A stretch of DNA of 64,000 bases from an uncultured Eubacteriales bacterium (GTDB lineage Bacteria > Bacillota > Clostridia > Christensenellales > CAG-314). The translations under genes were made by a program, and so were the position numbers. The DNA is taken from positions 81,655-145,654 of the forward strand of contig UQVY01000003.1 of the NCBI GenBank assembly GCA_900544545.1, given 5' to 3'. The first letter of the stretch is position 1. Each line of letters begins with the position of its first letter. The notes beneath the pieces were generated by a model that saw only the letters and a list, made by a program, of their open reading frames with translations, was not told the origin of the DNA and did not search any database. Shown one piece after another: positions 1 to 64,000 of the stretch.

Positions 1-2
1 CT

Positions 3-239
3 CCCAAGGCGGCGGTTCCCGCAGGAAAAGGAACGAAGATGGTTTCTCCTCTTCCCGGGGCCGTACTTAAATTCGTCGTTCCGAACGGAACGCGCGTCAA
101 GACGAACGACGTCGTTCTTATTATCGAAGCAATGAAAATGGAAAACGAGATCCGCGCTACGGCGGACGGAGTAATCACTTTTGCCGTAAATACCGGCGCG
201 ACGGTACAGAGCGGGGACGTATTGGCTTATATTGCCTGA
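3..239 (+). CDS. biotin carboxyl carrier / biotinyl domain protein (5' end cut by window edge)
   Basis: The frame is open from the window edge ([12 protein letters not shown] precedes the listed Met). It has an EAMKMENEI biotinyl-lysine (AMKM) motif and lies directly upstream of the decarboxylase beta and carboxyltransferase genes. Confidence 0.85.
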
Positions 240-253
240 TTTCGGAGGGAACG

Positions 254-1420
254 ATGAACTTTCTCTATCTTGAAGGGTCGGGCATAATCGATTCTCTCGT
301 AAAGTTCTGGCAGGCTTCGGGTTTTGCCAACGGAGACTGGATGAATTACGTGATGATCGCCGTTGCCTGCGTGTTGCTTTATCTTGCCATAGGCAAGGGT
401 TGCGAACCCATGCTGCTTTTACCCATAGCGTTCGGAATGCTTCTCGTCAATCTTCCCTTAGGTCACGAGCTGCTTTTCGCCGAGCCCAAGGACGGAAACG
501 CGGGCGGTTTGCTTTGGTATTTCTATCGCGGAGTGGAATGGGTAATCTTCCCGCCGATCATTTTCCTCGGAATAGGCGTTATGACCGATTTCGGACCGCT
601 TATCGCCCGTCCGTCGAGTCTGCTTCTCGGGGCTGCGGCTCAGCTCGGTATTTTCATTACGTTTATGGGTGCGAAGGCTCTCGGATTCACGAATCAGGAA
701 GCCGCTTCGATAGGAATTATCGGCGGTGCGGACGGACCTACGGCTATTTATCTTACGTCCAAGCTTGCTCCGGATCTTCTTCCGGCGATAGCCATAGCGG
801 CGTACTCTTATATGGCTCTCATACCTATTATCCAGCCGCCCATTATGAAGCTTATAGTTCCGAAGAAGGAGCGGCTCATAAGAATGGAGCAGAAGCGCGT
901 GGTTTCCAAAAAGGAAAAGATTATTTTCCCGATAGCCGTAACCATAGTATGCGGATTGTTCCTTCCGGATGCGTTGCCGCTTCTCGGAATGCTTATGCTC
1001 GGAAATCTTATGCGTGAGAGCGGCGTAGTCGACAGACTTGCCAAGACTGCCGAAAACGGTCTTATGAACGTAATAACTATACTTCTCGGTCTGTCCGTAG
1101 GTTGTAAGGCTTACGGTCCCACCTTCCTTGCATGGAGCACGCTCAAGATAGTCCTTCTCGGACTCGTCGCGTTCAGTTTCGCGACGGTGGGCGGACTTCT
1201 TATCGGAAGGCTTATGTGCAAGATCACGAAGGGACAGATCAATCCGCTTATCGGCTCGGCAGGAGTTTCCGCCGTACCTATGGCGGCGAGAGTTTCCAAT
1301 AAAGTGGGTCAGGAATACGATCCGCAGAACTATTTGCTTATGCACGCAATGGGCCCCAACGTCGCGGGAGTTATCGGTTCCGCGGTAGCTGCGGGATTCC
1401 TGCTTGCACTGTTCGGTTAG
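254..1420 (+). CDS. oadB: Na+-translocating decarboxylase beta subunit (OadB/GcdB/MmdB family)
   Basis: 388-aa polytopic membrane ORF with family-typical [13 protein letters not shown] and [13 protein letters not shown] segments. GGAGGG lies before the ATG. It is flanked by the BCCP and carboxyltransferase genes. Confidence 0.9.
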
Positions 1421-1431
1421 GAGGATAATTT

Positions 1432-2841
1432 ATGGTAAAGATTACCGATACGATACTCAGGGACGCTCATCAGTCGCAGGCAGCCACGAGAATGCGTCTG
1501 GACGAAATGCTTCCCGTTGCGGATAAACTCGATAAAGCAGGCTATTACTCGCTCGAAGTATGGGGCGGAGCGACCTTCGATTCCTGCCTTCGTTTCCTTA
1601 ACGAAGATCCGTGGGAAAGGCTCCGCGCTTTGAGGAAGGCTATGCCCGATACAAAGCTTCAGATGCTTCTGCGCGGTCAGAACATTCTGGGCTACAGGAA
1701 CTACGCGGACGACGTGGTGGAAAAATTCGTAGAGCTTTCGTTCAAGAACGGAATCGATATAATCAGGGTTTTCGACGCGCTCAACGACCTCAGGAATTTA
1801 AAGACGGCCGTTGCCGCCTGCAAGAAATACGGAAAGATGTATCATAAGGACACTCCCTGCGAAACGGCTATCTGCTATACGACCAGCGAGTATCATACGA
1901 GAGAGTATTTCGTGAAGCTTGCCAAGGAGATGGAAAAAATGGGCGCGGATATAATCTGCGTCAAGGATATGGCGGGGCTTCTGCTTCCCTACGAGGCTTA
2001 CGAGCTTATAAAGGAGCTTAAAAAAGCCGTCAAGGTTCCTATTCATCTTCATACTCACAATACCGCGGGTACGGGCGATATGGTCAATCTCAAAGCCGTC
2101 GAAGCGGGCGTGGATATCGTGGATACGGCTCTTTCCGCTCTCGGAAACGGAACGAGCCAGCCGGCCACCGAACCCTTCGTCGCCTCTCTGAAAGGAACGA
2201 AGTACGATACCGGTCTCGACCTCGGGCTTCTCAGCGAAATCAACGAGCATTTCAAGAAGGTCGCGAAAAGGCTTACCGCGGACGGATTCCGTTCTCCCGA
2301 AATCCTTTCGGTGGACGTCCGCGCGCTTATCTATCAGGTTCCCGGCGGAATGATGAGCAACCTTCTCAGCCAGCTCAAACAGCAAGGCAAGGCGGAACTT
2401 TTCGGCGACGTGCTTGCCGAGGTTCCCAACGTAAGAAAGGACGTAGGTTTCCCGCCGCTCGTTACTCCCTCCAGCCAGATAGTGGGAACTCAGGCGGTTA
2501 TGAACGTACTTTCGGGCGAGAGATATAAGGTCTGCACGAAGGAATTCAAAGGACTTCTTCACGGCGACTACGGAAAGCTCCCCTGCGAACCCGATCCCGC
2601 TCTCGTAAAGAAGATTCTCGGTTCCTCCGAAAGGATAAATTACCGTCCCGCGGACGACCTTAAACCCGAGCTTGACAAGCTCCGCGAGGAAATGAAAGAG
2701 TATTACGAACAGGAGGAGGACGTACTTAGCTACGCGCTCTTCCCGCAGGTCGCGCTGAACTTCTTCAAGTACAGACAGATGCAGAAATACGGCGCGGACG
2801 TAAGCAAAACCGATAACGGCGGCAAAGTCGTTCCCGTGTAA
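1432..2841 (+). CDS. oadA: oxaloacetate decarboxylase alpha / pyruvate carboxylase subunit B-type carboxyltransferase (no fused biotinyl domain)
   Basis: The N-terminus ITDTILRDAHQSQAATRMR and the HLHTHNTAG metal-site motif are typical of the 5S/OadA carboxyltransferase. GGAGG RBS. At 469 aa it ends before any biotinyl domain, which matches the separate BCCP gene upstream. Confidence 0.9.
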   Translation: MVKITDTILRDAHQSQAATRMRLDEMLPVADKLDKAGYYSLEVWGGATFDSCLRFLNEDPWERLRALRKAMPDTKLQMLLRGQNILGYRNYADDVVEKFVELSFKNGIDIIRVFDALNDLRNLKTAVAACKKYGKMYHKDTPCETAICYTTSEYHTREYFVKLAKEMEKMGADIICVKDMAGLLLPYEAYELIKELKKAVKVPIHLHTHNTAGTGDMVNLKAVEAGVDIVDTALSALGNGTSQPATEPFVASLKGTKYDTGLDLGLLSEINEHFKKVAKRLTADGFRSPEILSVDVRALIYQVPGGMMSNLLSQLKQQGKAELFGDVLAEVPNVRKDVGFPPLVTPSSQIVGTQAVMNVLSGERYKVCTKEFKGLLHGDYGKLPCEPDPALVKKILGSSERINYRPADDLKPELDKLREEMKEYYEQEEDVLSYALFPQVALNFFKYRQMQKYGADVSKTDNGGKVVPV

Positions 2842-2859
2842 TAAAAACCGGACGCAATA

Positions 2860-2890
2860 AAGGGCGGTACCTCTGTATCGTCCTTTTTTT
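2860..2890 (+). terminator. intrinsic terminator after oadA
   Basis: AAGGGCG ...12-nt loop... CGTCCTT followed by T7. The stem is imperfect. Confidence 0.45.
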
Positions 2891-2933
2891 GTATTATTCG
2901 TGAAAGCCTTTCGGGAATTCGGGTAAAAAACGA

Positions 2934-2963
2934 TTGCCAAAAGTCTTTGCCGTGTGGTAAAAT
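2934..2963 (+). promoter_or_regulatory. sigma-70-like promoter for the surE operon
   Basis: TTGCCA - 18 nt - TGgTAAAAT (extended -10). Confidence 0.5.
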
Positions 2964-3033
2964 ATACGCGTACTTTATTTCGGATTGCGTAAGCCGTTTT
3001 GCTGCGGAATAGCGGCTGCGGCGCGGAGAAAAA

Positions 3034-3798
3034 ATGAAAATACTCATAACCAACGACGACGGAATCCATTCCGTCGGGATAAGAATGCTTGCGGACGCGC
3101 TTAAGGAGCAGGGGCACGAAGTTTCGGTATTCGCGCCGGCTTCGCAGAAATCCGCGTGCAGCCAGTCTCTTTCGGTGCATTCGGATTTCACCGTAAAAGA
3201 GCTTGAATGGGAAGGAATGAACAGAGTCGTAGCCGTGGACGGAACTCCGTCGGACTGCGTTAAATTCGCGCTGAAGTACGTCGGAATCAAGCCCGACCTC
3301 GTGGTTTCGGGGCCTAACGAAGGCTCCAATCTCGGGACGGACGTTATGTATTCGGGTACGGTCGCGGGAGCAATGGAGGGCGTTATCTGCGGATACAAAG
3401 CCATAGCGATTTCTCAGTGCGGGAAAAGCCATATAAGTCCCGAAAGGCTCATAAGATTTTTCATAAACAATTTCGATACGCTTCTGCGGTTTGAAAAGCA
3501 GGGAAGTATGCTCAACGTGAATTTTCCCGATACGGAGGAGGTTCTCGGCGTGAAGATAGCGAAAACGGGAATAATCTCTTACAGGGATTATTACGAAGTC
3601 AGGGAAACGGACGGAGTCAGGAGCTACCGTCTTAAAGGCAGTCCCGTGCTTAAAGAAGAAGACGACGAGGACTGCGACGTCAAATTTGCGCAGAGAGGCT
3701 ATATTACCGTTTCGCCGATAAAGATGGACAGGACGGATTACGACGAGCTTGAAAGGATGACGGGCGCGGAGAGGCTTTTCGGGACGGAGGATTTATGA
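3034..3798 (+). CDS. surE: 5'/3'-nucleotidase SurE
   Basis: MKILITNDDGIHSVGI N-terminal signature and a GPNEGSNLG.DVMYSGTVAGAMEG core. Confidence 0.9.
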   Translation: MKILITNDDGIHSVGIRMLADALKEQGHEVSVFAPASQKSACSQSLSVHSDFTVKELEWEGMNRVVAVDGTPSDCVKFALKYVGIKPDLVVSGPNEGSNLGTDVMYSGTVAGAMEGVICGYKAIAISQCGKSHISPERLIRFFINNFDTLLRFEKQGSMLNVNFPDTEEVLGVKIAKTGIISYRDYYEVRETDGVRSYRLKGSPVLKEEDDEDCDVKFAQRGYITVSPIKMDRTDYDELERMTGAERLFGTEDL

Positions 3799-5153
3799 CG
3801 GTCGCCGTTATAGGCGGAGGTCCGGCGGGAATGTCGGCTGCGATTTCGGCAGCGGAGGCGGGCGCGGAGGTCGTTCTTTTCGAGAAGAACGAAAAGCTCG
3901 GGAAGAAGCTGTACATCACGGGTAAGGGCCGCTGCAACGTTACCAATTCCGCCGAGGGCGAAGAATTCCTCTCGAAGGTCAACACCAATCCGAAATTCCT
4001 CTACGCCGCTCTGAGCGGATTTTCGTCTTCGGATACGGTCGGGCTTATGGAAAGCTCGGGCGTCAGACTCAGACTCGAAAGGGGCGGGAGATATTTCCCC
4101 GTTTCGGATAAAGCCAGCGACGTTACCAAGGCTCTTGCGAATAATATGAACAAAGCGGGCGTGAAGGTTCTGCTTTCGAGCGAGATTTCCGCCGTAAATA
4201 TCTGCGGAGGAAGGGTGGTTTCGGTGGTTTCGGACGGGAAGGTCTATCCCGTGGGCGCGCTTGTGGTCGCGACGGGCGGGGTCAGTTATCCGACTACGGG
4301 CAGTACGGGGAGCGGAGCCGCTTTTGCGAAAAGAGCGGGGCTTTCGGTCGTTCCGTTCAAGCCTTCGCTCTGCGGAATGATAACCGAGAAGGTCTTTCCG
4401 CTTATGGGACTTACGCTGAAGAACGTAAACGTAACGCTCTTCTCGGGCGGGAAGGAAAAGGCATCGGAATTCGGCGAGCTTCTCTTCACTCATACGGGAG
4501 TTTCCGGTCCGACGATTCTTTCGCTGTCCTCGGTCGCCTGTAAAACCGCCGCCGCGAGGAGTAAGAAGCAGTCCGAAAAGTCCGTAGGAGAGAAAGCCTC
4601 CACGACTGCGGAGGGAGAGATAAGTTTCGGGGCGGAGGATATCGGCGAAGGGATTTTCCCGCTCGAAAACTGCCGTATAAGCGTGGATTTAAAGCCCGCG
4701 CTTTCCGCGGAGGAGCTTGACGCGAGGATTCTGAGGGACTTTTCGCAGCAAAAGAACAAGATTCTCAGGAACGCGCTTTCGGGGCTTCTTCCGTCGGCAA
4801 TGGTTCCGGTTATAATCGAATACGCGGGGCTCGATTCCGAAGTCGAAGTCAATTCCGTAACGCGCGTGGAAAGAGCGAAGCTCGTCCGCGCTCTGAAGGA
4901 TTTCGGAATGAGCGTCAAGGGTTTGGAGCCGATAGAAAGCGCGATAGTTTCCTCGGGCGGGGTGTCCGTCGGGGAGATAAACGCTTCGACTATGGCTGCG
5001 AAGAAGATTCCGAATCTCTTTTTCGCGGGAGAAACGATTGACGTGGACGCTATGACGGGCGGCTTCAATATTCAGATAGCTCTTTCCACGGGAAGGCTTG
5101 CGGGGAAGAGCGCGGCTAAGCTCGTTGGAAAGGAGGACGGAGATTCCGAATGA
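3795..5153 (+). CDS. HI0933/YhiN(BaiN)-like FAD flavoprotein
   Basis: VAVIGGGPAGMSAA dinucleotide-binding motif followed by the GKGRCNVTN family motif. ATGA overlap with surE and with the next gene. Confidence 0.8.
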   Translation: MTVAVIGGGPAGMSAAISAAEAGAEVVLFEKNEKLGKKLYITGKGRCNVTNSAEGEEFLSKVNTNPKFLYAALSGFSSSDTVGLMESSGVRLRLERGGRYFPVSDKASDVTKALANNMNKAGVKVLLSSEISAVNICGGRVVSVVSDGKVYPVGALVVATGGVSYPTTGSTGSGAAFAKRAGLSVVPFKPSLCGMITEKVFPLMGLTLKNVNVTLFSGGKEKASEFGELLFTHTGVSGPTILSLSSVACKTAAARSKKQSEKSVGEKASTTAEGEISFGAEDIGEGIFPLENCRISVDLKPALSAEELDARILRDFSQQKNKILRNALSGLLPSAMVPVIIEYAGLDSEVEVNSVTRVERAKLVRALKDFGMSVKGLEPIESAIVSSGGVSVGEINASTMAAKKIPNLFFAGETIDVDAMTGGFNIQIALSTGRLAGKSAAKLVGKEDGDSE

Positions 5154-6166
5154 AGACCGTAAGAGGCGCGATAACCGCCGAGAACACCGAAAAAGACATT
5201 GCCGAAAAGACTCGGACGCTTCTGACCGAGATAATGAAAAGGAATTCGCTTTCGGTAAGCGACGCGGAAGCGATTATTTTCTCGACGACCGCTGATCTTA
5301 CCGCGTCCTACCCCGCGAAAGCCGCAAGACTTGCGGGATTTTCGGGTACGTCGCTTTTTTCGGTACTGGAGCCTCCGATAGAGGGTTCTCTTCCGAAGTG
5401 CATAAGGGTTCTCGTTTTTCTGAAGGAAGGCAAAGACGCGCCGAAATCCGTATATCTCGGCGAAGCGAGGATATTAAGACCTGATCTGGAGGCTTTTATG
5501 ATAAACATAGCGATCGACGGACCGTCGGGTGCGGGGAAAAGCACCGTTGCGAGGATTCTTGCGGAAAAGCTCGGGATAAGATATCTCGATACGGGCGCGA
5601 TGTACCGTGCGGTAGCCCTTTATATGCTGAATAAGGGAATAGACTGCTCGGACGCGGAATCCGTGAAGAAGATTCTTGCGGGCGCGGAGGTTTCCGTGCG
5701 GACGGCTGGCGGAGAGCAGCGGGTTTTCCTTAACGGAGAGGACGTTTCGGAAGAAATACGGAAACACGTCGTTTCCAAAGCCGCGAGCGACGTATCGGCT
5801 GTTCCGGAGGTAAGGCTCGCGATGGTCGGGCTTCAGAGGAAAGCCGCGTCCGAAGGGGATTGCGTGCTTGACGGACGGGACATAGGAACCTTCGTGCTTC
5901 CCGACGCCGCGATAAAGATTTTTCTGACCGCCGAGGCAGAAGAAAGAGCGAGGAGAAGGCATCTCGAGCTTAAAGACAAGGGACAGGAAATGCCCTACGA
6001 GGTCGTTCTCGAGGACATACGGACGAGGGACAAAAACGACTCGTCGAGGGCTTTCGCTCCGCTTAAACGCGCCGAGGACGCGATTCTTCTGGATACTACG
6101 GATATGACTGCGGAGGAAGCCGCGGAATTTATCGCTAAGGAATACTATCGTTTGAAGCGGGCTTGA
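5150..6166 (+). CDS. cmk: fusion protein: AroH-type chorismate mutase (N-terminal ~115 aa) + cytidylate kinase
   Basis: The N-terminus MKTVRGAITAENTEKDI...CIRVLVF...YLGEARILRPDL aligns by eye with Bacillus AroH. The C-terminal part has IAIDGPSGAGKSTVARILAEKLGIRYLDTGAMYRA (the Cmk P-loop). Confidence 0.85.
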   Translation: MKTVRGAITAENTEKDIAEKTRTLLTEIMKRNSLSVSDAEAIIFSTTADLTASYPAKAARLAGFSGTSLFSVLEPPIEGSLPKCIRVLVFLKEGKDAPKSVYLGEARILRPDLEAFMINIAIDGPSGAGKSTVARILAEKLGIRYLDTGAMYRAVALYMLNKGIDCSDAESVKKILAGAEVSVRTAGGEQRVFLNGEDVSEEIRKHVVSKAASDVSAVPEVRLAMVGLQRKAASEGDCVLDGRDIGTFVLPDAAIKIFLTAEAEERARRRHLELKDKGQEMPYEVVLEDIRTRDKNDSSRAFAPLKRAEDAILLDTTDMTAEEAAEFIAKEYYRLKRA

Positions 6167-6171
6167 CGGAT

Positions 6172-6972
6172 ATGGGATGGTTGCAGAGAAGAAAGGAGAA
6201 GAAAAAGAAGGCTCCGGATTATAAGTTCTTTTACTGGTTCGCGAAGGGCGTGCTCTGGCTTCCGTTGCGGCTTTTTTTCCGTACGAAGGTCTACGGCTGC
6301 CGGAAAATAGGCAAGCGCAAGGTCATCGTCGTTATGAACCACAAGTCCGCGATGGATCCGCTGCTTATGTCGCATTTCATCAGTCCGTCGATGAGTTTTA
6401 TAGCCAAGGAGGATCTTGCGAAGAACAAATTCGTTGAGCTTGTCCTTCGTCATCTTAACGTTATTTTCGTGCGGAGAGGCGAAGCCGATATGGGCGCGCT
6501 CGATCAGTCCTTCGACGTTCTCGAGAGCGGGAGGCCGCTCGCGCTTTTTCCCGAAGGCACGAGAAACAGGCAGAACGACGGTACGGTCAGACGCTTCAAG
6601 ACCGGGACGGCGTTTTTCGCTCTGGGAGCGCACGCTCCGATAATTCCCGTGGCCGTGGAGAAGTGCGCAAAAGCTGGCGTCAAGAACAGAATGATAATCG
6701 GTCCCGAATTCGATCTTTCGGAGTTTTACGACGACGAAAAGCAGCCGTCGAGGGACGCTCTTAAAAAGGCGACCGAGAAGATATACAGGCGGGTTACCGA
6801 GCTTAACGATATCTTTGCCGAATGCAAGGACGACGCGAGCGTGAAGAAGGCTCTTTCCGAGCTTGAAAAGAACCGTCCGGAAAGAGAAAGACGCCTCGAC
6901 GAACTCAGGGAAAAGCAGACTCTCGAGGTTCTCGAAGCGGCTATGAGGGAACTCGGCGAAAAGAAGGATTAA
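6172..6972 (+). CDS. plsC: 1-acyl-sn-glycerol-3-phosphate acyltransferase
   Basis: NHKSAMD (HX4D) and FPEGTRN acyltransferase motifs. I prefer the ATG at 6172 over the TTG at 6163 used by the ORF track. Confidence 0.85.
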   Translation: MGWLQRRKEKKKKAPDYKFFYWFAKGVLWLPLRLFFRTKVYGCRKIGKRKVIVVMNHKSAMDPLLMSHFISPSMSFIAKEDLAKNKFVELVLRHLNVIFVRRGEADMGALDQSFDVLESGRPLALFPEGTRNRQNDGTVRRFKTGTAFFALGAHAPIIPVAVEKCAKAGVKNRMIIGPEFDLSEFYDDEKQPSRDALKKATEKIYRRVTELNDIFAECKDDASVKKALSELEKNRPERERRLDELREKQTLEVLEAAMRELGEKKD

Positions 6973-7008
6973 GCGAAAAAAGGTAAAAGCGAAGGGCGGA
7001 TTAAGCGT

Positions 7009-9003
7009 ATGAAGGTCTATACTTACAGAAATAACGGTTTCTGCAACGGCGTTACGAGAGCCGTGGAGACCGCTCTCAATACCGAAGGCGACCGCATTTT
7101 TACCTACGGGCAGATCGTCCATAACAAGCACGTCGTCCGTATGCTCGAAGAAAAGGGCGTGGGCTGCGTAAACGACCTTTCCTCTCTCCGCGAAGGAGAC
7201 ACTCTCATAATCCGCGCTCACGGCGCGCCCGAACGGATTTTTGCCGAATGCAGGGAAAGAGGGATAAAGGTCGTCGATGCGACGTGCAGATACGTCCGTG
7301 CGATTCAGGAAAAGGCAGTGGATTATTACAGGCGCGGATATAAGATAGTCATCGTCGGGGACAAAAATCATCCGGAAGTCGTCGGAATCAACGGTTGGAT
7401 AAACGACGACGGATTATTAACCGACGGTGAAAGTTATGTGAAGGTTGAGAGTGAAAAAGCGTTGATTTTATTTCAAACGACCTTTATGGAGTCAAAAATC
7501 CAAAAAAGTTTGAAAAATATTGATACTAATAGCGTGAAATCGCTTGAGATTTTTAATTCAATTTGCTATACTACCAAAGATAGGCAAAGTTTTATCGATT
7601 TCGCAGTGCGCGTCAGCGATTGCGTCGTAGTCGTAGGCGACAGAGGGAGTTCCAATACCGGGAAGCTTTTGGAACTTGCAAGGAGCCGAGGCAAGGACGC
7701 GCTGCTTATAGAGGATCCTGACGAGATGGATACGGGTTTGCTTGTCGGCTATGAAAATATCAGTATAATTGCAGGTGCCTCAACTCCAAAAGAGTTAGGC
7801 GAGGAGGTTTTGTCTAAGATGTTCGTAAACGCAAAAGACGATGTGAATGAAGTTGTCGTTGACAACGAGGTAATGGATGCTGTTGAGAATAATGCAGCGG
7901 AGCAAACAAACGAAGGTAACGAGTTTACTCAGGCGGTCGAAAAGATTCCCACCAAGTATAAGCCTTTAAGGGCAGGTCAGAGAATCAAATGCACTGTTTC
8001 TCATATCGCCGAAGACGGCGTAAGCGTATCCTTCGGATCCAAGCGCGACGGTTTTATTCCCAACGACGAGATCGCTTCGGAAGGCGATATCGAAGAAATC
8101 AAGAAAGGAATGCAGATAGGCGATAGTCTCGAGGTCGTTGTTTTGTCTACGGATAAGAACGTCATTCTGTCTAAAAAACAGGTAGACGAAATCAATAAGT
8201 ATGACGCCATGATCGACGCCATCGAAGGCGGGGCGGAATTTTCCGCGACCGTCAACAAAGTCGTCAAGGGCGGTTTGCTTTCCAAGATCGGCAGCTACAT
8301 AGTATTCATTCCCGCTTCCCACATCAGAAACGGCTACGTCAAGAATCTCGACGCTTATAACGGAAAGACGCTTCGTCTGACTGCTCTTACCGTAGATAAG
8401 TCCAAGAAGAAGATAGTAGCGAGCCAGAAGGATATCCTTATCCGCGAGAAGCAGGAAAAGGAAGACAATTTCTGGAACAATATCGAAGTAGGCGAGATCG
8501 TCGAAGGAAAGGTTATGCGCTTTGCGTCCTTCGGCGCGTTCGTTAACGTAAGAGGCTTTGACTGTCTTGCGCACCTTTCCGACCTTTCGTGGAACAACAT
8601 AAAAGAGCCTGGCGAAGTTCTCGAGATCGGTAAGACCTACGAATTCGTGGTTCTGAAGCTCGACAGAGCGGCCAACAGAGTATCCGTCGGATATAAGCAG
8701 CTTCAGCCTCATCCGTGGCAGGTAGCCGCAGAGAAATTCGCTGTCGGTACCGTTCATCAGGGTAAGGTTGCGAGACTCGTTCCTTACGGAGCTTTCATCG
8801 AACTCGACAAGGGTATCGACGGTCTTCTTCATATCAGCAACGTATCGTGGGATTGGATTTCCGATATATCTCAGGTTCTTAAAGTCGGCGACGTCATCGA
8901 CGTACAGGTTATGGATTTCGACGGAGAGAACAAGCGTATCACGCTCTCGAGAAAGGCTACGATCGAACAGCCCACAATTGCGGTTGAAGAAGTGCGCAAA
9001 TAA
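7009..9003 (+). CDS. ispH: bifunctional 4-hydroxy-3-methylbut-2-enyl diphosphate reductase (IspH/LytB) / ribosomal protein S1 repeats
   Basis: The N-terminal half (GFCNGVTRAV, HNKHVV, GDKNHPEV) is IspH. The C-terminal half carries four S1 RNA-binding repeats (e.g. GKVMRFASFGAFV, GKVARLVPYGAFI). This fusion is well known in Clostridia. Confidence 0.9.
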   Translation: MKVYTYRNNGFCNGVTRAVETALNTEGDRIFTYGQIVHNKHVVRMLEEKGVGCVNDLSSLREGDTLIIRAHGAPERIFAECRERGIKVVDATCRYVRAIQEKAVDYYRRGYKIVIVGDKNHPEVVGINGWINDDGLLTDGESYVKVESEKALILFQTTFMESKIQKSLKNIDTNSVKSLEIFNSICYTTKDRQSFIDFAVRVSDCVVVVGDRGSSNTGKLLELARSRGKDALLIEDPDEMDTGLLVGYENISIIAGASTPKELGEEVLSKMFVNAKDDVNEVVVDNEVMDAVENNAAEQTNEGNEFTQAVEKIPTKYKPLRAGQRIKCTVSHIAEDGVSVSFGSKRDGFIPNDEIASEGDIEEIKKGMQIGDSLEVVVLSTDKNVILSKKQVDEINKYDAMIDAIEGGAEFSATVNKVVKGGLLSKIGSYIVFIPASHIRNGYVKNLDAYNGKTLRLTALTVDKSKKKIVASQKDILIREKQEKEDNFWNNIEVGEIVEGKVMRFASFGAFVNVRGFDCLAHLSDLSWNNIKEPGEVLEIGKTYEFVVLKLDRAANRVSVGYKQLQPHPWQVAAEKFAVGTVHQGKVARLVPYGAFIELDKGIDGLLHISNVSWDWISDISQVLKVGDVIDVQVMDFDGENKRITLSRKATIEQPTIAVEEVRK

Positions 9004-9021
9004 TATTTTTAAGGAAAACTG

Positions 9022-9050
9022 CCCGACGCAAAAAAGCGTCGGGTTTTTTT
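9022..9050 (+). terminator. intrinsic terminator after ispH/rpsA
   Basis: CCCGACGC AAAAAA GCGTCGGG followed by T7. Confidence 0.8.
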
Positions 9051-9115
9051 ATGTCTTTGCATAACCTCGGTGGACGGTAAGTATAATGTATAAGCAAATC
9101 TATCGAGGTGCAGAT

Positions 9116-10591
9116 ATGGAAAAGACGATAAAAAGCAGCTACCGCGGAAGAATGAAAGAGCGCGAGTTCACGGTCAACGCGAGGATTCTTGCCCGACGGG
9201 ACGATCTTGCGGAGGTGCTTGCCTCTTCTGCGGACGTAACCGAAACGCGCGTGCGCAGAGAGGGCGGAGAAATGACTCTTTCGGGCAGAATAAACGTAAG
9301 GGTGCTTTGTATAGACGAAGAAAGGAAGCCCGTCGCGCTCAACTACAACGTAGATTACGACGAAAGTTTCGAAGCCGATGAAATCGGAGAGGACGCGCGA
9401 GTAGCCGCTACCGTGAGCGTAGAGGAAATGACCGTACGGATTCTCGGCGGAAGGGAGGCGGAAATAACTCTTCGCTGCAAGGCTCGGGGCGAGGTCTGCC
9501 GCGATTACGAAACGACTGCGGAGGAAATGCCCGAAGGCGTGATTACCAAGACCGAGAGCGTGAGCGTCGGACGGATTTCCGCTCGGAGCGAGAACCGCTT
9601 TACGGTTACCCACGAAACTCCTCTTCCTGCGGGAGAAACTCTGCTTCAGACCGACGCCGGCGCGATAATAACGGGAGCCTCTGTAAGCGACGAAGTTCTG
9701 ACTCTTTCGGGGAAGGTGTTTTTCCGTCCGGTTTATATGACCGAAGAGGGCTTGCCGCGCGCGACTCTCACGGCTGTTCCCTTTACGGAGGAGATTGAAG
9801 CCAAGGGATTCTCGGGCGGAACACCTCTTGCCGAGGTAAAGGTAACCGACCTCCGCGTCAGGATAACCGAGGAGGAAGGCGCGTCTTTTCTGAACGCCGA
9901 ATTCACTCTGAGCGCGACGGCGACCGATTTTGTCCTGCAATCCGAAGAATGCGTAAAAGACTGTTACAGCACGGATTACGAGCTTATAAAAACCGAAGCC
10001 GAGATTATCGGCGCGGTTTACAAGGGAATGACTTTAGCCGAGGTCGGTTTCGGCGGAAACGTTCCCTGCGACGAGCCTGCGGCGAGAGTATTGGGGCTTT
10101 TCGACACGGGAGCCTCGGGAATAACCGCGGAGGCGGGCGAGGGTACGGTTCAGCTCTCGGGAATGGTTACGGGAAGCTTCGTTTATCTCGACGCGGACGA
10201 TAAGATTCGTTCGCAGACCTTTGCTTTGCCCTTTGCCGCGCTGGTAAGCGTCCCCGAATGCACGGAAAGGTCCGAAGTGACCGCCGACGCTCTCGTAACC
10301 GACGCCGCCGTCAGGAGAAACGGCTCGGGAGCCGACGTCGCGGGTACGATAACGGTAACGCTCAACGCAGTGAGCAACGAAAAGCGCCGCATAATCGGAA
10401 GCGTGCTTCTCGGCGAGAAGAAAGAGCCGTCGGGTGCGGCGATAGAAGCCGTGATAGCCGAAGCGGGCGAAGACGCGTGGTCTGTGGGGAAGGCTCTGAA
10501 TATGCGTCCCGAGGAGGTCCTCGAACTCAATCCCCGACTTTCCGAGCCTCTTTCCGAGCCGACGAGAATCGTAGTCTACCACAAGCTCTGA
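9116..10591 (+). CDS. SipL-like / DUF3794-type repeat protein with C-terminal LysM-like domain (tentative)
   Basis: Long acidic beta-rich protein whose C-terminal ~45 aa resemble LysM (WSVGKALNMRPEEVLELNP...IVVYH). The start moves to 9116 because it has a GAGGTG RBS, whereas the ATG at 9086 overlaps a TATAAT box. Confidence 0.55.
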   Translation: MEKTIKSSYRGRMKEREFTVNARILARRDDLAEVLASSADVTETRVRREGGEMTLSGRINVRVLCIDEERKPVALNYNVDYDESFEADEIGEDARVAATVSVEEMTVRILGGREAEITLRCKARGEVCRDYETTAEEMPEGVITKTESVSVGRISARSENRFTVTHETPLPAGETLLQTDAGAIITGASVSDEVLTLSGKVFFRPVYMTEEGLPRATLTAVPFTEEIEAKGFSGGTPLAEVKVTDLRVRITEEEGASFLNAEFTLSATATDFVLQSEECVKDCYSTDYELIKTEAEIIGAVYKGMTLAEVGFGGNVPCDEPAARVLGLFDTGASGITAEAGEGTVQLSGMVTGSFVYLDADDKIRSQTFALPFAALVSVPECTERSEVTADALVTDAAVRRNGSGADVAGTITVTLNAVSNEKRRIIGSVLLGEKKEPSGAAIEAVIAEAGEDAWSVGKALNMRPEEVLELNPRLSEPLSEPTRIVVYHKL

Positions 10592-10766
10592 TTCGGCTTA
10601 TTAGTCGTAATTTTCGACCGATTTACGATGATTTCCGATTCGGCTTATAATAATCTCCGACTCCGTTTATCCGTTATAAGCTCTGAATTCCGCGGGTTTT
10701 TCCGAGCGGCGACTACGGGGTTTTCTCTGCGGAGGAGTCTTTTCTGCGGACTTTTTCCGAAGCGAT

Positions 10767-13700
10767 TTATCTTTCCGGACGCGCGGCGGTGTCGAAATGC
10801 GGACAGATTTCGGCGTAGTCGCAGAATTCGCAGGCGTTTTCGACGGGCGAGGGTGCCGAATGTCCCTTATAGCAGGCTTTGACGGCGTTTTCGTACATTT
10901 TTAGGGTATATTCCTCGAACTTTTTAAGCGTATCCTCCGAAACGACGGCGGCTTTCCTTTTGAGCTGACCGTCGTTTTTCTTTTCTATGCCGAGTTTAAG
11001 GCTTTTACCCTTGACTCGGAGGTCGTTGTCGATGGCTTCGGCGGTTTCCGCGTCGTCGACGGTGAGTCCCGACCAGCAGAAGGATTTGTCCTCCTCGCTG
11101 CGGTACTTGTCGTTGAGCTTCATATAATACAGCCCGGCGACCTCGAATTGCTCCGAGAGTGCGGTAATATAGGTCGTGAGCTGAAGTTTCGTTCCCATAA
11201 AGAGGGCCTTGTCGCTGAAATCCGCGCTTCCCGTCTTATAATCGACGACCACGGCTTTGTTCCCGAAGACGTCCGTTCTGTCGATGATACCGGTGATTCG
11301 GGTTTTTCCGTATTCGGTTCCGACGAGGACGTTCCCGAATCGTCTTTCGAGGTATGCGGGTTTGAAGTCCGAACGTTCTGTCTGTTCGATAGCTGCTCTG
11401 AGGGCTGCCGAGCATTCGGCTTTTAGTCTGCGGAGGAGGGAAGCATTTTTCTCTTTTGCGAGGAAGGAGCGTATATAATCGTCCGATTCCACGGCTCGGT
11501 CGAAGATGATTTCGCTTCTTCGGGCGGTCTGTTCGGGCGTTTCGGAGAAGTCGGGGTTCCTGACGAATGGTAAAAGTCCCTTTTCGAGGACCTCGTGGAC
11601 GAGCGTTCCGATAAGGGCCGCCGAAGGGTCCTCGTCCTTCTGCCGCGGTTTAAGACCGACCTCGTAGCGAAGGAAGTGTTTCAGCGGACAGGAGTAATAG
11701 CTTTCGACGCGGCTCGCACTCATTTCGGAGAGCTTGTCCGTCGTCGGTTCGGGGAGGTCCGCGTAATCGGGCGGCGGCGGCGTAAGAAGCTCTTCCGCGG
11801 GCGGTTTCCCCGTGAGGTAATAAAGCGGCGAGGCGTCTTTTACGGGGAGGTCGTAGGACATAGAGTCGGAGAGGATTTCGAGGAGGGTGTTTTTTGCCGA
11901 CGCGAGGTTCATATAGCGTTCGGGTTTGCGGTAGAACCTTGTATATACCGGCGCGGGATAGCCGTTTTCTCCTACGAAGATTCTGACGAGGCTTTTCACG
12001 CATACCGACGGAGAGAGGATTTTGCCGCCGATTGGCGAAAGGGAAGCGTAGCTTATGCGGAGCGTCCGGTATTTTTCGAGGAAGAGCTGATATATATCGA
12101 AGCGTTCGCGCTGATTGAGGGTTCTGACCGACGGACGGATATCCGCGCCTGCGCGGGCGAGAATTTCGAGGTTTTCGTCCGAAAGCAGTCCCGAGTCGCT
12201 TTTTATTATGGGGAAAACCTCGTCGTTCGCTCCGAGAACGGCTACGTGCCCGTAATTATGTCTTCTTGCCTTGGCCATTTCTATGAATTCCACGGTATTT
12301 CGGGTTATGGGGAGAACGGAGAGGTCCGCGGCTTCCATTCCCTTCGACAGGATTTCCGAAAAGATTTTAAGTCCGACTTCGGTTTCTCCGAGGAACTCTT
12401 CTATCGAATCCAGAATTTCCGTAAGTTTTTCGACGGCTCTTTCCGTGCGGTAATAATACGGTAAGAAGTCGTTTTCCTTAAGCGTCCGCGAGAGTATTCC
12501 GGTGCGTTCTTCGGCGTTGCAAAGGGAAACGAGCCTTCTTGCGGCTTGCGTATAAAGAGAGGCTGCCGCGGTTTTGGGGAGGGGTTCACCCGCGAGGCGA
12601 AGGAACTCTTTTCTTATGCGTTCGGCCCGGACGTAATTCTCCGAATCCTTCTCGTAAGCGAAGGGTTTTTCGGTTATGCGGCAGTTATATTTCTCGACGT
12701 AATTCCTGAACGCGCAAAGGTCGTCGTAGTCCGCCGCGAAGTAGAAGTTTTCGGCGAAGGACGCGATTCTGTCGACGGAGGGAGTGTCCTCCGAAAGGCG
12801 GAAAAACGACGTAACGAACTGACCGAGGGGCGTTGCGAGAAGGGAGGATTTTCTTTCGAGGAAGTAGGGTATCCCGTAGGAAGGGAAAACCGCGTCTATC
12901 GAAGCAGAGTATCGTTTCGCGTCGCTTAAAATCACCGTAAAGTCCCCGAATTTCGCGCCTTTCGCGACCATATCCGATATGTATCTCGCGAGTCCTCTTA
13001 CCTCGTCCGAGGGCGACGAGCCGTTATAAAGGAAGAATTTCTTCGGGAGTTTCCGCGGCTTTTCGGGAACGAGCGCGCTCATAAGGTATTTTTGAAGATA
13101 AGCCGTGTCCTCGTCGGTAACGTTTCCGATTTCTATATCGAAGTTTTCGGGCTTGAGTTTGTTTTTGTCTATGAGTTTTGCGGCGATGCTTCTGACCGAC
13201 GAAAAGACCTCGTTGAGGTACAGGCTGCAATGCGAGCTTTCGTCCGAGAATGTCGAGGAAACGGTTACGGATTTTGAAAAGAGGACGAGCTTTTCGACGA
13301 TTTCCGTTTCCTGCGCGGAGAAGTTATCGAAGTCCTTGAAATAGAAATGAGCGTTCGCGACCGTATCCGAATAAGGTATAGCCGCAGAGAGCGAAGAGAG
13401 CTTGTCCGAGCTGTCCGAATAGCCCTTTCCGAGATAATCGAGATAGAGCTTATAGACCGTGCGTATATCGGCGATTTTTCCGCGCAGGCGTTCGGGGAGC
13501 TTTTCGGGGATAATGTTTTCGGGCTTTACGAGGGAATAACGGAGCTGATTTATGACGTCGCGTAGAGAGCGCACGAGGCCGTAGGTTATTCCGCCTCCGG
13601 TGAGGGTAGGGATATCCTTTCTGTTTTCGGTTATAAGTCGCGTGAGGATAAGTACGCAGTTCTCGCCGCCGACGTAAGCCGAGAGGGGAACGATTCTCGA

Positions 13701-13907
13701 CGCGAACCTTCTGAAAGTCGTAACCTGTACGTTGAGGCAGGTTCCCAGAGCTTTAAGGAGTTCCTCTTCGGCTGTGAGAGTATACCTGTCGGGGACTACG
13801 AGCATACGGATTTCGCTCAGGTCGGATTTATCGGCGGCTTTGATTTTCGAAATAAGAGCGTCGTTTGCTCCGTCGAACGTCGGGTGCGCAATAAGAGTAA
13901 GCTTCAT
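10767..13907 (-). CDS. addB: ATP-dependent helicase/nuclease subunit B, RexB type
   Basis: C-terminal PD-(D/E)xK nuclease (GIIDRTD...VVDYKTG) and iron-sulfur Cys cluster (C..CEFCDYAEIC). There is no N-terminal Walker A, as in RexB. The start is set at MKLTLIAH, which has GGAGG 5 nt upstream; the 15 upstream codons of the ORF overlap the promoter. Confidence 0.85.
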   Translation of the reverse strand: MKLTLIAHPTFDGANDALISKIKAADKSDLSEIRMLVVPDRYTLTAEEELLKALGTCLNVQVTTFRRFASRIVPLSAYVGGENCVLILTRLITENRKDIPTLTGGGITYGLVRSLRDVINQLRYSLVKPENIIPEKLPERLRGKIADIRTVYKLYLDYLGKGYSDSSDKLSSLSAAIPYSDTVANAHFYFKDFDNFSAQETEIVEKLVLFSKSVTVSSTFSDESSHCSLYLNEVFSSVRSIAAKLIDKNKLKPENFDIEIGNVTDEDTAYLQKYLMSALVPEKPRKLPKKFFLYNGSSPSDEVRGLARYISDMVAKGAKFGDFTVILSDAKRYSASIDAVFPSYGIPYFLERKSSLLATPLGQFVTSFFRLSEDTPSVDRIASFAENFYFAADYDDLCAFRNYVEKYNCRITEKPFAYEKDSENYVRAERIRKEFLRLAGEPLPKTAAASLYTQAARRLVSLCNAEERTGILSRTLKENDFLPYYYRTERAVEKLTEILDSIEEFLGETEVGLKIFSEILSKGMEAADLSVLPITRNTVEFIEMAKARRHNYGHVAVLGANDEVFPIIKSDSGLLSDENLEILARAGADIRPSVRTLNQRERFDIYQLFLEKYRTLRISYASLSPIGGKILSPSVCVKSLVRIFVGENGYPAPVYTRFYRKPERYMNLASAKNTLLEILSDSMSYDLPVKDASPLYYLTGKPPAEELLTPPPPDYADLPEPTTDKLSEMSASRVESYYSCPLKHFLRYEVGLKPRQKDEDPSAALIGTLVHEVLEKGLLPFVRNPDFSETPEQTARRSEIIFDRAVESDDYIRSFLAKEKNASLLRRLKAECSAALRAAIEQTERSDFKPAYLERRFGNVLVGTEYGKTRITGIIDRTDVFGNKAVVVDYKTGSADFSDKALFMGTKLQLTTYITALSEQFEVAGLYYMKLNDKYRSEEDKSFCWSGLTVDDAETAEAIDNDLRVKGKSLKLGIEKKNDGQLKRKAAVVSEDTLKKFEEYTLKMYENAVKACYKGHSAPSPVENACEFCDYAEICPHFDTAARPER

Positions 13908-13923
13908 ATCGACCTCCGTTTTC

Positions 13924-13952
13924 ATTATACCACCTTTTCTCTTTTTAATCAA
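13924..13952 (-). promoter_or_regulatory. sigma-70-like promoter for addB
   Basis: On the minus strand: TTGATT - 17 nt - TGgTATAAT, about 15 nt upstream of the GGAGG RBS. Confidence 0.55.
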
Positions 13953-14042
13953 GCCGCCCGCGCCCGTAAAAAGTCCGTTCTCTCCGACCTCCGATTGCGG
14001 GAAAGTCCTCCGGTTCGATAAATCCGCTTTTAATTCCGCAAC

Positions 14043-14102
14043 AGTCCCATTTCCGCGCAGTTTTTCCGAAGTAGTCCCCTTTCTGCGCAGTTTTTCCGAA
14101 AG
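14043..14102. repeat. 2 x 30-bp tandem repeat downstream of murG
   Basis: AGTCCCATTTCCGCGCAGTTTTTCCGAAGT / AGTCCCCTTTCTGCGCAGTTTTTCCGAAAG, 26/30 identical by eye. Confidence 0.9.
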
Positions 14103-14130
14103 AGCCGATTCCGACGTTCCTTTTTCGTGT

Positions 14131-15174
14131 TCAGGACAGTCTGTTTTCGATATAGTCGAGCATAACGGAGTCGTGCGGAACCGCGGATGCGATGTTTCTT
14201 TTGATTTCGTTGCGGCTGAGGAAGACTTTTTCGGTTTGATTTTTGAGGGAAAGCGGAGTAAGGTCCCGTTCGAAGAGGATTTTCGCGCAGCCCTTTTTCT
14301 CGTAGGAGAGGGCGTTTTTGACCTGTTCTCCGCGGCTTCCCGATTCGAGCGGAATGAGCAGCGAAGGTATTCCGTTTGCCATAAGCTCGGAAAGAGTGTT
14401 GCTTCCGGCTCTCGAAACCGCGACGTCCGCGCAGGCGTAATAATCTCCTATGCGGTCGGCGAATTCCGTCTGAAACAATCCTTCTCCCTTCCCTGCGACG
14501 GCTTTGTTTTTCCCCGTGAGAGCAATGACGTTGAAGTTTTCGGTAAGATATCCGAGCGAACCCGAAAGAGCCTCGTTGATTTTTTCCGAGCCGGACGAGC
14601 CGCCGAGAACGAGAAGTACTGGCTTTTTTTTCGCGAAATTACATTTCCCGAGGACCTCCGACGCGTTCCCGAAGACCTCCCGTCTGAGCGGAGGCGCGCA
14701 GAGGACGCCTTTTTTACCGGCTTTTTCGGCTGCATAAGGAAAGACCGCGAACATCTTTTCCACGAATGGTAGGCTGAGCCTGTTGGCGAGTCCGAGGGAA
14801 TAATCGCTCTCGTGCGCCACGCAGGGAATTTTGAGTCCGTGCGCCGCGATTACCACGGGAAGTCCGCCGTATCCTCCCTTGGAAACCACGAGGTCGGGCT
14901 TATAGAGCGAAAGAACGGCTCTGCAGCTTCCGACCGCGCGTCTGAAATTCACGGGCAGCTTAAAAAGCTCCGCCGAGATTTTCCGTCGGAATTTGACTCC
15001 GGCGAATTCCGAATAAGCCAGACCTTTTCCGATAAACGGGCGGAGAATGCGTCTTTCGAGGCCGCCGACGCCGAGGTAATAGAGGGAATATCTCCCGATA
15101 AGTCTTTGAATGAGAGCGACGTTGGGCGTAACGTGTCCCGCCGTACCTCCGCCGCAAAACAGTATTTTTTTCAT
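14131..15174 (-). CDS. murG: UDP-N-acetylglucosamine--N-acetylmuramyl-(pentapeptide) pyrophosphoryl-undecaprenol GlcNAc transferase
   Basis: MKKILFCGGGTAGHVTPNVAL N-terminal G-loop and C-terminal SRAGSNTLSEL. GAGGAAAA RBS before the ATG at 15174. Confidence 0.9.
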   Translation of the reverse strand: MKKILFCGGGTAGHVTPNVALIQRLIGRYSLYYLGVGGLERRILRPFIGKGLAYSEFAGVKFRRKISAELFKLPVNFRRAVGSCRAVLSLYKPDLVVSKGGYGGLPVVIAAHGLKIPCVAHESDYSLGLANRLSLPFVEKMFAVFPYAAEKAGKKGVLCAPPLRREVFGNASEVLGKCNFAKKKPVLLVLGGSSGSEKINEALSGSLGYLTENFNVIALTGKNKAVAGKGEGLFQTEFADRIGDYYACADVAVSRAGSNTLSELMANGIPSLLIPLESGSRGEQVKNALSYEKKGCAKILFERDLTPLSLKNQTEKVFLSRNEIKRNIASAVPHDSVMLDYIENRLS

Positions 15175-15189
15175 AGATTTTCCTCGTTT

Positions 15190-15323
15190 TTGCAATAAAT
15201 TGACGTTTTTTTGCAATAATCCGACATTCTTTTTGTAACAATCGGACGTTCTCTTTGTAACAATTTGACATTTTTTTGCAACAATCCGACATTCTTTTTT
15301 TCAATAATCCGACATTCTTCTTT
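15190..15323. repeat. six ~22-bp tandem direct repeats in the murG / serine hydrolase divergent intergenic region
   Basis: The units are TTGCAATAAATTGACGTTTTT, TTGCAATAATCCGACATTCTTT, TTGTAACAATCGGACGTTCTCT, TTGTAACAATTTGACATTTTT, TTGCAACAATCCGACATTCTTTTTT and TCAATAATCCGACATTCTTCTTT. Confidence 0.9.
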
Positions 15324-15460
15324 ATTATTATACGCAACGGCTTCCTAAAAAACCGTCCTTACGGGCGATAATCCGAAGATTTACGGGTAAATTATAGAGG
15401 CTTAATGAGGAAGAAAAATAAAGGTTTTATAAGTAAAAGCGGAAAAAACGGTGAAAACGC

Positions 15461-15488
15461 TTGATAAAATTCCGTAAATATGTAAAAT
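15461..15488 (+). promoter_or_regulatory. sigma-70-like promoter for the serine hydrolase gene
   Basis: TTGATA - 16 nt - TAAAAT. Confidence 0.45.
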
Positions 15489-15528
15489 ATCAGGTGTAAG
15501 TTATTTTTTTGTGTGAGGTCTTTATCCT

Positions 15529-17349
15529 ATGGACATAAAATCTTCCTCGAATCTCGTGCGGCTGCTTCTGAGCATAGCCGATAAAAAGAGCGCGACCAAT
15601 ACGGTCATAGAAACTCCCCCGCAGAAGGTTCTGCTCACGCCCGAAAGGAAAGCCGACGGCGAAACCGATCTTCCCGTAACTCTTCCCGAGGCGGTCGGAG
15701 TGAATTCGGGGAGGATAAAGGCTTATTTCGACGCTCTGACGAAGGACGGGACGGTTTTTCCGCACAGCGTTCTTATAGCCAAAGGCGGTTTCGAGATAGG
15801 GAGGAAGGAATGGGGACCTTATTCGGCTTCGAGGTGGCATATAAGCTATTCTATGGCAAAGACCATCGTCGGAATAGCCGTGGGTTTTCTTCTTCGCGAG
15901 GAAAGAATAACGCTCGATACGCGCGTTTTCAAAATATTCGAAAAGAAGCTTCCGCTCACCGTGAATTTCAAGATGTACGCGCTTACCGTCAGGAATCTTC
16001 TGACTATGCAGTCGGGAGTCAACTTCAACGAAGCCGGTTCGGTCAGCAGCAGCAACTGGATTTCCTCGTTCCTGTCCTCGCAGATATCCTTCGAGCCGGG
16101 GAAGGGCTTCAATTACAACAGTATGAATACCTATATGCTCTCTGCGATAGTCCGCGAGGTTACGGGCGAAGGACTCGTGGAATACCTTACTCCGCGGCTA
16201 TTCGATCCACTCGGAATAAAGCGTATTTTCTGGGAAAAGAGTCCCGACGGCGTGGAAAAGGGCGGCTGGGGATTGTTTATTCTGCCCAAGGATATGCTTA
16301 AACTGGGTGTGCTTTTCGCGCAGAGAGGAATGTGGGGAGGGGAGCGTATAGTTCTTCCCGAATGGATCGACGAAATGAGCGCGAAGCAGGCTGAGGTTCC
16401 GGAAAACGTTTCGAGGTACGACTACGGCTATCAGATGTGGCATTCGGACGAGCCGGAGCAGTGTGTTTTCAACGGGCTTTTCGGTCAGAACATCAATATT
16501 TTTAAAAAAAGCGGAATAGTCGTCGCAAGCACCGCGGGAAACTGCGATATGTTCCACACCAACAACTTCTTCCGTATAACCGAGGAATTCTGGGGCTACT
16601 CGGAAAAGCTCTGCGACGAGGAGCAGAAGCTTCCCGACGGACTTCAGGTCTACGACCGAACCGAGAGGTTTTATACGGGCAAGCCCTTTGACGGAGAAGG
16701 TTATCCCGAAAAACTGAACGCCTTCGTCGGCGCGGTATATACGGTCCGCTCGCGGAAAGCCAAAAACACGGGCGTTCTTCCATTGTTTATGCAGATGACT
16801 CAGAACAACTACACTTCAGGCGTCGAAAAAATCGGTTTTGCGGTAAAGGACGGGATTTTCACGGTCGATTTCACCGAAGGCGAAGAGAAATTCGGGATTC
16901 CGGTGTGTTTCGGAAGGAATAAGGACTCGGTTTTCAGGTTCGGCGGCGAGATTTATTCGATAGCGACCGAAGGAGTTCTGACCGAGAACGAAGACGGCGT
17001 GCCCTGCTTGAAAATCCGCATAAGCTTCACGGAAACGGCATCCGTGCGGTATATCAAGTTCTTTTTCTACGAGCGCGAGATACGGACGTACTGGAACGAA
17101 ACTCCGGGCGCGCTTTTCCTCGACAAGGGGCTTGTGAGCGTGCTTGCGGGCTTCCGAAAGAACAAGCTTTTCGGCGGGGTCGCGGGGAAGGTGGACGTCG
17201 AGTATTTTTCCGAGCAGTTCCGCAAGCTTTTCGAGTCGGAGGCGGACGGCGTGATGGAAAACGGCGGCGAGCCGCGGCGTTTTGCCGGCTCCAGTCGCGA
17301 AGAGCTGTACAATCAGGACGCCTTTCCCGAGCTTCTGAACGGCGATTAA
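15529..17349 (+). CDS. serine hydrolase, beta-lactamase/PBP4*-like family with extra C-terminal domain
   Basis: S-x-x-K motif (YSMAKTIVG) and general class C beta-lactamase-like N-terminal half. The ~250-aa C-terminal region was not recognised. Confidence 0.7.
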   Translation: MDIKSSSNLVRLLLSIADKKSATNTVIETPPQKVLLTPERKADGETDLPVTLPEAVGVNSGRIKAYFDALTKDGTVFPHSVLIAKGGFEIGRKEWGPYSASRWHISYSMAKTIVGIAVGFLLREERITLDTRVFKIFEKKLPLTVNFKMYALTVRNLLTMQSGVNFNEAGSVSSSNWISSFLSSQISFEPGKGFNYNSMNTYMLSAIVREVTGEGLVEYLTPRLFDPLGIKRIFWEKSPDGVEKGGWGLFILPKDMLKLGVLFAQRGMWGGERIVLPEWIDEMSAKQAEVPENVSRYDYGYQMWHSDEPEQCVFNGLFGQNINIFKKSGIVVASTAGNCDMFHTNNFFRITEEFWGYSEKLCDEEQKLPDGLQVYDRTERFYTGKPFDGEGYPEKLNAFVGAVYTVRSRKAKNTGVLPLFMQMTQNNYTSGVEKIGFAVKDGIFTVDFTEGEEKFGIPVCFGRNKDSVFRFGGEIYSIATEGVLTENEDGVPCLKIRISFTETASVRYIKFFFYEREIRTYWNETPGALFLDKGLVSVLAGFRKNKLFGGVAGKVDVEYFSEQFRKLFESEADGVMENGGEPRRFAGSSREELYNQDAFPELLNGD

Positions 17350-17458
17350 GGCATAGTGAAAGTAAGGTGAAAACGGAGTAATTCCGGAGTCCGTTTCGGG
17401 ATATTCAAGTGATAACGAAGTTAAACCGCGGCTCAGGCTCAGCAAATAAAAATAAATC

Positions 17459-17492
17459 AAAGCTTATAAACGTATGTTATTTATAAGCTTTA
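17459..17492. terminator. AT-rich hairpin between convergent genes (possible bidirectional terminator)
   Basis: AAGCTTATAAA cgtatgtta TTTATAAGCTT. Flanked by A/T-rich sequence rather than clean T runs. Confidence 0.4.
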
Positions 17493-17598
17493 TTCATATT
17501 TATTTAACGATAAGTTCATCGAAAAATCAAAATTTTTAGTCGATTTTCGTTGTTTTTTTGCGTATTTTTTGTGTGCAATTCCGACTCTTGTGTTGAAT

Positions 17599-19005
17599 TC
17601 AGGGTGATATCAGTCTTTTAACGGTGAGAAGAAAGCTATCGATTTGTGTTTCGGTGGTGTCTATCCCGGGTGAAACGCGGACTGCTCCGGAGAGTGAAGT
17701 TCCGAGTCTTTCGTGCATAAGGGGCGCGCAGTGAAGACCTCCGCGGACGACGAAGCCGTGGTCGTAAAGGCTTTGCGCGAAGACCGCGGAGTCGAAATCG
17801 GCGTCTGTCGTAACGAAGGTGACTATTGCGCCGGGGTTATCGCAGCTGAGGATTTTCACCTTCGGATAAAGGTCATAAAGCCCGTTATAGAGGCGTTTTC
17901 CGATATAATCGAGATTTCCTCGGATCTCCTCTTCGTACTTTTCGAGCCAATCGAGAGCGGCGAGGGCGGCGTTTATTGCGGGGAGGTTGTGCGTGCCTGC
18001 CTCGTAGCGTTCCGGCGGGAAGTCCGGCATATCTTTATCCGCGGAAAGCGTCCCCGTCCCCCCGTAAACGAGCGGCTCCATCTCTATCCCCTCCCTCACA
18101 ATCATCGCCCCGATACCGGAAAGGGCGTGGAGGGACTTATGGAAGGGGAAGGCGGCAATGTCGATATTGGAGAGGTCAACGTTCATTATTCCGACGGACT
18201 GCGCGCAATCGACAATCGAATAAATTCCGCGGCTCCTCAAAAGTTTTGTGATAGCCGCTATGTCGTCGATTCCGCCGGTTACGTTGCTCATATGCGAAAT
18301 TACCACTATTTTTACGTCGGGCGTCAGGTACGGCGCAAGCGTTTCCGGAGTTACCCGTCCGAACTCGTCGGTAGGCACTACGCCGTAGGAAAAACCGTTG
18401 CCTGCGGCTTCGTAAGGCGGCTTCGGGGCGGCGTTGTTTCCTGTTTTTTGGTTTGAAGTTCTGGCTGTCGAACGGGCGGTCGGAGTTACCCGTCCGAACT
18501 CGTCGGTCGGCACTACGCCGTAGGAAAAACCGTTGTCTGCGGCTTCGTAAGGCGGCTTCGGGGCGGCGTTGTTTCCTGTTTTTTTGTTCGAAGTTTTTGT
18601 TGCCGAACGGGCGGTCGGAGTTATGCGTCCGAATTCGTCGGCGGCGTTGATTGCGCAGGGGAAACGCCTTTTCGCGAGGGCGTAGACGGGGCGAAGGACG
18701 GCGTTGTGCGCGGCTTGCGTCACGAGAATCCGGCAGGGAGGCAGGCGGGCGGCAAGTCCGAGTATCGCCTGATTCAGAGCGAAGGTGCAGCCCGGGGTCA
18801 GTACTACGAAATGATCGCGGGCGTTCGTGAGCTTCAGAAGCTTTTCGCGAAGAGCGGAGAGTTTTTCGGCGGTGGCGTCGAATCCCGCGGAACGACCGAC
18901 GGACAGAGCGGAAATCGTCGCGGCTTTTATTACTTCGGGAGGCTTGAAGAGAGTGGTCGCGGCGTTATTCAGGTATATCATAACTATTTTAAGCTCCTTT
19001 TTCAT
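17599..19005 (-). CDS. class V aminotransferase / cysteine desulfurase-like protein carrying a 2 x 45-aa tandem insertion
   Basis: IYLNNAATT N-terminus, PLP-lysine context FPFHKSLHALSGIG, and a group II cysteine-desulfurase-like RGGLHCAP motif. The start is 19005 or 18981; the ORF track's 160-aa upstream extension runs through repeat spacer and is not coding. Confidence 0.8.
   Translation of the reverse strand: MKKELKIVMIYLNNAATTLFKPPEVIKAATISALSVGRSAGFDATAEKLSALREKLLKLTNARDHFVVLTPGCTFALNQAILGLAARLPPCRILVTQAAHNAVLRPVYALAKRRFPCAINAADEFGRITPTARSATKTSNKKTGNNAAPKPPYEAADNGFSYGVVPTDEFGRVTPTARSTARTSNQKTGNNAAPKPPYEAAGNGFSYGVVPTDEFGRVTPETLAPYLTPDVKIVVISHMSNVTGGIDDIAAITKLLRSRGIYSIVDCAQSVGIMNVDLSNIDIAAFPFHKSLHALSGIGAMIVREGIEMEPLVYGGTGTLSADKDMPDFPPERYEAGTHNLPAINAALAALDWLEKYEEEIRGNLDYIGKRLYNGLYDLYPKVKILSCDNPGAIVTFVTTDADFDSAVFAQSLYDHGFVVRGGLHCAPLMHERLGTSLSGAVRVSPGIDTTETQIDSFLLTVKRLISP
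18346..18640. repeat. 2.2 x 135-bp tandem repeat inside the aminotransferase CDS (in frame, 45 aa per unit)
   Basis: Units 18346-18480 and 18481-18615 differ at 8 of 135 positions by eye. A partial third copy, 18616-18640, is the native DEFGR.TP junction. Confidence 0.95.
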
Positions 19006-19119
19006 AGAATAAATCGGACGGAGAATTCGTTTTTTCGGTCGAGGACAGCCAGACGAATATCCGTATATAATTATTTTATGCGAAAAAAACGCAAAAAGGA
19101 ATTGCGTGAGGAGGAGAAT

Positions 19120-19383
19120 ATGCGGACGGAATACGCGGCGGCGGCTTTCAGATCGCCGGACGAGGCTATGAGAGCATTGAATATTTTGAGGGAAAACCGA
19201 ATCCGGGCGGAGCTTATAAATACTCCGTCGGCAGCGAGAGTGGGCTGCGGGATTTCGGTGAGAGTGGAGATGAACGAGGCGGAGAGAATGTTCGGGTTGG
19301 TTTCGGGAATGGGGACGTTTGCGGGGGTTTTTCGGGTTTATAACGTGAAAGGGAAGCCGGTCGTGGTGAGTTTCGGGAAGTGA
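19120..19383 (+). CDS. DUF3343-like small protein (putative S/Se carrier family)
   Basis: 87 aa (MRTEYAAAAFRSPDEAMRALNILRENRIRAELINTPSAARVGCGISVRV). This matches the DUF3343 pattern of a ferredoxin-like fold with a conserved Cys in a GCG context. GAGGAGGAG RBS. It is divergent from the cysteine desulfurase-like gene. Only the 3' part of listed ORF 18706..19383 is real. Confidence 0.65.
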   Translation: MRTEYAAAAFRSPDEAMRALNILRENRIRAELINTPSAARVGCGISVRVEMNEAERMFGLVSGMGTFAGVFRVYNVKGKPVVVSFGK

Positions 19384-19632
19384 AAGATTGTTGGGTTTTG
19401 CGGAATTACAGGAGGGTTTCGGGAATTTCGGGAGAAAGAGTTTTCGGGAGCGGAAGAATGTCGGATTTTTGAAAGAAAATGAAACCAATTGGCGGGAGTT
19501 TTCGGAAGGGAAGGGTTGTCGGAGGTTTCGAAAACGGAAGATTGTTGGATTTTTGGGAGAAATTCGGGAGAAAAGAGATAGGATTATCTGAGATTCGGGG
19601 AGAATATGAGAGCCGATTCGGGAGGAAAGGGG
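19366..19632 (+). repeat. degenerate stutter of the DUF3343 gene end (TTTCGGGAAG, = SFGK) repeated about 10 times
   Basis: Variants include GTTTCGGGAAGTGA (gene end), GGTTTCGGGAATTTCGGGAGA, GTTTTCGGGAGCGG, GTTTTCGGAAGGG, GGTTTCGAAAACGG, AATTCGGGAGAA, GATTCGGGGAGAA and GATTCGGGAGGAA. In addition, GAAGATTGTTGG(G/A)TTTT occurs at ~19384 and ~19538. Confidence 0.8.
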
Positions 19633-19682
19633 CGAAAAGCACTTGCAATCTTATTTGCCGCGTAAAAAATAGCGCAAGATAA

Positions 19683-19711
19683 TTGTATTTTTTCGCTTGC
19701 GGTGGTATAAT
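19683..19711 (+). promoter_or_regulatory. sigma-70-like promoter for the GlpA-like/DUF1667 cluster
   Basis: TTGTAT - 17 nt - TGgTATAAT. Confidence 0.5.
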
Positions 19712-19764
19712 TACAAACGAGAAAAAACGCGGCGGAAAACTCCGTCGCACGGAGAAAATAACAA

Positions 19765-21201
19765 ATGTACGACGTAATCGTTGCAGGCGGCGGCGTTATC
19801 GGGACTTCGGTCCTCGCGGCGTTGTCGCATATTAAAATAAAAACCCTTCTCCTCGAAAAGGAAGAGGACGTTTCCTGCGGCTGCTCCAAAGCAAACAGCG
19901 GAATCGTTCACGCGGGGTACGACGCAGAGGAGGGAACACTCAAAGCCCGCTTCAACGTCAGAGGCGCGGAAATGTATCCCGAACTTTGCCGGAAATTTCA
20001 CGTCCCTTATAAGAATACCGGCTCGCTCGTGCTTGCGCCGAAGGACAGAATAAACGAACTCGAAAAACTCTATGAGAGAGGAATAAAAAACGGAGTATCG
20101 GGACTCGAAATCGTAGAGGGAGAAAGCCTTAAAAAGCTCGAACCGAATATCGCGGAGGGGATCGAATTCGGACTCTACGCGCCGACGGCGGGAATAGTTT
20201 CGCCCTACGGATTCACCATCGCGCAGGCGCAGCACGCAATAATCAACGGGGCTGAGATTCTGACAGAAAAGGAAATCGTTTCCGTTTCCGAAACCGAGGA
20301 AGGATTTTCCGTGGGAACGGCGGACGGCTCGGAATATAAATGCAGAGTGTTTATAAACTGCGCGGGATACGGCTCGAAGGAGATTTCGGATATGCTCGGA
20401 GAGGAGCTTCCGCCAGTTTCTTACAAGAGAGGGGATTATATCATTCTCGACAGGACAGAGCACGATAAGTTCAGGCATACCTGCTTCCCGCTCCCCGACG
20501 AAAACGGAAAGGGAATACTCGTTTCTCCAACGGCGGACGGAAACGTTATTCTCGGTCCGACGGGATTTTCCGTGGACAGCGGCACCGATACCGCGGTCGC
20601 GGAGGACGGCCTCGCGCTCATCAGAAGCTCCGTTCCGAAAATGATGAGGAACGTCGATTTCCGCAAGGGCATAAGAGTCTTCGCGGGGGTGAGATGCAGC
20701 AGCGGAAGGGATTTCGTCATAGGAAACGGAAAGAATCCCGATTATATCTACCTTCAGGGAATATGCTCGCCCGGACTTACGGCGGCACCCGCCATCGCGG
20801 AATACGTCGCGGAAGAGCTGCTCGGAAAGACTTCGCTCAAAGCCGAGAAAAAGGACGAGAGAGAGATTAAGTACCTCCCCGCAAGACCGATTACGAGAGA
20901 TCTTTCCGTAGCGGAATGGCAGGAGCTTGCGCGGAAGAATCCCGAATACGCGGTCATAGTCTGCAGATGCGAAAGAATAACCGAAGGGGAGATCCTCGAC
21001 GTTCTGAGAGAACCTCTTCCCCCGAAATCGGCGGACGCCCTCAAAAGAAGAGTGCGGACGAGTATGGGAAGATGTCAGGGAGGATTCTGTACGCCGAGAG
21101 TCATGGAAATATTGGCGGACTTTTACGGACTGCCGCCCGAGAGCGTTACCAAATGCGGCAAGGGAAGCGAAATAGTGACCGCCGACGTTATAGAGGATTG
21201 A
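19765..21201 (+). CDS. FAD-dependent oxidoreductase, GlpA/LhgO-like, with C-terminal BFD-like [2Fe-2S] domain
   Basis: DVIVAGGGVIGTS FAD motif and a C-terminal CRCERITEGEI...GRCQGGFC BFD-type cluster motif. Confidence 0.8.
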   Translation: MYDVIVAGGGVIGTSVLAALSHIKIKTLLLEKEEDVSCGCSKANSGIVHAGYDAEEGTLKARFNVRGAEMYPELCRKFHVPYKNTGSLVLAPKDRINELEKLYERGIKNGVSGLEIVEGESLKKLEPNIAEGIEFGLYAPTAGIVSPYGFTIAQAQHAIINGAEILTEKEIVSVSETEEGFSVGTADGSEYKCRVFINCAGYGSKEISDMLGEELPPVSYKRGDYIILDRTEHDKFRHTCFPLPDENGKGILVSPTADGNVILGPTGFSVDSGTDTAVAEDGLALIRSSVPKMMRNVDFRKGIRVFAGVRCSSGRDFVIGNGKNPDYIYLQGICSPGLTAAPAIAEYVAEELLGKTSLKAEKKDEREIKYLPARPITRDLSVAEWQELARKNPEYAVIVCRCERITEGEILDVLREPLPPKSADALKRRVRTSMGRCQGGFCTPRVMEILADFYGLPPESVTKCGKGSEIVTADVIED

Positions 21202-21426
21202 ACGGAGAGAACGGACGGTCGGAACGGAGAGTTGAAAAAAGCTCGGAACGGAGAGAGCGGAAGAAGATTCCCCTCCGAGAAAATCGAAACCGACGGACGG
21301 GAAAATCGCCGAGGGAAGAGAAATCGTAACTGCGGAGGGGAAGCTCGTTGGTGGAGCGGAATCGTAACCGAGGACGGAAAGCTCGCCGAGGGAAGCGAAA
21401 TCGTCGGAGCATAGAGATTCACGAGG
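21151..21426 (+). repeat. decayed tandem copies of the GlpA-like gene 3' end
   Basis: The gene end GGGAAGCGAAATAGTGACCGCCGA...ATAGAGGATTGA recurs as GGGAAGAGAAATCGTAACTGCGGA (21312-) and GGGAAGCGAAATCGTCGGAGCATAGAGATTCA (21390-). GAACGGAGAG appears 3 times just after the stop. Confidence 0.8.
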
Positions 21427-21468
21427 AAAGAAAACCGAGAAGGGTTACCGAAAATAAGGAGAAAAACA

Positions 21469-22713
21469 ATGAAGGAATACGACGTTGCCGTGATAGGAGG
21501 CGGTCCGGCGGGAATGGCGGCGGCTGCCGAAGCCGCGAAAAACGGAGCCGAAACGCTCGTCATAGAAAGGGACGGCAGACAGGGCGGAATCCTCAATCAG
21601 TGCATTCACAACGGATTCGGACTGCATTTGTTCGGAGAGGAGCTTACCGGTCCCGAATTCGCGCAGAGATTCATCGACGAGGTCGCCGCGAGCGGAGCGA
21701 AGGTTATGACGGGAGCCTTCGTCGTCGAAATAAGAGAGGACAAAACTCTCGTTACCGTAAGTCCTTCGGGCGGCGTTGAGGAAATAAAGGCGAAAGCCGT
21801 GGTTCTCGCTATGGGCGCGAGAGAAAGATCCGCGGGAGCCATTGGACTCACCGGAAGCAGACCGGACGGAATCTGGACGGCGGGACTGGCGCAAAGACTT
21901 TGCAACGTCGAAGGAATGCTCGTCGGAAAGAAGATAGTCATTCTCGGAAGCGGGGACATCGGACTTATTATGGCGAGAAGAATGACCTGCGAGGGCGCGG
22001 AGGTCAGAATGGTCTGCGAGATTATGCCTTACTCGGGCGGACTCAGGAGAAATATCGTTCAGTGCCTCGACGACTTCGGAATTCCGCTGCTGCTTTCGAC
22101 GACCGTTACGAGAGTAGTGGGCAAAAAGAGAGTGGAGGGAGTTTATATCGCCGACATAAAGGACGGTAAACCTCTGCCCGAGACCGAAAGATTCGTGGAA
22201 TGCGACACCTTGCTCCTTTCGGTGGGACTTATACCCGAGACCGACCTTCTTTCGGGCAGCGGAATCGAAACCGACCGCGCGACCGGAAGCTTTGTCGTCA
22301 ACGAATTCAGGGAAACCTCCCTCCCCGGGATTTTCGCCTGCGGAAACGTCCTCCATATCCACGACCTCGTGGACAACGTTGCGGACGAAGGATTCCGGGC
22401 GGGCAGAAGCGCGGCGGATTACGCTCTGCGCGGAAGAGAATCCGAGCCGAGAAATATACCCGTCAAGGCAGGAAAAGGAATAAAATACGTCCTTCCGCAG
22501 AGAATAGACGGTGAAAAGGGAAAGGCTACGATTTACTTCAGGACGGATAACGTTTACGCGCGTCCGACGATCACGGTGAGATGCGGAGAAAAGGTCGTTG
22601 CCGCGCAGAAAAAAGCGGTCACCGCTCCGGGAGAAATGCAGAGCGTTGCCGTGGACACGGCGAAAATCGACGGAGAGGTCGTGGTCGAAATTACGGCCGG
22701 AGAAAAGCGTTAA
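21469..22713 (+). CDS. NAD(P)/FAD-dependent pyridine nucleotide-disulfide-type oxidoreductase
   Basis: DVAVIGGGPAGMAAA plus a second Rossmann motif ILGSGDIGL. It is the usual partner of the GlpA-like and DUF1667 genes. Confidence 0.8.
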   Translation: MKEYDVAVIGGGPAGMAAAAEAAKNGAETLVIERDGRQGGILNQCIHNGFGLHLFGEELTGPEFAQRFIDEVAASGAKVMTGAFVVEIREDKTLVTVSPSGGVEEIKAKAVVLAMGARERSAGAIGLTGSRPDGIWTAGLAQRLCNVEGMLVGKKIVILGSGDIGLIMARRMTCEGAEVRMVCEIMPYSGGLRRNIVQCLDDFGIPLLLSTTVTRVVGKKRVEGVYIADIKDGKPLPETERFVECDTLLLSVGLIPETDLLSGSGIETDRATGSFVVNEFRETSLPGIFACGNVLHIHDLVDNVADEGFRAGRSAADYALRGRESEPRNIPVKAGKGIKYVLPQRIDGEKGKATIYFRTDNVYARPTITVRCGEKVVAAQKKAVTAPGEMQSVAVDTAKIDGEVVVEITAGEKR

Positions 22714-22842
22714 TCGACGGATTCCAGTTCCTGAAAAACACCGAAAGGTCGGAAGAACCGAGGGAGAAAAGCGTTGATCGACGGGTTCCAGTTCTTAAAA
22801 AACGTCGGGAAGGTCGAAATTACGGCGGAAGAAAAGAGTCGG
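22683..22842 (+). repeat. 2.5 x ~65-bp tandem repeat starting inside the 3' end of the second oxidoreductase gene
   Basis: Units start at 22683, 22747 and 22812 (GGTCGAAATTACGGCCGGAGAAAAGCGTTAATCGACGGATTCCAGTTCCTGAAAAAC... / GGTCGGAAGAACCGAGGGAGAAAAGCGTTGATCGACGGGTTCCAGTTCTTAAAAAAC... / GGTCGAAATTACGGCGGAAGAAAAGAG...). Confidence 0.9.
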
Positions 22843-22856
22843 ACAAAGGGAGAAAA

Positions 22857-23243
22857 ATGGAGAAACAAATGATTTGTATATGCTGTCCTATGGGCTGCGG
22901 ACTGACGGTAAGGGCGGAGCTTAAACCGGACGCAGCAGAGGGAAGCAGAAATATCGAGGATTACGAAGTCACCGTCACGGGAAACACTTGCAGGAGAGGA
23001 GAATTCTACGGAAAACACGAACTTATCGTGCCCGAAAGAACGGTTACGGGACTTATGGAGAACGACAGGGGCGAAATCGTCCCCGTCAAAACCGAAAAAC
23101 CCGTCCCGAAAGAGATGATTTTCGACGTGCTGGCGGAATTCAAAAGACGCAGAATCGTCGGAAAGGCGCGTATAGGAACCAAAGCCATCGAAAACGTCTG
23201 CGGAACGGGCGTGAACGTCGTCGTTACCAAAAACACGGACTGA
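22857..23243 (+). CDS. DUF1667 domain protein
   Basis: MEKQMICICCPMGCGL...GNTCRRG Cys pattern typical of DUF1667. The start at 22857 follows GGGAG. The upstream part of listed ORF 22581.. is repeat spacer. Confidence 0.7.
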   Translation: MEKQMICICCPMGCGLTVRAELKPDAAEGSRNIEDYEVTVTGNTCRRGEFYGKHELIVPERTVTGLMENDRGEIVPVKTEKPVPKEMIFDVLAEFKRRRIVGKARIGTKAIENVCGTGVNVVVTKNTD

Positions 23244-23263
23244 AAGACGACTTTAATTCAAGA

Positions 23264-25432
23264 ATGAACGAAAACCTCAGAGGAAACCGAATAAATATCC
23301 GTCCCGCCGCTTTATTTGCGGCGGCGGTCGTCTGCGGGACTTTATCGGCCTTTTCGGTATTCGTCCGCGAGATGGTTTTCGTCCCCTTAATCGTTGCCGC
23401 GGCTTTCGCCTCGGCTCTTTTTTTGTTCCGAAAAAGAAAAATGCGGAAGGCTTTCCTTCTATCGGCAATCGCGGCGGGGCTTTGTTTACTCGGATTTCTC
23501 GCTTTTTACGCAGAATATAAGACCTATTACGCCGAGGAGCCGAGTTTTACCGAAGCGACGGTCGTCCTTACCGCAAAGGGAAACGCAAGGTTCTCTTCGG
23601 GCTACGCGAGCGGAAGCTTTTACGGGGAGATAATCGAAAACGGAGAGAGAAAACCCCTCCCGAAAAACGTCAAAGCGGAGTTTTTCGTCGGAGAGGAGGA
23701 GGACTTATCGGAGGGAAGTTTTTTCGTCCTCAGAGGGACGCTCTATTCGATTTCGCCCTATTACGACGGGAGAACGGACGCTTCGCTTATATCGGAGGGA
23801 GTGGGCTTCGGATTCAGAGTGAAAGAGGTCGTTTCGGTCGGGAAAAACCTTCCGGATTTTGCGGGAAGATTCAGGAATTACGTCCGCGAAACCCTCGGGG
23901 AAAACGCTTCGCCTCGGAGCGCGGGAGTCATAAGAGCGATGATTCTCGGCGAAAAAGAGGGACTTTCCTCCGAAAGAAGGAACGATTACCGCGTAACCGG
24001 ACTCGCGCATCTCTTTTCGGTCAGCGGACTTCACGTGGGATTCCTTGCGGTTATATGCGACTTCGTAGGAAGAAGGATTTTCCGCAGAAAAAGAATCGTC
24101 GGGAAAATCGTCGGGATTATTATACTCTGGGCGTACGTCGGGATATGCGGATTCCCTTCCTCGGCGGTAAGGGCTGCCGTTATGGCGACGACGGTCATTA
24201 TTCTCCGTCCCAAAAGAAGGGCAGACGCGGTTTCTTCGCTCTGCACGGCGGCTGCCGTTCTCTTTCTTATAAGCCCTTCGTCGCTCTTTTCGGGAGGCTG
24301 TCTTATGAGCTTCTCGGCGGTTTCGGGAATAATCTCGTTCTCGTCGCTCTTTTCGGAGCTTTTCAGGAAAAAAGTCGGAAATAAACGCCTGAAAAGAGTT
24401 CTTACGGCTTTTTGCGTATCGCTCGGAGCAAGCGTCGGAACCTTTCCGTTCGTCTGGAGCTACTACGGGGAAATCTCGCTACTTTCGCTCCCCGTGAATA
24501 TGCTCGCGGTCGCGGCTATGACGGCGGTATTCGTGCTTTCGGCGGTGTTTCTGATTCCGCCTTTTACAAAGCTTCTCGCCCTTCCTTCGGCACTCGCGGC
24601 TGCGGTGGATTCGGCGGTTTCGGCGGCTGCCGAGTCGGGAGCAGTGAGTTTACCCGCGCTTTCGACGGATATTGCGGTTTTTATAGGATTTGCGGCGATT
24701 CTTACGCTTGTCGGAGGGAAAATAAGACTTTCACGCAAAATAAAAGCCGCGGCTTTGTCGCTCTGCGCGGCGACGGTCGTGATTTCGTCCTTCCTGTTCC
24801 CCGCAATCCCGAACGAAACGGCGTTTTTCCGCAGAAGAGGAGTTTCCTTTATGACGGGCAGGGGCGGAGAGGTCTTCGTTTTTTCGGACATCAAGAGCGA
24901 GTACGACGTTTATACGCTCGAAAACGCACTCAAACGGGCGCGGAACGGGAAAATACATATCCTCGTCGATTCGTTTCCGCTTTCGGTTTCGGAGGAGGGA
25001 CTCAGAAAACTCAGGGAAAGACTGCCGACGGCGGATTTCGTTTCGGGCGATAAAAGAGAAACCGACGGCAGACTGCTATGCGAGAGGGCGGGATTTTCCG
25101 TGGCAGAGGAATATTCGGGAGAGGGAGTTTTCGTTGCGGCGACGGAGATAAACGGGAGAAAATGCTTCCTTATCCAAACGGAGGGCAGGAGATTTGTCTT
25201 TATAAGGGACGCGAAAAATACGGATTTTTCGGAACCGGACGGGAATTTCGGAAGGATAGATTTTGTTTACGCGAAAAGAATATCCGGGGAGAACGCGGAC
25301 TTCGGGGGAGTGGTATTCACAGATTCGACCGTGAGAAGGGGAAATTGTTTTTCGTCCGCATTCGATATTGACTTTACTTTTTATCCGTCGCGTGGTATAA
25401 TCAAAGGACGGAAAGGTTTCGTTTATCCGTAG
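23264..25432 (+). CDS. comEC: ComEC/Rec2 family DNA internalisation channel protein (C-terminal domain lacks metallo-beta-lactamase motifs)
   Basis: Polytopic membrane protein with the competence-domain signature GLAHLFSVSGLHVGF. The start is at MNENLRGN (23264). I saw no HxHxDH in the C-terminal ~240 aa. Confidence 0.75.
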   Translation: MNENLRGNRINIRPAALFAAAVVCGTLSAFSVFVREMVFVPLIVAAAFASALFLFRKRKMRKAFLLSAIAAGLCLLGFLAFYAEYKTYYAEEPSFTEATVVLTAKGNARFSSGYASGSFYGEIIENGERKPLPKNVKAEFFVGEEEDLSEGSFFVLRGTLYSISPYYDGRTDASLISEGVGFGFRVKEVVSVGKNLPDFAGRFRNYVRETLGENASPRSAGVIRAMILGEKEGLSSERRNDYRVTGLAHLFSVSGLHVGFLAVICDFVGRRIFRRKRIVGKIVGIIILWAYVGICGFPSSAVRAAVMATTVIILRPKRRADAVSSLCTAAAVLFLISPSSLFSGGCLMSFSAVSGIISFSSLFSELFRKKVGNKRLKRVLTAFCVSLGASVGTFPFVWSYYGEISLLSLPVNMLAVAAMTAVFVLSAVFLIPPFTKLLALPSALAAAVDSAVSAAAESGAVSLPALSTDIAVFIGFAAILTLVGGKIRLSRKIKAAALSLCAATVVISSFLFPAIPNETAFFRRRGVSFMTGRGGEVFVFSDIKSEYDVYTLENALKRARNGKIHILVDSFPLSVSEEGLRKLRERLPTADFVSGDKRETDGRLLCERAGFSVAEEYSGEGVFVAATEINGRKCFLIQTEGRRFVFIRDAKNTDFSEPDGNFGRIDFVYAKRISGENADFGGVVFTDSTVRRGNCFSSAFDIDFTFYPSRGIIKGRKGFVYP

Positions 25433-25552
25433 AGAAAGGGAAGGGATTCGTTTCTTCGGAAAGGAAAGGATTCTTTATCGGAGAACGGAAAGGACTTGTT
25501 TTTCGGTAACGGACTGGAAGGGTTCGTTCGGAAGGGATTCGTTTTCCGTAAG
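25403..25552 (+). repeat. six ~24-bp degenerate copies of the comEC gene end (KGFV stutter)
   Basis: The copies are AAAGGACGGAAAGGTTTCGTTTATCCGTAG (gene end), GGGAAGGGATTCGTTTCTTCGG, GGAAAGGATTCTTTATCGG, GGAAAGGACTTGTTTTTCGG, CTGGAAGGGTTCGTTCGG and AAGGGATTCGTTTTCCG. Confidence 0.85.
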
Positions 25553-25561
25553 GCGGTGCGT

Positions 25562-26515
25562 ATGCGGTTCATTCAGCTCGGTCAGGCTCTCGAAAAGGGC
25601 GTAGGAAAGATTTACCTCGTCGAAGGCGAGGACGGTTTTCTGCGCGGCCGCACGGTCGAGAAAATTACCGAAAAAATCGGACTCGCTTATCCCGAACTCA
25701 ACTCCGTCGTTATCCCCGCGGAAGAAAACTGGGAGACGATATTCGCCGCCTGCGCGGTTATGCCCTTTATGAGCGGGAAAAGGCTCGTAAGGGTTTACGA
25801 CAAGCCCGTCAATTCCGACGCAGCCAAGGCTCTTAACGACTTCGTTCCGAAAAGCGGAGAGAATTACTGCCTCGTCGTCGTGAATTCCGCGAAAACGCAG
25901 GTCCGTTCGCTTTCGGAAGATATCGTCAGAGTGGACTGCGACAGGCTCGACGCCGAAAACGTCGCGAAATGGATAGACGTAGACGCAAGAAGAAACGGCC
26001 TTAAAATTTCGGCGAAAAACGCCCTCACAGTCGCGGAAAGATGCGGCTGCGATATGTCCGCGGTCAGAAACGAAATGAATAAGCTCGTCAATTACTCGAC
26101 GGGAGAAATCACCGCGGAGGATATCTCGGAATGCGTTACCGCAGAGCCGGAATATTCGGTCTTTAAACTCACCGACGCAATCTCGCGGAAAGATACCGGA
26201 GAAGCACTTACGCTCCTTTCAAAACTCGTCAAGGCTCCCGAGGATTATACGGCGACGGTCGCGCTTGTATACGGGAACTTCCGGAGAATGTTCTACGCGA
26301 AAAATTCCGCGACTACGGACGAGGAAACCGCAGCGGCTCTTTCGGTGAAACCGGCAGCAGTCCGCATCGCAAAGGAAAAAGCAGCCGACTTCGGAGCAAA
26401 AAAGCTTATGAAAGCTATGGAGCTGTGCGCGGCGGCGGACGAGGCTATGAAAACTTCGTCGGTCGGAAAGGGAGATATCCTCGAACTGCTCGTTCTGCAG
26501 TTGTGTAATCTCTGA
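25562..26515 (+). CDS. holA: DNA polymerase III delta subunit
   Basis: KIYLVEGEDGFL N-terminal motif, ~317 aa, and the canonical position immediately after comEC. The listed ORF start at 25496 lies inside the repeat spacer. Confidence 0.7.
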   Translation: MRFIQLGQALEKGVGKIYLVEGEDGFLRGRTVEKITEKIGLAYPELNSVVIPAEENWETIFAACAVMPFMSGKRLVRVYDKPVNSDAAKALNDFVPKSGENYCLVVVNSAKTQVRSLSEDIVRVDCDRLDAENVAKWIDVDARRNGLKISAKNALTVAERCGCDMSAVRNEMNKLVNYSTGEITAEDISECVTAEPEYSVFKLTDAISRKDTGEALTLLSKLVKAPEDYTATVALVYGNFRRMFYAKNSATTDEETAAALSVKPAAVRIAKEKAADFGAKKLMKAMELCAAADEAMKTSSVGKGDILELLVLQLCNL

Positions 26516-26539
26516 AAAAAACCAAAAAAGGAGGCTCGA

Positions 26540-27082
26540 ATGACTAATATGCAGGAAAAGCTGAAAAGCAACTACAACCTCGCAAAATGGCTGTGCTTTC
26601 TGGTCTATATAGTGACCTTCGTGTATTCCGAATGGATACGGGAAGGCTCGATCATCAGAATGATAAATACGGTTTATCCCACGATCAGACCGTTCTGGCT
26701 GTGGAACGGACTCTTATGCACGGTCACGGGAGTCGTTTCTCTCGTCGTACTTTATTTCGTCGTGAGAATCTTCAAGTACGCGGGGAAGTTCTATCTCCTC
26801 CCCACCTCCGAAACCTTCCTCCTGACAGTCATTGCCTTTACCTTCGCGCACTTCATCGCAGGCTCGCTGAGGCTCACCTATTACATAACGCCCGTGATTT
26901 ATATCTGGGGACACTATCTCTTCGGCCTCATAGCAGGCTTTCCCGCTATGCTCTGGCTGAACTTTCAGCTTAAAAAACGCTACCTTACGCCTCAGTCGGC
27001 AAGATACGTCTTCCTCTGGTCGATGCTGACCTTTCTCGTGATAAATATGGCGGTTACGCTTTACGGAGGCTATATCGTATGA
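26540..27082 (+). CDS. hypothetical integral membrane protein
   Basis: 180 aa with about 5 hydrophobic segments, an AGGAGG RBS, and translational coupling (ATGA) to the next gene. No family recognised. Confidence 0.6.
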   Translation: MTNMQEKLKSNYNLAKWLCFLVYIVTFVYSEWIREGSIIRMINTVYPTIRPFWLWNGLLCTVTGVVSLVVLYFVVRIFKYAGKFYLLPTSETFLLTVIAFTFAHFIAGSLRLTYYITPVIYIWGHYLFGLIAGFPAMLWLNFQLKKRYLTPQSARYVFLWSMLTFLVINMAVTLYGGYIV

Positions 27083-28290
27083 AAAAGAAAATAACGGCTC
27101 TGATTTTGCTTTGTACGGCTTGCCTCGTTACCTTCGCGGCAGTCGGGTTTTCGGGCGCGTACGCCGAGGAAAACGACGTCGAAGGCGAATCCTTTTCGGA
27201 CAGATTTATGTATTACCTCAGGGATTTCGTCGGAAAATTCCCCAAACGCGAAGCCTTCAGTACGGAGGAAAACGCGGCGGGAGAATACCTCGCTTCGATT
27301 TTCAACGAATTCGGTTACGCGGCGTCGCTGACGGCGGTGAAAAACGCAGGAGAATATTACGATCCGGATTACGCGGAAGGAGGAGAGTCCTTTAACGTCG
27401 TCGCCAGGAAACCAGGCTCGGAAAGAGATAAAACCGTTATTCTCGGCGCGCATTACGATTCCTCGCCGAACGGAAACGGAGCCTTCGACAACGGCTCGGG
27501 AGTGGCTATACTTCTTACGGTCGCGGAGGCCCTTATGAAAAAGGAGCTTCCTTTCGATACGGAATTCGTGGCTTTCGGCGCGGAGGAGCCGGGACTTATA
27601 GGCTCGCAGGCGTACGCGGATTCCATTACTTCGCCCGAAAACGTGCTTATCTATATAAATTTCGACGTGTGCGTCGGAGGAGATAAGCTTTTCGTTTACT
27701 GCGAGGACGTTTATACCCCGCAGCTCGGATTCTTCGCAGAGGTTATAAAAGAGTGCGGAGCCGAAATCGAGCCGAGAACGGATATGAAACCGATTTTCGT
27801 CCCCGCGTCCATAAATCCCTATTATTCGCACGTCGGAATGAGAAGCGATAACCGCTCCTTCAACAGCAGAGGAATACCTACCGCGAACTTCTTCTCCGGA
27901 AGCCTCGACAACGACTTCGGAGTGTATACCGAAAATCCAGACGGAAGCGGAGTTATGCACACGAAAAGCGATACTCTCTCGTATTTTACCAATAATGAAA
28001 ATAAAGTCAGGATTCAGGCGGAATTTCTGGTAAAAACAGTCGTCAGAAGCTTGACAAAAAACGATTTTAAGTATAAAATGACCAATGCAACGGTCGTGAG
28101 CGGCAGCCTTACTTCGTATCGTTATCCTCTCATCGCGTTTGCGGTTCTGAATCTTCTGGCTATCGTCGCGGTTATCCTTATCAACGGGAAAAACAAGCGC
28201 GACGCGGCTTTCGGGGACGGAGCAGCCAAGGAGAAAAAAGAGATCTTCTCTCATCCCGAAGCCGACGACGTTTTCGAGTTTCGGAAGTAA
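27079..28290 (+). CDS. M28 family metallopeptidase with signal peptide and C-terminal membrane anchor
   Basis: VILGAHYDSSPNGNGAFDNGSGVAILL and FGAEEPGLIGS zinc-ligand motifs of M28. N-terminal signal-like segment and a C-terminal hydrophobic helix. Confidence 0.8.
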   Translation: MKKKITALILLCTACLVTFAAVGFSGAYAEENDVEGESFSDRFMYYLRDFVGKFPKREAFSTEENAAGEYLASIFNEFGYAASLTAVKNAGEYYDPDYAEGGESFNVVARKPGSERDKTVILGAHYDSSPNGNGAFDNGSGVAILLTVAEALMKKELPFDTEFVAFGAEEPGLIGSQAYADSITSPENVLIYINFDVCVGGDKLFVYCEDVYTPQLGFFAEVIKECGAEIEPRTDMKPIFVPASINPYYSHVGMRSDNRSFNSRGIPTANFFSGSLDNDFGVYTENPDGSGVMHTKSDTLSYFTNNENKVRIQAEFLVKTVVRSLTKNDFKYKMTNATVVSGSLTSYRYPLIAFAVLNLLAIVAVILINGKNKRDAAFGDGAAKEKKEIFSHPEADDVFEFRK

Positions 28291-28293
28291 CTA

Positions 28294-28370
28294 CTGGGTG
28301 TAGCGCAGTTTGGTAGCGCGCCAGAATGGGGTTCTGGAGGTCGCAAGTTCAATTCTTGTCACCCAGACCA
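28294..28370 (+). tRNA. tRNA-Pro (anticodon GGG), CCA encoded
   Basis: Acceptor stem CTGGGTG/CACCCAG, anticodon stem CCAGA/TCTGG with loop ATGGGGT, T-loop GTTCAATT. A strong hairpin terminator follows. Confidence 0.9.
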
Positions 28371-28407
28371 GATTTTGACACTGAGGTGTTAAGTTTTTCA
28401 TTTTTTG

Positions 28408-28460
28408 CACGATAGTTTTCTTTGCGCGCAGCGGAGCAAGACTATCGTGTTCCTTTTTTT
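28408..28460 (+). terminator. intrinsic terminator after tRNA-Pro
   Basis: CACGATAGT ... ACTATCGTG long hairpin followed by TTCCTTTTTTT. Confidence 0.7.
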
Positions 28461-28698
28461 GCGGAGATTTCTTTGGCTTTCGGCGGAATTTGTCGGGCGG
28501 AAACGGTCATTTTATCCGCAGAGTTTTAATTTTTCGTGAATATTAAGTGAATTCGGAGAGGTTTTTCGCTTTTTGATTTTTTCGTTACGAATTCTTCACA
28601 ATTCGGGGACGGCGAGGTCTTTTTTTGAACAAACAGGGCAAAAGTGTCTAAATAATCAAAAAAATCGGCGTTTTTGTTAACCTACGGCTTTCGTTCGG

Positions 28699-28727
28699 TT
28701 GACTTTAAGGCGAAAAAGCAATATAAT
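28699..28727 (+). promoter_or_regulatory. sigma-70-like promoter for the lipase-like/ABC genes
   Basis: TTGACT - 17 nt - TATAAT. Confidence 0.55.
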
Positions 28728-28781
28728 TTCCGACAGATATAAACGATATAGAACAAAACGTGTCTTATTGAAGGTGATGAA

Positions 28782-30026
28782 ATGATTGAAAAGAAAAAAA
28801 TTGTGACGAAAAGGGCGGCAATCTGCGTTATGCTTATGATTATGGCGGCGTCGGTTTGTCTTTTCGGGGGAGCGGTCGGCGGAGCTTTCGCCGAAAAATC
28901 GGAGCTTTCCGCCGAGAAAACCGAGAATTTCGGGATTTTTACGGACTCGGTAGCAATTCCCGAACCCGAGGCTGCAGTGGACGCGGACGCGATTCTTTCG
29001 ATTCCGCCGCTTCCGGAAAATTCGAGATATAAGAGCAAGCAGCTCGCGCTTTATTCGCTGGACCTTTGCTCCGACCTCTCGAGGGTAAAGACAAAAGAGG
29101 CCTTTCGCAAAAAGGGACTGACCGTGCTGGCTCAGGGGAATTACGAGAAGACCGACGACGATCCGTCGCATACCGCCGCTTATACCGTGGGCAGAAGAAG
29201 AGTGCTTTACGGAGGGAAGATAAGGACGCTTTACGTCGTTTCGGTAAGACCGACGAACGGCGGAGAATGGTACGCGAATTTCGATTTCGCGCCGTCGCGT
29301 TCGGACGATTCGGTTTTCGCGGAGAACTTCCTCTTCGCGGCGGAGGACGTTTTCCTCGGAGCGAGAGAGGTTATAAGCAAGGGCCATAACCTCATAGCCA
29401 AGCCGCTCGTTCTCGTTACGGGATACAGCAGAGGAGCAGCCTGCGCGAATATTCTCGGACTGCTTTTCAACGCCGAATACGGAACGGACAACGTTTTCTG
29501 CTATACCTTCGCGACGCCCAATACCTTCAGGGGCGAAACGAGTATAGATTGCAGGAACGTATTCAATTACGTCGGAAAAACCGATATGGTTACGAAACTC
29601 CCGCTTTCGGAATGGGGATATAAGCGAATAGGCACGGACATTACTCTCAATTCACTCCTCGCAACCGACGAGCTTAAAAGCCTCGAAAACGACACGATAA
29701 AGGCCTTCTTCGAATTCTCGCCGAGCGTCGAGAGCTATTACCTCGACAGACATTCCCTGACCGAGAAAGGCTTGTCCGAGGAGGGACTCACCGGATTCGA
29801 GCTTATGATTTTCGCGGGGAAGCAGATAAATTCTCTTTTAAACGGAGGAATATTCGGGAAAAGCGAATTCTCGCTCGATTATCTTTCGGGAGAGAGCGAC
29901 TTTACGCCGCTTATCGAAATCCTCGGAAGATATACCGCGGAGGATAATTCGCTCGCACTCAGCGTGCTTATTCAGCATATGCCGCAGACCTACCGCGCCA
30001 TGATAAAGCTTATTATCGAGTTATAG
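28782..30026 (+). CDS. secreted/anchored alpha/beta hydrolase, lipase class 3-like
   Basis: N-terminal hydrophobic anchor. GYSRG nucleophile elbow (GxSxG) in VLVTGYSRGAACANILG. Confidence 0.6.
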   Translation: MIEKKKIVTKRAAICVMLMIMAASVCLFGGAVGGAFAEKSELSAEKTENFGIFTDSVAIPEPEAAVDADAILSIPPLPENSRYKSKQLALYSLDLCSDLSRVKTKEAFRKKGLTVLAQGNYEKTDDDPSHTAAYTVGRRRVLYGGKIRTLYVVSVRPTNGGEWYANFDFAPSRSDDSVFAENFLFAAEDVFLGAREVISKGHNLIAKPLVLVTGYSRGAACANILGLLFNAEYGTDNVFCYTFATPNTFRGETSIDCRNVFNYVGKTDMVTKLPLSEWGYKRIGTDITLNSLLATDELKSLENDTIKAFFEFSPSVESYYLDRHSLTEKGLSEEGLTGFELMIFAGKQINSLLNGGIFGKSEFSLDYLSGESDFTPLIEILGRYTAEDNSLALSVLIQHMPQTYRAMIKLIIEL

Positions 30027-30040
30027 GAGAGAAAGAGAAT

Positions 30041-30742
30041 ATGGCTTATATAGAATTCAACGACGTATGCAAGATTTATAAAAGCGGCGACAACGAAATC
30101 TACGCGCTCGACAGAATGACCTTCTCGGTCGAAAAGGGAGAGCTTTGCGTTATGGTGGGTCCGAGCGGAGCGGGAAAAACCACCCTCCTCAATATCCTCG
30201 GCGGAATGGACAGCGCGACCAGCGGAACGGTCAAACTCGACGGAAGAGTCATAAGTTCCTTCGGCGAAAAGGAGCTTACGAATTACAGAAGGACGGACGT
30301 AGGATTCGTATTTCAGTTCTATAACCTCGTCCAGAACCTTACGGCAAAGGAAAACGTCGAGCTTGCGGCGGAGATATGCCCGGAAAGCCTCGACGCGACG
30401 GAGGTTCTCAAAGCGGTCGGTCTCGAAAACAGAACGGACAACTTCCCCGCGCAGCTTTCGGGCGGAGAGCAGCAGAGAGTTTCCATCGCCCGCGCCCTCG
30501 CGAAAAATCCCAAGATAATCCTCTGCGACGAACCTACCGGAGCCTTGGATTACAACACGGGAAAACAGGTCCTCAAACTCCTTCAGGATACCTGCAGAAA
30601 CACGGGAAAGACGGTCATCATCATTACGCATAACGGCGCGCTCACGCAGATTGCGGACAGAGTTATAAGAGTCAAGAACGGTAAAGCAGTTTCGGTGGAG
30701 ACCTGCGACTCGCCCGTACCCGTGGAAAACATAGAATGGTGA
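30041..30742 (+). CDS. ABC transporter ATP-binding protein (MacB/LolD/FtsE-like)
   Basis: Walker [10 protein letters not shown], signature LSGGEQQRV, Walker [13 protein letters not shown]. Confidence 0.9.
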
Positions 30743-30746
30743 CGGT

Positions 30747-33530
30747 ATGAAAAAGACTTTCAAGCGAAAACGCGCGAGAACGAAGAATATTCTCCGCAAT
30801 ATAAAGGGCAGCCTCAACCGATTCTTTTCAATATTGTTCATAGTCGCGCTCGGAGCGGGATTTATGGCGGGACTTTTCGCGACCTCGCCCGATATGTACG
30901 ACACCGTAAACGCGTATATGAACGAGTATAAGTATTACGACCTCGACCTCAAATCCACGCTCGGATTCTCCGCCGAGGACGTTGCGGAAATCGCGAAAAT
31001 CGCCGGCATAGACCAAATGCAGGCGGCAAACGTGGTCGATATGATGCTCGTAACGGAAAACGAGGACAATTATACGGCGAGGATATTCGCGATTCTCGAC
31101 GAAAACAACGACAGCACGCTCAATAAGTTCGTTCTGAAGGAGGGCAGACTTCCCCAAAACGAGGGAGAATGCGTCGTTCAGTCCATTACGGGCAAGTATC
31201 TCGGCGGGAATTTGCAGATAGGGGACGTTCTCACGCCCGCAAACGACGGAGGCACGAATATTTACAGCCTCTTCCGTTCGGCGATGAAAACCGAAAGCCT
31301 GACAGTGGTCGGATTCGTGGAAAGTCCGGTTTGCATAAGCGTTACATCCGAGGCGACCATAGTCGGTTCAGGCTCTATCGGGCTGGATATTTACGTCGGA
31401 GAGGACTTTTTCGACGCGGGCTACTATACGGACGTTTTTATTACGCTCAAGGGAGCGAGAGAATATAATACCTTTTACGACGAATACGAGAAATTCGTTT
31501 CGGATTCGCTCGAACCTTTCGAAAAACTCGAAAAGGAACGCGCTCCTCTCCGCGCGGCGGAAATGAAAAAGGAGATAGATTCGCTTCTTTCGCAGCTCGA
31601 TTCGCTCATAACCGAATACGAGGATATAGTTTCGACCAAAAAGAAACTCGAGGAGGACGCTCTCAAACGCATAGAAAACAACGAGAAAACTGCCGCTATC
31701 GTCGAAAAATCAGACCCCGAACTCGCGGCGGAATTACGGGCGATAAACGAGGAAATCAGAAAATCGCTGGAGAACAGGGACGACGCGGACGAAAAACTCC
31801 TCGCGAAACTCAAGGAGCAGAAGGCGGGTTACGACAAGACCGTCGCCGCGCTCTCGGAATGCACCTGGCTCAAGAATATGCGTTCGGATTCGTCGGGATT
31901 CTCCTCCTTTCAGAGCAACGTCGGAAAGGTTTCCGCCCTCTCGAAAATCTTCCCCGTGTTTTTCTTCGTGGTGGCTCTTCTCGTTTCGCTGACCACTATG
32001 ACGAGGCTCGTGGACGAGCATAGAGGACAGATAGGTACGCTCAAGGGACTGGGATTTTCTGCAAGGGAGATCCTCGGGGAATATCTGCTTTACGGATTCC
32101 TTGCGTCGGCTCTCGGCTGCGCACTCGGATTTGCCGTAGGATTCGTTCTCTTCCCCAAGGCGATAAGCTCGGCGTACGCGATGATGTTTATAATTCCCGA
32201 AACGATCACGCCGCTCCGTCCCGAAATAATGCTCTGGGTCGCGCCCGTAACCGTCGGAAGCATTCTCCTCGCGACTTTATGGGCAGCCTGGACGGAATGC
32301 AGAGCCTGCCCCGCGGTACTTATGCAGCCCAAGGCTCCCGCAGCCGGAAAACGCATTCTCCTCGAAAGGATTCCTTTTATATGGAAGAACCTTTCCTTTA
32401 CCCATAAAGTTACCTGCAGGAACCTTTTCCGCTATAAAAAACGGCTGTTTATGACTATCATAGGCGTAGCGGGCTGCAGCGCGCTCCTCGTAGCCGGATT
32501 CGGAATAAGAGATTCGGTCAACGACATCGTGGACAAACAGTTCGGAGAGCTTTATCACTATAATCTCTGCGTCATCGGAAGCAGCTACGACGAAATGCTC
32601 GCAGATTCGTCCGTTCGGGCTATTCTCGGAAATACCGAAAAAATAGAGAGCTGGAACGTGTTTTCAGAGACGAAGGGAAAGGTCATCGTCGGGGATAACA
32701 GCCTGTCGGTCGGAATAAGCGTCCCGCAGGACCCATCCGTTTTCGGAGAGCTTATCGTCCTCAAAGACAGAAAAACCGGAAAAACGATTGACTTTTCCGA
32801 GGACGGAGTTATTCTCACCGAAAAGCTCTGCGAAACCCTCGGAATAAGAGTCGGCGACGAGGTTACGCTCGAATCGGCAGACGGAAAACGAGGTGCGGTC
32901 GTCGTTAAGGGAATATGCGAAAATCATATATCTTCCTTCGCTTATATCTCGGAGGCGACCTATAAATCCGCCTTCGGCTCGGATCCCGAATATTCGATGA
33001 TTTTCTGTCGGGCAAACGAAAAACTCGACGCGGAAAAACTTACGAGCGAACTCATAGCCTGCGGAAGCGTGCTTTACGCGTATTCTTCGGAAACGGTCAC
33101 TTCGAGCTTCAGCGAATCCATAAAGAGCATAGACGGAGTTGTCGTAGTCCTTATCATTGCGGCGGGACTGCTTTGTATCGTAGTTCTCTATAACCTCACG
33201 AACGTCAATATCTGCGAGAGAAGAAAAGAGCTTGCGACTATAAGAGTCCTCGGATTCCACGAAAGAGAGGTCGAGAATTATATTTTCAGGGAAACCAACA
33301 CGCTGAGCGTCATCGGAACGCTTTTAGGGCTTCTCATAGGCGTGTGGCTGCATTCGTTCATAGTCAGGACGGTCGAGATAGATATGGTTATGTTCGGAAG
33401 AAGCATTTACTTCACGAGCTTCCTTTACTCTTTCGGAATATCGATGGTGTTTACCTTCATCGTCAACTGCATTATGCGTCGGCAGATAAAGAAGGTCGAT
33501 ATGGTCGAGGCTATGAAAGCAAACGAGTGA
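30747..33530 (+). CDS. ABC transporter permease with two FtsX-type domains and large extracytoplasmic regions
   Basis: 927 aa. There are two blocks of 3-4 TM helices (FtsX-like, e.g. RRKELATIRVLGF), each preceded by a large loop. It is adjacent to the ATPase gene. Confidence 0.85.
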   Translation: MKKTFKRKRARTKNILRNIKGSLNRFFSILFIVALGAGFMAGLFATSPDMYDTVNAYMNEYKYYDLDLKSTLGFSAEDVAEIAKIAGIDQMQAANVVDMMLVTENEDNYTARIFAILDENNDSTLNKFVLKEGRLPQNEGECVVQSITGKYLGGNLQIGDVLTPANDGGTNIYSLFRSAMKTESLTVVGFVESPVCISVTSEATIVGSGSIGLDIYVGEDFFDAGYYTDVFITLKGAREYNTFYDEYEKFVSDSLEPFEKLEKERAPLRAAEMKKEIDSLLSQLDSLITEYEDIVSTKKKLEEDALKRIENNEKTAAIVEKSDPELAAELRAINEEIRKSLENRDDADEKLLAKLKEQKAGYDKTVAALSECTWLKNMRSDSSGFSSFQSNVGKVSALSKIFPVFFFVVALLVSLTTMTRLVDEHRGQIGTLKGLGFSAREILGEYLLYGFLASALGCALGFAVGFVLFPKAISSAYAMMFIIPETITPLRPEIMLWVAPVTVGSILLATLWAAWTECRACPAVLMQPKAPAAGKRILLERIPFIWKNLSFTHKVTCRNLFRYKKRLFMTIIGVAGCSALLVAGFGIRDSVNDIVDKQFGELYHYNLCVIGSSYDEMLADSSVRAILGNTEKIESWNVFSETKGKVIVGDNSLSVGISVPQDPSVFGELIVLKDRKTGKTIDFSEDGVILTEKLCETLGIRVGDEVTLESADGKRGAVVVKGICENHISSFAYISEATYKSAFGSDPEYSMIFCRANEKLDAEKLTSELIACGSVLYAYSSETVTSSFSESIKSIDGVVVVLIIAAGLLCIVVLYNLTNVNICERRKELATIRVLGFHEREVENYIFRETNTLSVIGTLLGLLIGVWLHSFIVRTVEIDMVMFGRSIYFTSFLYSFGISMVFTFIVNCIMRRQIKKVDMVEAMKANE

Positions 33531-33726
33531 TTTAGGCAAAACGGGACGGGAATTCGGGCGGGAAACGACGGGAATAAGGGCGGAAAACGATGAAAATTCG
33601 GAACCGTCGGAAAACCGAAAACGCTCGGAAAGTCGGACTTAAAATCGCCCGAAAAGACCGACTGAAAACGACGGAAAAGCGAAAACGAAAAAACAAACGA
33701 AAACAAACGGAGAAGGAGAGTAATAA

Positions 33727-34155
33727 ATGAAAACGAATTTTACCGAAAAATATGCGGAGTTTTACGACGACGCAATCAGTTTCTGGGGCGAGGACGCTCA
33801 GCTCAGAATGTGCATAGAGGAAATGAGCGAACTCACGAAGGAGCTCTGTAAGTATTTCAGGCTCGCAAACGCACGCGAGAAAACACCCGAACTCGTCGCG
33901 CAGCTCGAGGAAAACAGAAAACACGTTATCGAGGAGACCGCCGACGTTTATAATATGATAGATCAGGTCGCGAGAATCTTCGGCGAAAACGAGGTCGAGG
34001 AAATGCGCGAAAAGAAAATAAGCCGGACTACGCAAAGACTCGAGGAATACGCCGTAAGATACGGCTTCCGCGAAAAGAAAGACGCGGAAAAACCGATAAA
34101 AGAGCAGGAAGGGAATTGTTTCTCGCAAAAAGAAAAAACGAGAAATCAAGACTAA
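33727..34155 (+). CDS. MazG-like all-alpha NTP pyrophosphohydrolase family protein (tentative)
   Basis: EEMSELTKEL and EETADVYNMI acidic helix motifs resemble the MazG EExxE...ExxD metal sites. GGAGAAGGAG RBS. Confidence 0.45.
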   Translation: MKTNFTEKYAEFYDDAISFWGEDAQLRMCIEEMSELTKELCKYFRLANAREKTPELVAQLEENRKHVIEETADVYNMIDQVARIFGENEVEEMREKKISRTTQRLEEYAVRYGFREKKDAEKPIKEQEGNCFSQKEKTRNQD

Positions 34156-34242
34156 CCGAAAATGAGAAATCGCGGAAACTAACAGAAACGAAAAGTCAAA
34201 ACTAATCGAAACGAGAAATCGTAAAGATTAAACGAAACGAAA
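34133..34242 (+). repeat. four purine-rich 23-27-nt units each ending in (A/T)(C/T)TAA, the first being the MazG-like gene end
   Basis: The units are ...ACGAGAAATCAAGACTAA, CCGAAAATGAGAAATCGCGGAAACTAA, CAGAAACGAAAAGTCAAAACTAA and TCGAAACGAGAAATCGTAAAGATTAA. Confidence 0.8.
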
Positions 34243-34243
34243 A

Positions 34244-34270
34244 AGCCGCAGGAATCCCGCGGCTTTTTTT
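34244..34270. terminator. bidirectional intrinsic terminator between the MazG-like gene (+) and hpt (-)
   Basis: AGCCGCAGG aat CCCGCGGCT with A5 on the left and T7 on the right. Confidence 0.75.
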
Positions 34271-34289
34271 ATCTTTAAGGAGAAGAAAC

Positions 34290-34360
34290 TTACTCTTCGT
34301 CTCTTTTTTCGCTCTGTCTGTGGAATTTACTCTTCGTCGCTTTTTTCGCTCTGTCTGTAA
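34290..34360 (-). repeat. duplication of the last 34 nt of hpt (stop included), 37-bp period
   Basis: 34327-34360 and 34290-34323 are identical at 31/34 positions by eye (TTACTCTTCGTC(G/T)CTTTTTTCGCTCTGTCTGT). Confidence 0.95.
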
Positions 34361-34881
34361 ACTCCGATGTCCACTAAATTACGGTATTTTTCGTCAAGAT
34401 CGAGTCCGTATCCGATGATGAATTCGTTGGGAATCTCGAAACCCAGATAATCGATAGGTATATGAATGCGTCTCCGCGCGGGCTTGGAGAGAAGGGTACA
34501 GATCCTTACCGATTCCGCGCCTCTCGTTCTGAGCATTCTCATTATGTAGTCTAGAGATACGCCCGAATCCACGATGTCTTCGACGATGATTATGTTCCTT
34601 CCGGCTACCGAAGTGTCGAGATCCTTGAGAAGCCTTACTTCGCCGCTCGTCTTAGTTCTCGCGCCGTAGGAAGAAATCGCCATAAATTCTATGTTTACGT
34701 CGATGTCGATGGCTCTTACGAGATCGGCAAAAAACATTACCGCTCCCTTCAGAATGCAGATAAGCAGCGGCGTGGATTTATAACGGTAATCGTCGGAAAT
34801 CTCTTTGCCCAATTCCGTCACTCTTTTGTCGATCTCTTCCTTGGAAATCAGTATGCGTTCCATATCCTTGTGTGTCTTCAT
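34327..34881 (-). CDS. hpt: hypoxanthine phosphoribosyltransferase
   Basis: PRPP-binding motif IIIVEDIVDSGVSL. 4-nt overlap with tilS upstream, which is the conserved tilS-hpt pair. Confidence 0.9.
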   Translation of the reverse strand: MKTHKDMERILISKEEIDKRVTELGKEISDDYRYKSTPLLICILKGAVMFFADLVRAIDIDVNIEFMAISSYGARTKTSGEVRLLKDLDTSVAGRNIIIVEDIVDSGVSLDYIMRMLRTRGAESVRICTLLSKPARRRIHIPIDYLGFEIPNEFIIGYGLDLDEKYRNLVDIGVYRQSEKSDEE

Positions 34882-36359
34882 TTGTCAGCCCTCCGTGGTT
34901 TAGTGGAAATGTAATAGGTTTTTTCGTCTTTACGAGTTATTCTCAGATCTTCGCTTATTTCCGTACCGCAGACGACCAGCACGGCTTTTTCCGAGCAGAT
35001 AAGCGGAAGCCCGTTTCTTTTTTCGGCGGGAATCTTCCTTTCGATAAGAAAATCCTTGAGCTTTTTGGTCCTTCCTCCGAATTTGCGGAAAGAATCCCCT
35101 TCCTTTCTCGTCCTTATAACGCAATCGGGCGGAAGTTTTTCCGCACTCACCCGAAGAGTCCGGAAACCGCCTTCGGATCCGACGAAGCTTTCTCCGAGAG
35201 TCAGGACGTAATCCCCGAAATCCGCGCTCCCGTTTTCGATAAGAAGCGAGATCGGAAGCTCCGAAAGGTCGGATTTATCCTCGGGAACGGACGGACGGAC
35301 GAAAAGAAAACCGAAACTTACCGAGGCGTAGGCTCCGTTATGGAGAAAAAGCCGCTTTCCGCTCGTGTTCTCCGCAAGAGAACAAATCGCTTCCACGTGC
35401 CTCTCCCCGGCGTCGACTATCGAACCGACGAGAGCCAGCATTCTTCGGATAACGCGGACCTTTATCGCAGGATGAAGAGCGTTCAGAGCCTCGGTTTCGG
35501 CTTTTACCGCAAGAGCGGGTTTTTCGTCCGAATAGTATTCGTCGGTGAAATCGCCGGAATCGATTCTTTCGCCGAGGGAATCGTCGGAATAGATTCTTTC
35601 GCCCGAGTAGCTTGTTTCGTGGGGGACGGTCGGTTTTTCACCCGAAGAAGAGCCGAGAGGAACGAAACCTTCTCCGTAATCGGCAAAAAGAGGAAAACGA
35701 GAGGCCTCGCGCTTCAGATAGTCAGAGTCCGCGGAAGTCCTTTGCGCAAGAGCGCAGATCGCGCGGGAGGCTCCTCCGTAGCATTCGTTGAGAATCGGCA
35801 TTACGTTCAGACGGACGAAATTCCTCTTGTAGCTCGCGTCGAAATTCGTGGCGTCCAGAACGAACTCTATTCCGTTCCTTTCGGCGTAACTCAGAATCTC
35901 GGTCTTGGTCAAACCTAAAAGCGGCCGGAAAACTCCCTCCGAAAAGACCTTCATTCCGTTGAGTCCGTCCGTTCCGCAGCCGCGAAGAAGGTGCATAAGC
36001 ACCGTTTCCGCCTGATCGTCGGCGTGATGAGCAAGACAGATTATCCGTCCGTTCGCGTGCTTCCTTATGGCTTCGCGTCGTAAAATACGCGCGGCGGTTT
36101 CTACGCTCAAGCCCTTTACGGCAGCAAAAAACGGAACGTCCACGCTTTCGATTACACAGGAAATACCGTACTTACGGCATATTCTCCGTGTGAATTCCGC
36201 GTCGTCCGCTCCTTCTTTGCGGATATTGTGATTGACGGTGACGGCTTCTATGCGGTAACGATTCTCCTTCGCAAGAAGGTCGAGCATTACCATACTGTCC
36301 GCGCCGCCGCTCAATGCGAGCAAAAGCTCCGCGCCCTCGGGCAGTTTCGGAATATTCAT
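34878..36359 (-). CDS. tilS: tRNA(Ile)-lysidine synthetase
   Basis: PP-loop LLALSGGADSMVMLDLL and the C-terminal TilS domain (RTRKEGDSFRKFG). It contains a 2 x 30-bp in-frame duplication in its linker. Confidence 0.9.
   Translation of the reverse strand: MNIPKLPEGAELLLALSGGADSMVMLDLLAKENRYRIEAVTVNHNIRKEGADDAEFTRRICRKYGISCVIESVDVPFFAAVKGLSVETAARILRREAIRKHANGRIICLAHHADDQAETVLMHLLRGCGTDGLNGMKVFSEGVFRPLLGLTKTEILSYAERNGIEFVLDATNFDASYKRNFVRLNVMPILNECYGGASRAICALAQRTSADSDYLKREASRFPLFADYGEGFVPLGSSSGEKPTVPHETSYSGERIYSDDSLGERIDSGDFTDEYYSDEKPALAVKAETEALNALHPAIKVRVIRRMLALVGSIVDAGERHVEAICSLAENTSGKRLFLHNGAYASVSFGFLFVRPSVPEDKSDLSELPISLLIENGSADFGDYVLTLGESFVGSEGGFRTLRVSAEKLPPDCVIRTRKEGDSFRKFGGRTKKLKDFLIERKIPAEKRNGLPLICSEKAVLVVCGTEISEDLRITRKDEKTYYISTKPRRADK
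35555..35614. repeat. 2 x 30-bp in-frame tandem duplication within tilS
   Basis: CGGAATCGATTCTTTCGCCGAGGGAATCGT / CGGAATAGATTCTTTCGCCCGAGTAGCTTG. This encodes SGERIYSDDS / LGERIDSGDF in the TilS inter-domain linker. Confidence 0.85.
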
Positions 36360-36365
36360 CCTTTA

Positions 36366-36394
36366 AGTATAATCAAAATTCCCTTTTTAAGCAA
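36366..36394 (-). promoter_or_regulatory. sigma-70-like promoter abutting the tilS start codon
   Basis: On the minus strand: TTGCTT - 17 nt - TATACT, with only TAAAGG between the -10 box and the ATG at 36359. Confidence 0.45.
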
Positions 36395-36614
36395 CTTTTT
36401 TAATACAAAAACCCGAATCCGAGGCAAAATCTCTTGCGCTCGCGGTTATCCGACGAGATAAATCCAAAAAGCGTTCCCGAAAACGTCAAGCCGCAAACAT
36501 ACGGTCAACACAAAAAAGCCCGAAGAGAAAAATCGTTTCCGTATCGGGCGATTATGTGGTATAATCTGAAACGGATTTATTGTCCGTATTTTTATTTTTT
36601 TAACGGAGGACATT

Positions 36615-37532
36615 ATGTTCGGAAAAAGAAGCGACGGTCGTATCGTAAAGGTAGACCCCTATTCCAAGCAAACGCCTCACATTATGAGCAAACGATCGGA
36701 CGCGCTTAATTACGCGAAGATTCAGGTCAGATGCGAACCCATAGACGAGTTCGTAAGACGCCGCAGGGATGAAGAGGGGATTTACTTTACCTATCTCGAT
36801 ATCCTCATCGCCTGTATGGTAAGGCTTATGGTGCTGAGAAAACACCTCAATCGTTTCGTCAACGCGGGAAGAATCTATCAGCGGGACTACATAGACGTAA
36901 GTTTCGTGGTCAAAAAGACTCTCCGCGAGGCGGAATCCATAGCTACCGCGGTCAAGATAAGATTCACGGGAGCGGAAACCATTTACGAGGTAAAGAAGAA
37001 GGTCGACGAGGTCATCGCCGCGAACAGCGGACTCGAAACCGAAAACAACCTCGACAAAACCGCCGGAGTCATCGCAAAACTCCCCAACTTCGCAATGAGA
37101 TTCCTCTGGTGGACGCTCAAGAAAATGGATAAGTGGAATATACTTCCCAAATCGCTCATAAAAACGAGCTGCTTCCATACGAGCTGCTTTATAACCAATA
37201 TGAAATCCATCAAGGGAGATTATATCTATCATCACTGCTACGATTTCGGAACCACGGGAATCTTCTTCGCTATGGGCAAGGAACATATGGAACCCGTCGT
37301 CGAAAACGGAGAGGTCGTCCCCGGGAAGGTCCTTACGCTCGGCGTGGTTACCGACGAAAGGTTCTGCGACGGACTGTATTACTCGATAAGCACGAGAGTT
37401 CTCAAAAAACTCTTCGCAGACCTCGAAGTTCTTCGTCAGCCCTATCACGACGAAATCACCGACAGACTCGAAAGGGAGCAGAAGGAACTCAAGGAGAAAG
37501 AGGAAAGAAAAGCCGCGAAAAAGAAGAAGTAA
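36615..37532 (+). CDS. 2-oxoacid dehydrogenase E2 / CAT-fold acyltransferase-like protein with non-canonical active site (tentative)
   Basis: ~305 aa. TLGVVTDERFCDGLYY aligns by eye with the E2 catalytic DHRxxDG motif but has Glu in place of His. GGAGG RBS. Lys-rich C-terminal tail. Confidence 0.45.
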   Translation: MFGKRSDGRIVKVDPYSKQTPHIMSKRSDALNYAKIQVRCEPIDEFVRRRRDEEGIYFTYLDILIACMVRLMVLRKHLNRFVNAGRIYQRDYIDVSFVVKKTLREAESIATAVKIRFTGAETIYEVKKKVDEVIAANSGLETENNLDKTAGVIAKLPNFAMRFLWWTLKKMDKWNILPKSLIKTSCFHTSCFITNMKSIKGDYIYHHCYDFGTTGIFFAMGKEHMEPVVENGEVVPGKVLTLGVVTDERFCDGLYYSISTRVLKKLFADLEVLRQPYHDEITDRLEREQKELKEKEERKAAKKKK

Positions 37533-37648
37533 ATCCCCGAATTACCGAAAAAAAGGGAAATTCCTGAACCGGACGGAGAATCCGAGCGGAAAGAAAGTAA
37601 AGCACTGATACGCGAAAAGAAAAAGAGCGCGAAGGAGCGGAAAAACGC

Positions 37649-37677
37649 TTGACCTGTCACGAAAAAAGTGGTAAAAT
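37649..37677 (+). promoter_or_regulatory. sigma-70-like promoter for rplU-prp-rpmA
   Basis: TTGACC - 17 nt - TGgTAAAAT. Confidence 0.55.
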
Positions 37678-37679
37678 CA

Positions 37680-37795
37680 TTAAGCCGCTTGAGTGGAGCG
37701 CTCTTTTTTCGTGCATTTTTACGGAAATACGACAGAACCGATTGCTCGGCTTCGATCCCGCAGGGGTTTTTCAGCGAGTTTCTTTTTAGGAGGGT
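37680..37795 (+). ncRNA. candidate L21 ribosomal-protein leader (5' UTR of rplU-prp-rpmA)
   Basis: About 120 nt lie between a consensus promoter and the rplU RBS, with potential hairpins (e.g. GAGCGCTC..., GATCCCGCAGGGGTT). Firmicutes are known to carry an L21 leader at this position. The structure was not verified. Confidence 0.35.
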
Positions 37796-37800
37796 AATGC

Positions 37801-38106
37801 ATGTACGCAATAGTCAGAACCGGCGGAAAACAGTATAAGGTTTCCGAGGGCGATATCATCAAGGTAGAGCTTCTTAAAGCAGAAAAGGACGAAAAGGTAG
37901 AACTCGAAGTCCTTATGGCTGCAGACGGCGAAAAGGTTTTGGTCGGCAGAGACGCGGCGGGCGTTAAGGTTTCCGCTGCCGTAGTCGGCGAAGGCAAGGG
38001 CAAGAAGATAAATATCTTCACCTATAAGGCAAAGAAGAACGTTCGTCGCAGAAAAGGTCATCGTCAGCCGTTCACTGCTTTGAAGGTTGAAAAGATCACG
38101 TTTTAA
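37801..38106 (+). CDS. rplU: 50S ribosomal protein L21
   Basis: MYAIVRTGGKQYKVSEGD signature. Confidence 0.95.
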   Translation: MYAIVRTGGKQYKVSEGDIIKVELLKAEKDEKVELEVLMAADGEKVLVGRDAAGVKVSAAVVGEGKGKKINIFTYKAKKNVRRRKGHRQPFTALKVEKITF

Positions 38107-38108
38107 TT

Positions 38109-38447
38109 ATGACTGAGATAAAGTTGAAAACGCGGGACGGCCATATCGTGGAGGTCGTCATCGAGGGACACGCGGGGACCGCCGTATACGGACACGACCT
38201 CGTGTGCGCGGCGATAAGCGCCCTCTCTCAGACCGCGGCTCTGGGGCTCATAAAGGTTGCGAAAATAGACGCCTCCTTTTCGAGAGACGAGCTTAAGGGG
38301 TACTTCGGAATAACCCTTCCCGATAAGCTTACGCCCGAGCAAAGACACGACGCGGACGTTATCCTCGAAACGATGATGACGGGCATACGCGATATTCAGA
38401 AGGGTTATCCGAAATATATAAAAACGGAGGCAGCGATATGTTTATAA
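38109..38447 (+). CDS. prp: ribosomal-processing cysteine protease Prp
   Basis: GHAG...[12 protein letters not shown] motif (catalytic His/Cys). It sits between rplU and rpmA. Confidence 0.85.
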
Positions 38448-38713
38448 AATTGCAGTTATTCGCTCACAAGAAGGGCGTCGGTTCCTCGAGGAACGGCCGT
38501 GACAGCGAATCCAAGCGTCTCGGCGCAAAACGCGCGGACGGACAGTTCGTCACCGCAGGCAATATTCTCGTCCGCCAGAGAGGAACTCATTTCCACCCGG
38601 GCAACAACGTCGGAATCGGCAGCGACGACACGCTGTTCGCTTTAATCCCCGGCATCGTCAGATTCGAGCATAAGGGTAAGGATAAAAAGCAGGTCAGCGT
38701 TTATCCGCAGTAA
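38438..38713 (+). CDS. rpmA: 50S ribosomal protein L27 with cleavable N-terminal extension
   Basis: MFIKLQLF|[21 protein letters not shown]. The Firmicute-type propeptide lies ahead of the AHKKG motif. Confidence 0.95.
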
Positions 38714-38725
38714 AGAATAAAAATT

Positions 38726-38751
38726 AAGGCGAGCGATCGCCTTATTTTTTT
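38726..38751 (+). terminator. intrinsic terminator after rpmA
   Basis: AAGGCGA gcga TCGCCTT followed by ATTTTTTT. Confidence 0.75.
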
Positions 38752-38893
38752 AGCGGCGACGGTCGGAAACGGCGGAATATACCGCAAAGGAAGCAAAAAA
38801 AACGCAAATGCGGCGGAAAGAACGCACGGAGTCCGAGAAGCGCGGATTTTGCGGCGACGGAGTTTAAGAGGGAATCGCAACGGTAAGAGAAAA

Positions 38894-39739
38894 ATGAATC
38901 GTTTTAAGGTGAGCGCGGCGGATTTCGACGCGAAACAGACGCTCGAATGCGGACAGATTTTCAGATTCGACGAAAAAGAGGACTCCTCTTCGGAGGTCAG
39001 AAGCCTCGGCGAGTACGCGCGCGTTTTTCCCGAAAAGAACGGAGAAATCGAGATCGTCTGCACGGACGAGGCGTATTTCAGGAGATTTTTCGATTTCGGA
39101 AGAGATTACGGAGAGATAAAGAAAAAGCTCCTTTCGGCAGGCTCGGAGACCTTATCGGCGGCGATGGATTACGGCGGAGGAATAAGAATCCTTGCGCAGG
39201 ACCTCTACGAAACGACCGTGTCTTTTATTATTTCCGCGAACAACAACATCAAACGGATAAAGCTCATAATCGAAAGGCTATGCGAGGCAGCCGGAGAGAA
39301 AAACGAGTTCGGATTTTCCTTCCCGACGAGAGAAAGACTGGCGGACAAAAGCGTTTCCTTTTACGAGAGTACAGGCTGCGGATACAGGTCGGAATATCTC
39401 GCGGATACGGTCGGAAAGCTCGACGAGGGATTCCTTTCGGCTCTTTCGGATATGCCGACGGAGGAAGCGAGAAAAACCCTCCTTACCCTCAAGGGAGTAG
39501 GACCGAAGGTCGCGGACTGTATTCTTCTCTTCGGAGCGGGGAGAAAGGACGTCTTCCCGACGGACGTATGGATAAAGAGAGTCTATCACTCGGCTTTCGA
39601 GGACGGAGCCGCCGATAAGGATATAAGCAGGTCGCTCGTAAGGCGTTTCGGAGAGCTTTCGGGGTACGCGCAGCAGTATCTTTTTTATTATTATCGGGGA
39701 AATGGCTTAAAAGATGTAGACAAAACAGCAAAAAAATAG
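38894..39739 (+). CDS. ogg: 8-oxoguanine DNA glycosylase / HhH-GPD family base-excision enzyme
   Basis: TLECGQIFRF N-terminal motif and the HhH-GPD segment LKGVGPKVADCILLFG...FPTDVW. The start at 38894 (MNRFKV) follows GAGAAAAA. Confidence 0.8.
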   Translation: MNRFKVSAADFDAKQTLECGQIFRFDEKEDSSSEVRSLGEYARVFPEKNGEIEIVCTDEAYFRRFFDFGRDYGEIKKKLLSAGSETLSAAMDYGGGIRILAQDLYETTVSFIISANNNIKRIKLIIERLCEAAGEKNEFGFSFPTRERLADKSVSFYESTGCGYRSEYLADTVGKLDEGFLSALSDMPTEEARKTLLTLKGVGPKVADCILLFGAGRKDVFPTDVWIKRVYHSAFEDGAADKDISRSLVRRFGELSGYAQQYLFYYYRGNGLKDVDKTAKK

Positions 39740-39795
39740 TACAATTAAAGAATACGGCGGTCGCGCCGTAAAACCTAATGATTACGGAGGCCTTT

Positions 39796-40476
39796 ATGAG
39801 AAAAATAGCAATGTTCGTCGACGTTGATAACCTCGGACTTTCCGGAAGACAGTTCAAAGAGATATTCGACGACGTCAATTCCGCAGGAAAAATCGTCTAC
39901 GGTAAAATATACGGAGTTATAGACAGAAAACATAAAGAAATAATCGACCTTATCGTCAACCGCGGTTACGATATGGCTCCGCCGATGAGAGTAAAAAAGC
40001 GCGGAAGCAAGGTTTTCGACAACAGAATCCTTATAGACGTTATGGAAACAGTCGTCGCCAACGAGAAAATCGACACTATTGCGGTCGCCTGCGCACCCGC
40101 AGACCTCGTTCCGCTCTTCTCAAAACTCAGAGAGTACGGCGTCAGCATTATGTCGCTCGATAACCTCGATAAGGAAAGTTCGTTCTTCGTGGACGACGTT
40201 ATACTCGGGGAATGCGACGAGGACGATGAGGACGACTCCATAGAAGAGCTTGCGGCGGGATTCGCGGAAAAAACCTCGGGCGCGGATAAACCTTCCGCAA
40301 CGCAGGAACCGGAAATTTCCGCAGAGGACGAAAATTCCGCGGAAGAAGAAAACGAGGAAGCTCCCGAAGAAGAGGACGCGGACGAGGATTTCGAGGACAA
40401 CGAAGCATTCCTCGAGAGAGTAAAGAACGTCTTCTCGGGACTCAGCCCCGACGACATCGAAGAGGAAGAGGAATAA
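39796..40476 (+). CDS. NYN/LabA-like domain protein with poly-acidic C-terminal tail
   Basis: IAMFVDVDNL...GKIYG...IAVACAPADLVPL pattern of the LabA-like NYN fold. The last ~90 aa are dominated by D/E. GGAGG lies 5 nt before the ATG at 39796. Confidence 0.6.
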   Translation: MRKIAMFVDVDNLGLSGRQFKEIFDDVNSAGKIVYGKIYGVIDRKHKEIIDLIVNRGYDMAPPMRVKKRGSKVFDNRILIDVMETVVANEKIDTIAVACAPADLVPLFSKLREYGVSIMSLDNLDKESSFFVDDVILGECDEDDEDDSIEELAAGFAEKTSGADKPSATQEPEISAEDENSAEEENEEAPEEEDADEDFEDNEAFLERVKNVFSGLSPDDIEEEEE

Positions 40477-40726
40477 AACCCGAACCGAGGAAAACGGAAT
40501 CCGAATGAAAGGAATAAACCGAGAGGAATACAAACCCGACGGAAAAGACGAAATCCGAACGAGGGAAACCGATTTCTCGTAGAGAAACGAAAGCCGAAGA
40601 GGGAAAATCGGCCGAAAAAGACGAAACTATAAGTATTAAATCGGGCGAAGGTCCGTTTTTAATAAAGCGTACTTAATTTACGTGCGGCTGCCGAGCAGCC
40701 GACAAAACAGGAGGTATAGCAGGTAA

Positions 40727-40933
40727 ATGGCAAAGGTAATTTTTAATGAAGCGATTTGCAAGGGCTGCGGTCTTTGTGTGGCGGCCTGCCCCAAGAAAAT
40801 CGTTTTCATCGACAAGACGAAGGTTAACCCCAAGGGATACAATCCCGCAACGGTGACTGATATGAACGAATGTATAGGCTGCGCGTCCTGCGCGACTATG
40901 TGTCCGGACAACATAATCACCGTTATGAGATAA
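40727..40933 (+). CDS. 2-oxoacid:ferredoxin oxidoreductase delta subunit (2x[4Fe-4S] ferredoxin)
   Basis: CKGCGLCVAACP and CIGCASCATMCP cluster motifs. First gene of a four-gene OFOR operon. Confidence 0.8.
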   Translation: MAKVIFNEAICKGCGLCVAACPKKIVFIDKTKVNPKGYNPATVTDMNECIGCASCATMCPDNIITVMR

Positions 40934-40946
40934 TCAGGAGGACGAA

Positions 40947-42002
40947 ATGGCTAAGAAGTTAATGAAAGGTAACGAAGCGATTGCGGAAGCGGCAATCCGC
41001 GGCGGATGCAGATACTTTTTCGGATACCCCATCACTCCGCAGAACGAAATTCCGGAGTATATGAGCAAGAGGCTCCCCGAAGTAGGCGGAACGTTCATTC
41101 AGAGCGAAAGCGAAGTCGCCGCAATCAATATGGTTTACGGCGCGTCCTGCGCGGGAGCAAGAGCTATGACAAGCTCCTCCAGCCCCGGAATCAGCCTTAA
41201 ACAGGAAGGCATAAGCTATATCGCAACGGGCTCCCTCCCCTGCGTTATCGTAAATATGGTAAGAGGCGGCCCCGGTCTCGGAACGATTCTTCCGGCGCAG
41301 GGCGACTATTTCCAGGCGACCAAGGGCGGCGGACACGGCGATTACAAGATGCTCGTTTATACGCCCGCAAGCATTCAGGAAGCCGTTGACCTTATCTACA
41401 ACGCTTTCGACAAAGCCGATCAGTACAGAGTCATAACCTATATCCTCGGCGACGCTACCATCGGTCAGATGATGGAACCCGTAGAGCTTCCCGAATTCAA
41501 GGATCCCGCTACCTTCCCCGCTAAACCGTGGGCTACCACCGGCCATAAAGCCGAAGACCATAAGGTCATCACTACCCTCGAAATGGATCCCAATAAGTTC
41601 GAAGGCATTATCGACCATCTCTACGAGGTATACGACGAGCTCAAGGAAAAGGAAGTCAGATACGAAGAGTATATGTGCGACGACGCCGATACCATCGTCT
41701 GCGCTTACGGTACTACCTCCAGAATCGCAAAGACGTCGGTCAACAAGCTCAGGGAAATGGGCTATAAGATCGGCTTGTTCCGTCCCATAACCATCTTCCC
41801 CTTCCCCGAGAAGCAGATTGCGGCTCTCGCGGAAAGGCCCAACGTCAGGAGATTCCTCGTAGCGGAACTCAGCAAAGGTCAGATGGTCGAGGACGTAAGA
41901 CTTGCAGTCAACGGCAGAAAGCCCGTTGAATTCTACGGAAGAAACGGCGGTAACGTCATTACCGCGGAAGAACTCGTGGAAGTCGTAAAGAAAGGAGAAT
42001 AG
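40947..42002 (+). CDS. 2-oxoacid:ferredoxin oxidoreductase alpha subunit
   Basis: LMKGNEAIAEAAIRGGCRYFFGYPITPQNEI N-terminus typical of KorA/VorB/PorA. Confidence 0.85.
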   Translation: MAKKLMKGNEAIAEAAIRGGCRYFFGYPITPQNEIPEYMSKRLPEVGGTFIQSESEVAAINMVYGASCAGARAMTSSSSPGISLKQEGISYIATGSLPCVIVNMVRGGPGLGTILPAQGDYFQATKGGGHGDYKMLVYTPASIQEAVDLIYNAFDKADQYRVITYILGDATIGQMMEPVELPEFKDPATFPAKPWATTGHKAEDHKVITTLEMDPNKFEGIIDHLYEVYDELKEKEVRYEEYMCDDADTIVCAYGTTSRIAKTSVNKLREMGYKIGLFRPITIFPFPEKQIAALAERPNVRRFLVAELSKGQMVEDVRLAVNGRKPVEFYGRNGGNVITAEELVEVVKKGE

Positions 42003-42006
42003 TGAG

Positions 42007-42762
42007 ATGGAAGAAAAGATCGTTTATCAGAAATCCAAATTGCTTACGGATAAGCCGCTGCACTTCTGCCCGGGCTGCTCCCACGGAATTGCAAACAAGC
42101 TCGTCTGCGAAGCTCTCGACGAACTTAATATAAAAAACGAAGACATCATCGGAATCGCGCCCGTAGGATGCGCGGTATATAACTACGATTACTATAATGT
42201 AGATACGATAGAAGCGGCTCACGGAAGAGCTCCGGCTATCGCGACCGCAGTCAAGAGAGTACACCCCGATAAAATCGTGTTCTCTTATCAGGGCGATGGC
42301 GACCTCGCAAGTATCGGCGCGGCCGAAATCATTCACGCCGCGGCAAGAAGCGAAAACATCACCGTTATCTTCATCAACAACGGTATTTACGGAATGACGG
42401 GCGGTCAGATGGCTCCCACGACCCTTCTCGGTCAGAAGTCCACCACCAGCCAGGGCGGCAGAAACGTCGTTCTCAACGGTTATCCCGTAAGAATCGCCGA
42501 AATGCTCTCACAGCTCGACGGCGCGACCTATATCGAACGCGTTTCCACGCACGACGCTGCAAACGTAAGAAAGGCAAGAGCGGCTATCAAGAGAGCGTTC
42601 GAATGCCAGATAGAAAAGAAGGGCTTCGCGCTTATCGAAGTGCTTGCTGCCTGCCCCACCAACTGGGGAATGCAGCCCGTCAAGGCTATGGAACACATCA
42701 GAGACGAAGTTATTCCTTACTATCCTTTGGGCGTATTCTGTGACAGGAGGAATGAAAGATGA
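42007..42762 (+). CDS. 2-oxoacid:ferredoxin oxidoreductase beta subunit (TPP-binding)
   Basis: FCPGCSHG and GDGDLASIG...NNGIYGMTGGQ TPP/cluster motifs. Confidence 0.85.
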   Translation: MEEKIVYQKSKLLTDKPLHFCPGCSHGIANKLVCEALDELNIKNEDIIGIAPVGCAVYNYDYYNVDTIEAAHGRAPAIATAVKRVHPDKIVFSYQGDGDLASIGAAEIIHAAARSENITVIFINNGIYGMTGGQMAPTTLLGQKSTTSQGGRNVVLNGYPVRIAEMLSQLDGATYIERVSTHDAANVRKARAAIKRAFECQIEKKGFALIEVLAACPTNWGMQPVKAMEHIRDEVIPYYPLGVFCDRRNER

Positions 42763-43310
42763 GTAAGACATATGAAATGATAGCCGCAGGCTTCGGCGGA
42801 CAGGGCGTTCTGGCTCTCGGTCAGATTGTCGCTTATTCCGCTATGTATAACGACAAAAACACCACCTGGCTCCCGAGTTACGGTCCCGAAATGAGAGGAG
42901 GTACGGCTAACTGTTCGGTAGTCGTTTCCGACGCCCCCGTAGCCAACCCGATGATAACCCACCCCAACGTTCTCGTCGCTATGAACAGGCCCTCCGTGGA
43001 CAAGTTCATCGACAACGTCGTTCCCGGCGGATACGTATTCATCAACAGCTCTCTTATCGACGTTAAGGTCGAAAGAACCGACCTTCACGTTTATTACGTT
43101 CCCACCATCGAACTCGCTACCGAAAACGGAAACCCCAAAGGCTCCAACGTCGTTATGCTCGGCGCGGTCGTAGAGGCTACCGGTATCGTGGACGACGACA
43201 AGGCTATCGAAGGCGTGGAGTATTTCTTCTCCAAGAAGCCTCAGCTTATCGAACCCAACAAGAAGATGTTCGCGGTAGGATGCGATTTCATCAGAAACCT
43301 CAATAAATAA
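42759..43310 (+). CDS. 2-oxoacid:ferredoxin oxidoreductase gamma subunit
   Basis: AGFGGQGVLALGQ...YGPEMRGGTANC motif of the gamma subunit. ATGA coupling to the beta subunit gene. Confidence 0.85.
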   Translation: MSKTYEMIAAGFGGQGVLALGQIVAYSAMYNDKNTTWLPSYGPEMRGGTANCSVVVSDAPVANPMITHPNVLVAMNRPSVDKFIDNVVPGGYVFINSSLIDVKVERTDLHVYYVPTIELATENGNPKGSNVVMLGAVVEATGIVDDDKAIEGVEYFFSKKPQLIEPNKKMFAVGCDFIRNLNK

Positions 43311-43547
43311 GAAGCTTCGTTCCCGAAACGAGAAACCTCGGATAAGAAGATTTATTCTCGAAACGAGAAGATTCGAACGGGAAGCTTTATTAGAATAAGT
43401 AAATTTCCGCTTTTACGCGGATAGCCCTTACGGGCATAACGAGATCTTCCGAGGAAGCCGGTCACTTCTTCGGAAAGCTCCGTCGTCGCCTGTCCTTCAG
43501 TCGGGATAATCCGCGGCGTCGGGGACAAAACAAAAGAATTGCTTGAA

Positions 43548-43578
43548 GCGCCTCCGAGACGTCGGGGGCGTTTTTTTT
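43548..43578 (+). terminator. intrinsic terminator ~240 nt after the OFOR gamma gene
   Basis: CGCCTCCGA gac GTCGGGGGCG (one G-U pair) followed by T8. Confidence 0.75.
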
Positions 43579-43580
43579 AT

Positions 43581-43695
43581 CCGAAAAAGTCCGAAAGGAT
43601 ATTGCTGAAAATCGAAAGGATATTGCTGAAAATCCGAGAGATATTACTAAAAATCGAAAGGACGGGACAAAAAATCGGAAAGACTTGACAAATTT
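43581..43695 (+). repeat. five 21-22-bp tandem direct repeats ending in the htpG -35 box
   Basis: The units are CCGAAAGGATATTGCTGAAAAT, CGAAAGGATATTGCTGAAAAT, CCGAGAGATATTACTAAAAAT, CGAAAGGACGGGACAAAAAAT and CGGAAAGACTTGACAAATTT. Confidence 0.9.
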
Positions 43696-43712
43696 CCGTT
43701 TCGGACTATAAT
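43685..43712 (+). promoter_or_regulatory. sigma-70-like promoter for htpG
   Basis: TTGACA - 16 nt - TATAAT. The -35 box lies in the last unit of the 21-bp repeat array. Confidence 0.6.
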
Positions 43713-43779
43713 TGTCTTTATGAAAAGAATCGCGAAGGATTCGATTGGATTTTAACGCAAGGAGGCTTTAAAAAAATAT

Positions 43780-45642
43780 ATGAAAAAATTCAGGGCGGAG
43801 TCGCAGAAGCTGCTGGAAATGATGATCGATTCGGTTTATACTCACAGGGAAATCTTTCTCAGAGAGCTTATAAGCAACGCCGCGGACGCAATCGACAAAC
43901 AGTATTATAAATCGCTTTCGGGCGGAGAATCGGGAATGAACCGCGGAGATTATTCCATAAGAATCACCGCCGACAAGGAAAAAAGAACCCTTACCGTTTC
44001 GGATAACGGCTGCGGAATGAACGACTCCGAAATGGAGGAAAACCTCGGTACGATAGCGCACAGCGGCACGGGTATCTTCAGGAGCGAAAACGCCGGAAGC
44101 GAAGCCGCGGGCGAAGTTATCGGACAGTTCGGCGTAGGCTTTTATTCGGCGTTTATGGTAGCGAAAAAGGTCGAGGTCATCTCCAGACCTTACGGAAGCG
44201 AGAAGGCTTATAAATGGTCGTCCGAGGGCGTTTCGGGCTATACCGTGGAGGAAACCGACAAGGAAAGCAACGGTACGGACGTTATTCTTTACCTCAAGGA
44301 CAACGAAGAAGAGGAGAATTACGACGAATTCCTCGATACCTACGAGCTTAAAGCGCTCGTCAGGAAGTATTCGGACTATATACGCTATCCGATAATTATG
44401 AACGTCGAGATTTTCGAGCCGGACCCCGAGAAGAAGGGCGAGAGCTTCAAAAAGTTCGAGGATCAGACGGTCAACAGTATGGTTCCTCTCTGGAAAAAGA
44501 AGAAATCCGAGCTTACCGAAGAGGAGACGGATAACTTTTACAGGGACAAATTCCACGACTACGACAAGCCTCTCCTGACTATCCCCGTGAACGTGGAGGG
44601 AGCCGTGTCGTTCAGCGGACTGCTTTTCGTTCCGTCGAGAGCGCCTTACGACTTTTATTCCAAGGAATACGAGAGAGGTCTCGAATTGTACGGAAACGGC
44701 GTGCTTATCACCGAGAAATGCGCGGAGCTTATTCCCGAATACTTCGCCTTCGTCAGGGGCGTGGTGGATTCCTCCGACCTCAGCCTTAACCTTTCGAGAG
44801 AAATGCTTCAGCATAACCGCCAGCTCAAAGCCATTGCTTCCGCGGTCGAAAAGAAAATCAGGAACGCGCTCCTCGAGCTTATGAAGGAGGATACCGAGAA
44901 ATACGAGAAGTTCTTCGGAGTTTTCGGAACGCAGCTCAAATACGGAATCTATACCTCCTTCGGCGCGGATAAGGACAAGATAGAGGACCTTCTTATCTAT
45001 CGCCTCGCAGACAACGGAGATTATACGAGCCTTGCGGATTACGTCGAAAATATGAAGGACGGTCAAGAGGCCGTTTATTACGCCTGCGGACAGAGCGTGG
45101 AGGGAATCAGGGCTATGCCGCAGATGGAATTCATAGCCGAAAAGGGTTACGAGGTTCTGGCTATGACCGAAAACGTGGACGAATTCGTGGTCAAGCTCCT
45201 CGATAAGTACAAGGACAAGCCCTTTAAATCGATTTCGGGCGAGTCGGGCGAAGAAAAGAAAGAAGAGCTCAGTAAGATTCAGGAGGACGCGATCGCGTTC
45301 GTCGGAAAAACTCTCGGCGATAAGGTAAGCGAGGTCAGAGCGTCCTCACGACTCAAAAATCATCCCGTTTGTTTCGTGGAGGCGGGCGAGCTTTCCATAG
45401 AAATGGAGAAGATCCTCAACAGTATGCCCAACGCGCAGACCGTCAACGCCAAAAAAGTCCTCGAAATCAATCTGAATCACCCCGTTTTCGCAAAGATTAC
45501 AGAACTTTTCGAGAGCGATAAGGAGGCGCTTGAAAAGCTGTCCTTCGTGCTTTACGATCAGGCAAGGCTCATAGCGGGACTCGAACTCGACAATCCCGCG
45601 GAATTTTCGCAGAACGTATGCGACCTTATCGCGAAGCGGTAA
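43780..45642 (+). CDS. htpG: molecular chaperone HtpG (Hsp90)
   Basis: EIFLRELISNAADAIDK and IGQFGVGFYSAFMVA GHKL ATPase motifs. 620 aa. Confidence 0.95.
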   Translation: MKKFRAESQKLLEMMIDSVYTHREIFLRELISNAADAIDKQYYKSLSGGESGMNRGDYSIRITADKEKRTLTVSDNGCGMNDSEMEENLGTIAHSGTGIFRSENAGSEAAGEVIGQFGVGFYSAFMVAKKVEVISRPYGSEKAYKWSSEGVSGYTVEETDKESNGTDVILYLKDNEEEENYDEFLDTYELKALVRKYSDYIRYPIIMNVEIFEPDPEKKGESFKKFEDQTVNSMVPLWKKKKSELTEEETDNFYRDKFHDYDKPLLTIPVNVEGAVSFSGLLFVPSRAPYDFYSKEYERGLELYGNGVLITEKCAELIPEYFAFVRGVVDSSDLSLNLSREMLQHNRQLKAIASAVEKKIRNALLELMKEDTEKYEKFFGVFGTQLKYGIYTSFGADKDKIEDLLIYRLADNGDYTSLADYVENMKDGQEAVYYACGQSVEGIRAMPQMEFIAEKGYEVLAMTENVDEFVVKLLDKYKDKPFKSISGESGEEKKEELSKIQEDAIAFVGKTLGDKVSEVRASSRLKNHPVCFVEAGELSIEMEKILNSMPNAQTVNAKKVLEINLNHPVFAKITELFESDKEALEKLSFVLYDQARLIAGLELDNPAEFSQNVCDLIAKR

Positions 45643-45739
45643 TCTTCGGATAAGACCGAGAAATCCGATTTAAACGAATAAATCAAAACCGGGAAAAGAC
45701 CGAAACCGAGAGATAAATCGAGGTTTTCGGGAAGGAAAA

Positions 45740-45777
45740 ACGCCGAGGCTTATATAAAAGCGTCGGCGTCGTTTTTT
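45740..45777. terminator. hairpin terminator between convergent htpG and MarR genes
   Basis: ACGCCGA ...16-nt loop... TCGGCGT then CGTTTTTT. A-run on the left side. Confidence 0.5.
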
Positions 45778-45813
45778 GAGAATCGATGAAAGTTGGTTTT
45801 TATTGAAAATGAG

Positions 45814-46272
45814 TCAGGCGAGCTTATGCAGAAGCTTATCGAGTTCCTGCATAGCCGAAAGGAATTCGGCCTGCTGCTCTTCGGTGAAAATCCTTTCCAT
45901 CTGCCGCGTAAAATAATCGTTCCTTATGCGGCGGCAATGACGGGCGATGGATATTCCCGAGGGAGTAAGACGAATATAAATCGTGCGTCGGTTAAGCTCG
46001 TCGTGACGCCTCGAAACCAAAGACGCGTCTACGAGAGAATCTATGGTCTTGGTGAGATTCTGCGGCGGAAGAGCAAGCATACGGGCAGCCTGCGACATAC
46101 TCAGCTTCTTTTCCCTCTCGAGAAGGTCGAGAATAAGAATCTGCGTCCAGGTGAAATCGTAAAACTTATTTATCTCCTGAATCGTCGGAGTTATAACGCC
46201 CTTCGTGTAATAGCACGACCAGTCGATACCCGTGATATAGGCTTTTTTGATGTTTTCAGCTGTTTTTTCCAT
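45814..46272 (-). CDS. MarR family transcriptional regulator
   Basis: Winged-helix segment LSMSQAARMLALPPQNLTKTIDSLVDASLVSRRHDELNRRTIYIRLTPSG. Confidence 0.8.
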   Translation of the reverse strand: MEKTAENIKKAYITGIDWSCYYTKGVITPTIQEINKFYDFTWTQILILDLLEREKKLSMSQAARMLALPPQNLTKTIDSLVDASLVSRRHDELNRRTIYIRLTPSGISIARHCRRIRNDYFTRQMERIFTEEQQAEFLSAMQELDKLLHKLA

Positions 46273-46750
46273 AGTCGTTGTTTATATTGTCCGCAAACTC
46301 CTTCATATACGAAAGATTGATTTCGAGAAGCCTCGTGAATTCGGCGAAGTCTTCGTCGGTGAACTTCTCGCCGAGATGGTTCCCTAAGGTTTCGTAGGTG
46401 TTTTTAAGATAATCGTCGGTAAGAGATCTCCCCTTTTCCGACGCCTGAATGACGAAGATTCTGTTGTCGTCGGGATCGCGGGTACGGTCGACAAGCCCCG
46501 ATTCGACGAGGCGGTTTACGGGAAAGGTCATTCTCTGGTTAGAGGAGCCGATGTAATTCGCGAGCTGCGACATAGTAAGCTTCTTTTCGCGGAGAAGAAG
46601 AATCATTATTATCTCACGAACTCCGTTGAGAGCCGTGAATTCCTCGCACTTGCCGGTCTTGTTGGAAAGAGGAGAAAGAAAAAGGTTGTCTAAGTTAATC
46701 GGCATATTATAGAGCCAGTCGATAAGCTCGGTCAACGTATCTTTTTTCAT
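46256..46750 (-). CDS. MarR family transcriptional regulator (paralog, 17-nt overlap with the downstream MarR gene)
   Basis: LTMSQLANYIGSSNQRMTFPVNRLVESGLVDRTRDPDDNRIFVIQASEKG. AGGAGG RBS and a consensus promoter upstream. Confidence 0.8.
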   Translation of the reverse strand: MKKDTLTELIDWLYNMPINLDNLFLSPLSNKTGKCEEFTALNGVREIIMILLLREKKLTMSQLANYIGSSNQRMTFPVNRLVESGLVDRTRDPDDNRIFVIQASEKGRSLTDDYLKNTYETLGNHLGEKFTDEDFAEFTRLLEINLSYMKEFADNINNDYGKNS

Positions 46751-46770
46751 AAAAATCCTCCTGCTTCTAA

Positions 46771-46799
46771 ATTATATCCGTTCGGCGAAGGATTGTCAA
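46771..46799 (-). promoter_or_regulatory. sigma-70-like promoter for the tandem MarR genes
   Basis: On the minus strand: TTGACA - 17 nt - TATAAT, followed by AGGAGG and the ATG at 46750. Confidence 0.6.
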
Positions 46800-47023
46800 G
46801 TTATTGGGAGGAGGTTTTGCGCCGTTTCACGTAATCAAAAAACCGAATATAGAGTTTTTTTCCGTTTTTTACAAAGACTTTACGTTTCGGAACGAAGGGA
46901 TTTTCCGCGAAAAACGCCGAAAGTCGGGCGAAAAAACCGCCGTTGTCGATAAGGTACAGATAAAACGCCGTACAGAATTTACGCGGTGCTTTATGCGGAA
47001 ATCCGTCCGCCGTACGAGCCGCA

Positions 47024-47058
47024 CGAAAAAAGGACGCACGTCGGGAAACGCGCGTCCT
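47024..47058 (-). terminator. intrinsic terminator after pepF
   Basis: On the minus strand: AGGACGCGCG tttcccgac GTGCGTCCT followed by T6. Confidence 0.7.
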
Positions 47059-47087
47059 GAGTTCAATCGGACTAAAAACCGAAGGTT

Positions 47088-48875
47088 TTATTTTCCGAGA
47101 AGCTTCTTAAGCTCTTCGAGAGTATCGGCGAAGGATTTAGCGACGATATCGAAAGGCTCGTTGGTCGTAAGGTCGACGCCCGCGACTTTAAGCTCGCTTA
47201 CGGGGTCCATAGAGCAGCCGAGAGTCAGGAATTTCCTGTAATTCGCAACCGCGGACTTGCCTTCCCTGAGAATCTTTTCCGCAATGCAGACCGCGGAAAT
47301 TATGCCCGTGGAGTACTTGTAAACGTAGAAGGCTCTGTAGAAATGAGGAACTCTCGCCCATTCGTAAGCGATTTCCTTGTTATGTCTGACAGCCTTGCCG
47401 TAATACTTCTTGTTGAGTTTGAGATATTCCTTGCAGAGGTTTTCGTAGGTAAGAGTTTCGCCCTTTTCTTCCATCGAGTGAGAGATATATTCGAATTCGG
47501 CGAACATAGCCTGACGATACATCGTGGTTCTCAGCATATCGAGATAGAACGTAAGGAGATACTTTTTGACGTTGACGTCCTCGGTGGTGTTGAGGAGGTA
47601 TTTGAGAAGAAGGACTTCGTTGCAGGTGGAAGCGACTTCGGCTACGAAAATCTTGTAATCCGCTTTGTCTTCGGGCTGCGTGCCGTTGCTGTAATAGCTG
47701 TGCATAGCGTGTCCCATTTCGTGAGCGATGGTGCTGATATCGTTGGTGGTCTGCTGATAGTTCAGAAGAACGAAGGGATGAACGCCCTGCATTCCGATGG
47801 AATAAGCTCCGCTGCGTTTTCCGGGGGTTTCGTAAACGTCGATCCAGCGTTCCTTTCTCGCCTGTTCGAGAACCTTGACGTAATCCTTGCCGAGAGGAGC
47901 GAGAGCCTTCTTTACAAGGTCGTAAGCGTCGTCGAATTCGAGCTTGATATCCGCATTTTCAATCATCGGAACGTAAAGGTCGTACATATTGAGAGTTTTG
48001 AGCCCGAGGACTTCCTTTCTGAGCGCGATATAGTCGTGAAGAGGTTCGAGGTTCTTGTTTATACATCTGATGAGGTTTTCGTAAACCTTCTTGTCTACGT
48101 CTTCGTAGAAAAGAGCCGATTCCATCGTGGAGCCGAATTTCCTCGTTCTTGCGCGGGTCCAGTCTACCTTGACCTGAGAAGCGTAAAGCGAGGAAAGGGT
48201 GTTGATAACGTCGATATAGCCCTTATAATACTTCTTGAAAGCGTCCGCGCGGACCTTCTGGTCGGGATTATGAAGAAGCTGGGAATACACTCCGTGGGAG
48301 AGCGGGACTTTCTTGCCGTCCACGGTAACCTTAGCCCATTTTATGTCGCCGTTGTCGAGTCTGTCGAAAGCGGCTTTGAAGTTTCCGAGAACGGAGGAGA
48401 AGGAAGCGATGATCCTTTCTTCTTCCGCGGAAAGAATATGGTCCTTTCCTTTAAGAATCATTTTAAGGGAAACGTCGTAATCGGAGAATCTCGGATCGGC
48501 GATCATATCTTCGAGCGTTTCTTTGGAATTGGCGGAGATTTCGGGATCCGCGAAAGAGGTGGCTTCGCCAAGCTTGGCGAACATACTCATTACTCTTCCC
48601 CAACGGGTCTGAGCTTCGGTATTCTTGCTGTCTTCGTCCTGACCGAGGAAAGCGTAGAGATAAACCAGACCTATCTTTTTGTTGTGCTTGGTGTTGAAAA
48701 GAAGATATTCGAGAATGGTCTCTTTGTTGTTGAGTTTGCCTTTATAGGCAGCGAAAGCGGGAATGAGAGCCTCGATTTCCTTCAGGGCTTTTTCCCAGTC
48801 TTCGGGCGTTTTGAAAATAGCGGTTTTATCCCAGGTATATTGAGCGGGGATTTCGGATCTTTTGCTGTAACTCAT
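47088..48875 (-). CDS. pepF: oligoendopeptidase F (M3B)
   Basis: HEMGHAMH zinc motif. N-terminus MSYSKRSEIPAQYTWD typical of PepF. The start is set at 48875. Confidence 0.9.
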   Translation of the reverse strand: MSYSKRSEIPAQYTWDKTAIFKTPEDWEKALKEIEALIPAFAAYKGKLNNKETILEYLLFNTKHNKKIGLVYLYAFLGQDEDSKNTEAQTRWGRVMSMFAKLGEATSFADPEISANSKETLEDMIADPRFSDYDVSLKMILKGKDHILSAEEERIIASFSSVLGNFKAAFDRLDNGDIKWAKVTVDGKKVPLSHGVYSQLLHNPDQKVRADAFKKYYKGYIDVINTLSSLYASQVKVDWTRARTRKFGSTMESALFYEDVDKKVYENLIRCINKNLEPLHDYIALRKEVLGLKTLNMYDLYVPMIENADIKLEFDDAYDLVKKALAPLGKDYVKVLEQARKERWIDVYETPGKRSGAYSIGMQGVHPFVLLNYQQTTNDISTIAHEMGHAMHSYYSNGTQPEDKADYKIFVAEVASTCNEVLLLKYLLNTTEDVNVKKYLLTFYLDMLRTTMYRQAMFAEFEYISHSMEEKGETLTYENLCKEYLKLNKKYYGKAVRHNKEIAYEWARVPHFYRAFYVYKYSTGIISAVCIAEKILREGKSAVANYRKFLTLGCSMDPVSELKVAGVDLTTNEPFDIVAKSFADTLEELKKLLGK

Positions 48876-49085
48876 TAGATGACTTCTGCCTCCTGTGTTA
48901 TTTACTGAGTCAACGAGATTATAACACAAAAAATAAAGCTTCGCAACTTTTTTTTACCGTCAAAAGCATAAAAATGCCTTTATACGGATTAAAAAACGCG
49001 ATTTTCGGGCGGGAACGAAAATCCTGCGCGCGGATTCGGGAAGCCAAAGGGGATTTTCGGTTAAGATAGTCCGAAAGGAAGATTG

Positions 49086-49280
49086 CGCTTTTTACCGTCA
49101 GAAGAAAGAGCCTGCGCGTTTCGTACTCACGAGAGGAAGGCTGCGCACGCTCGGACGGAGGCGGACGAGTTTCGCCGTCAGAAGAAAGAGCCGAGGTTTT
49201 CGGTTCGTCCGGAGAGGAAGCAAGGAGGTTTTACAGTCGGGAGGGGAAAGCCGACGCTTTTTGCCGCGAAAGTCGCGATA
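49086..49280. repeat. ~80-89-bp degenerate tandem repeat (about 2.3 units) in the pepF / rny divergent region
   Basis: CCGTCAGAAGAAAGAGCC occurs at 49095 and 49175, each followed by GAGAGGAAG-type segments. There is a third partial unit at ~49264 and a related TTTTACCGTCAAAAGCATAAAAATGCC at ~48952. Confidence 0.75.
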
Positions 49281-49369
49281 AACGGTAAAAACCGCGTGAA
49301 TCCGCACTTTTTCGGATTTTCGAGGCAGAGCGCCGCCTTCAAAAAAGCGTATGGATAGACATAAAACGA

Positions 49370-49398
49370 TTGACAAAATCCGCTATCTATACTAAAAT
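49370..49398 (+). promoter_or_regulatory. sigma-70-like promoter for rny
   Basis: TTGACA - 17 nt - TAAAAT. The ~110-nt leader has hairpins (GGGTTAT..ATAACCC, GACGGC..GCCGTC). Confidence 0.55.
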
Positions 49399-49511
49399 TA
49401 AAGTATTGTGGGTTATCCTAATAACCCTCCGTGTCAATAATATCGACGGCGGACGGGCTTTTTGCTTTTAAAGCCGTCATATTCGGTGCGAATATATCTG
49501 GAGGAAAAAAT

Positions 49512-51107
49512 ATGTTTTTCAACGTGATGCTCAGTGCAGGTCAGGTTTCGGTCTGGCTGGCCGTGGTTATCGGTATAGTGGGCATCGGTGTAGGTGTGGG
49601 CGTTTTGTATTTCGTGGAGAAATACGTCTTCACGAAAAGAGTCGAGGAAGCTAAAAAACGCGCAGATTCTATTATTGGTGTCGCTGAAGAAGAAGCGAGA
49701 AAAAGAAAAAAAGAGAAAATCATCGAAACTAAGGAAGAGGTGGAACAGCTCAAGCTCAACTTCGAGCTGGAGAGTAAGGAAAGGTCGAAGGAGCTTTCCA
49801 AAAAGGAGGACCGCCTCGTAGGAAGAGAAGCTACTCTCGATAAGAAAGAGGACGTTCTTACGAGAAAACAGGAGCAACTCGAACAGCAACAGAAAACTCT
49901 TCAGAATCAGCAAGCCGAGCTTCAGCGGAAGCAGGCGGAAATGGAGAAATTCAACGAAAAGCTCAATTCCGAGCTTGAAAGAGTTTCGCAGATGACAAAA
50001 GAGGAAGCGAAAGCCTCTCTCGTCGAAACGATTGTGTCCGACGCGAGAAAGGAAGCCGCGGTCATCGTCCGCGAAATCGAAAACGAAGCCAAGGAAAACG
50101 GCGAGAAACGAGCGAGAGAAATCATCGGCAGCGCGATCCAGAGATGCGCGGCGGATCAGGTTTCCGAAGCGACCATAACGACAATTCCGCTTCCCAACGA
50201 CGATATGAAGGGAAGACTCATAGGCCGCGAAGGAAGAAATATCAGAGCTATCGAAAACGCCACGGGAGTAGACCTTATCATCGACGATACGCCCGAAGTC
50301 GTCATTCTTTCGGGATTCGACCCCGTAAGAAGACAGATCGCGAGAATCACCGTCGAAAGACTTATTACCGACGGAAGAATCCACCCCGCAAGAATCGAAG
50401 AGATGGCGGAGAAGGTCAGAAAGGAGATGGACGTTACCATAAAGGAAGCCGGCGAAGCAGCCTCCTTCGATACGGGCGTCTTCGGACTTCATCCCGAAAT
50501 AATCAAGCTTCTCGGACGGCTTAAATTCAGGACGAGTTACGGACAGAACGTCCTCAATCACTCCCTCGAGGTTTCCTATATAGCCGGAATGATGGCGGCG
50601 GAACTCGGAGTGGACGTTATGCTCGCGAAAAGAGCGGGACTTCTCCACGATATAGGCAAAGCCGTGGATCAGGAGGTCGAAGGCACGCACGTTCAGATAG
50701 GAGCGGACCTCGCCAAAAAGTACCGCGAAAGCAAAGAGGTCGTCAACGCTATTATGGCGCACCACGGCGACGTCGATCCTATGACGGTGGAAGCCGTTCT
50801 CGTTGCGGCGGCGGACGCGGTTTCGGGCGCAAGACCGGGCGCAAGACGCGAGACTATCGAGAATTACGTCAAGCGGCTCGAAAAGCTCGAGGAGATCGCG
50901 AGCGACTTCAACGGAGTCCAGAAGGTTTACGCTCTTCAGGCGGGCAGAGAGGTCAGAGTTATCGTAAAGCCCGAGGTAGTAAACGACCCGACTATGGTCC
51001 TTCTCGCAAAAGACATCGCCAAGAAGATCGAAAGCGAAATGGAATATCCCGGACAGATAAAGGTCAACGTTATCAGGGAAACGAGAAGCGTCGAATACGC
51101 GAAATAA
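49512..51107 (+). CDS. rny: ribonuclease Y
   Basis: N-terminal TM helix, coiled-coil, KH domain ([13 protein letters not shown]) and HD domain (LLHDIGKA...HHGD). GGAGGAAAAAAT precedes the ATG at 49512. Confidence 0.9.
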
Positions 51108-51174
51108 AGCCGGGAAACGAAATATCGGTCGGATATCGCAAATCGCGGAAAAGACCTGTAAAAACGAATATAAA

Positions 51175-51208
51175 GCCTGCGGAGAGCCAAAAATCCGCGG
51201 GCTTTTTT
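51175..51208 (+). terminator. intrinsic terminator after rny
   Basis: GCCTGCGGA gagccaaaaa TCCGCGGGC followed by T6. Confidence 0.75.
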
Positions 51209-51249
51209 CAAAAAAGAAAAAATCAGGGCGTAAATAAACCTATATACGA

Positions 51250-51278
51250 TTGACAAAAAACGCCGCCGATAGTATAAT
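51250..51278 (+). promoter_or_regulatory. sigma-70-like promoter for tRNA-Trp
   Basis: TTGACA - 17 nt - TATAAT, ending 9 nt before the tRNA 5' end. Confidence 0.65.
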
Positions 51279-51287
51279 GAAGCGAGT

Positions 51288-51362
51288 AGGGGAGTGGCTC
51301 AACGGTAGAGTAGCGGTCTCCAAAACCGTAGGTTGCGTGTTCGAATCGCGTCTCCCCTGCCA
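51288..51362 (+). tRNA. tRNA-Trp (anticodon CCA), CCA end encoded
   Basis: Acceptor AGGGGAG/CTCCCCT, anticodon loop CTCCAAA, T-arm GCGTG TTCGAAT CGCGT. It has its own consensus promoter and terminator. Confidence 0.9.
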
Positions 51363-51368
51363 TAGACG

Positions 51369-51400
51369 CGGATTATCCGAGAGGATAGTCCGTTTTTTTT
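51369..51400 (+). terminator. intrinsic terminator after tRNA-Trp
   Basis: CGGATTATCC gaga GGATAGTCCG followed by T8. Confidence 0.8.
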
Positions 51401-51509
51401 GCGTTAAAGGCGTTGCCGGTATCGTTATCAGAACGAAGAAGGCGGAACAGCCTGTCGGCGTCCCGCCCTGTTAAGAAGGAGTACTATGCGTTACTCCGTA
51501 TCGCAATTG

Positions 51510-54500
51510 CTATTTTTCGATTGCAAACATAAATCTGAAGATATAGTTTCTGAGATAAGTAGCATTTTCGGGGAATATCGCCTTTATAGAAGGCTTGGTT
51601 TCGATATCGAATTCGCCGAAGTTCGCATAAAACATAGTCTTTTCCGCGTTGTATTCGCATTCGAACCTCGGAGCCGTTTCCGAACGGAAAGTAACGGTTT
51701 CCAGCCCGCAGCCGAAGAACGCTTCCGCGCCTATCGATTTAAGCGTGGAGGGAAGTTCGAGATTGGTTATTTTTGCATTTTTGAAGGCGTACGGAGCGAT
51801 TCTCGTAATCCCTTCGGGAATAACGAGCGTTTCGATTTCGTCGCCGATATAGTCGTATATTACGTTGCCCCTTGTATTCATAACGAAATCGCCTTCAACT
51901 TTGAAAAATTCGTTTTTATTTACCGCAATGTCTGTTATTGCAGTATTCCTGAATACGTAAGAGTAATCAAAAATATTCGTTCCCGACGCTATCGTAAGCT
52001 TTTCGACATTCATTTCCGCAAAAGCGTGAGTTCCTATAAACCGTATACGGTCGGTAAGGTTGATTTCCTTAAGTCCCGAACGGAAAAACGCGTATCTGCC
52101 GATTTCGCATACGTCGGAAAAATCGATTTTTTCGAGGCTTCCGGCCATTTCGAAGGCATATTCGATTATTTCGGTTACCGACAAGGGAACTATGAATTCT
52201 CGTCTGTCGCCGGCGGAATTGTACTTATAAAGAATGGTCTCGTCCTTATTGTAAAGAACGTTTTCCTTAGCCGAAAGTATCGGGTTTCCTTCGGCTACGG
52301 CTATTTCCTTAAATGTTTTAACGCCGTAAAGGACCGTAAGCGGATTGAATATTGCCGCAGACTCGGGAATCTTTATCGATTCGAGAGACGTATTCATAAA
52401 GGCGTAATTCTTAACCGCCGTAAGAGATTCGGGAAGATTTACGTTTTTAAGATTGCCGCACTCCGCGAAAGCATAGGTATCGATTATTTCAAGATTATCT
52501 CCTATCACGACTTTCGTCAGATTTTTACAACCGTAAAAAGCATAATTTCCGATATAAGTCACCGCGTCGGGTATGATAATTTCTTCGAAGCCGCACTTGT
52601 AGAATGCGTAATCGCCGATTTCCTCTATATTGCCTTTGAATTCAATCGATTTCAGTCCGGTGAAGCCCTTGAACGCATACATCGGTATATTCTTTATCGA
52701 TTCGGGAATGACCACGCCCTTAAGCAGAGGCTTTACTTCGTTTTCAAGAGGAGGATGCCAGCTGCTGAGCGAGGAAGTAATAACGTTTTCTTCTATGGAG
52801 TACGTGAAAGTCTGACCTTCAAGACTGTCTTGCGAAGAACCGAACTGACCGTTTTCGAGAGTAGTTACCGTATCGGGGATTTCGAGAATTCCGTCGTAAT
52901 CCCATCCGGAAGGAACGAACATCTTCGTTTTTTCGTTGTCGTAGACGATTTTGGTTTCTTCGTCGAAAATAAGATATTCGTTATCTTCGGATACGGTGAA
53001 GTTTTTGAGATTCGGACAGCCTCCGAAGGGGAAGTGGTTGATTTTACCGATATTTTTATGGAAGACCACTTCCGAAAGATTTGGACAATTGGAGAAATTC
53101 GTGCCTATTATTTCGCCTACGTTTCCGTAGAAATGCACGGATTTCATTCCACAGTCGGAAAAGCTGAATTCCGGCCAGTAGTTGGAACCGATAACTTTGA
53201 CGTCGCCGTAGAAATTGACGTATTCAAGATTGTGAGCGGAAGTGAACTGACTGCCGTCAATAGCTCCGTCGATATTTCCGTAGAAATCTATTGTTTTCAA
53301 TTCGGGAGTATAGTCCATAACAAAATAGAATCGGTTGATATTTGCCCGACAAGTGAAATGTTCGATATTGAGATTTTTGCCAAAACTTTCCGAGCCCATC
53401 GCTACTACGGCGCCGTTTTCGTTTGCGGGCAACTCCACGTTCCTGAGATCGCACCAGCTGAAGCACGACAGATTCCATTCGGTAATTTTTGTCATTTCGA
53501 CGAAATTTACTTCCGTGAGCGACAAGCAGCCGTGTGCAAAGTAGTTTGCAAGTTTGGTAAGATTGGGTGAAATCCTGAGCTTCTCGAGTCCTTCGCACCT
53601 TATAACCGGCTGAGAACCGACCGACGTAAATCCGTCAGGCATATAGAATTCTTTGATTTTGGGCGAGAAAGCTATGGCTTGCGTCGGGAACACACCTTTC
53701 GATGTAGACGGGAAGGTAACCCTTTCAAGGTCGGGACATTCGCAGAAAATACTGCTTCCGAAAGTTTCGCCGCCTTCGGGAATATCGCATTCGATGAGTC
53801 CGCTGGCGCGGAAACAGTTTGCTCCGTAGACTCTGAGCGTAGACGGAAGACTTACGGATTTAAGCGCCGAACACTGATAGAAGCAGGTATTTCCGAGAGT
53901 TTCGACGCCTTGCGGAATCGTTACGCCCGTAATATCTTTTCTTGCCCTGAATACGTCTACGGTACCGAGTATAGACGTGATACCGATATCTTCGGGAATA
54001 ACCACGTATCCGCCCGGTCCTTCGTATCTGACGAGTTCGCCGTTGTCGTTGACCGTAAATTTATGTTCGCCGCTTTCGTAGACGCTGTTTACCTGCGATG
54101 AGGGAACCGCCTTATAGGTGAGAGCCTCTATTTCCGAAAGAACGTATGTCCTTATGACGTCTTCGGGTGCTCCTTTGTCGAATCGGATACCTCTTTCCGA
54201 TTCAAGTCGATTTCTGATTGCGTCGAAATCGTATTTGTCGGGAATGCCGTTCATTTCGTCGGATGCGTTTTCGGTACGGATATATCCGGAGAAATCGCCT
54301 ATATGATAAATGCTCTGATTCTGTGCGCAATCACTGAAAGCTACGTAAAACTGTCCGTCTTTCATTCCCGGGATGTAATCCGTAACGTCGAGCGTTATAG
54401 TGTTAATCTGTCCTTGTACGTAATTATTTACCGGAAGCGCAAAATTAGTAAGCAGGGAAAGATCCTCCGAATCTTCGCCCGGCGTACAGAGAAGAAGATT

Positions 54501-57500
54501 GTCGAGAATATGGTTGTCGTAAACATCCATATCCACAAGTATTCTGTCGTTTTCCTCCCGAACTTCCGCCTTTTCGAGTACAGGCTTTTCGAAATCGAGA
54601 TATATCGGGAATTCAAGCCTTCTGTGGCTGTTTTTGCCCTCTGTGTCAAGATATGCGTCCACCGAAAGAATAAGCCTTTGGTTACTCGAGAAGTCGTATG
54701 TTTCGAGCAGGTCTCCTATGTTCAAATCGTGACCGGCAACTACAATTTGTTGAGAACTTGCGTTATAGTACATCTTACGTACGTTGTAATCGTGGTAAGT
54801 GAAGTAGGTGTATCCGGTCTCCTCATCTGTAAGATTGTATTCCATATAGGATATGTTTCTGAAATCGGCGAGATAAATTGCGTAAATGCTGCCTACACCG
54901 TCTTCGTCGCAGGTAAGAGCTATTCTGTCGTAACTTGCCTCGGGAACTTCCTCGTCGGGATTTTCCGGAGTAAAGAAGGAATACGTTCCCATCGGATAAT
55001 ACTGATCATATCTTCCGAATATACCGTAAACGGTACTGCCGTAAACTGCGGGTTCTTTATTGTCGTAAGCCGTAACGTCGAATATAGGTGCGTCGGTCCA
55101 GTCTCCGTAGAATCCGAGGAAAGGTATGGACAAATCGATATCCGTACCGTTTTCCGCCCGAAGGAACGCAAAACCTTCGACGTACATTCCGTTTTCAAAA
55201 CCATTATCGAGATATTGTTTTTCGTCGTCGCTGAGCGTTATTACGATGGTAACCGAGGCGGTCTCGCCCGCTTCCAGAATAATAACTCCGTTACTTATCG
55301 CATCGGACGACACTTTGACCGTTCCTTTATCGAGAGGATACGAACGCAGAGCGAGAGTCCCGTTGTCGTTAAGAGTTTCGGTAAACGACGAAACTTCCGG
55401 GCGATAGGAAAGAGTATTGTCTCCGAAATTGGTAACGTTGAATCTCAGAGTATATACGCCGTCGCGATTTTTGTCATCGCCCAGCTCGAGCTTCGTTCTC
55501 GACGATCCCGTTACCCATAAGTAAGCGTCGGTTTCGATTGCCCGCTTTACATCGGCTATGCCTGCACCCTGAGCTCTCGGACTTGCAAGATTTCCTCCGG
55601 CGTCAAGAGTCTGAACAGCCGTACTCTGTACGAGTCTGTAACAAAGATTTCTTACTTCAAGCTCGGTTGCGGCCGGGAACCTTTCTTTGACGTATTGCTT
55701 CACGGTCGTGATAAGTCCGGTAAGATTCGGAGATGCCATACTCGTGCCGCTGAGATAAGCGTAGCTTCCTCCCGAATAACCTTTAGGCATAGCGGAATAG
55801 ATACTGCCGCCGGGAGCGGTTATATCGGGTTTAAGTTTAAGGTCGGAAAGAGGCCCCCAGGAAGAGAAAGAAGAAATTATATTTACCGAAAGATCTTTTT
55901 CGAAAACTACTTTCGTCGTGTTTTCGAGTCTTTTCCCGTCGATTTGCTGTACCGTTATCGTCGGAATAACGAGGTCGGTTATCTGTGCGTTGATTATGCC
56001 GGCTTCGTTATTGCGGATAATGCACAGTACCGCACCTTTTTCGGACGCAATCGCCTGTTTCTCCTCGAAAGATATCTCTCCTCTCGTCACAAGAACCGCC
56101 TTGCCCGTTACGTCAAGACCTTCGTAATCATCGACCTGCCCAAATCCGGGGACGACGACAAGTTCCAATTCCCGACGCTCTTTTTCACCGAGAATCATAC
56201 CCATCACGTCGAACCCTTCGGATTCTGCGGGTGCAACAGCCGGACGATAAGTAACCGCCGAACCGTCGGCATAAAAAATACCCGTCGGAACTCTGTCGAC
56301 GCTTGCTATCGCATACGCCGCGTCATACGAGCCGGGAGAGCTGATAAGACCGGAATCGGGATTGCCCGAATAAATAAAACCGTCCGCATACGTCAAAGAC
56401 GTGTTTGTTTCGTTGCCGGCCGCGCAGCATACGAGTATACCGAGTTTTTCGAGTTTGGAGTACATTTCGTTCACGAAAAACAGGTCGGCGTTTCTTTCGC
56501 AAGTGAAGCCTGCGGTCGATCCGAGACTCATATTAAGAGCGTCTACGCCGAGATACGCGCAATCTCCGAGAGCCGCGATGATATCAACGGTTTCTGCTCC
56601 GCCGGAATAATCTCCGAACACTTTCATAAATGCAAGCTGGGCGTTCGGCGCGGAACCGCGGATATTTTCGTCGTTGCCTACGGCTATACCCGAAACGTGA
56701 GTTCCGTGAAATGTGGAAAAGTAGTTTATGCTTGTACTGTCGGTAAGTACGTCGGCGTCGCGGTCGGCATAATCGAACTGAAACGGAATCTTTGCCGATT
56801 TATAAATATTATCCGCGGTGAAACTTTCTCCGAGAGAGGAAACGCCCCAGATTCCGTTTATCGTTTTTTCCACGTCGGAATAGGTAAGATTCTGTTTTTC
56901 GGGCATTACCTGAAACGCCGAATGATTATAGTCAAGTCCGTTGTCCAGAACTGCAATGAGCATTCCGTCGCCTTTATAGTCCGGATGAGAAGCGAATATT
57001 CCCGAATCGTTCATCATTTCGGCTATATCCTCGAAAGAAGCGTCGCTCTGAGCGTATTTTTCGGAAATTATGACTCTTTCTACGTCGGGCAGGGCTTCGA
57101 TTTCCCGTATGTCCCCGTAACGTATTTCTGCCGCAAATCCCGATAAAAGCGAAGTATACGAGTGCGAAAATTCGATATCGGAATCGAGAATTTTCATAAG
57201 AGCCATAATTTCTTTCTGCCGTTCGACAAGTCGGGAAGCGGCTTCCGCGGCTTCGTCCGTAAGTGCGTAATCACTGAATTTACCGGTTATTTTTCCGTCA
57301 AGGTAAATGTCGGAAACGGATTTACCTTTCGTTTGAACGATTACCCAGATTCTGTCGTCCGATTTCAGCGACATCGCGTCTGAATTCAATTCGCCGACGC
57401 TTTCGATAACCGCAGGATTAGTATATGCGTTTACCCGACTCGGCGTAAGACGGATTACTTCGCTGCGTTCGGGAGTCGGTGTGACGACTCCGAAACATCC

Positions 57501-57560
57501 TGCAAGAATTATCGTTGTAGCAAGAATAAGTATCACGAGAAATGATTTTGTTTTTGTCAT
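51510..57560 (-). CDS. giant surface lipoprotein: I9 propeptide + S8 subtilisin-like peptidase (PA-domain insert, Fn3-like region) fused to ~800 aa of BspA-type leucine-rich repeats
   Basis: Lipobox ILAGC after a signal peptide. Catalytic triad motifs AVLDNGLD, HGTHVSGIA and SGTSMASPNLTG. From about nt 53940 down to the stop there are many ~23-25-aa repeats of the type IP.GVT.IG..AF..C..L..V.. . AAGGAG RBS before the ATG at 57560. Confidence 0.85.
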   Translation of the reverse strand: MTKTKSFLVILILATTIILAGCFGVVTPTPERSEVIRLTPSRVNAYTNPAVIESVGELNSDAMSLKSDDRIWVIVQTKGKSVSDIYLDGKITGKFSDYALTDEAAEAASRLVERQKEIMALMKILDSDIEFSHSYTSLLSGFAAEIRYGDIREIEALPDVERVIISEKYAQSDASFEDIAEMMNDSGIFASHPDYKGDGMLIAVLDNGLDYNHSAFQVMPEKQNLTYSDVEKTINGIWGVSSLGESFTADNIYKSAKIPFQFDYADRDADVLTDSTSINYFSTFHGTHVSGIAVGNDENIRGSAPNAQLAFMKVFGDYSGGAETVDIIAALGDCAYLGVDALNMSLGSTAGFTCERNADLFFVNEMYSKLEKLGILVCCAAGNETNTSLTYADGFIYSGNPDSGLISSPGSYDAAYAIASVDRVPTGIFYADGSAVTYRPAVAPAESEGFDVMGMILGEKERRELELVVVPGFGQVDDYEGLDVTGKAVLVTRGEISFEEKQAIASEKGAVLCIIRNNEAGIINAQITDLVIPTITVQQIDGKRLENTTKVVFEKDLSVNIISSFSSWGPLSDLKLKPDITAPGGSIYSAMPKGYSGGSYAYLSGTSMASPNLTGLITTVKQYVKERFPAATELEVRNLCYRLVQSTAVQTLDAGGNLASPRAQGAGIADVKRAIETDAYLWVTGSSRTKLELGDDKNRDGVYTLRFNVTNFGDNTLSYRPEVSSFTETLNDNGTLALRSYPLDKGTVKVSSDAISNGVIILEAGETASVTIVITLSDDEKQYLDNGFENGMYVEGFAFLRAENGTDIDLSIPFLGFYGDWTDAPIFDVTAYDNKEPAVYGSTVYGIFGRYDQYYPMGTYSFFTPENPDEEVPEASYDRIALTCDEDGVGSIYAIYLADFRNISYMEYNLTDEETGYTYFTYHDYNVRKMYYNASSQQIVVAGHDLNIGDLLETYDFSSNQRLILSVDAYLDTEGKNSHRRLEFPIYLDFEKPVLEKAEVREENDRILVDMDVYDNHILDNLLLCTPGEDSEDLSLLTNFALPVNNYVQGQINTITLDVTDYIPGMKDGQFYVAFSDCAQNQSIYHIGDFSGYIRTENASDEMNGIPDKYDFDAIRNRLESERGIRFDKGAPEDVIRTYVLSEIEALTYKAVPSSQVNSVYESGEHKFTVNDNGELVRYEGPGGYVVIPEDIGITSILGTVDVFRARKDITGVTIPQGVETLGNTCFYQCSALKSVSLPSTLRVYGANCFRASGLIECDIPEGGETFGSSIFCECPDLERVTFPSTSKGVFPTQAIAFSPKIKEFYMPDGFTSVGSQPVIRCEGLEKLRISPNLTKLANYFAHGCLSLTEVNFVEMTKITEWNLSCFSWCDLRNVELPANENGAVVAMGSESFGKNLNIEHFTCRANINRFYFVMDYTPELKTIDFYGNIDGAIDGSQFTSAHNLEYVNFYGDVKVIGSNYWPEFSFSDCGMKSVHFYGNVGEIIGTNFSNCPNLSEVVFHKNIGKINHFPFGGCPNLKNFTVSEDNEYLIFDEETKIVYDNEKTKMFVPSGWDYDGILEIPDTVTTLENGQFGSSQDSLEGQTFTYSIEENVITSSLSSWHPPLENEVKPLLKGVVIPESIKNIPMYAFKGFTGLKSIEFKGNIEEIGDYAFYKCGFEEIIIPDAVTYIGNYAFYGCKNLTKVVIGDNLEIIDTYAFAECGNLKNVNLPESLTAVKNYAFMNTSLESIKIPESAAIFNPLTVLYGVKTFKEIAVAEGNPILSAKENVLYNKDETILYKYNSAGDRREFIVPLSVTEIIEYAFEMAGSLEKIDFSDVCEIGRYAFFRSGLKEINLTDRIRFIGTHAFAEMNVEKLTIASGTNIFDYSYVFRNTAITDIAVNKNEFFKVEGDFVMNTRGNVIYDYIGDEIETLVIPEGITRIAPYAFKNAKITNLELPSTLKSIGAEAFFGCGLETVTFRSETAPRFECEYNAEKTMFYANFGEFDIETKPSIKAIFPENATYLRNYIFRFMFAIEK

Positions 57561-57639
57561 TGTGCATTCTCCTTCTGTTACTGCTAAATCGTAAAAAACC
57601 GCTGCTCCTGAACCGTGCATTGCGGCTTATAAGTCGTTC

Positions 57640-58230
57640 TCAGTTTTCATCAAGATCTTTGGTCAGGTCAGGGTTGGCGTCAAATTCCGAAAGAATCTCC
57701 CCGAGCGCCGCATAACGCTTGATTATTTCCAGCTGCTGTTCGTCTGAAAAGAAAGAATCGAATAATTTTTTTGCCTCTTTATGCGTTTCTGTCTGAAAAC
57801 GACCGTGAAATTCCTTTCCTTTTTCGGTTAAAGTCACATACGTAAACCGACGGCATTTATGATCGGTATATCTTGCGGCATAACCGGCCCGTTCTATATC
57901 TTCAAGGAATTTCGACATATTTTTATACGAACACGTAGCAAATCCCGCAAGTTCGCCGATTGTACAGTCGCCTCGAGCCGCGAGATTTCCTATTATGTTC
58001 CTTTGAGTTGAATTAAGCTGCATAAAATCGTTGTTTTTTGCCTTGAGAGTTTCGTGAATAGGCCTGATAATGCGTCCGAGGTGATAGTACAGGACCAAAT
58101 CCATTATAAGATCCATATCCCTGTGGTATTCCTGTTTATCAAAAGTACCTGTTTCCCTGAATTGCTCCTCGAAAACCTCAATATTTTCGAGAGCTTCTTT
58201 TACTACGTCTTTTTTGTTTTCGTTTTTCAT
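57640..58230 (-). CDS. MarR-like winged-helix regulator with N-terminal extension
   Basis: CTIGELAGFATCSYKNMSKFLEDIERAGYAARYTDHKCRRFTYVTLTEKG resembles the MarR wHTH plus wing. It ends 79 nt upstream of the peptidase start, and I saw no terminator between them. Confidence 0.6.
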   Translation of the reverse strand: MKNENKKDVVKEALENIEVFEEQFRETGTFDKQEYHRDMDLIMDLVLYYHLGRIIRPIHETLKAKNNDFMQLNSTQRNIIGNLAARGDCTIGELAGFATCSYKNMSKFLEDIERAGYAARYTDHKCRRFTYVTLTEKGKEFHGRFQTETHKEAKKLFDSFFSDEQQLEIIKRYAALGEILSEFDANPDLTKDLDEN

Positions 58231-58361
58231 TGCGGATCCTCAGTTATAAGTCGTTGTGGGTTGTTTCATACCGGTAGCTACTCCGGTCGCGCGAGACTGT
58301 CGTAAAATATTCCTGTCCTACAAAAAGGTCAGTCCTACAAATACGCCTGTTATCTTGAATT

Positions 58362-58391
58362 ACTATAGCATAACATCAAATCAATTGTCAA
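58362..58391 (-). promoter_or_regulatory. sigma-70-like promoter for the MarR-like gene and S8-LRR peptidase gene
   Basis: On the minus strand: TTGACA - 18 nt - TATAGT. Direct repeats TTTGTAGGAC lie downstream in the leader. Confidence 0.5.
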
Positions 58392-58431
58392 GAATTTTAA
58401 ATAAAAAAGAATGTACAATACGCTTTATTTA

Positions 58432-58460
58432 TTGAAATGCCTTGTTTAGTTTAGTATAAT
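58432..58460 (+). promoter_or_regulatory. orphan sigma-70-like promoter with no ORF behind it
   Basis: TTGAAA - 17 nt - TATAAT, about 400 nt upstream of the dehydrogenase start and about 290 nt upstream of that gene's own promoter. Confidence 0.45.
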
Positions 58461-58672
58461 AAATTAAAAAAGCACCGACCGAAGGCCGATTACGTATCAA
58501 AGCTCTGTTTTCCGCAAAAATCCTTTCACAAACATCGATTTATCGAAACGATTGTACCGTTTTTCCCGCAAAAAATCTTCCGTTTATCCGCCATCGGACA
58601 TATTCCGTTGATTCATTTTTGCGAATCGGACGAATTCAGCGGGTTTATTTTCGGGGATAGGACGAAAACCGC

Positions 58673-58681
58673 GGGGGGGGG
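58673..58681. repeat. G9 homopolymer tract
   Basis: CCGC GGGGGGGGG CTTTTTTGCGG. It lies in a non-coding region downstream of the orphan promoter. Confidence 0.9.
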
Positions 58682-58749
58682 CTTTTTTGCGGAATTGCGT
58701 CGGCGCGCTTACTTTTCGATACGAGTATATCGCTTTAATCGGGAAATGC

Positions 58750-58778
58750 TTGACAATATCCGAACGGCTGCGTATAAT
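58750..58778 (+). promoter_or_regulatory. sigma-70-like promoter for the zinc dehydrogenase gene
   Basis: TTGACA - 17 nt - TATAAT. Confidence 0.6.
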
Positions 58779-58867
58779 ATACTCGGAAGTTTTTCCCGGC
58801 GCAATCGCCTATGCCGAATCGGTCGGCTTTTGCCGCAGGAAAAGAAGAATTATCAGGAGATGACGGT

Positions 58868-59875
58868 ATGCAGGCTTGGCGGATAACCGGTCCCGAACGG
58901 ATTGAAAGATACGAGGCTAAAAGCGGAGAGGTTTCTTCTCCGTCGCTCGTGAGAGTGAAAATCGAACAGTTTGCGGTTTCGAGCAGGGATATAAAGACTT
59001 ATGAAAGCGGAAACGGCGCGCCGATCATTCCGGGCAGGCACGGAGCGGGAGTAGTCAGCGAAGCCCACGCGGACGACGGTTTTTTCGAGAAGAGCGACAG
59101 AGTGGTTATCGACCCGTATATTTCGTGCGGAGAATGTATCGACTGCAAAACCGGTCACCCCGAGAAGTGCAGGAAAAAACATATTCTCGGCGTGGACGTA
59201 GACGGTCTTCAGACGGATTTCATAACCCTTCCGTCCGAATGCGTCCATAAGATTCCGCAGAACGTTCCTTTCGAGTCCGCCGTTTTCACCGAATACGTGG
59301 CTATGGCTATCAACGCGATTGATAAAATCGACGTGCAGAAGGGCGATCACATCGCGGTGCTTGCGGCAAACAAAATCGGTAATATTATGGCTCAGCTTAT
59401 CGCTTATTATCAGGCGATTCCCATCGTTATCGACGAAAGCGACGAAATGCTCGCTCTCGCGGCCGAAGCGGGAATCCCCTATACGCTCAACTGCGGAAAA
59501 ACGGACGTCAAGGAAGAGATAATCTCTATGACGGGCGGAAGACTTTGCGAAAAGGTCATTTATCTTACCAATAAGCCCGGACAAATCGACGTCGGACTTT
59601 CGGTTTGCTCGCCGAACGGAATAATCTGCGCGGTCGGCTGCGAACAGGCGTCGGTAACCGCGGACTTTTCGCTCATCTGCCGCAAGCAGCTCTCGGTCTG
59701 CACGATAGACAGCGGCTCGGGCGCGTTTCCTTCGGCTATAAATCTCCTTGCGACCAAAGCCGTCAAAACCCACGGACTCATCGAAAGAACGGTGGGATTC
59801 GAGGCGGTTCCTTCGGTTTACGAGAACCGCGGGGAGATCAATTTCGACGCGAAGAGCGTACTCGTGAAGGAATGA
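58868..59875 (+). CDS. zinc-dependent medium-chain dehydrogenase/reductase (sorbitol/threonine dehydrogenase-like)
   Basis: Structural-zinc motif CGECIDCKTGHPEKC and the GRHGAGVV catalytic-zinc region. AGGAGA RBS before the ATG at 58868. Confidence 0.8.
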   Translation: MQAWRITGPERIERYEAKSGEVSSPSLVRVKIEQFAVSSRDIKTYESGNGAPIIPGRHGAGVVSEAHADDGFFEKSDRVVIDPYISCGECIDCKTGHPEKCRKKHILGVDVDGLQTDFITLPSECVHKIPQNVPFESAVFTEYVAMAINAIDKIDVQKGDHIAVLAANKIGNIMAQLIAYYQAIPIVIDESDEMLALAAEAGIPYTLNCGKTDVKEEIISMTGGRLCEKVIYLTNKPGQIDVGLSVCSPNGIICAVGCEQASVTADFSLICRKQLSVCTIDSGSGAFPSAINLLATKAVKTHGLIERTVGFEAVPSVYENRGEINFDAKSVLVKE

Positions 59876-59885
59876 TTTTTTAAAA

Positions 59886-59919
59886 TGCAAAAGACTTCTC
59901 TTTCGGGAAGTCTTTTTTT
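59886..59919. terminator. bidirectional terminator between the dehydrogenase gene (+) and murC (-)
   Basis: AAGACTTC tctttcgg GAAGTCTT flanked by an A-run and T7. Confidence 0.8.
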
Positions 59920-59947
59920 GCGTTTATCGGAGCTTTTTCGATTTTTT

Positions 59948-60000
59948 CGGAATTCTTCGGTCTTTTCGGAATTCTTCGGTCTTTTCGGAATTCTTTTTTT
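59948..60000. repeat. 2.7 x 19-bp tandem repeat downstream of murC
   Basis: CGGAATTCTTCGGTCTTTT twice, perfectly, then CGGAATTCTTTTTTTG. Confidence 0.9.
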
Positions 60001-60063
60001 GATTTTCGTAGGCTTTTTTCTGTATTTTTCGGAGATTTATCGGGTTTTCGGAAGGTTTTTGCA

Positions 60064-61389
60064 TTAAACGGAAAGGAATTTCTCGATATTCGTGATATCG
60101 CCCGCGCCTACGAGAAGAATCGTCCGGTCGTCGGGAAGAGCTTCGATAAGTCCCGCGGCTTCGTGGAAATATTCCGCGAGATAGACCGTAAGGCCGGGAT
60201 TTTTCGCCTTTATCGCCTCGTAAAGGTCGCGGCTCGTTCCGCCCTTCAGGGGATTTTCGCGCGCGGCGTATACGGGCAGAAGCACGACCTCCTCGGCTTC
60301 GTCGAAACAGGTCGCGAATCTGTCCGCGAGGCTTTTCGTTCGGCTGTAGGTATGCGGCTGAAAAACTACGGTCAGACGCTTCCGTCCCGTGGATTTTACG
60401 GCTTCGAGAAGGCTTTTTATCTGCTCGGGATGATGGGCGTAATCCTCGATTATCTCCTTTTTTCCGATGAATTTGACGTCGGCTCTGCGGACTATCCCGG
60501 GGAAATTTCCGAGAGCGGAGGCAATTACGAGAGGCTCGATTCCGAGAGAATAAGCCGTCGCGAAGGCGGCGAGAGAGTTGATTGCGTTGTGCTTTCCGAA
60601 AAGAGAAGGGGTTATACGGCAGAGCTTCGAGCCGTTTTTTTCCGCGACGAAGGAGAATCTTCCGTTTTTTTCGGCGAAATCCGTCGCTCTGAAATCGCAG
60701 CCCTCGTTTTCTCCGAAATAAACGACTTTGCGGTCGGTTTTTATGAAATTATTACAGCTCTCGTGAGCGATTATAAGGGCGTTTTCGTCGCTTCCGCCGA
60801 TGAATTCGTTATAGGCGCGGTAAACGCTTTCCATATCGGGATAACAGTCCGTATGGTCGAGGTCGGCGTTCAGGATCACCGCGACGGTAGGTCGGAGATG
60901 AAGGAAGCTTTTCTTGTATTCGCATGCCTCCGCGACGCAGTAATCGCCCTTCCCGCAGAGAAAATTCCGTCCCTCGGGCTTCATCGCGCCGCCGATAAAA
61001 GCCGACGGATCCAGTCCCGCACGCGAGAGAATATGAGTTACGAGAGCGGAAACTGTGGTTTTTCCGTGCATTCCCGCAACGGCTACCGAGCAGGGAAAGG
61101 AATTGAAAACGCTCCCTAAAAGCACGTCGCGCCGCATAACCTTCGCCGCGTATTTTCTTGCGGCCGCGAGAAAAGGATCGTCTTCGGAAATAGCCGCGGA
61201 GTAAACCGCAATATCCGCGCTCTTTATGCGCTCGGGGTCGGTCGTTATGTTTGCCCCCATAAGCCGAAGGCTCTCGACGGCCTGGCTCATAACCGCGTCG
61301 CAGCCCGAAACGTCCTCGCCCTTTTTCGTAAGATAACCCGCAAGCGCGCTCATTCCCGCGCCGCCCGCTCCGATAAAGAAGTATTTCAT
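60064..61389 (-). CDS. murC: UDP-N-acetylmuramate--L-alanine ligase
   Basis: MKYFFIGAGGAGMSALAGYL N-terminus, GMHGKTT P-loop, and DYAHHP in the C-terminal domain. AAGGAGAA RBS before the ATG at 61389. Confidence 0.9.
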   Translation of the reverse strand: MKYFFIGAGGAGMSALAGYLTKKGEDVSGCDAVMSQAVESLRLMGANITTDPERIKSADIAVYSAAISEDDPFLAAARKYAAKVMRRDVLLGSVFNSFPCSVAVAGMHGKTTVSALVTHILSRAGLDPSAFIGGAMKPEGRNFLCGKGDYCVAEACEYKKSFLHLRPTVAVILNADLDHTDCYPDMESVYRAYNEFIGGSDENALIIAHESCNNFIKTDRKVVYFGENEGCDFRATDFAEKNGRFSFVAEKNGSKLCRITPSLFGKHNAINSLAAFATAYSLGIEPLVIASALGNFPGIVRRADVKFIGKKEIIEDYAHHPEQIKSLLEAVKSTGRKRLTVVFQPHTYSRTKSLADRFATCFDEAEEVVLLPVYAARENPLKGGTSRDLYEAIKAKNPGLTVYLAEYFHEAAGLIEALPDDRTILLVGAGDITNIEKFLSV

Positions 61390-61464
61390 ACGATTCTCCT
61401 TAATGATTTTCCGAAGTCCGTAACCTCGGGAATTTTTCGCTTTTTTATATGAGTTTCCGATTTT

Positions 61465-61545
61465 TTGGTTTATCCGAGTTTGCAAAGTCCGATTATCGAC
61501 TCGCAAAATTCTGTTATTGACTCGCAAGTCCGGATTTTTTCGTGT
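61465..61545. repeat. three ~23-bp degenerate direct repeats upstream of murC
   Basis: On the minus strand: ACTTGCGAGTCAATAACAGAATTT / TGCGAGTCGATAATCGGACTTT / GCAAACTCGGATAAACCAAAAAA. Confidence 0.7.
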
Positions 61546-61734
61546 CCTCTTAATTATATATGCCCGATTTTTCCGATTTACCGCCCGAATACGGAATTTT
61601 TTCCTGAATTTCGTAAAATTCGTATTATTGATTTATAAACACTTGTAAAAAAACTCGATTTATGATAGAATGGTATGGAATCAAAGAGCCGATCCGGAGA
61701 TTTTCCTCCGAGCGGTTCAAACGGAGGAAATTTT

Positions 61735-61974
61735 ATGGTATTTGAAAAACTCAGGGATATAATCGTGGATCATCTTCAGCTCAAACGCGAAGACATCAAG
61801 CCCGAATGCCGCGTCGTAGAAGACCTTAACGCAGATTCTCTCGACATAGTGGAAATGATTATGGACCTCGAAGACGAATTCGGAGTCAGCATTCCCGACG
61901 AAGCCGTCGCCGAGCTTAAAACCGTAGGCGATATTTCTTCTTTCGTGGAAAAAGAAATAGCAAAAAAGAAATAA
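61735..61974 (+). CDS. acpP: acyl carrier protein
   Basis: DLNADSLDIVEMIMDLEDEFG with the phosphopantetheine Ser in DSLD. GGAGGAAA RBS. 79 aa. Confidence 0.9.
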   Translation: MVFEKLRDIIVDHLQLKREDIKPECRVVEDLNADSLDIVEMIMDLEDEFGVSIPDEAVAELKTVGDISSFVEKEIAKKK

Positions 61975-61990
61975 TCCCCTATCGAACCGA

Positions 61991-62022
61991 ACCCGTCCGA
62001 CCTTTCCGTCAGGCGGGTTTTT
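61991..62022 (+). terminator. intrinsic terminator after acpP
   Basis: ACCCGTCCGAC ctttcc GTCAGGCGGGT (one mismatch, one G-U) followed by T5. Confidence 0.6.
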
Positions 62023-62199
62023 CCTTATGAAGCGGAAATCCGCATAATTTGCGGAGGTTTTGCGGACGGAATTTTTTTGATATAAAAAAATATTATTTTA
62101 TGCGCAAATATAGTTTACTTTTTTTTGAAATGAATATATAATATGACAGCATTTTCGGGAGCGATTTTTTACAGAAACGATTCCGAGGGGAGATAATCT

Positions 62200-62667
62200 A
62201 TGACGAAATATATCAAGTGTCCGCGCTGCGAGCTTAATTACATCGATCCCAGACAGGATATGTGCGATGTCTGCAAAGCAGAGCTGGGCGAACCGCTCAA
62301 TACGTTTACCGACGAGGAAGAAGACCTCGAGCTTTGTCCCGTATGCAAACGCAACTTCATCTCCTTCGACGAGGATATGTGTCAGGAATGCCGCCTTGCC
62401 AAGGAAGCGAGCGAGGATCCCGACGAAGAGGACGAGGACTGGAGAGAATACCTCGACGACGAGGACGAATCCACCGAAGACGACGGAACCCTTCCGCCCG
62501 AGGATATAGACGACGATTTCGAGGACGAATTCGAGGACGAAGAAGAGGAAGCGGACGAGGAATTCGAGGACGAGGACGACGATTTCGAGGAAGTCAAAGT
62601 AGACGATTCGGACGACGATTTCGACGATTTCGACGACGAGGACGAAGAGGACGACGATAATTACTGA
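62200..62667 (+). CDS. double zinc-ribbon protein with ~95-aa poly-acidic tail
   Basis: Two CPxC-x(11-13)-MCxxC units (CPRCELNYIDPRQDMCDVCK and CPVCKRNFISFDEDMCQECR) followed by an almost pure D/E/F tail. GAGGGGAG RBS. Confidence 0.55.
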   Translation: MTKYIKCPRCELNYIDPRQDMCDVCKAELGEPLNTFTDEEEDLELCPVCKRNFISFDEDMCQECRLAKEASEDPDEEDEDWREYLDDEDESTEDDGTLPPEDIDDDFEDEFEDEEEEADEEFEDEDDDFEEVKVDDSDDDFDDFDDEDEEDDDNY

Positions 62668-62924
62668 GCTTCGCGGGGAGGATTTTCCGGCGCCGCTCTG
62701 AGCCTTATATCTCCGCAAAGCATATCCTGATAGGAAAAAGTCCTGCGGTCGGTTACGCCGTTTTCCGTTTTTATGACGAAAACGCCGCCGTAGACTTCGC
62801 TTACCGTTCCGACGAAAACCATAACCTTGTTTCTTCCGGCGTTATGGCGGACGGTTACTTTTTTGCCGATAAGAGAAGAGATAGCCTGTCGGCATTGCTG
62901 CACGGTAGCTGTGGATTTGCGCAT
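62661..62924 (-). CDS. veg: Veg (biofilm-stimulating small DNA-binding protein family)
   Basis: IGKKVTVRHNAGRNKVMVFVGTVSEVYGGVFVI...TFSYQDML aligns by eye with Bacillus Veg (GKRLTLKANGGRRKT...YPSVFVI...SYSYADIL). Confidence 0.8.
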   Translation of the reverse strand: MRKSTATVQQCRQAISSLIGKKVTVRHNAGRNKVMVFVGTVSEVYGGVFVIKTENGVTDRRTFSYQDMLCGDIRLRAAPENPPREAQ

Positions 62925-63041
62925 TTCTGACCTCCGGGATTGTCCTGCGGGGATTATTGACGGAAGTCGCGGAGCTTAATCGCATAAGGCTAAAAATAAA
63001 AATATGAACGAAAAAATTTTTCATAAAACGAGGGAAAATCG

Positions 63042-63070
63042 TTGCGTTATTTTATGAATTATGATAAAAT
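63042..63070 (+). promoter_or_regulatory. sigma-70-like promoter for rpsT
   Basis: TTGCGT - 17 nt - TGaTAAAAT. Confidence 0.55.
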
Positions 63071-63128
63071 AGACAGGCTAACGAAGTAATAAATCGGACA
63101 AAACCGAAAGACATAACAGGAGCATAAT

Positions 63129-63563
63129 ATGCCGAATATCAAATCAGCAGAGAAAAGAGTAAAAGTTACAGCAGTCAAGAAACTCAACAATCAGATCGTT
63201 CGCAGCAGAATGAATACCGCCGTCAAGAAATTCAACGCGGCTATTGCGGAGAACGACGTTGCCCTTGCGGAACAGCTTATGCCGACGACGGCGTCGCTTA
63301 TCGATAACGCTGCGGTTCATCACGTTATTCATAAGAATGCGGCTAACCACAAGAAGGCTCAGATTGCTAAAGCTCTCTATCAGCTCAAGAACGGCGTAGT
63401 TGTCGTCAAGATGGACAAGAAGTCCCTTAAACAGGCGGAACAGAAGGCTGCCGCAGAACGTAAGGCTGCCGAAAAAGCCGCTCTTTCCGAAAAGCTCAAG
63501 GCTCAGAGAGCCGAGAAAGCTGCCTCGAAGGAAGCTGCGAAGGCTGCCGCAAAGAAGAAATAA
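63129..63563 (+). CDS. rpsT: 30S ribosomal protein S20 with ~55-aa Ala/Lys-rich C-terminal extension
   Basis: MPNIKSAEKRVKV...RSRMNTAVKKF S20 signature. At 144 aa it is well beyond the usual S20 length. Confidence 0.9.
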   Translation: MPNIKSAEKRVKVTAVKKLNNQIVRSRMNTAVKKFNAAIAENDVALAEQLMPTTASLIDNAAVHHVIHKNAANHKKAQIAKALYQLKNGVVVVKMDKKSLKQAEQKAAAERKAAEKAALSEKLKAQRAEKAASKEAAKAAAKKK

Positions 63564-63631
63564 GGGTAGTTTCTTTCCGAATTTTATGCGTAAGAATCCG
63601 AGCCGTGCTTTTCGGTACGGCTCGATTAAAT

Positions 63632-63707
63632 GCTAATGTGGCTCAGCCGGTAGAGCAGCTGATTCGTAATCAGCAGGTCAGGGGTTCAAATCCCCTCATT
63701 AGCTCCA
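63632..63707 (+). tRNA. tRNA-Thr (anticodon CGU), CCA encoded
   Basis: Acceptor GCTAATG/CATTAGC, anticodon stem GCTGA/TCAGC with loop TTCGTAA, T-arm AGGGG TTCAAAT CCCCT. Confidence 0.85.
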
Positions 63708-63708
63708 T

Positions 63709-63740
63709 AAGCAGTCTGCGTGCGCGCGGGCTGCTTTTTT
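63709..63740 (+). terminator. intrinsic terminator after tRNA-Thr
   Basis: AAGCAGTC ... GGCTGCTT followed by T6. Confidence 0.6.
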
Positions 63741-63852
63741 GCGTGCGGTTTAATATCCGCGGCCGATTGGGGCGCGGGTTTTTATGGATTTTCGTAAGGC
63801 TTCGGTTTTCCGAGGTCTTTTTTATTGGAGTTTGTCCGATTAAGTCATAGGA

Positions 63853-63936
63853 TTCGTTTAGCGAAAGCTTAAGTTCGTTTAACGAAGTCTTTAATTCGTT
63901 CAACCAATCCGCAAATTCGCGCAAGAAGTTCGGATT
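63853..63936. repeat. four 21-bp degenerate tandem repeats near the right window edge
   Basis: The units start at 63853, 63874, 63895 and 63916 (TTCGTTTAGCGAAAGCTTAAG / TTCGTTTAACGAAGTCTTTAA / TTCGTTCAACCAATCCGCAAA / TTCGCGCAAGAAGTTCGGATT). Confidence 0.8.
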
Positions 63937-63952
63937 GTCCGAAAATCGACGC

Positions 63953-63985
63953 AAAAAATCCTCCCCGAACGAATCCGAGGAGGAT
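63953..63985 (-). terminator. intrinsic terminator of a minus-strand gene lying beyond the right window edge
   Basis: ATCCTCC ccgaacgaatccg AGGAGGAT. The A6 on the plus strand gives a U-run on the minus strand. Confidence 0.55.
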
Positions 63986-64000
63986 AATAAGGTTCTGTCT

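Follow-up and report, generated by a model that had tools for sequence, protein, structure and literature searches.

Spacers carrying copies of gene 3′ ends in an uncultured gut Clostridia species are probably strain-variable, locus-specific minisatellites

We analyzed a window of 64,000 nt from one uncultured human-gut Clostridia species, and all findings made in it are limited to these 64 kb. The original prediction was that at least nine of its genes are followed by degenerate copies of their own 3′ end. Alignments revealed that direct copies of gene 3′ ends, with the stop codon or a mutated stop, are present in downstream spacers. As a tail test, the last 60 nt of each gene was searched for its best Smith-Waterman match in its own spacer, with dinucleotide shuffles as the null, and a second, multi-hit statistic scored several matches per spacer. 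Four of the nine genes were strongly supported (the second oxidoreductase, hpt, comEC, and the GlpA-like gene), three were supported by the multi-copy statistic only (DUF3343, OFOR gamma, and the MazG-like gene), and two, plsC and rny, were not significant. The core observation was real but overstated.

The second oxidoreductase (Pyr_redox_2; 21469-22713) runs into a plus-strand array (22683-22845; family D7; z ~10) in which a 64-65 nt unit occurs 2.4 times. The first copy takes in the last 31 nt of the gene with its TAA stop, plus 33 nt beyond. Strain L088 lacked exactly one unit but still had the stop codon. Between strains, the apparent N-terminal extensions at the oxidoreductase varied in frame and stop content. 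At the end of hpt (34327-34881, minus strand), a 37-nt unit stands in tandem (34290-34363, minus strand) and spans the last 32 nt of the gene, including its TAA stop. The copies matched at 31 of 32 bases in the aligned core (z ~18-20); they were identical (32/32) in L094 and L098, and the duplication was missing from L103. Flanking microhomology was not demonstrable, even at hpt, the youngest event. The comEC array (25403-25552, plus strand) holds 5-6 copies of ~24 nt, of which copy 1 encodes the C-terminus and the TAG stop and the final one ends in a TAA that adjoins the holA ribosome-binding site (z 4.3-4.8; multi-hit z 5.3). The frame of the comEC C-terminus differs from that of the relative L086, and the idea that such spacers record stop-codon shifts survives as a side effect at most. 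Behind the GlpA-like gene (DAO/Fer2_BFD), an array on the plus strand (21154-21440; family D16; z ~5 with the 60-nt tail) comprises the last ~48 nt of the gene and then 3-4 diverged copies, at 21303-21336, 21355-21376, and 21389-21420, within a 267-nt spacer. This spacer showed a 78-nt deletion between repeat units in L088 and an 8-nt insertion in L091.

The MazG-like array (34136-34244, plus strand) begins 20 nt before the stop of a gene encoding 142 aa (33727-34155), for whose product a Pfam search returned no MazG match, and ends at a bidirectional terminator (34240-34268). Alignments gave ~4 copies of ~24 nt (AAACGAGAAATCAAGACTAA), and Tandem Repeats Finder (TRF) a period of 49 × 2.2; the best single match was not significant, and the multi-hit statistic gave p 0.005-0.03. 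The OFOR gamma gene (42759-43310) leads into ~3 copies of ~35 nt that set in 18 nt ahead of its stop and extend over 43293-43405 on the plus strand (family D15; TRF array 43309-43391, period 35 × 2.4), with p 0.012-0.035 and a multi-hit z of 4.4, significance being reached by the multi-hit statistic only. The DUF3343 (Se_S_carrier) gene (~19120-19383) is followed on the plus strand by degenerate gene-end copies of ~37 nt (19368-19632; family D9, four copies at 68-73% identity), which are G/T/A-rich and have the word GTTTCGGGAA in common (multi-hit p ≤ 0.005; best single match not significant). We also read a further case directly from the sequence: the end of the NYN gene, GAGGAATAAAACCCGA..., reappears at 40521 with TAA changed to TAC (repeat 40468-40560, plus strand). 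A 34-nt deletion is polymorphic in this spacer in L103, L109, L111, and L113, and the Smith-Waterman tail test alone was not significant. By eye, three possible copies of 16-17 nt (GCGAAAAGAAGGATTAA) span the plsC stop codon and fill the 36-nt spacer (6956-7007, plus strand; p 0.07-0.3), and alignment allowed one degenerate tail copy behind rny (51076-51182, plus strand; p 0.06-0.4, z 3.7 with light gap costs). At the older arrays (comEC, MazG-like, OFOR gamma, plsC, and rny), copy number did not change by whole units in any strain sampled; those of OFOR gamma, plsC (10 strains), and rny were invariant. The copies had been said to decay with distance from the gene. This did not hold, for at comEC, GlpA-like, the oxidoreductase, MazG-like, and DUF3343 the most distal copy resembles the tail about as closely as the proximal one does, or more closely.

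Purine richness of the array-bearing spacers was borne out: their sense strand contains 60-78% purine versus 54% in coding sequence, and T content goes down to 9-10%. This purine excess and T paucity lie beyond those of coding DNA, and inheritance from gene tails alone may not fully account for them. Because the arrays are poor in T and in stop codons, they create false N-terminal extensions on the next ORFs, as had been foreseen; the true starts are 25562, 22857 or 22869, 23264, and 18981.

Comparable arrays also occur in 5′ leaders, in promoter-proximal DNA, in other parts of spacers, and, in frame, within coding regions. Directly upstream of the htpG −35 box lies an array of 21-22 nt units that is not tail-derived (43584-43692, plus strand; family D4); among strains it has ~2-7 copies, and, in 21-22 nt steps, spacer alleles fall short of the window's spacer by up to ~35 nt or exceed it by up to 66 nt. 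Between FtsX and the MazG-like gene, arrays of 22- and 24-nt units (33545-33709, plus strand) do not come from the upstream tail (z ~1), and strain indels there measured 57, 24, 15, and 7 nt. On the minus strand, six copies of a 22-nt unit occupy the murG 5′ leader (15187-15323), the true start of murG being 15174 according to gene calls on near-identical contigs, and L122 carries a 44-nt insertion in it. The murG-to-addB spacer contains 2.3 copies of a 30-nt unit (14034-14101, minus strand), from which 30 nt are deleted in four strains and to which L117 adds 24 nt, and a further array away from gene ends lies at 37560. The in-frame duplications announced inside genes are real. In the Aminotran_5 gene (17599-18981, minus strand), a 135-nt (45-aa) unit at 18346-18707 has a copy number of 2.7 in the window; L001 and L088 carry 3.7 copies and L091 carries 4.7, and the array is absent from the L086 orthologue. 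In tilS, 30 nt (10 codons) occur twice (35538-35597, minus strand; previously put at 35555), and L098 lacks one copy. Where arrays within coding sequence varied among strains, the unit length was divisible by 3 (135 and 30 nt), and spacer units were of arbitrary length; an 18-nt coding array at 40312 also fits the multiple-of-3 rule.

The window proved rich in such arrays. TRF reported 2.66 per 10 kb versus 0.76 pooled over 73 other Clostridia loci (545 gene tails) used as controls, two of which equaled or exceeded the window; the syntenic relative L086 had none over 21 kb. The sequences were identical across independent assemblies of different samples (SPAdes, MEGAHIT-style, and Logan pipelines). 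Junctions that hold 129-267 nt arrays here are tight or overlapping in two related genomes (protein identities 77% and 67%; relatives L085 and L086). Between DAO and Pyr_redox, L085 has a gap of 12 nt and L086 a 4-nt overlap, versus 267 nt here, the comEC-to-holA spacer is 12 nt in L086 versus 129 nt here, and the Pyr_redox-to-DUF1667 spacer is 48 nt in L085 and 79 nt in L086, both without an array, versus 144 nt here. Since the arrays are absent at the relatives' junctions, they are lineage-specific insertions.

Copy number also varied within the species. Near-identical contigs, 0.3-0.8% apart in coding sequence (~0.5%), differed by indels of at least 4 nt at 17 loci, 14 of which fell within tandem arrays that make up 4% of the sequence (p = 2e-17). 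Most steps equaled the local repeat period (64, 78, 37, 34, 30, 36, and 135 nt, and multiples of 22 nt), a minority being smaller (7-15 nt), and indels involving a gene tail always retained the stop codon. This gain and loss, mostly in period-matching steps, favors the slippage or template-switch option raised at the outset. Arrays had a nucleotide diversity of 0.017-0.019, compared with 0.012 for 4-fold sites and 0.004 for the rest of the spacer DNA, the excess over 4-fold sites possibly reflecting in part alignment ambiguity inside repeats.

In our opinion, these spacers are probably locus-specific minisatellites with units of ~17-135 nt, a variant of variable-number tandem repeat (VNTR) loci, produced by a raised rate of duplication and deletion together with a selective filter. 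Arrays that are tandem in structure, inserted in this lineage, gained and lost among strains, substituted at or above the neutral rate, and devoid of a common motif or structure appear to behave as neutral, strain-variable minisatellites, and no new mechanism targeting gene ends seems to be called for. We infer slippage or microhomology-mediated duplication as the molecular mechanism, and the underlying duplication rate would be raised in this lineage. In this species, arrays would originate by short tandem duplication, most likely through replication slippage or microhomology, would later grow and shrink as their units slipped or recombined unequally with one another, and would decay through point mutation. 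Duplication would not be aimed at gene ends, survival being set by selection. A duplication lying wholly within non-essential spacer would be harmless; one running from the last codons past the stop would leave the original protein end on copy 1 and render copy 2 non-coding; within genes, only in-frame duplications in tolerant loops would survive. Duplications spanning the stop codon would thus persist because the protein is left intact, and since many ancestral junctions were very short or overlapping, those surviving there would necessarily be built from the upstream gene tail. The tails would also pass on their purine-rich, Shine-Dalgarno-like composition to the arrays, which would amplify it.

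A mutational process aimed at gene ends, with duplications starting preferentially at stop codons, is an unlikely alternative. Template switching or slippage, for instance, might be set off at sites of ribosome or RNA polymerase termination by replication-transcription conflict or 3′ R-loops. Between 8 and 10 arrays do start in the last 18-50 nt of a gene, stop codon included, and arrays lie between stop codon and terminator, within transcribed 3′ UTRs. Tail matches with z > 4 were obtained for 5 of 29 genes in the window versus 6 of 545 in the control loci (Fisher p = 9e-5), and for 0/29 and 1/28 in swapped controls and 3/118 in coding interior, which places tails 7-fold above the coding-interior rate and ~15-fold above the control-genome rate. 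However, a similar number of arrays is unrelated to any gene tail, others lie in frame in the middle of genes, and the upstream side also gave matches, for 3 of 28 heads, at least one due to a wrong start call. Heads were not significantly fewer than tails (5 versus at most 3; p = 0.7), the direction being nonetheless that expected from a targeted process. Moreover, the tail-derived arrays sit at junctions of 0-80 nt in relatives, where there is no other source sequence, and the selective filter alone predicts the pattern. The special targeting of gene ends was therefore not upheld.

It had also been suggested that the arrays form a selected RNA platform. As selected RNA or regulatory elements, they could act as unstructured, purine-rich, Shine-Dalgarno-like platforms for ribosomes (standby sites) or for RNA-binding proteins, or as spacers whose copy number tunes expression of the downstream gene. 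Their mRNA sense strand is indeed purine-rich, T-poor, and rich in GGA and GGAG words, they take the place of translational coupling at operon junctions, and the htpG array, abutting its −35 box with a variable copy number, resembles phase-variable promoters. Yet arrays are no less diverse than 4-fold sites and four times as diverse as other spacer DNA, no repeat family or motif is common to two loci among the window arrays, and RNA folding z-scores (−1.35, −1.21, and +0.77) were not significant. An Rfam search gave no match even at E ≤ 0.05, orthologous junctions of relatives lack arrays, and loss of a unit leaves the flanking genes unchanged. This makes selected elements quite improbable.

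It is very improbable that the repeats are scars left by mobile elements that integrate at gene 3′ ends and bring along a copy of the end (att-site duplication). A ~1.2-kb insertion with a TnpV-like gene does occur between the MazG-like gene and hpt in L094, L102, and L103, but it sits in the terminator loop at 34253 rather than at the edge of the hpt duplication, and the remaining arrays exceed two head-to-tail copies, which no element separates. Element and duplication are independent (both in L094, the element only in L103, the duplication only in most strains), by which this reading is largely refuted. Fortuitous resemblance within purine-rich DNA of low complexity, or an error of assembly, is just as hard to credit: plsC and rny were not significant, and DUF3343 and MazG-like rest on short words in compositionally biased sequence, but four loci reached z 4-20 against both dinucleotide shuffles and other genes' tails, different assemblies of different samples agreed, and strain indels were clean and unit-precise.

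Read as minisatellites, the arrays resemble the bacterial VNTR loci used in MLVA typing, with head-to-tail units of ~10-135 nt, mostly intergenic or in frame, unit-sized copy-number steps between close strains, and no need for a function. They differ in their density, which is high by bacterial standards and ~3.5 times that of control loci, in that about half are seeded by the last codons and stop of the upstream gene, and in having turned formerly tight or overlapping operon junctions into 130-270 nt spacers. RecA-independent slipped-strand duplication between short direct repeats is a further comparable process. Mycobacterial interspersed repetitive units (MIRUs) are 40-100 nt tandem units that lie in operon junctions, near stops and starts, with variable copy number, and belong to one dispersed sequence family found at many loci. 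The arrays described here share this position between operon genes, next to stops and starts, and the variable copy number, but each locus has its own unit, taken from local sequence.

Prokaryotic intergenic DNA is generally enriched in tandem repeats (PMC12418385). Repeats are commoner 3′ of stops and 5′ of starts than within genes in that survey, as here; as far as we read it, it describes neither repeats that start within a gene and copy its stop nor spacers built from tails. In process, the arrays are like microhomology-mediated tandem duplications, which arise often, can revert, and pass through a selective filter (PMC8639346). There, too, tens of bases are duplicated in tandem, loss of one unit gives exact reversion, and survivors are filtered by reading frame and essentiality, with intergenic DNA and the neighborhood of 3′ ends as tolerant sites; flanking microhomology, in contrast, could not be made out at our loci. 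These duplications are far less frequent in E. coli than in yeasts (PMC8639346), so that a bacterium with many fixed events is unusual.

The window encodes SipL, an ispH-rpsA fusion, RNase Y, ComEC, and HolA, which identifies it as part of a Clostridia-type genome. Identical or >99% identical contigs occur in many human-gut metagenome assemblies (Hadza samples included) and in NCBI MAGs, and the species is also carried by the NCBI assemblies GCA_052288275.1, GCA_964315305.1, and GCA_900768155.1. ORFs were scored by codon usage and checked against Pfam. Since longest-ORF calling hid tandem arrays under false N-terminal extensions, starts were corrected from gene calls on near-identical contigs. 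Loci were read by eye, the last 75 nt of each gene were aligned to its downstream spacer, and significance was judged by comparison with dinucleotide shuffles and with other genes' tails. With curated starts, 5/29 gene tails of the window, taken as the last 60 nt, matched their own spacer at z>4, as against 3/26 with automated longest-ORF starts. Such matches were found in 0/29 and 1/28 swapped controls, in 3/118 cases in coding interior, and in 6/545 gene tails of 73 control Clostridia loci (Fisher p = 9e-5). Scanning a genome collection with the second oxidoreductase protein (Pyr_redox_2 gene, 21469-22713) returned relatives only at ≤58% identity, mostly unrelated Clostridia, which were useless as orthologous loci and were therefore used as a background set.

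The original prediction held that at least nine genes are followed by degenerate copies of their own 3' ends. Four of these cases stood out as strongly significant (z 4-20): the oxidoreductase, with 2.4 copies of a 64-65 nt unit; hpt, with a 37-nt unit that includes the stop codon and matches at 31/32 bases; comEC, with 5-6 copies of a ~24-nt unit; and the GlpA-like gene (DAO/Fer2_BFD), with 3-4 copies. The DUF3343 gene (four copies of ~37 nt), the OFOR gamma gene (three of ~35 nt), and the MazG-like gene (33727-34155; four of ~24 nt) reached significance solely as multi-copy patterns. The tail copies of plsC, where three units of 16-17 nt are visible, and of rny were not significant against dinucleotide shuffles and other-gene tails. 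An extra case, the NYN gene tail at 40468-40560, had been missed. The copies were also said to decay with distance from the gene, and this did not survive inspection: in five multi-copy arrays, the match to the tail was about equally good for the farthest and the nearest copy, or better for the farthest.

A small ORF on the minus strand (49178-49342) scored z 8-10 and was rejected as a gene-tail case, as it has no Pfam match and lies in a region that replaces a VWA gene. At this place, between pepF and rny, most strains have a 425-aa VWA-domain gene; the window and one strain contig, L111, have instead an unrelated, internally repetitive stretch of ~350 nt (48999-49349). Between the OFOR gamma array and a terminator at 43545-43574, ~150 nt of non-repetitive, GC-rich looking sequence without Rfam match (43400-43545) could be a small RNA or leader element. 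As to the MazG-like gene, Pfam gave no MazG match but just a weak, sub-threshold DUF1465, and some strains are predicted to encode 126 aa, not 142 aa.

Protein search yielded relatives at 77% (P0002) and 67% identity (P0003); on their contigs, L085 and L086 (the latter fully syntenic), the same genes are joined by tight junctions. DAO and Pyr_redox overlap by 4 nt in L086 and are 12 nt apart in L085, as against 267 nt in the window. The Pyr_redox to DUF1667 junction measures 79 nt in L086, 48 nt in L085, and 144 nt in the window, and the comEC to holA junction, which L085 does not cover, 12 nt in L086 and 129 nt in the window. Each expanded spacer can still be aligned at both ends with the relatives' compact junction, indicating that the arrays are insertions made in this lineage. 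Tandem Repeats Finder detected 2.66 arrays per 10 kb in the window and 0.76 in pooled controls, and none in 21 kb of L086. The signature is real and lineage-specific; its extent had been overstated. Inside the comEC 3' end, we noticed an extended -10 promoter motif, TGGTATAAT (25385-25393), conserved in the 67% relative (L086, ~14176-14184). It is likely the holA promoter, which would make the comEC array part of the 5' leader of holA.

Four sets of strain contigs were aligned over window positions 1-56750 (coding divergence 0.3-0.8%). Indels of at least 4 nt occurred at 17 loci, 14 of which lay in tandem arrays covering just 4% of the sequence (p = 2e-17), the other three reflecting a mobile element, the presence or absence of a gene, and a divergent haplotype of a promoter. 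Steps mostly matched the local repeat period, a few being smaller (7-15 nt). L088 was missing one 64-nt unit of the oxidoreductase array but retained the stop codon and intact flanks, 78 nt were lost between units of the GlpA spacer, and 34 nt from the NYN tail. The 37-nt hpt duplication was absent in L103 and a 30-nt tilS unit was lost in L098, both with intact flanks. The 135-nt unit of the Aminotran_5 gene was present in 2.7, 3.7, or 4.7 copies. Unit-sized changes were also observed in the arrays at 14034, 15187, 33545, and 37560, the steps lying at 14055, 15205, 33588, and 37575. The older, more diverged arrays (comEC, MazG, OFOR gamma, plsC, and rny) showed no unit-size copy change among strains. 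The array upstream of htpG (43584-43692) directly adjoins the -35 box (TTGACA at 43685) and varies from ~2 to 7 copies in 21-22 nt steps, so that it could modulate htpG transcription.

Two candidate differences were set aside. At 15388, an apparent 19-nt insertion in L088 was a scaffold gap of Ns, and indels at 2983 and 3000 belonged not to an array but to the surE promoter region, whose spacer (2900-3030) exists as two strongly divergent haplotypes in strains otherwise ~99.5% identical. In L094, L102, and L103, a ~1.2-kb insertion with a TnpV-like gene sits at 34253, in the loop of a bidirectional terminator (34240-34268) between the MazG-like gene and hpt, and is independent of the hpt tail duplication. 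Within the Aminotran_5 gene (17599-18981, minus strand), the repeat is an in-frame 45-aa minisatellite in a PLP-enzyme loop (18346-18707), each unit opening with the native motif DEFGRVTP and continuing with 37 novel low-complexity residues; copy numbers are 2.7 in the window, 3.7 in L001 and L088, and 4.7 in L091, and the 366-aa L086 orthologue lacks the repeat.

The most probable explanation of the arrays is ordinary tandem duplication and deletion, combined with selection. Similar arrays that do not come from the tail of the gene upstream occupy the murG leader (15187-15323), the region before the htpG promoter, the FtsX-to-MazG spacer (33545-33709), and positions 14034, 37560, and 59901. 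Strain-variable arrays inside genes preserved the reading frame, their units measuring 135 and 30 nt, and an 18-nt array at 40312 also fits; units in spacers had arbitrary lengths. Gene heads matched their upstream spacer in 3/28 genes, at least one owing to a wrong start call (murG, rejected, with a true start at 15174), a rate not significantly different from that of tails. Where tail-derived arrays occur, the ancestral spacer was so short that no other sequence could have served as their source. This is the pattern that uniform duplication plus purifying selection predicts. Short tandem duplications would arise uniformly and purifying selection would filter the survivors; one running from the last codons past the stop would leave the protein unchanged. 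Array behavior also fits slipped-strand or microhomology-mediated tandem duplication, a process that is frequent, reversible, and filtered by selection (PMC8639346). At the hpt and oxidoreductase junctions, inspected by hand, boundaries were blurred by substitutions and no clear microhomology was identifiable.

We regard it as improbable that duplication in this lineage follows an unusual, perhaps targeted or adaptive, regime, wherein stop-spanning duplications routinely make intergenic DNA in operons and purine-rich variable arrays tune downstream translation or transcription. If true, the genome as a whole would carry a set of contingency spacers, with transcription tuned as at the htpG promoter. 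The arrays show a strong purine, low-T bias, for which descent from purine-rich gene tails accounts only in part. Nucleotide diversity was 0.017 in tail-derived arrays and 0.019 in other arrays, above 4-fold degenerate sites (0.012) and remaining spacer DNA (0.004), which makes arrays the least constrained sequence of the window. Three array spacers folded no better as RNA than shuffles (z -1.35, -1.21, and +0.77), three tRNAs were the sole Rfam matches in the window at gathering thresholds and at E ≤ 0.05, and the window-wide repeat search found no motif common to different loci.

The arrays offer a concrete case of bacterial non-coding DNA derived from coding DNA: junctions that overlap or span 12 nt in relatives now hold spacers of 130-270 nt, built from the final codons of the gene upstream. 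Annotation is affected too. The arrays are T-poor and hence stop-poor, which misleads gene callers into adding a false N-terminal extension to the next gene. Such extensions had been predicted, and the oxidoreductase bears this out: its 90%-identity cluster holds many variants at least 99% identical whose predicted N-termini differ in length and reading frame, public predictions ranging from 414 to 507 aa. These differences flagged indels in the GlpA spacer and show that the extensions are not coding. For this widespread and uncultured Clostridia species of the human gut, the arrays also offer ready-made strain-typing markers.

Among known systems, dispersed repeat families (MIRU, REP/BIME, MITE) were dismissed, as the same unit was not found at separate loci, other genes' tails did not match a given spacer, and the window-wide search returned just local arrays, promoter-like consensus matches, and acidic low-complexity coding repeats. 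Nor is this a CRISPR array (repeats are diverged, and copies abut or have further degenerate copies between them), an att-site duplication (gene-end copies are adjacent, and the TnpV-like element is separate from the hpt repeat in both position and occurrence), or a known structured RNA family (no array matched Rfam, even at E ≤ 0.05). A literature search for stop-codon-spanning tandem duplications in bacteria found no prior description, yielding only general intergenic tandem-repeat enrichment and the mechanism of microhomology-mediated duplication. Array behavior matches that of bacterial minisatellites (VNTRs): repeats are direct and head-to-tail, with units of 17-135 nt against a criterion of at least ~9 nt, and copy number changes between strains in unit-sized steps at the eleven loci named, but not at comEC, MazG, OFOR gamma, plsC, or rny. 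In L088, L103, and L098, a single copy was restored by the precise loss of one unit, which resembles microhomology-mediated tandem duplication. The arrays are a variant of a known phenomenon and involve no new mechanism, yet they differ from both systems in their density, in their systematic seeding by gene tails and stop codons, and in having turned overlapping junctions into long spacers.
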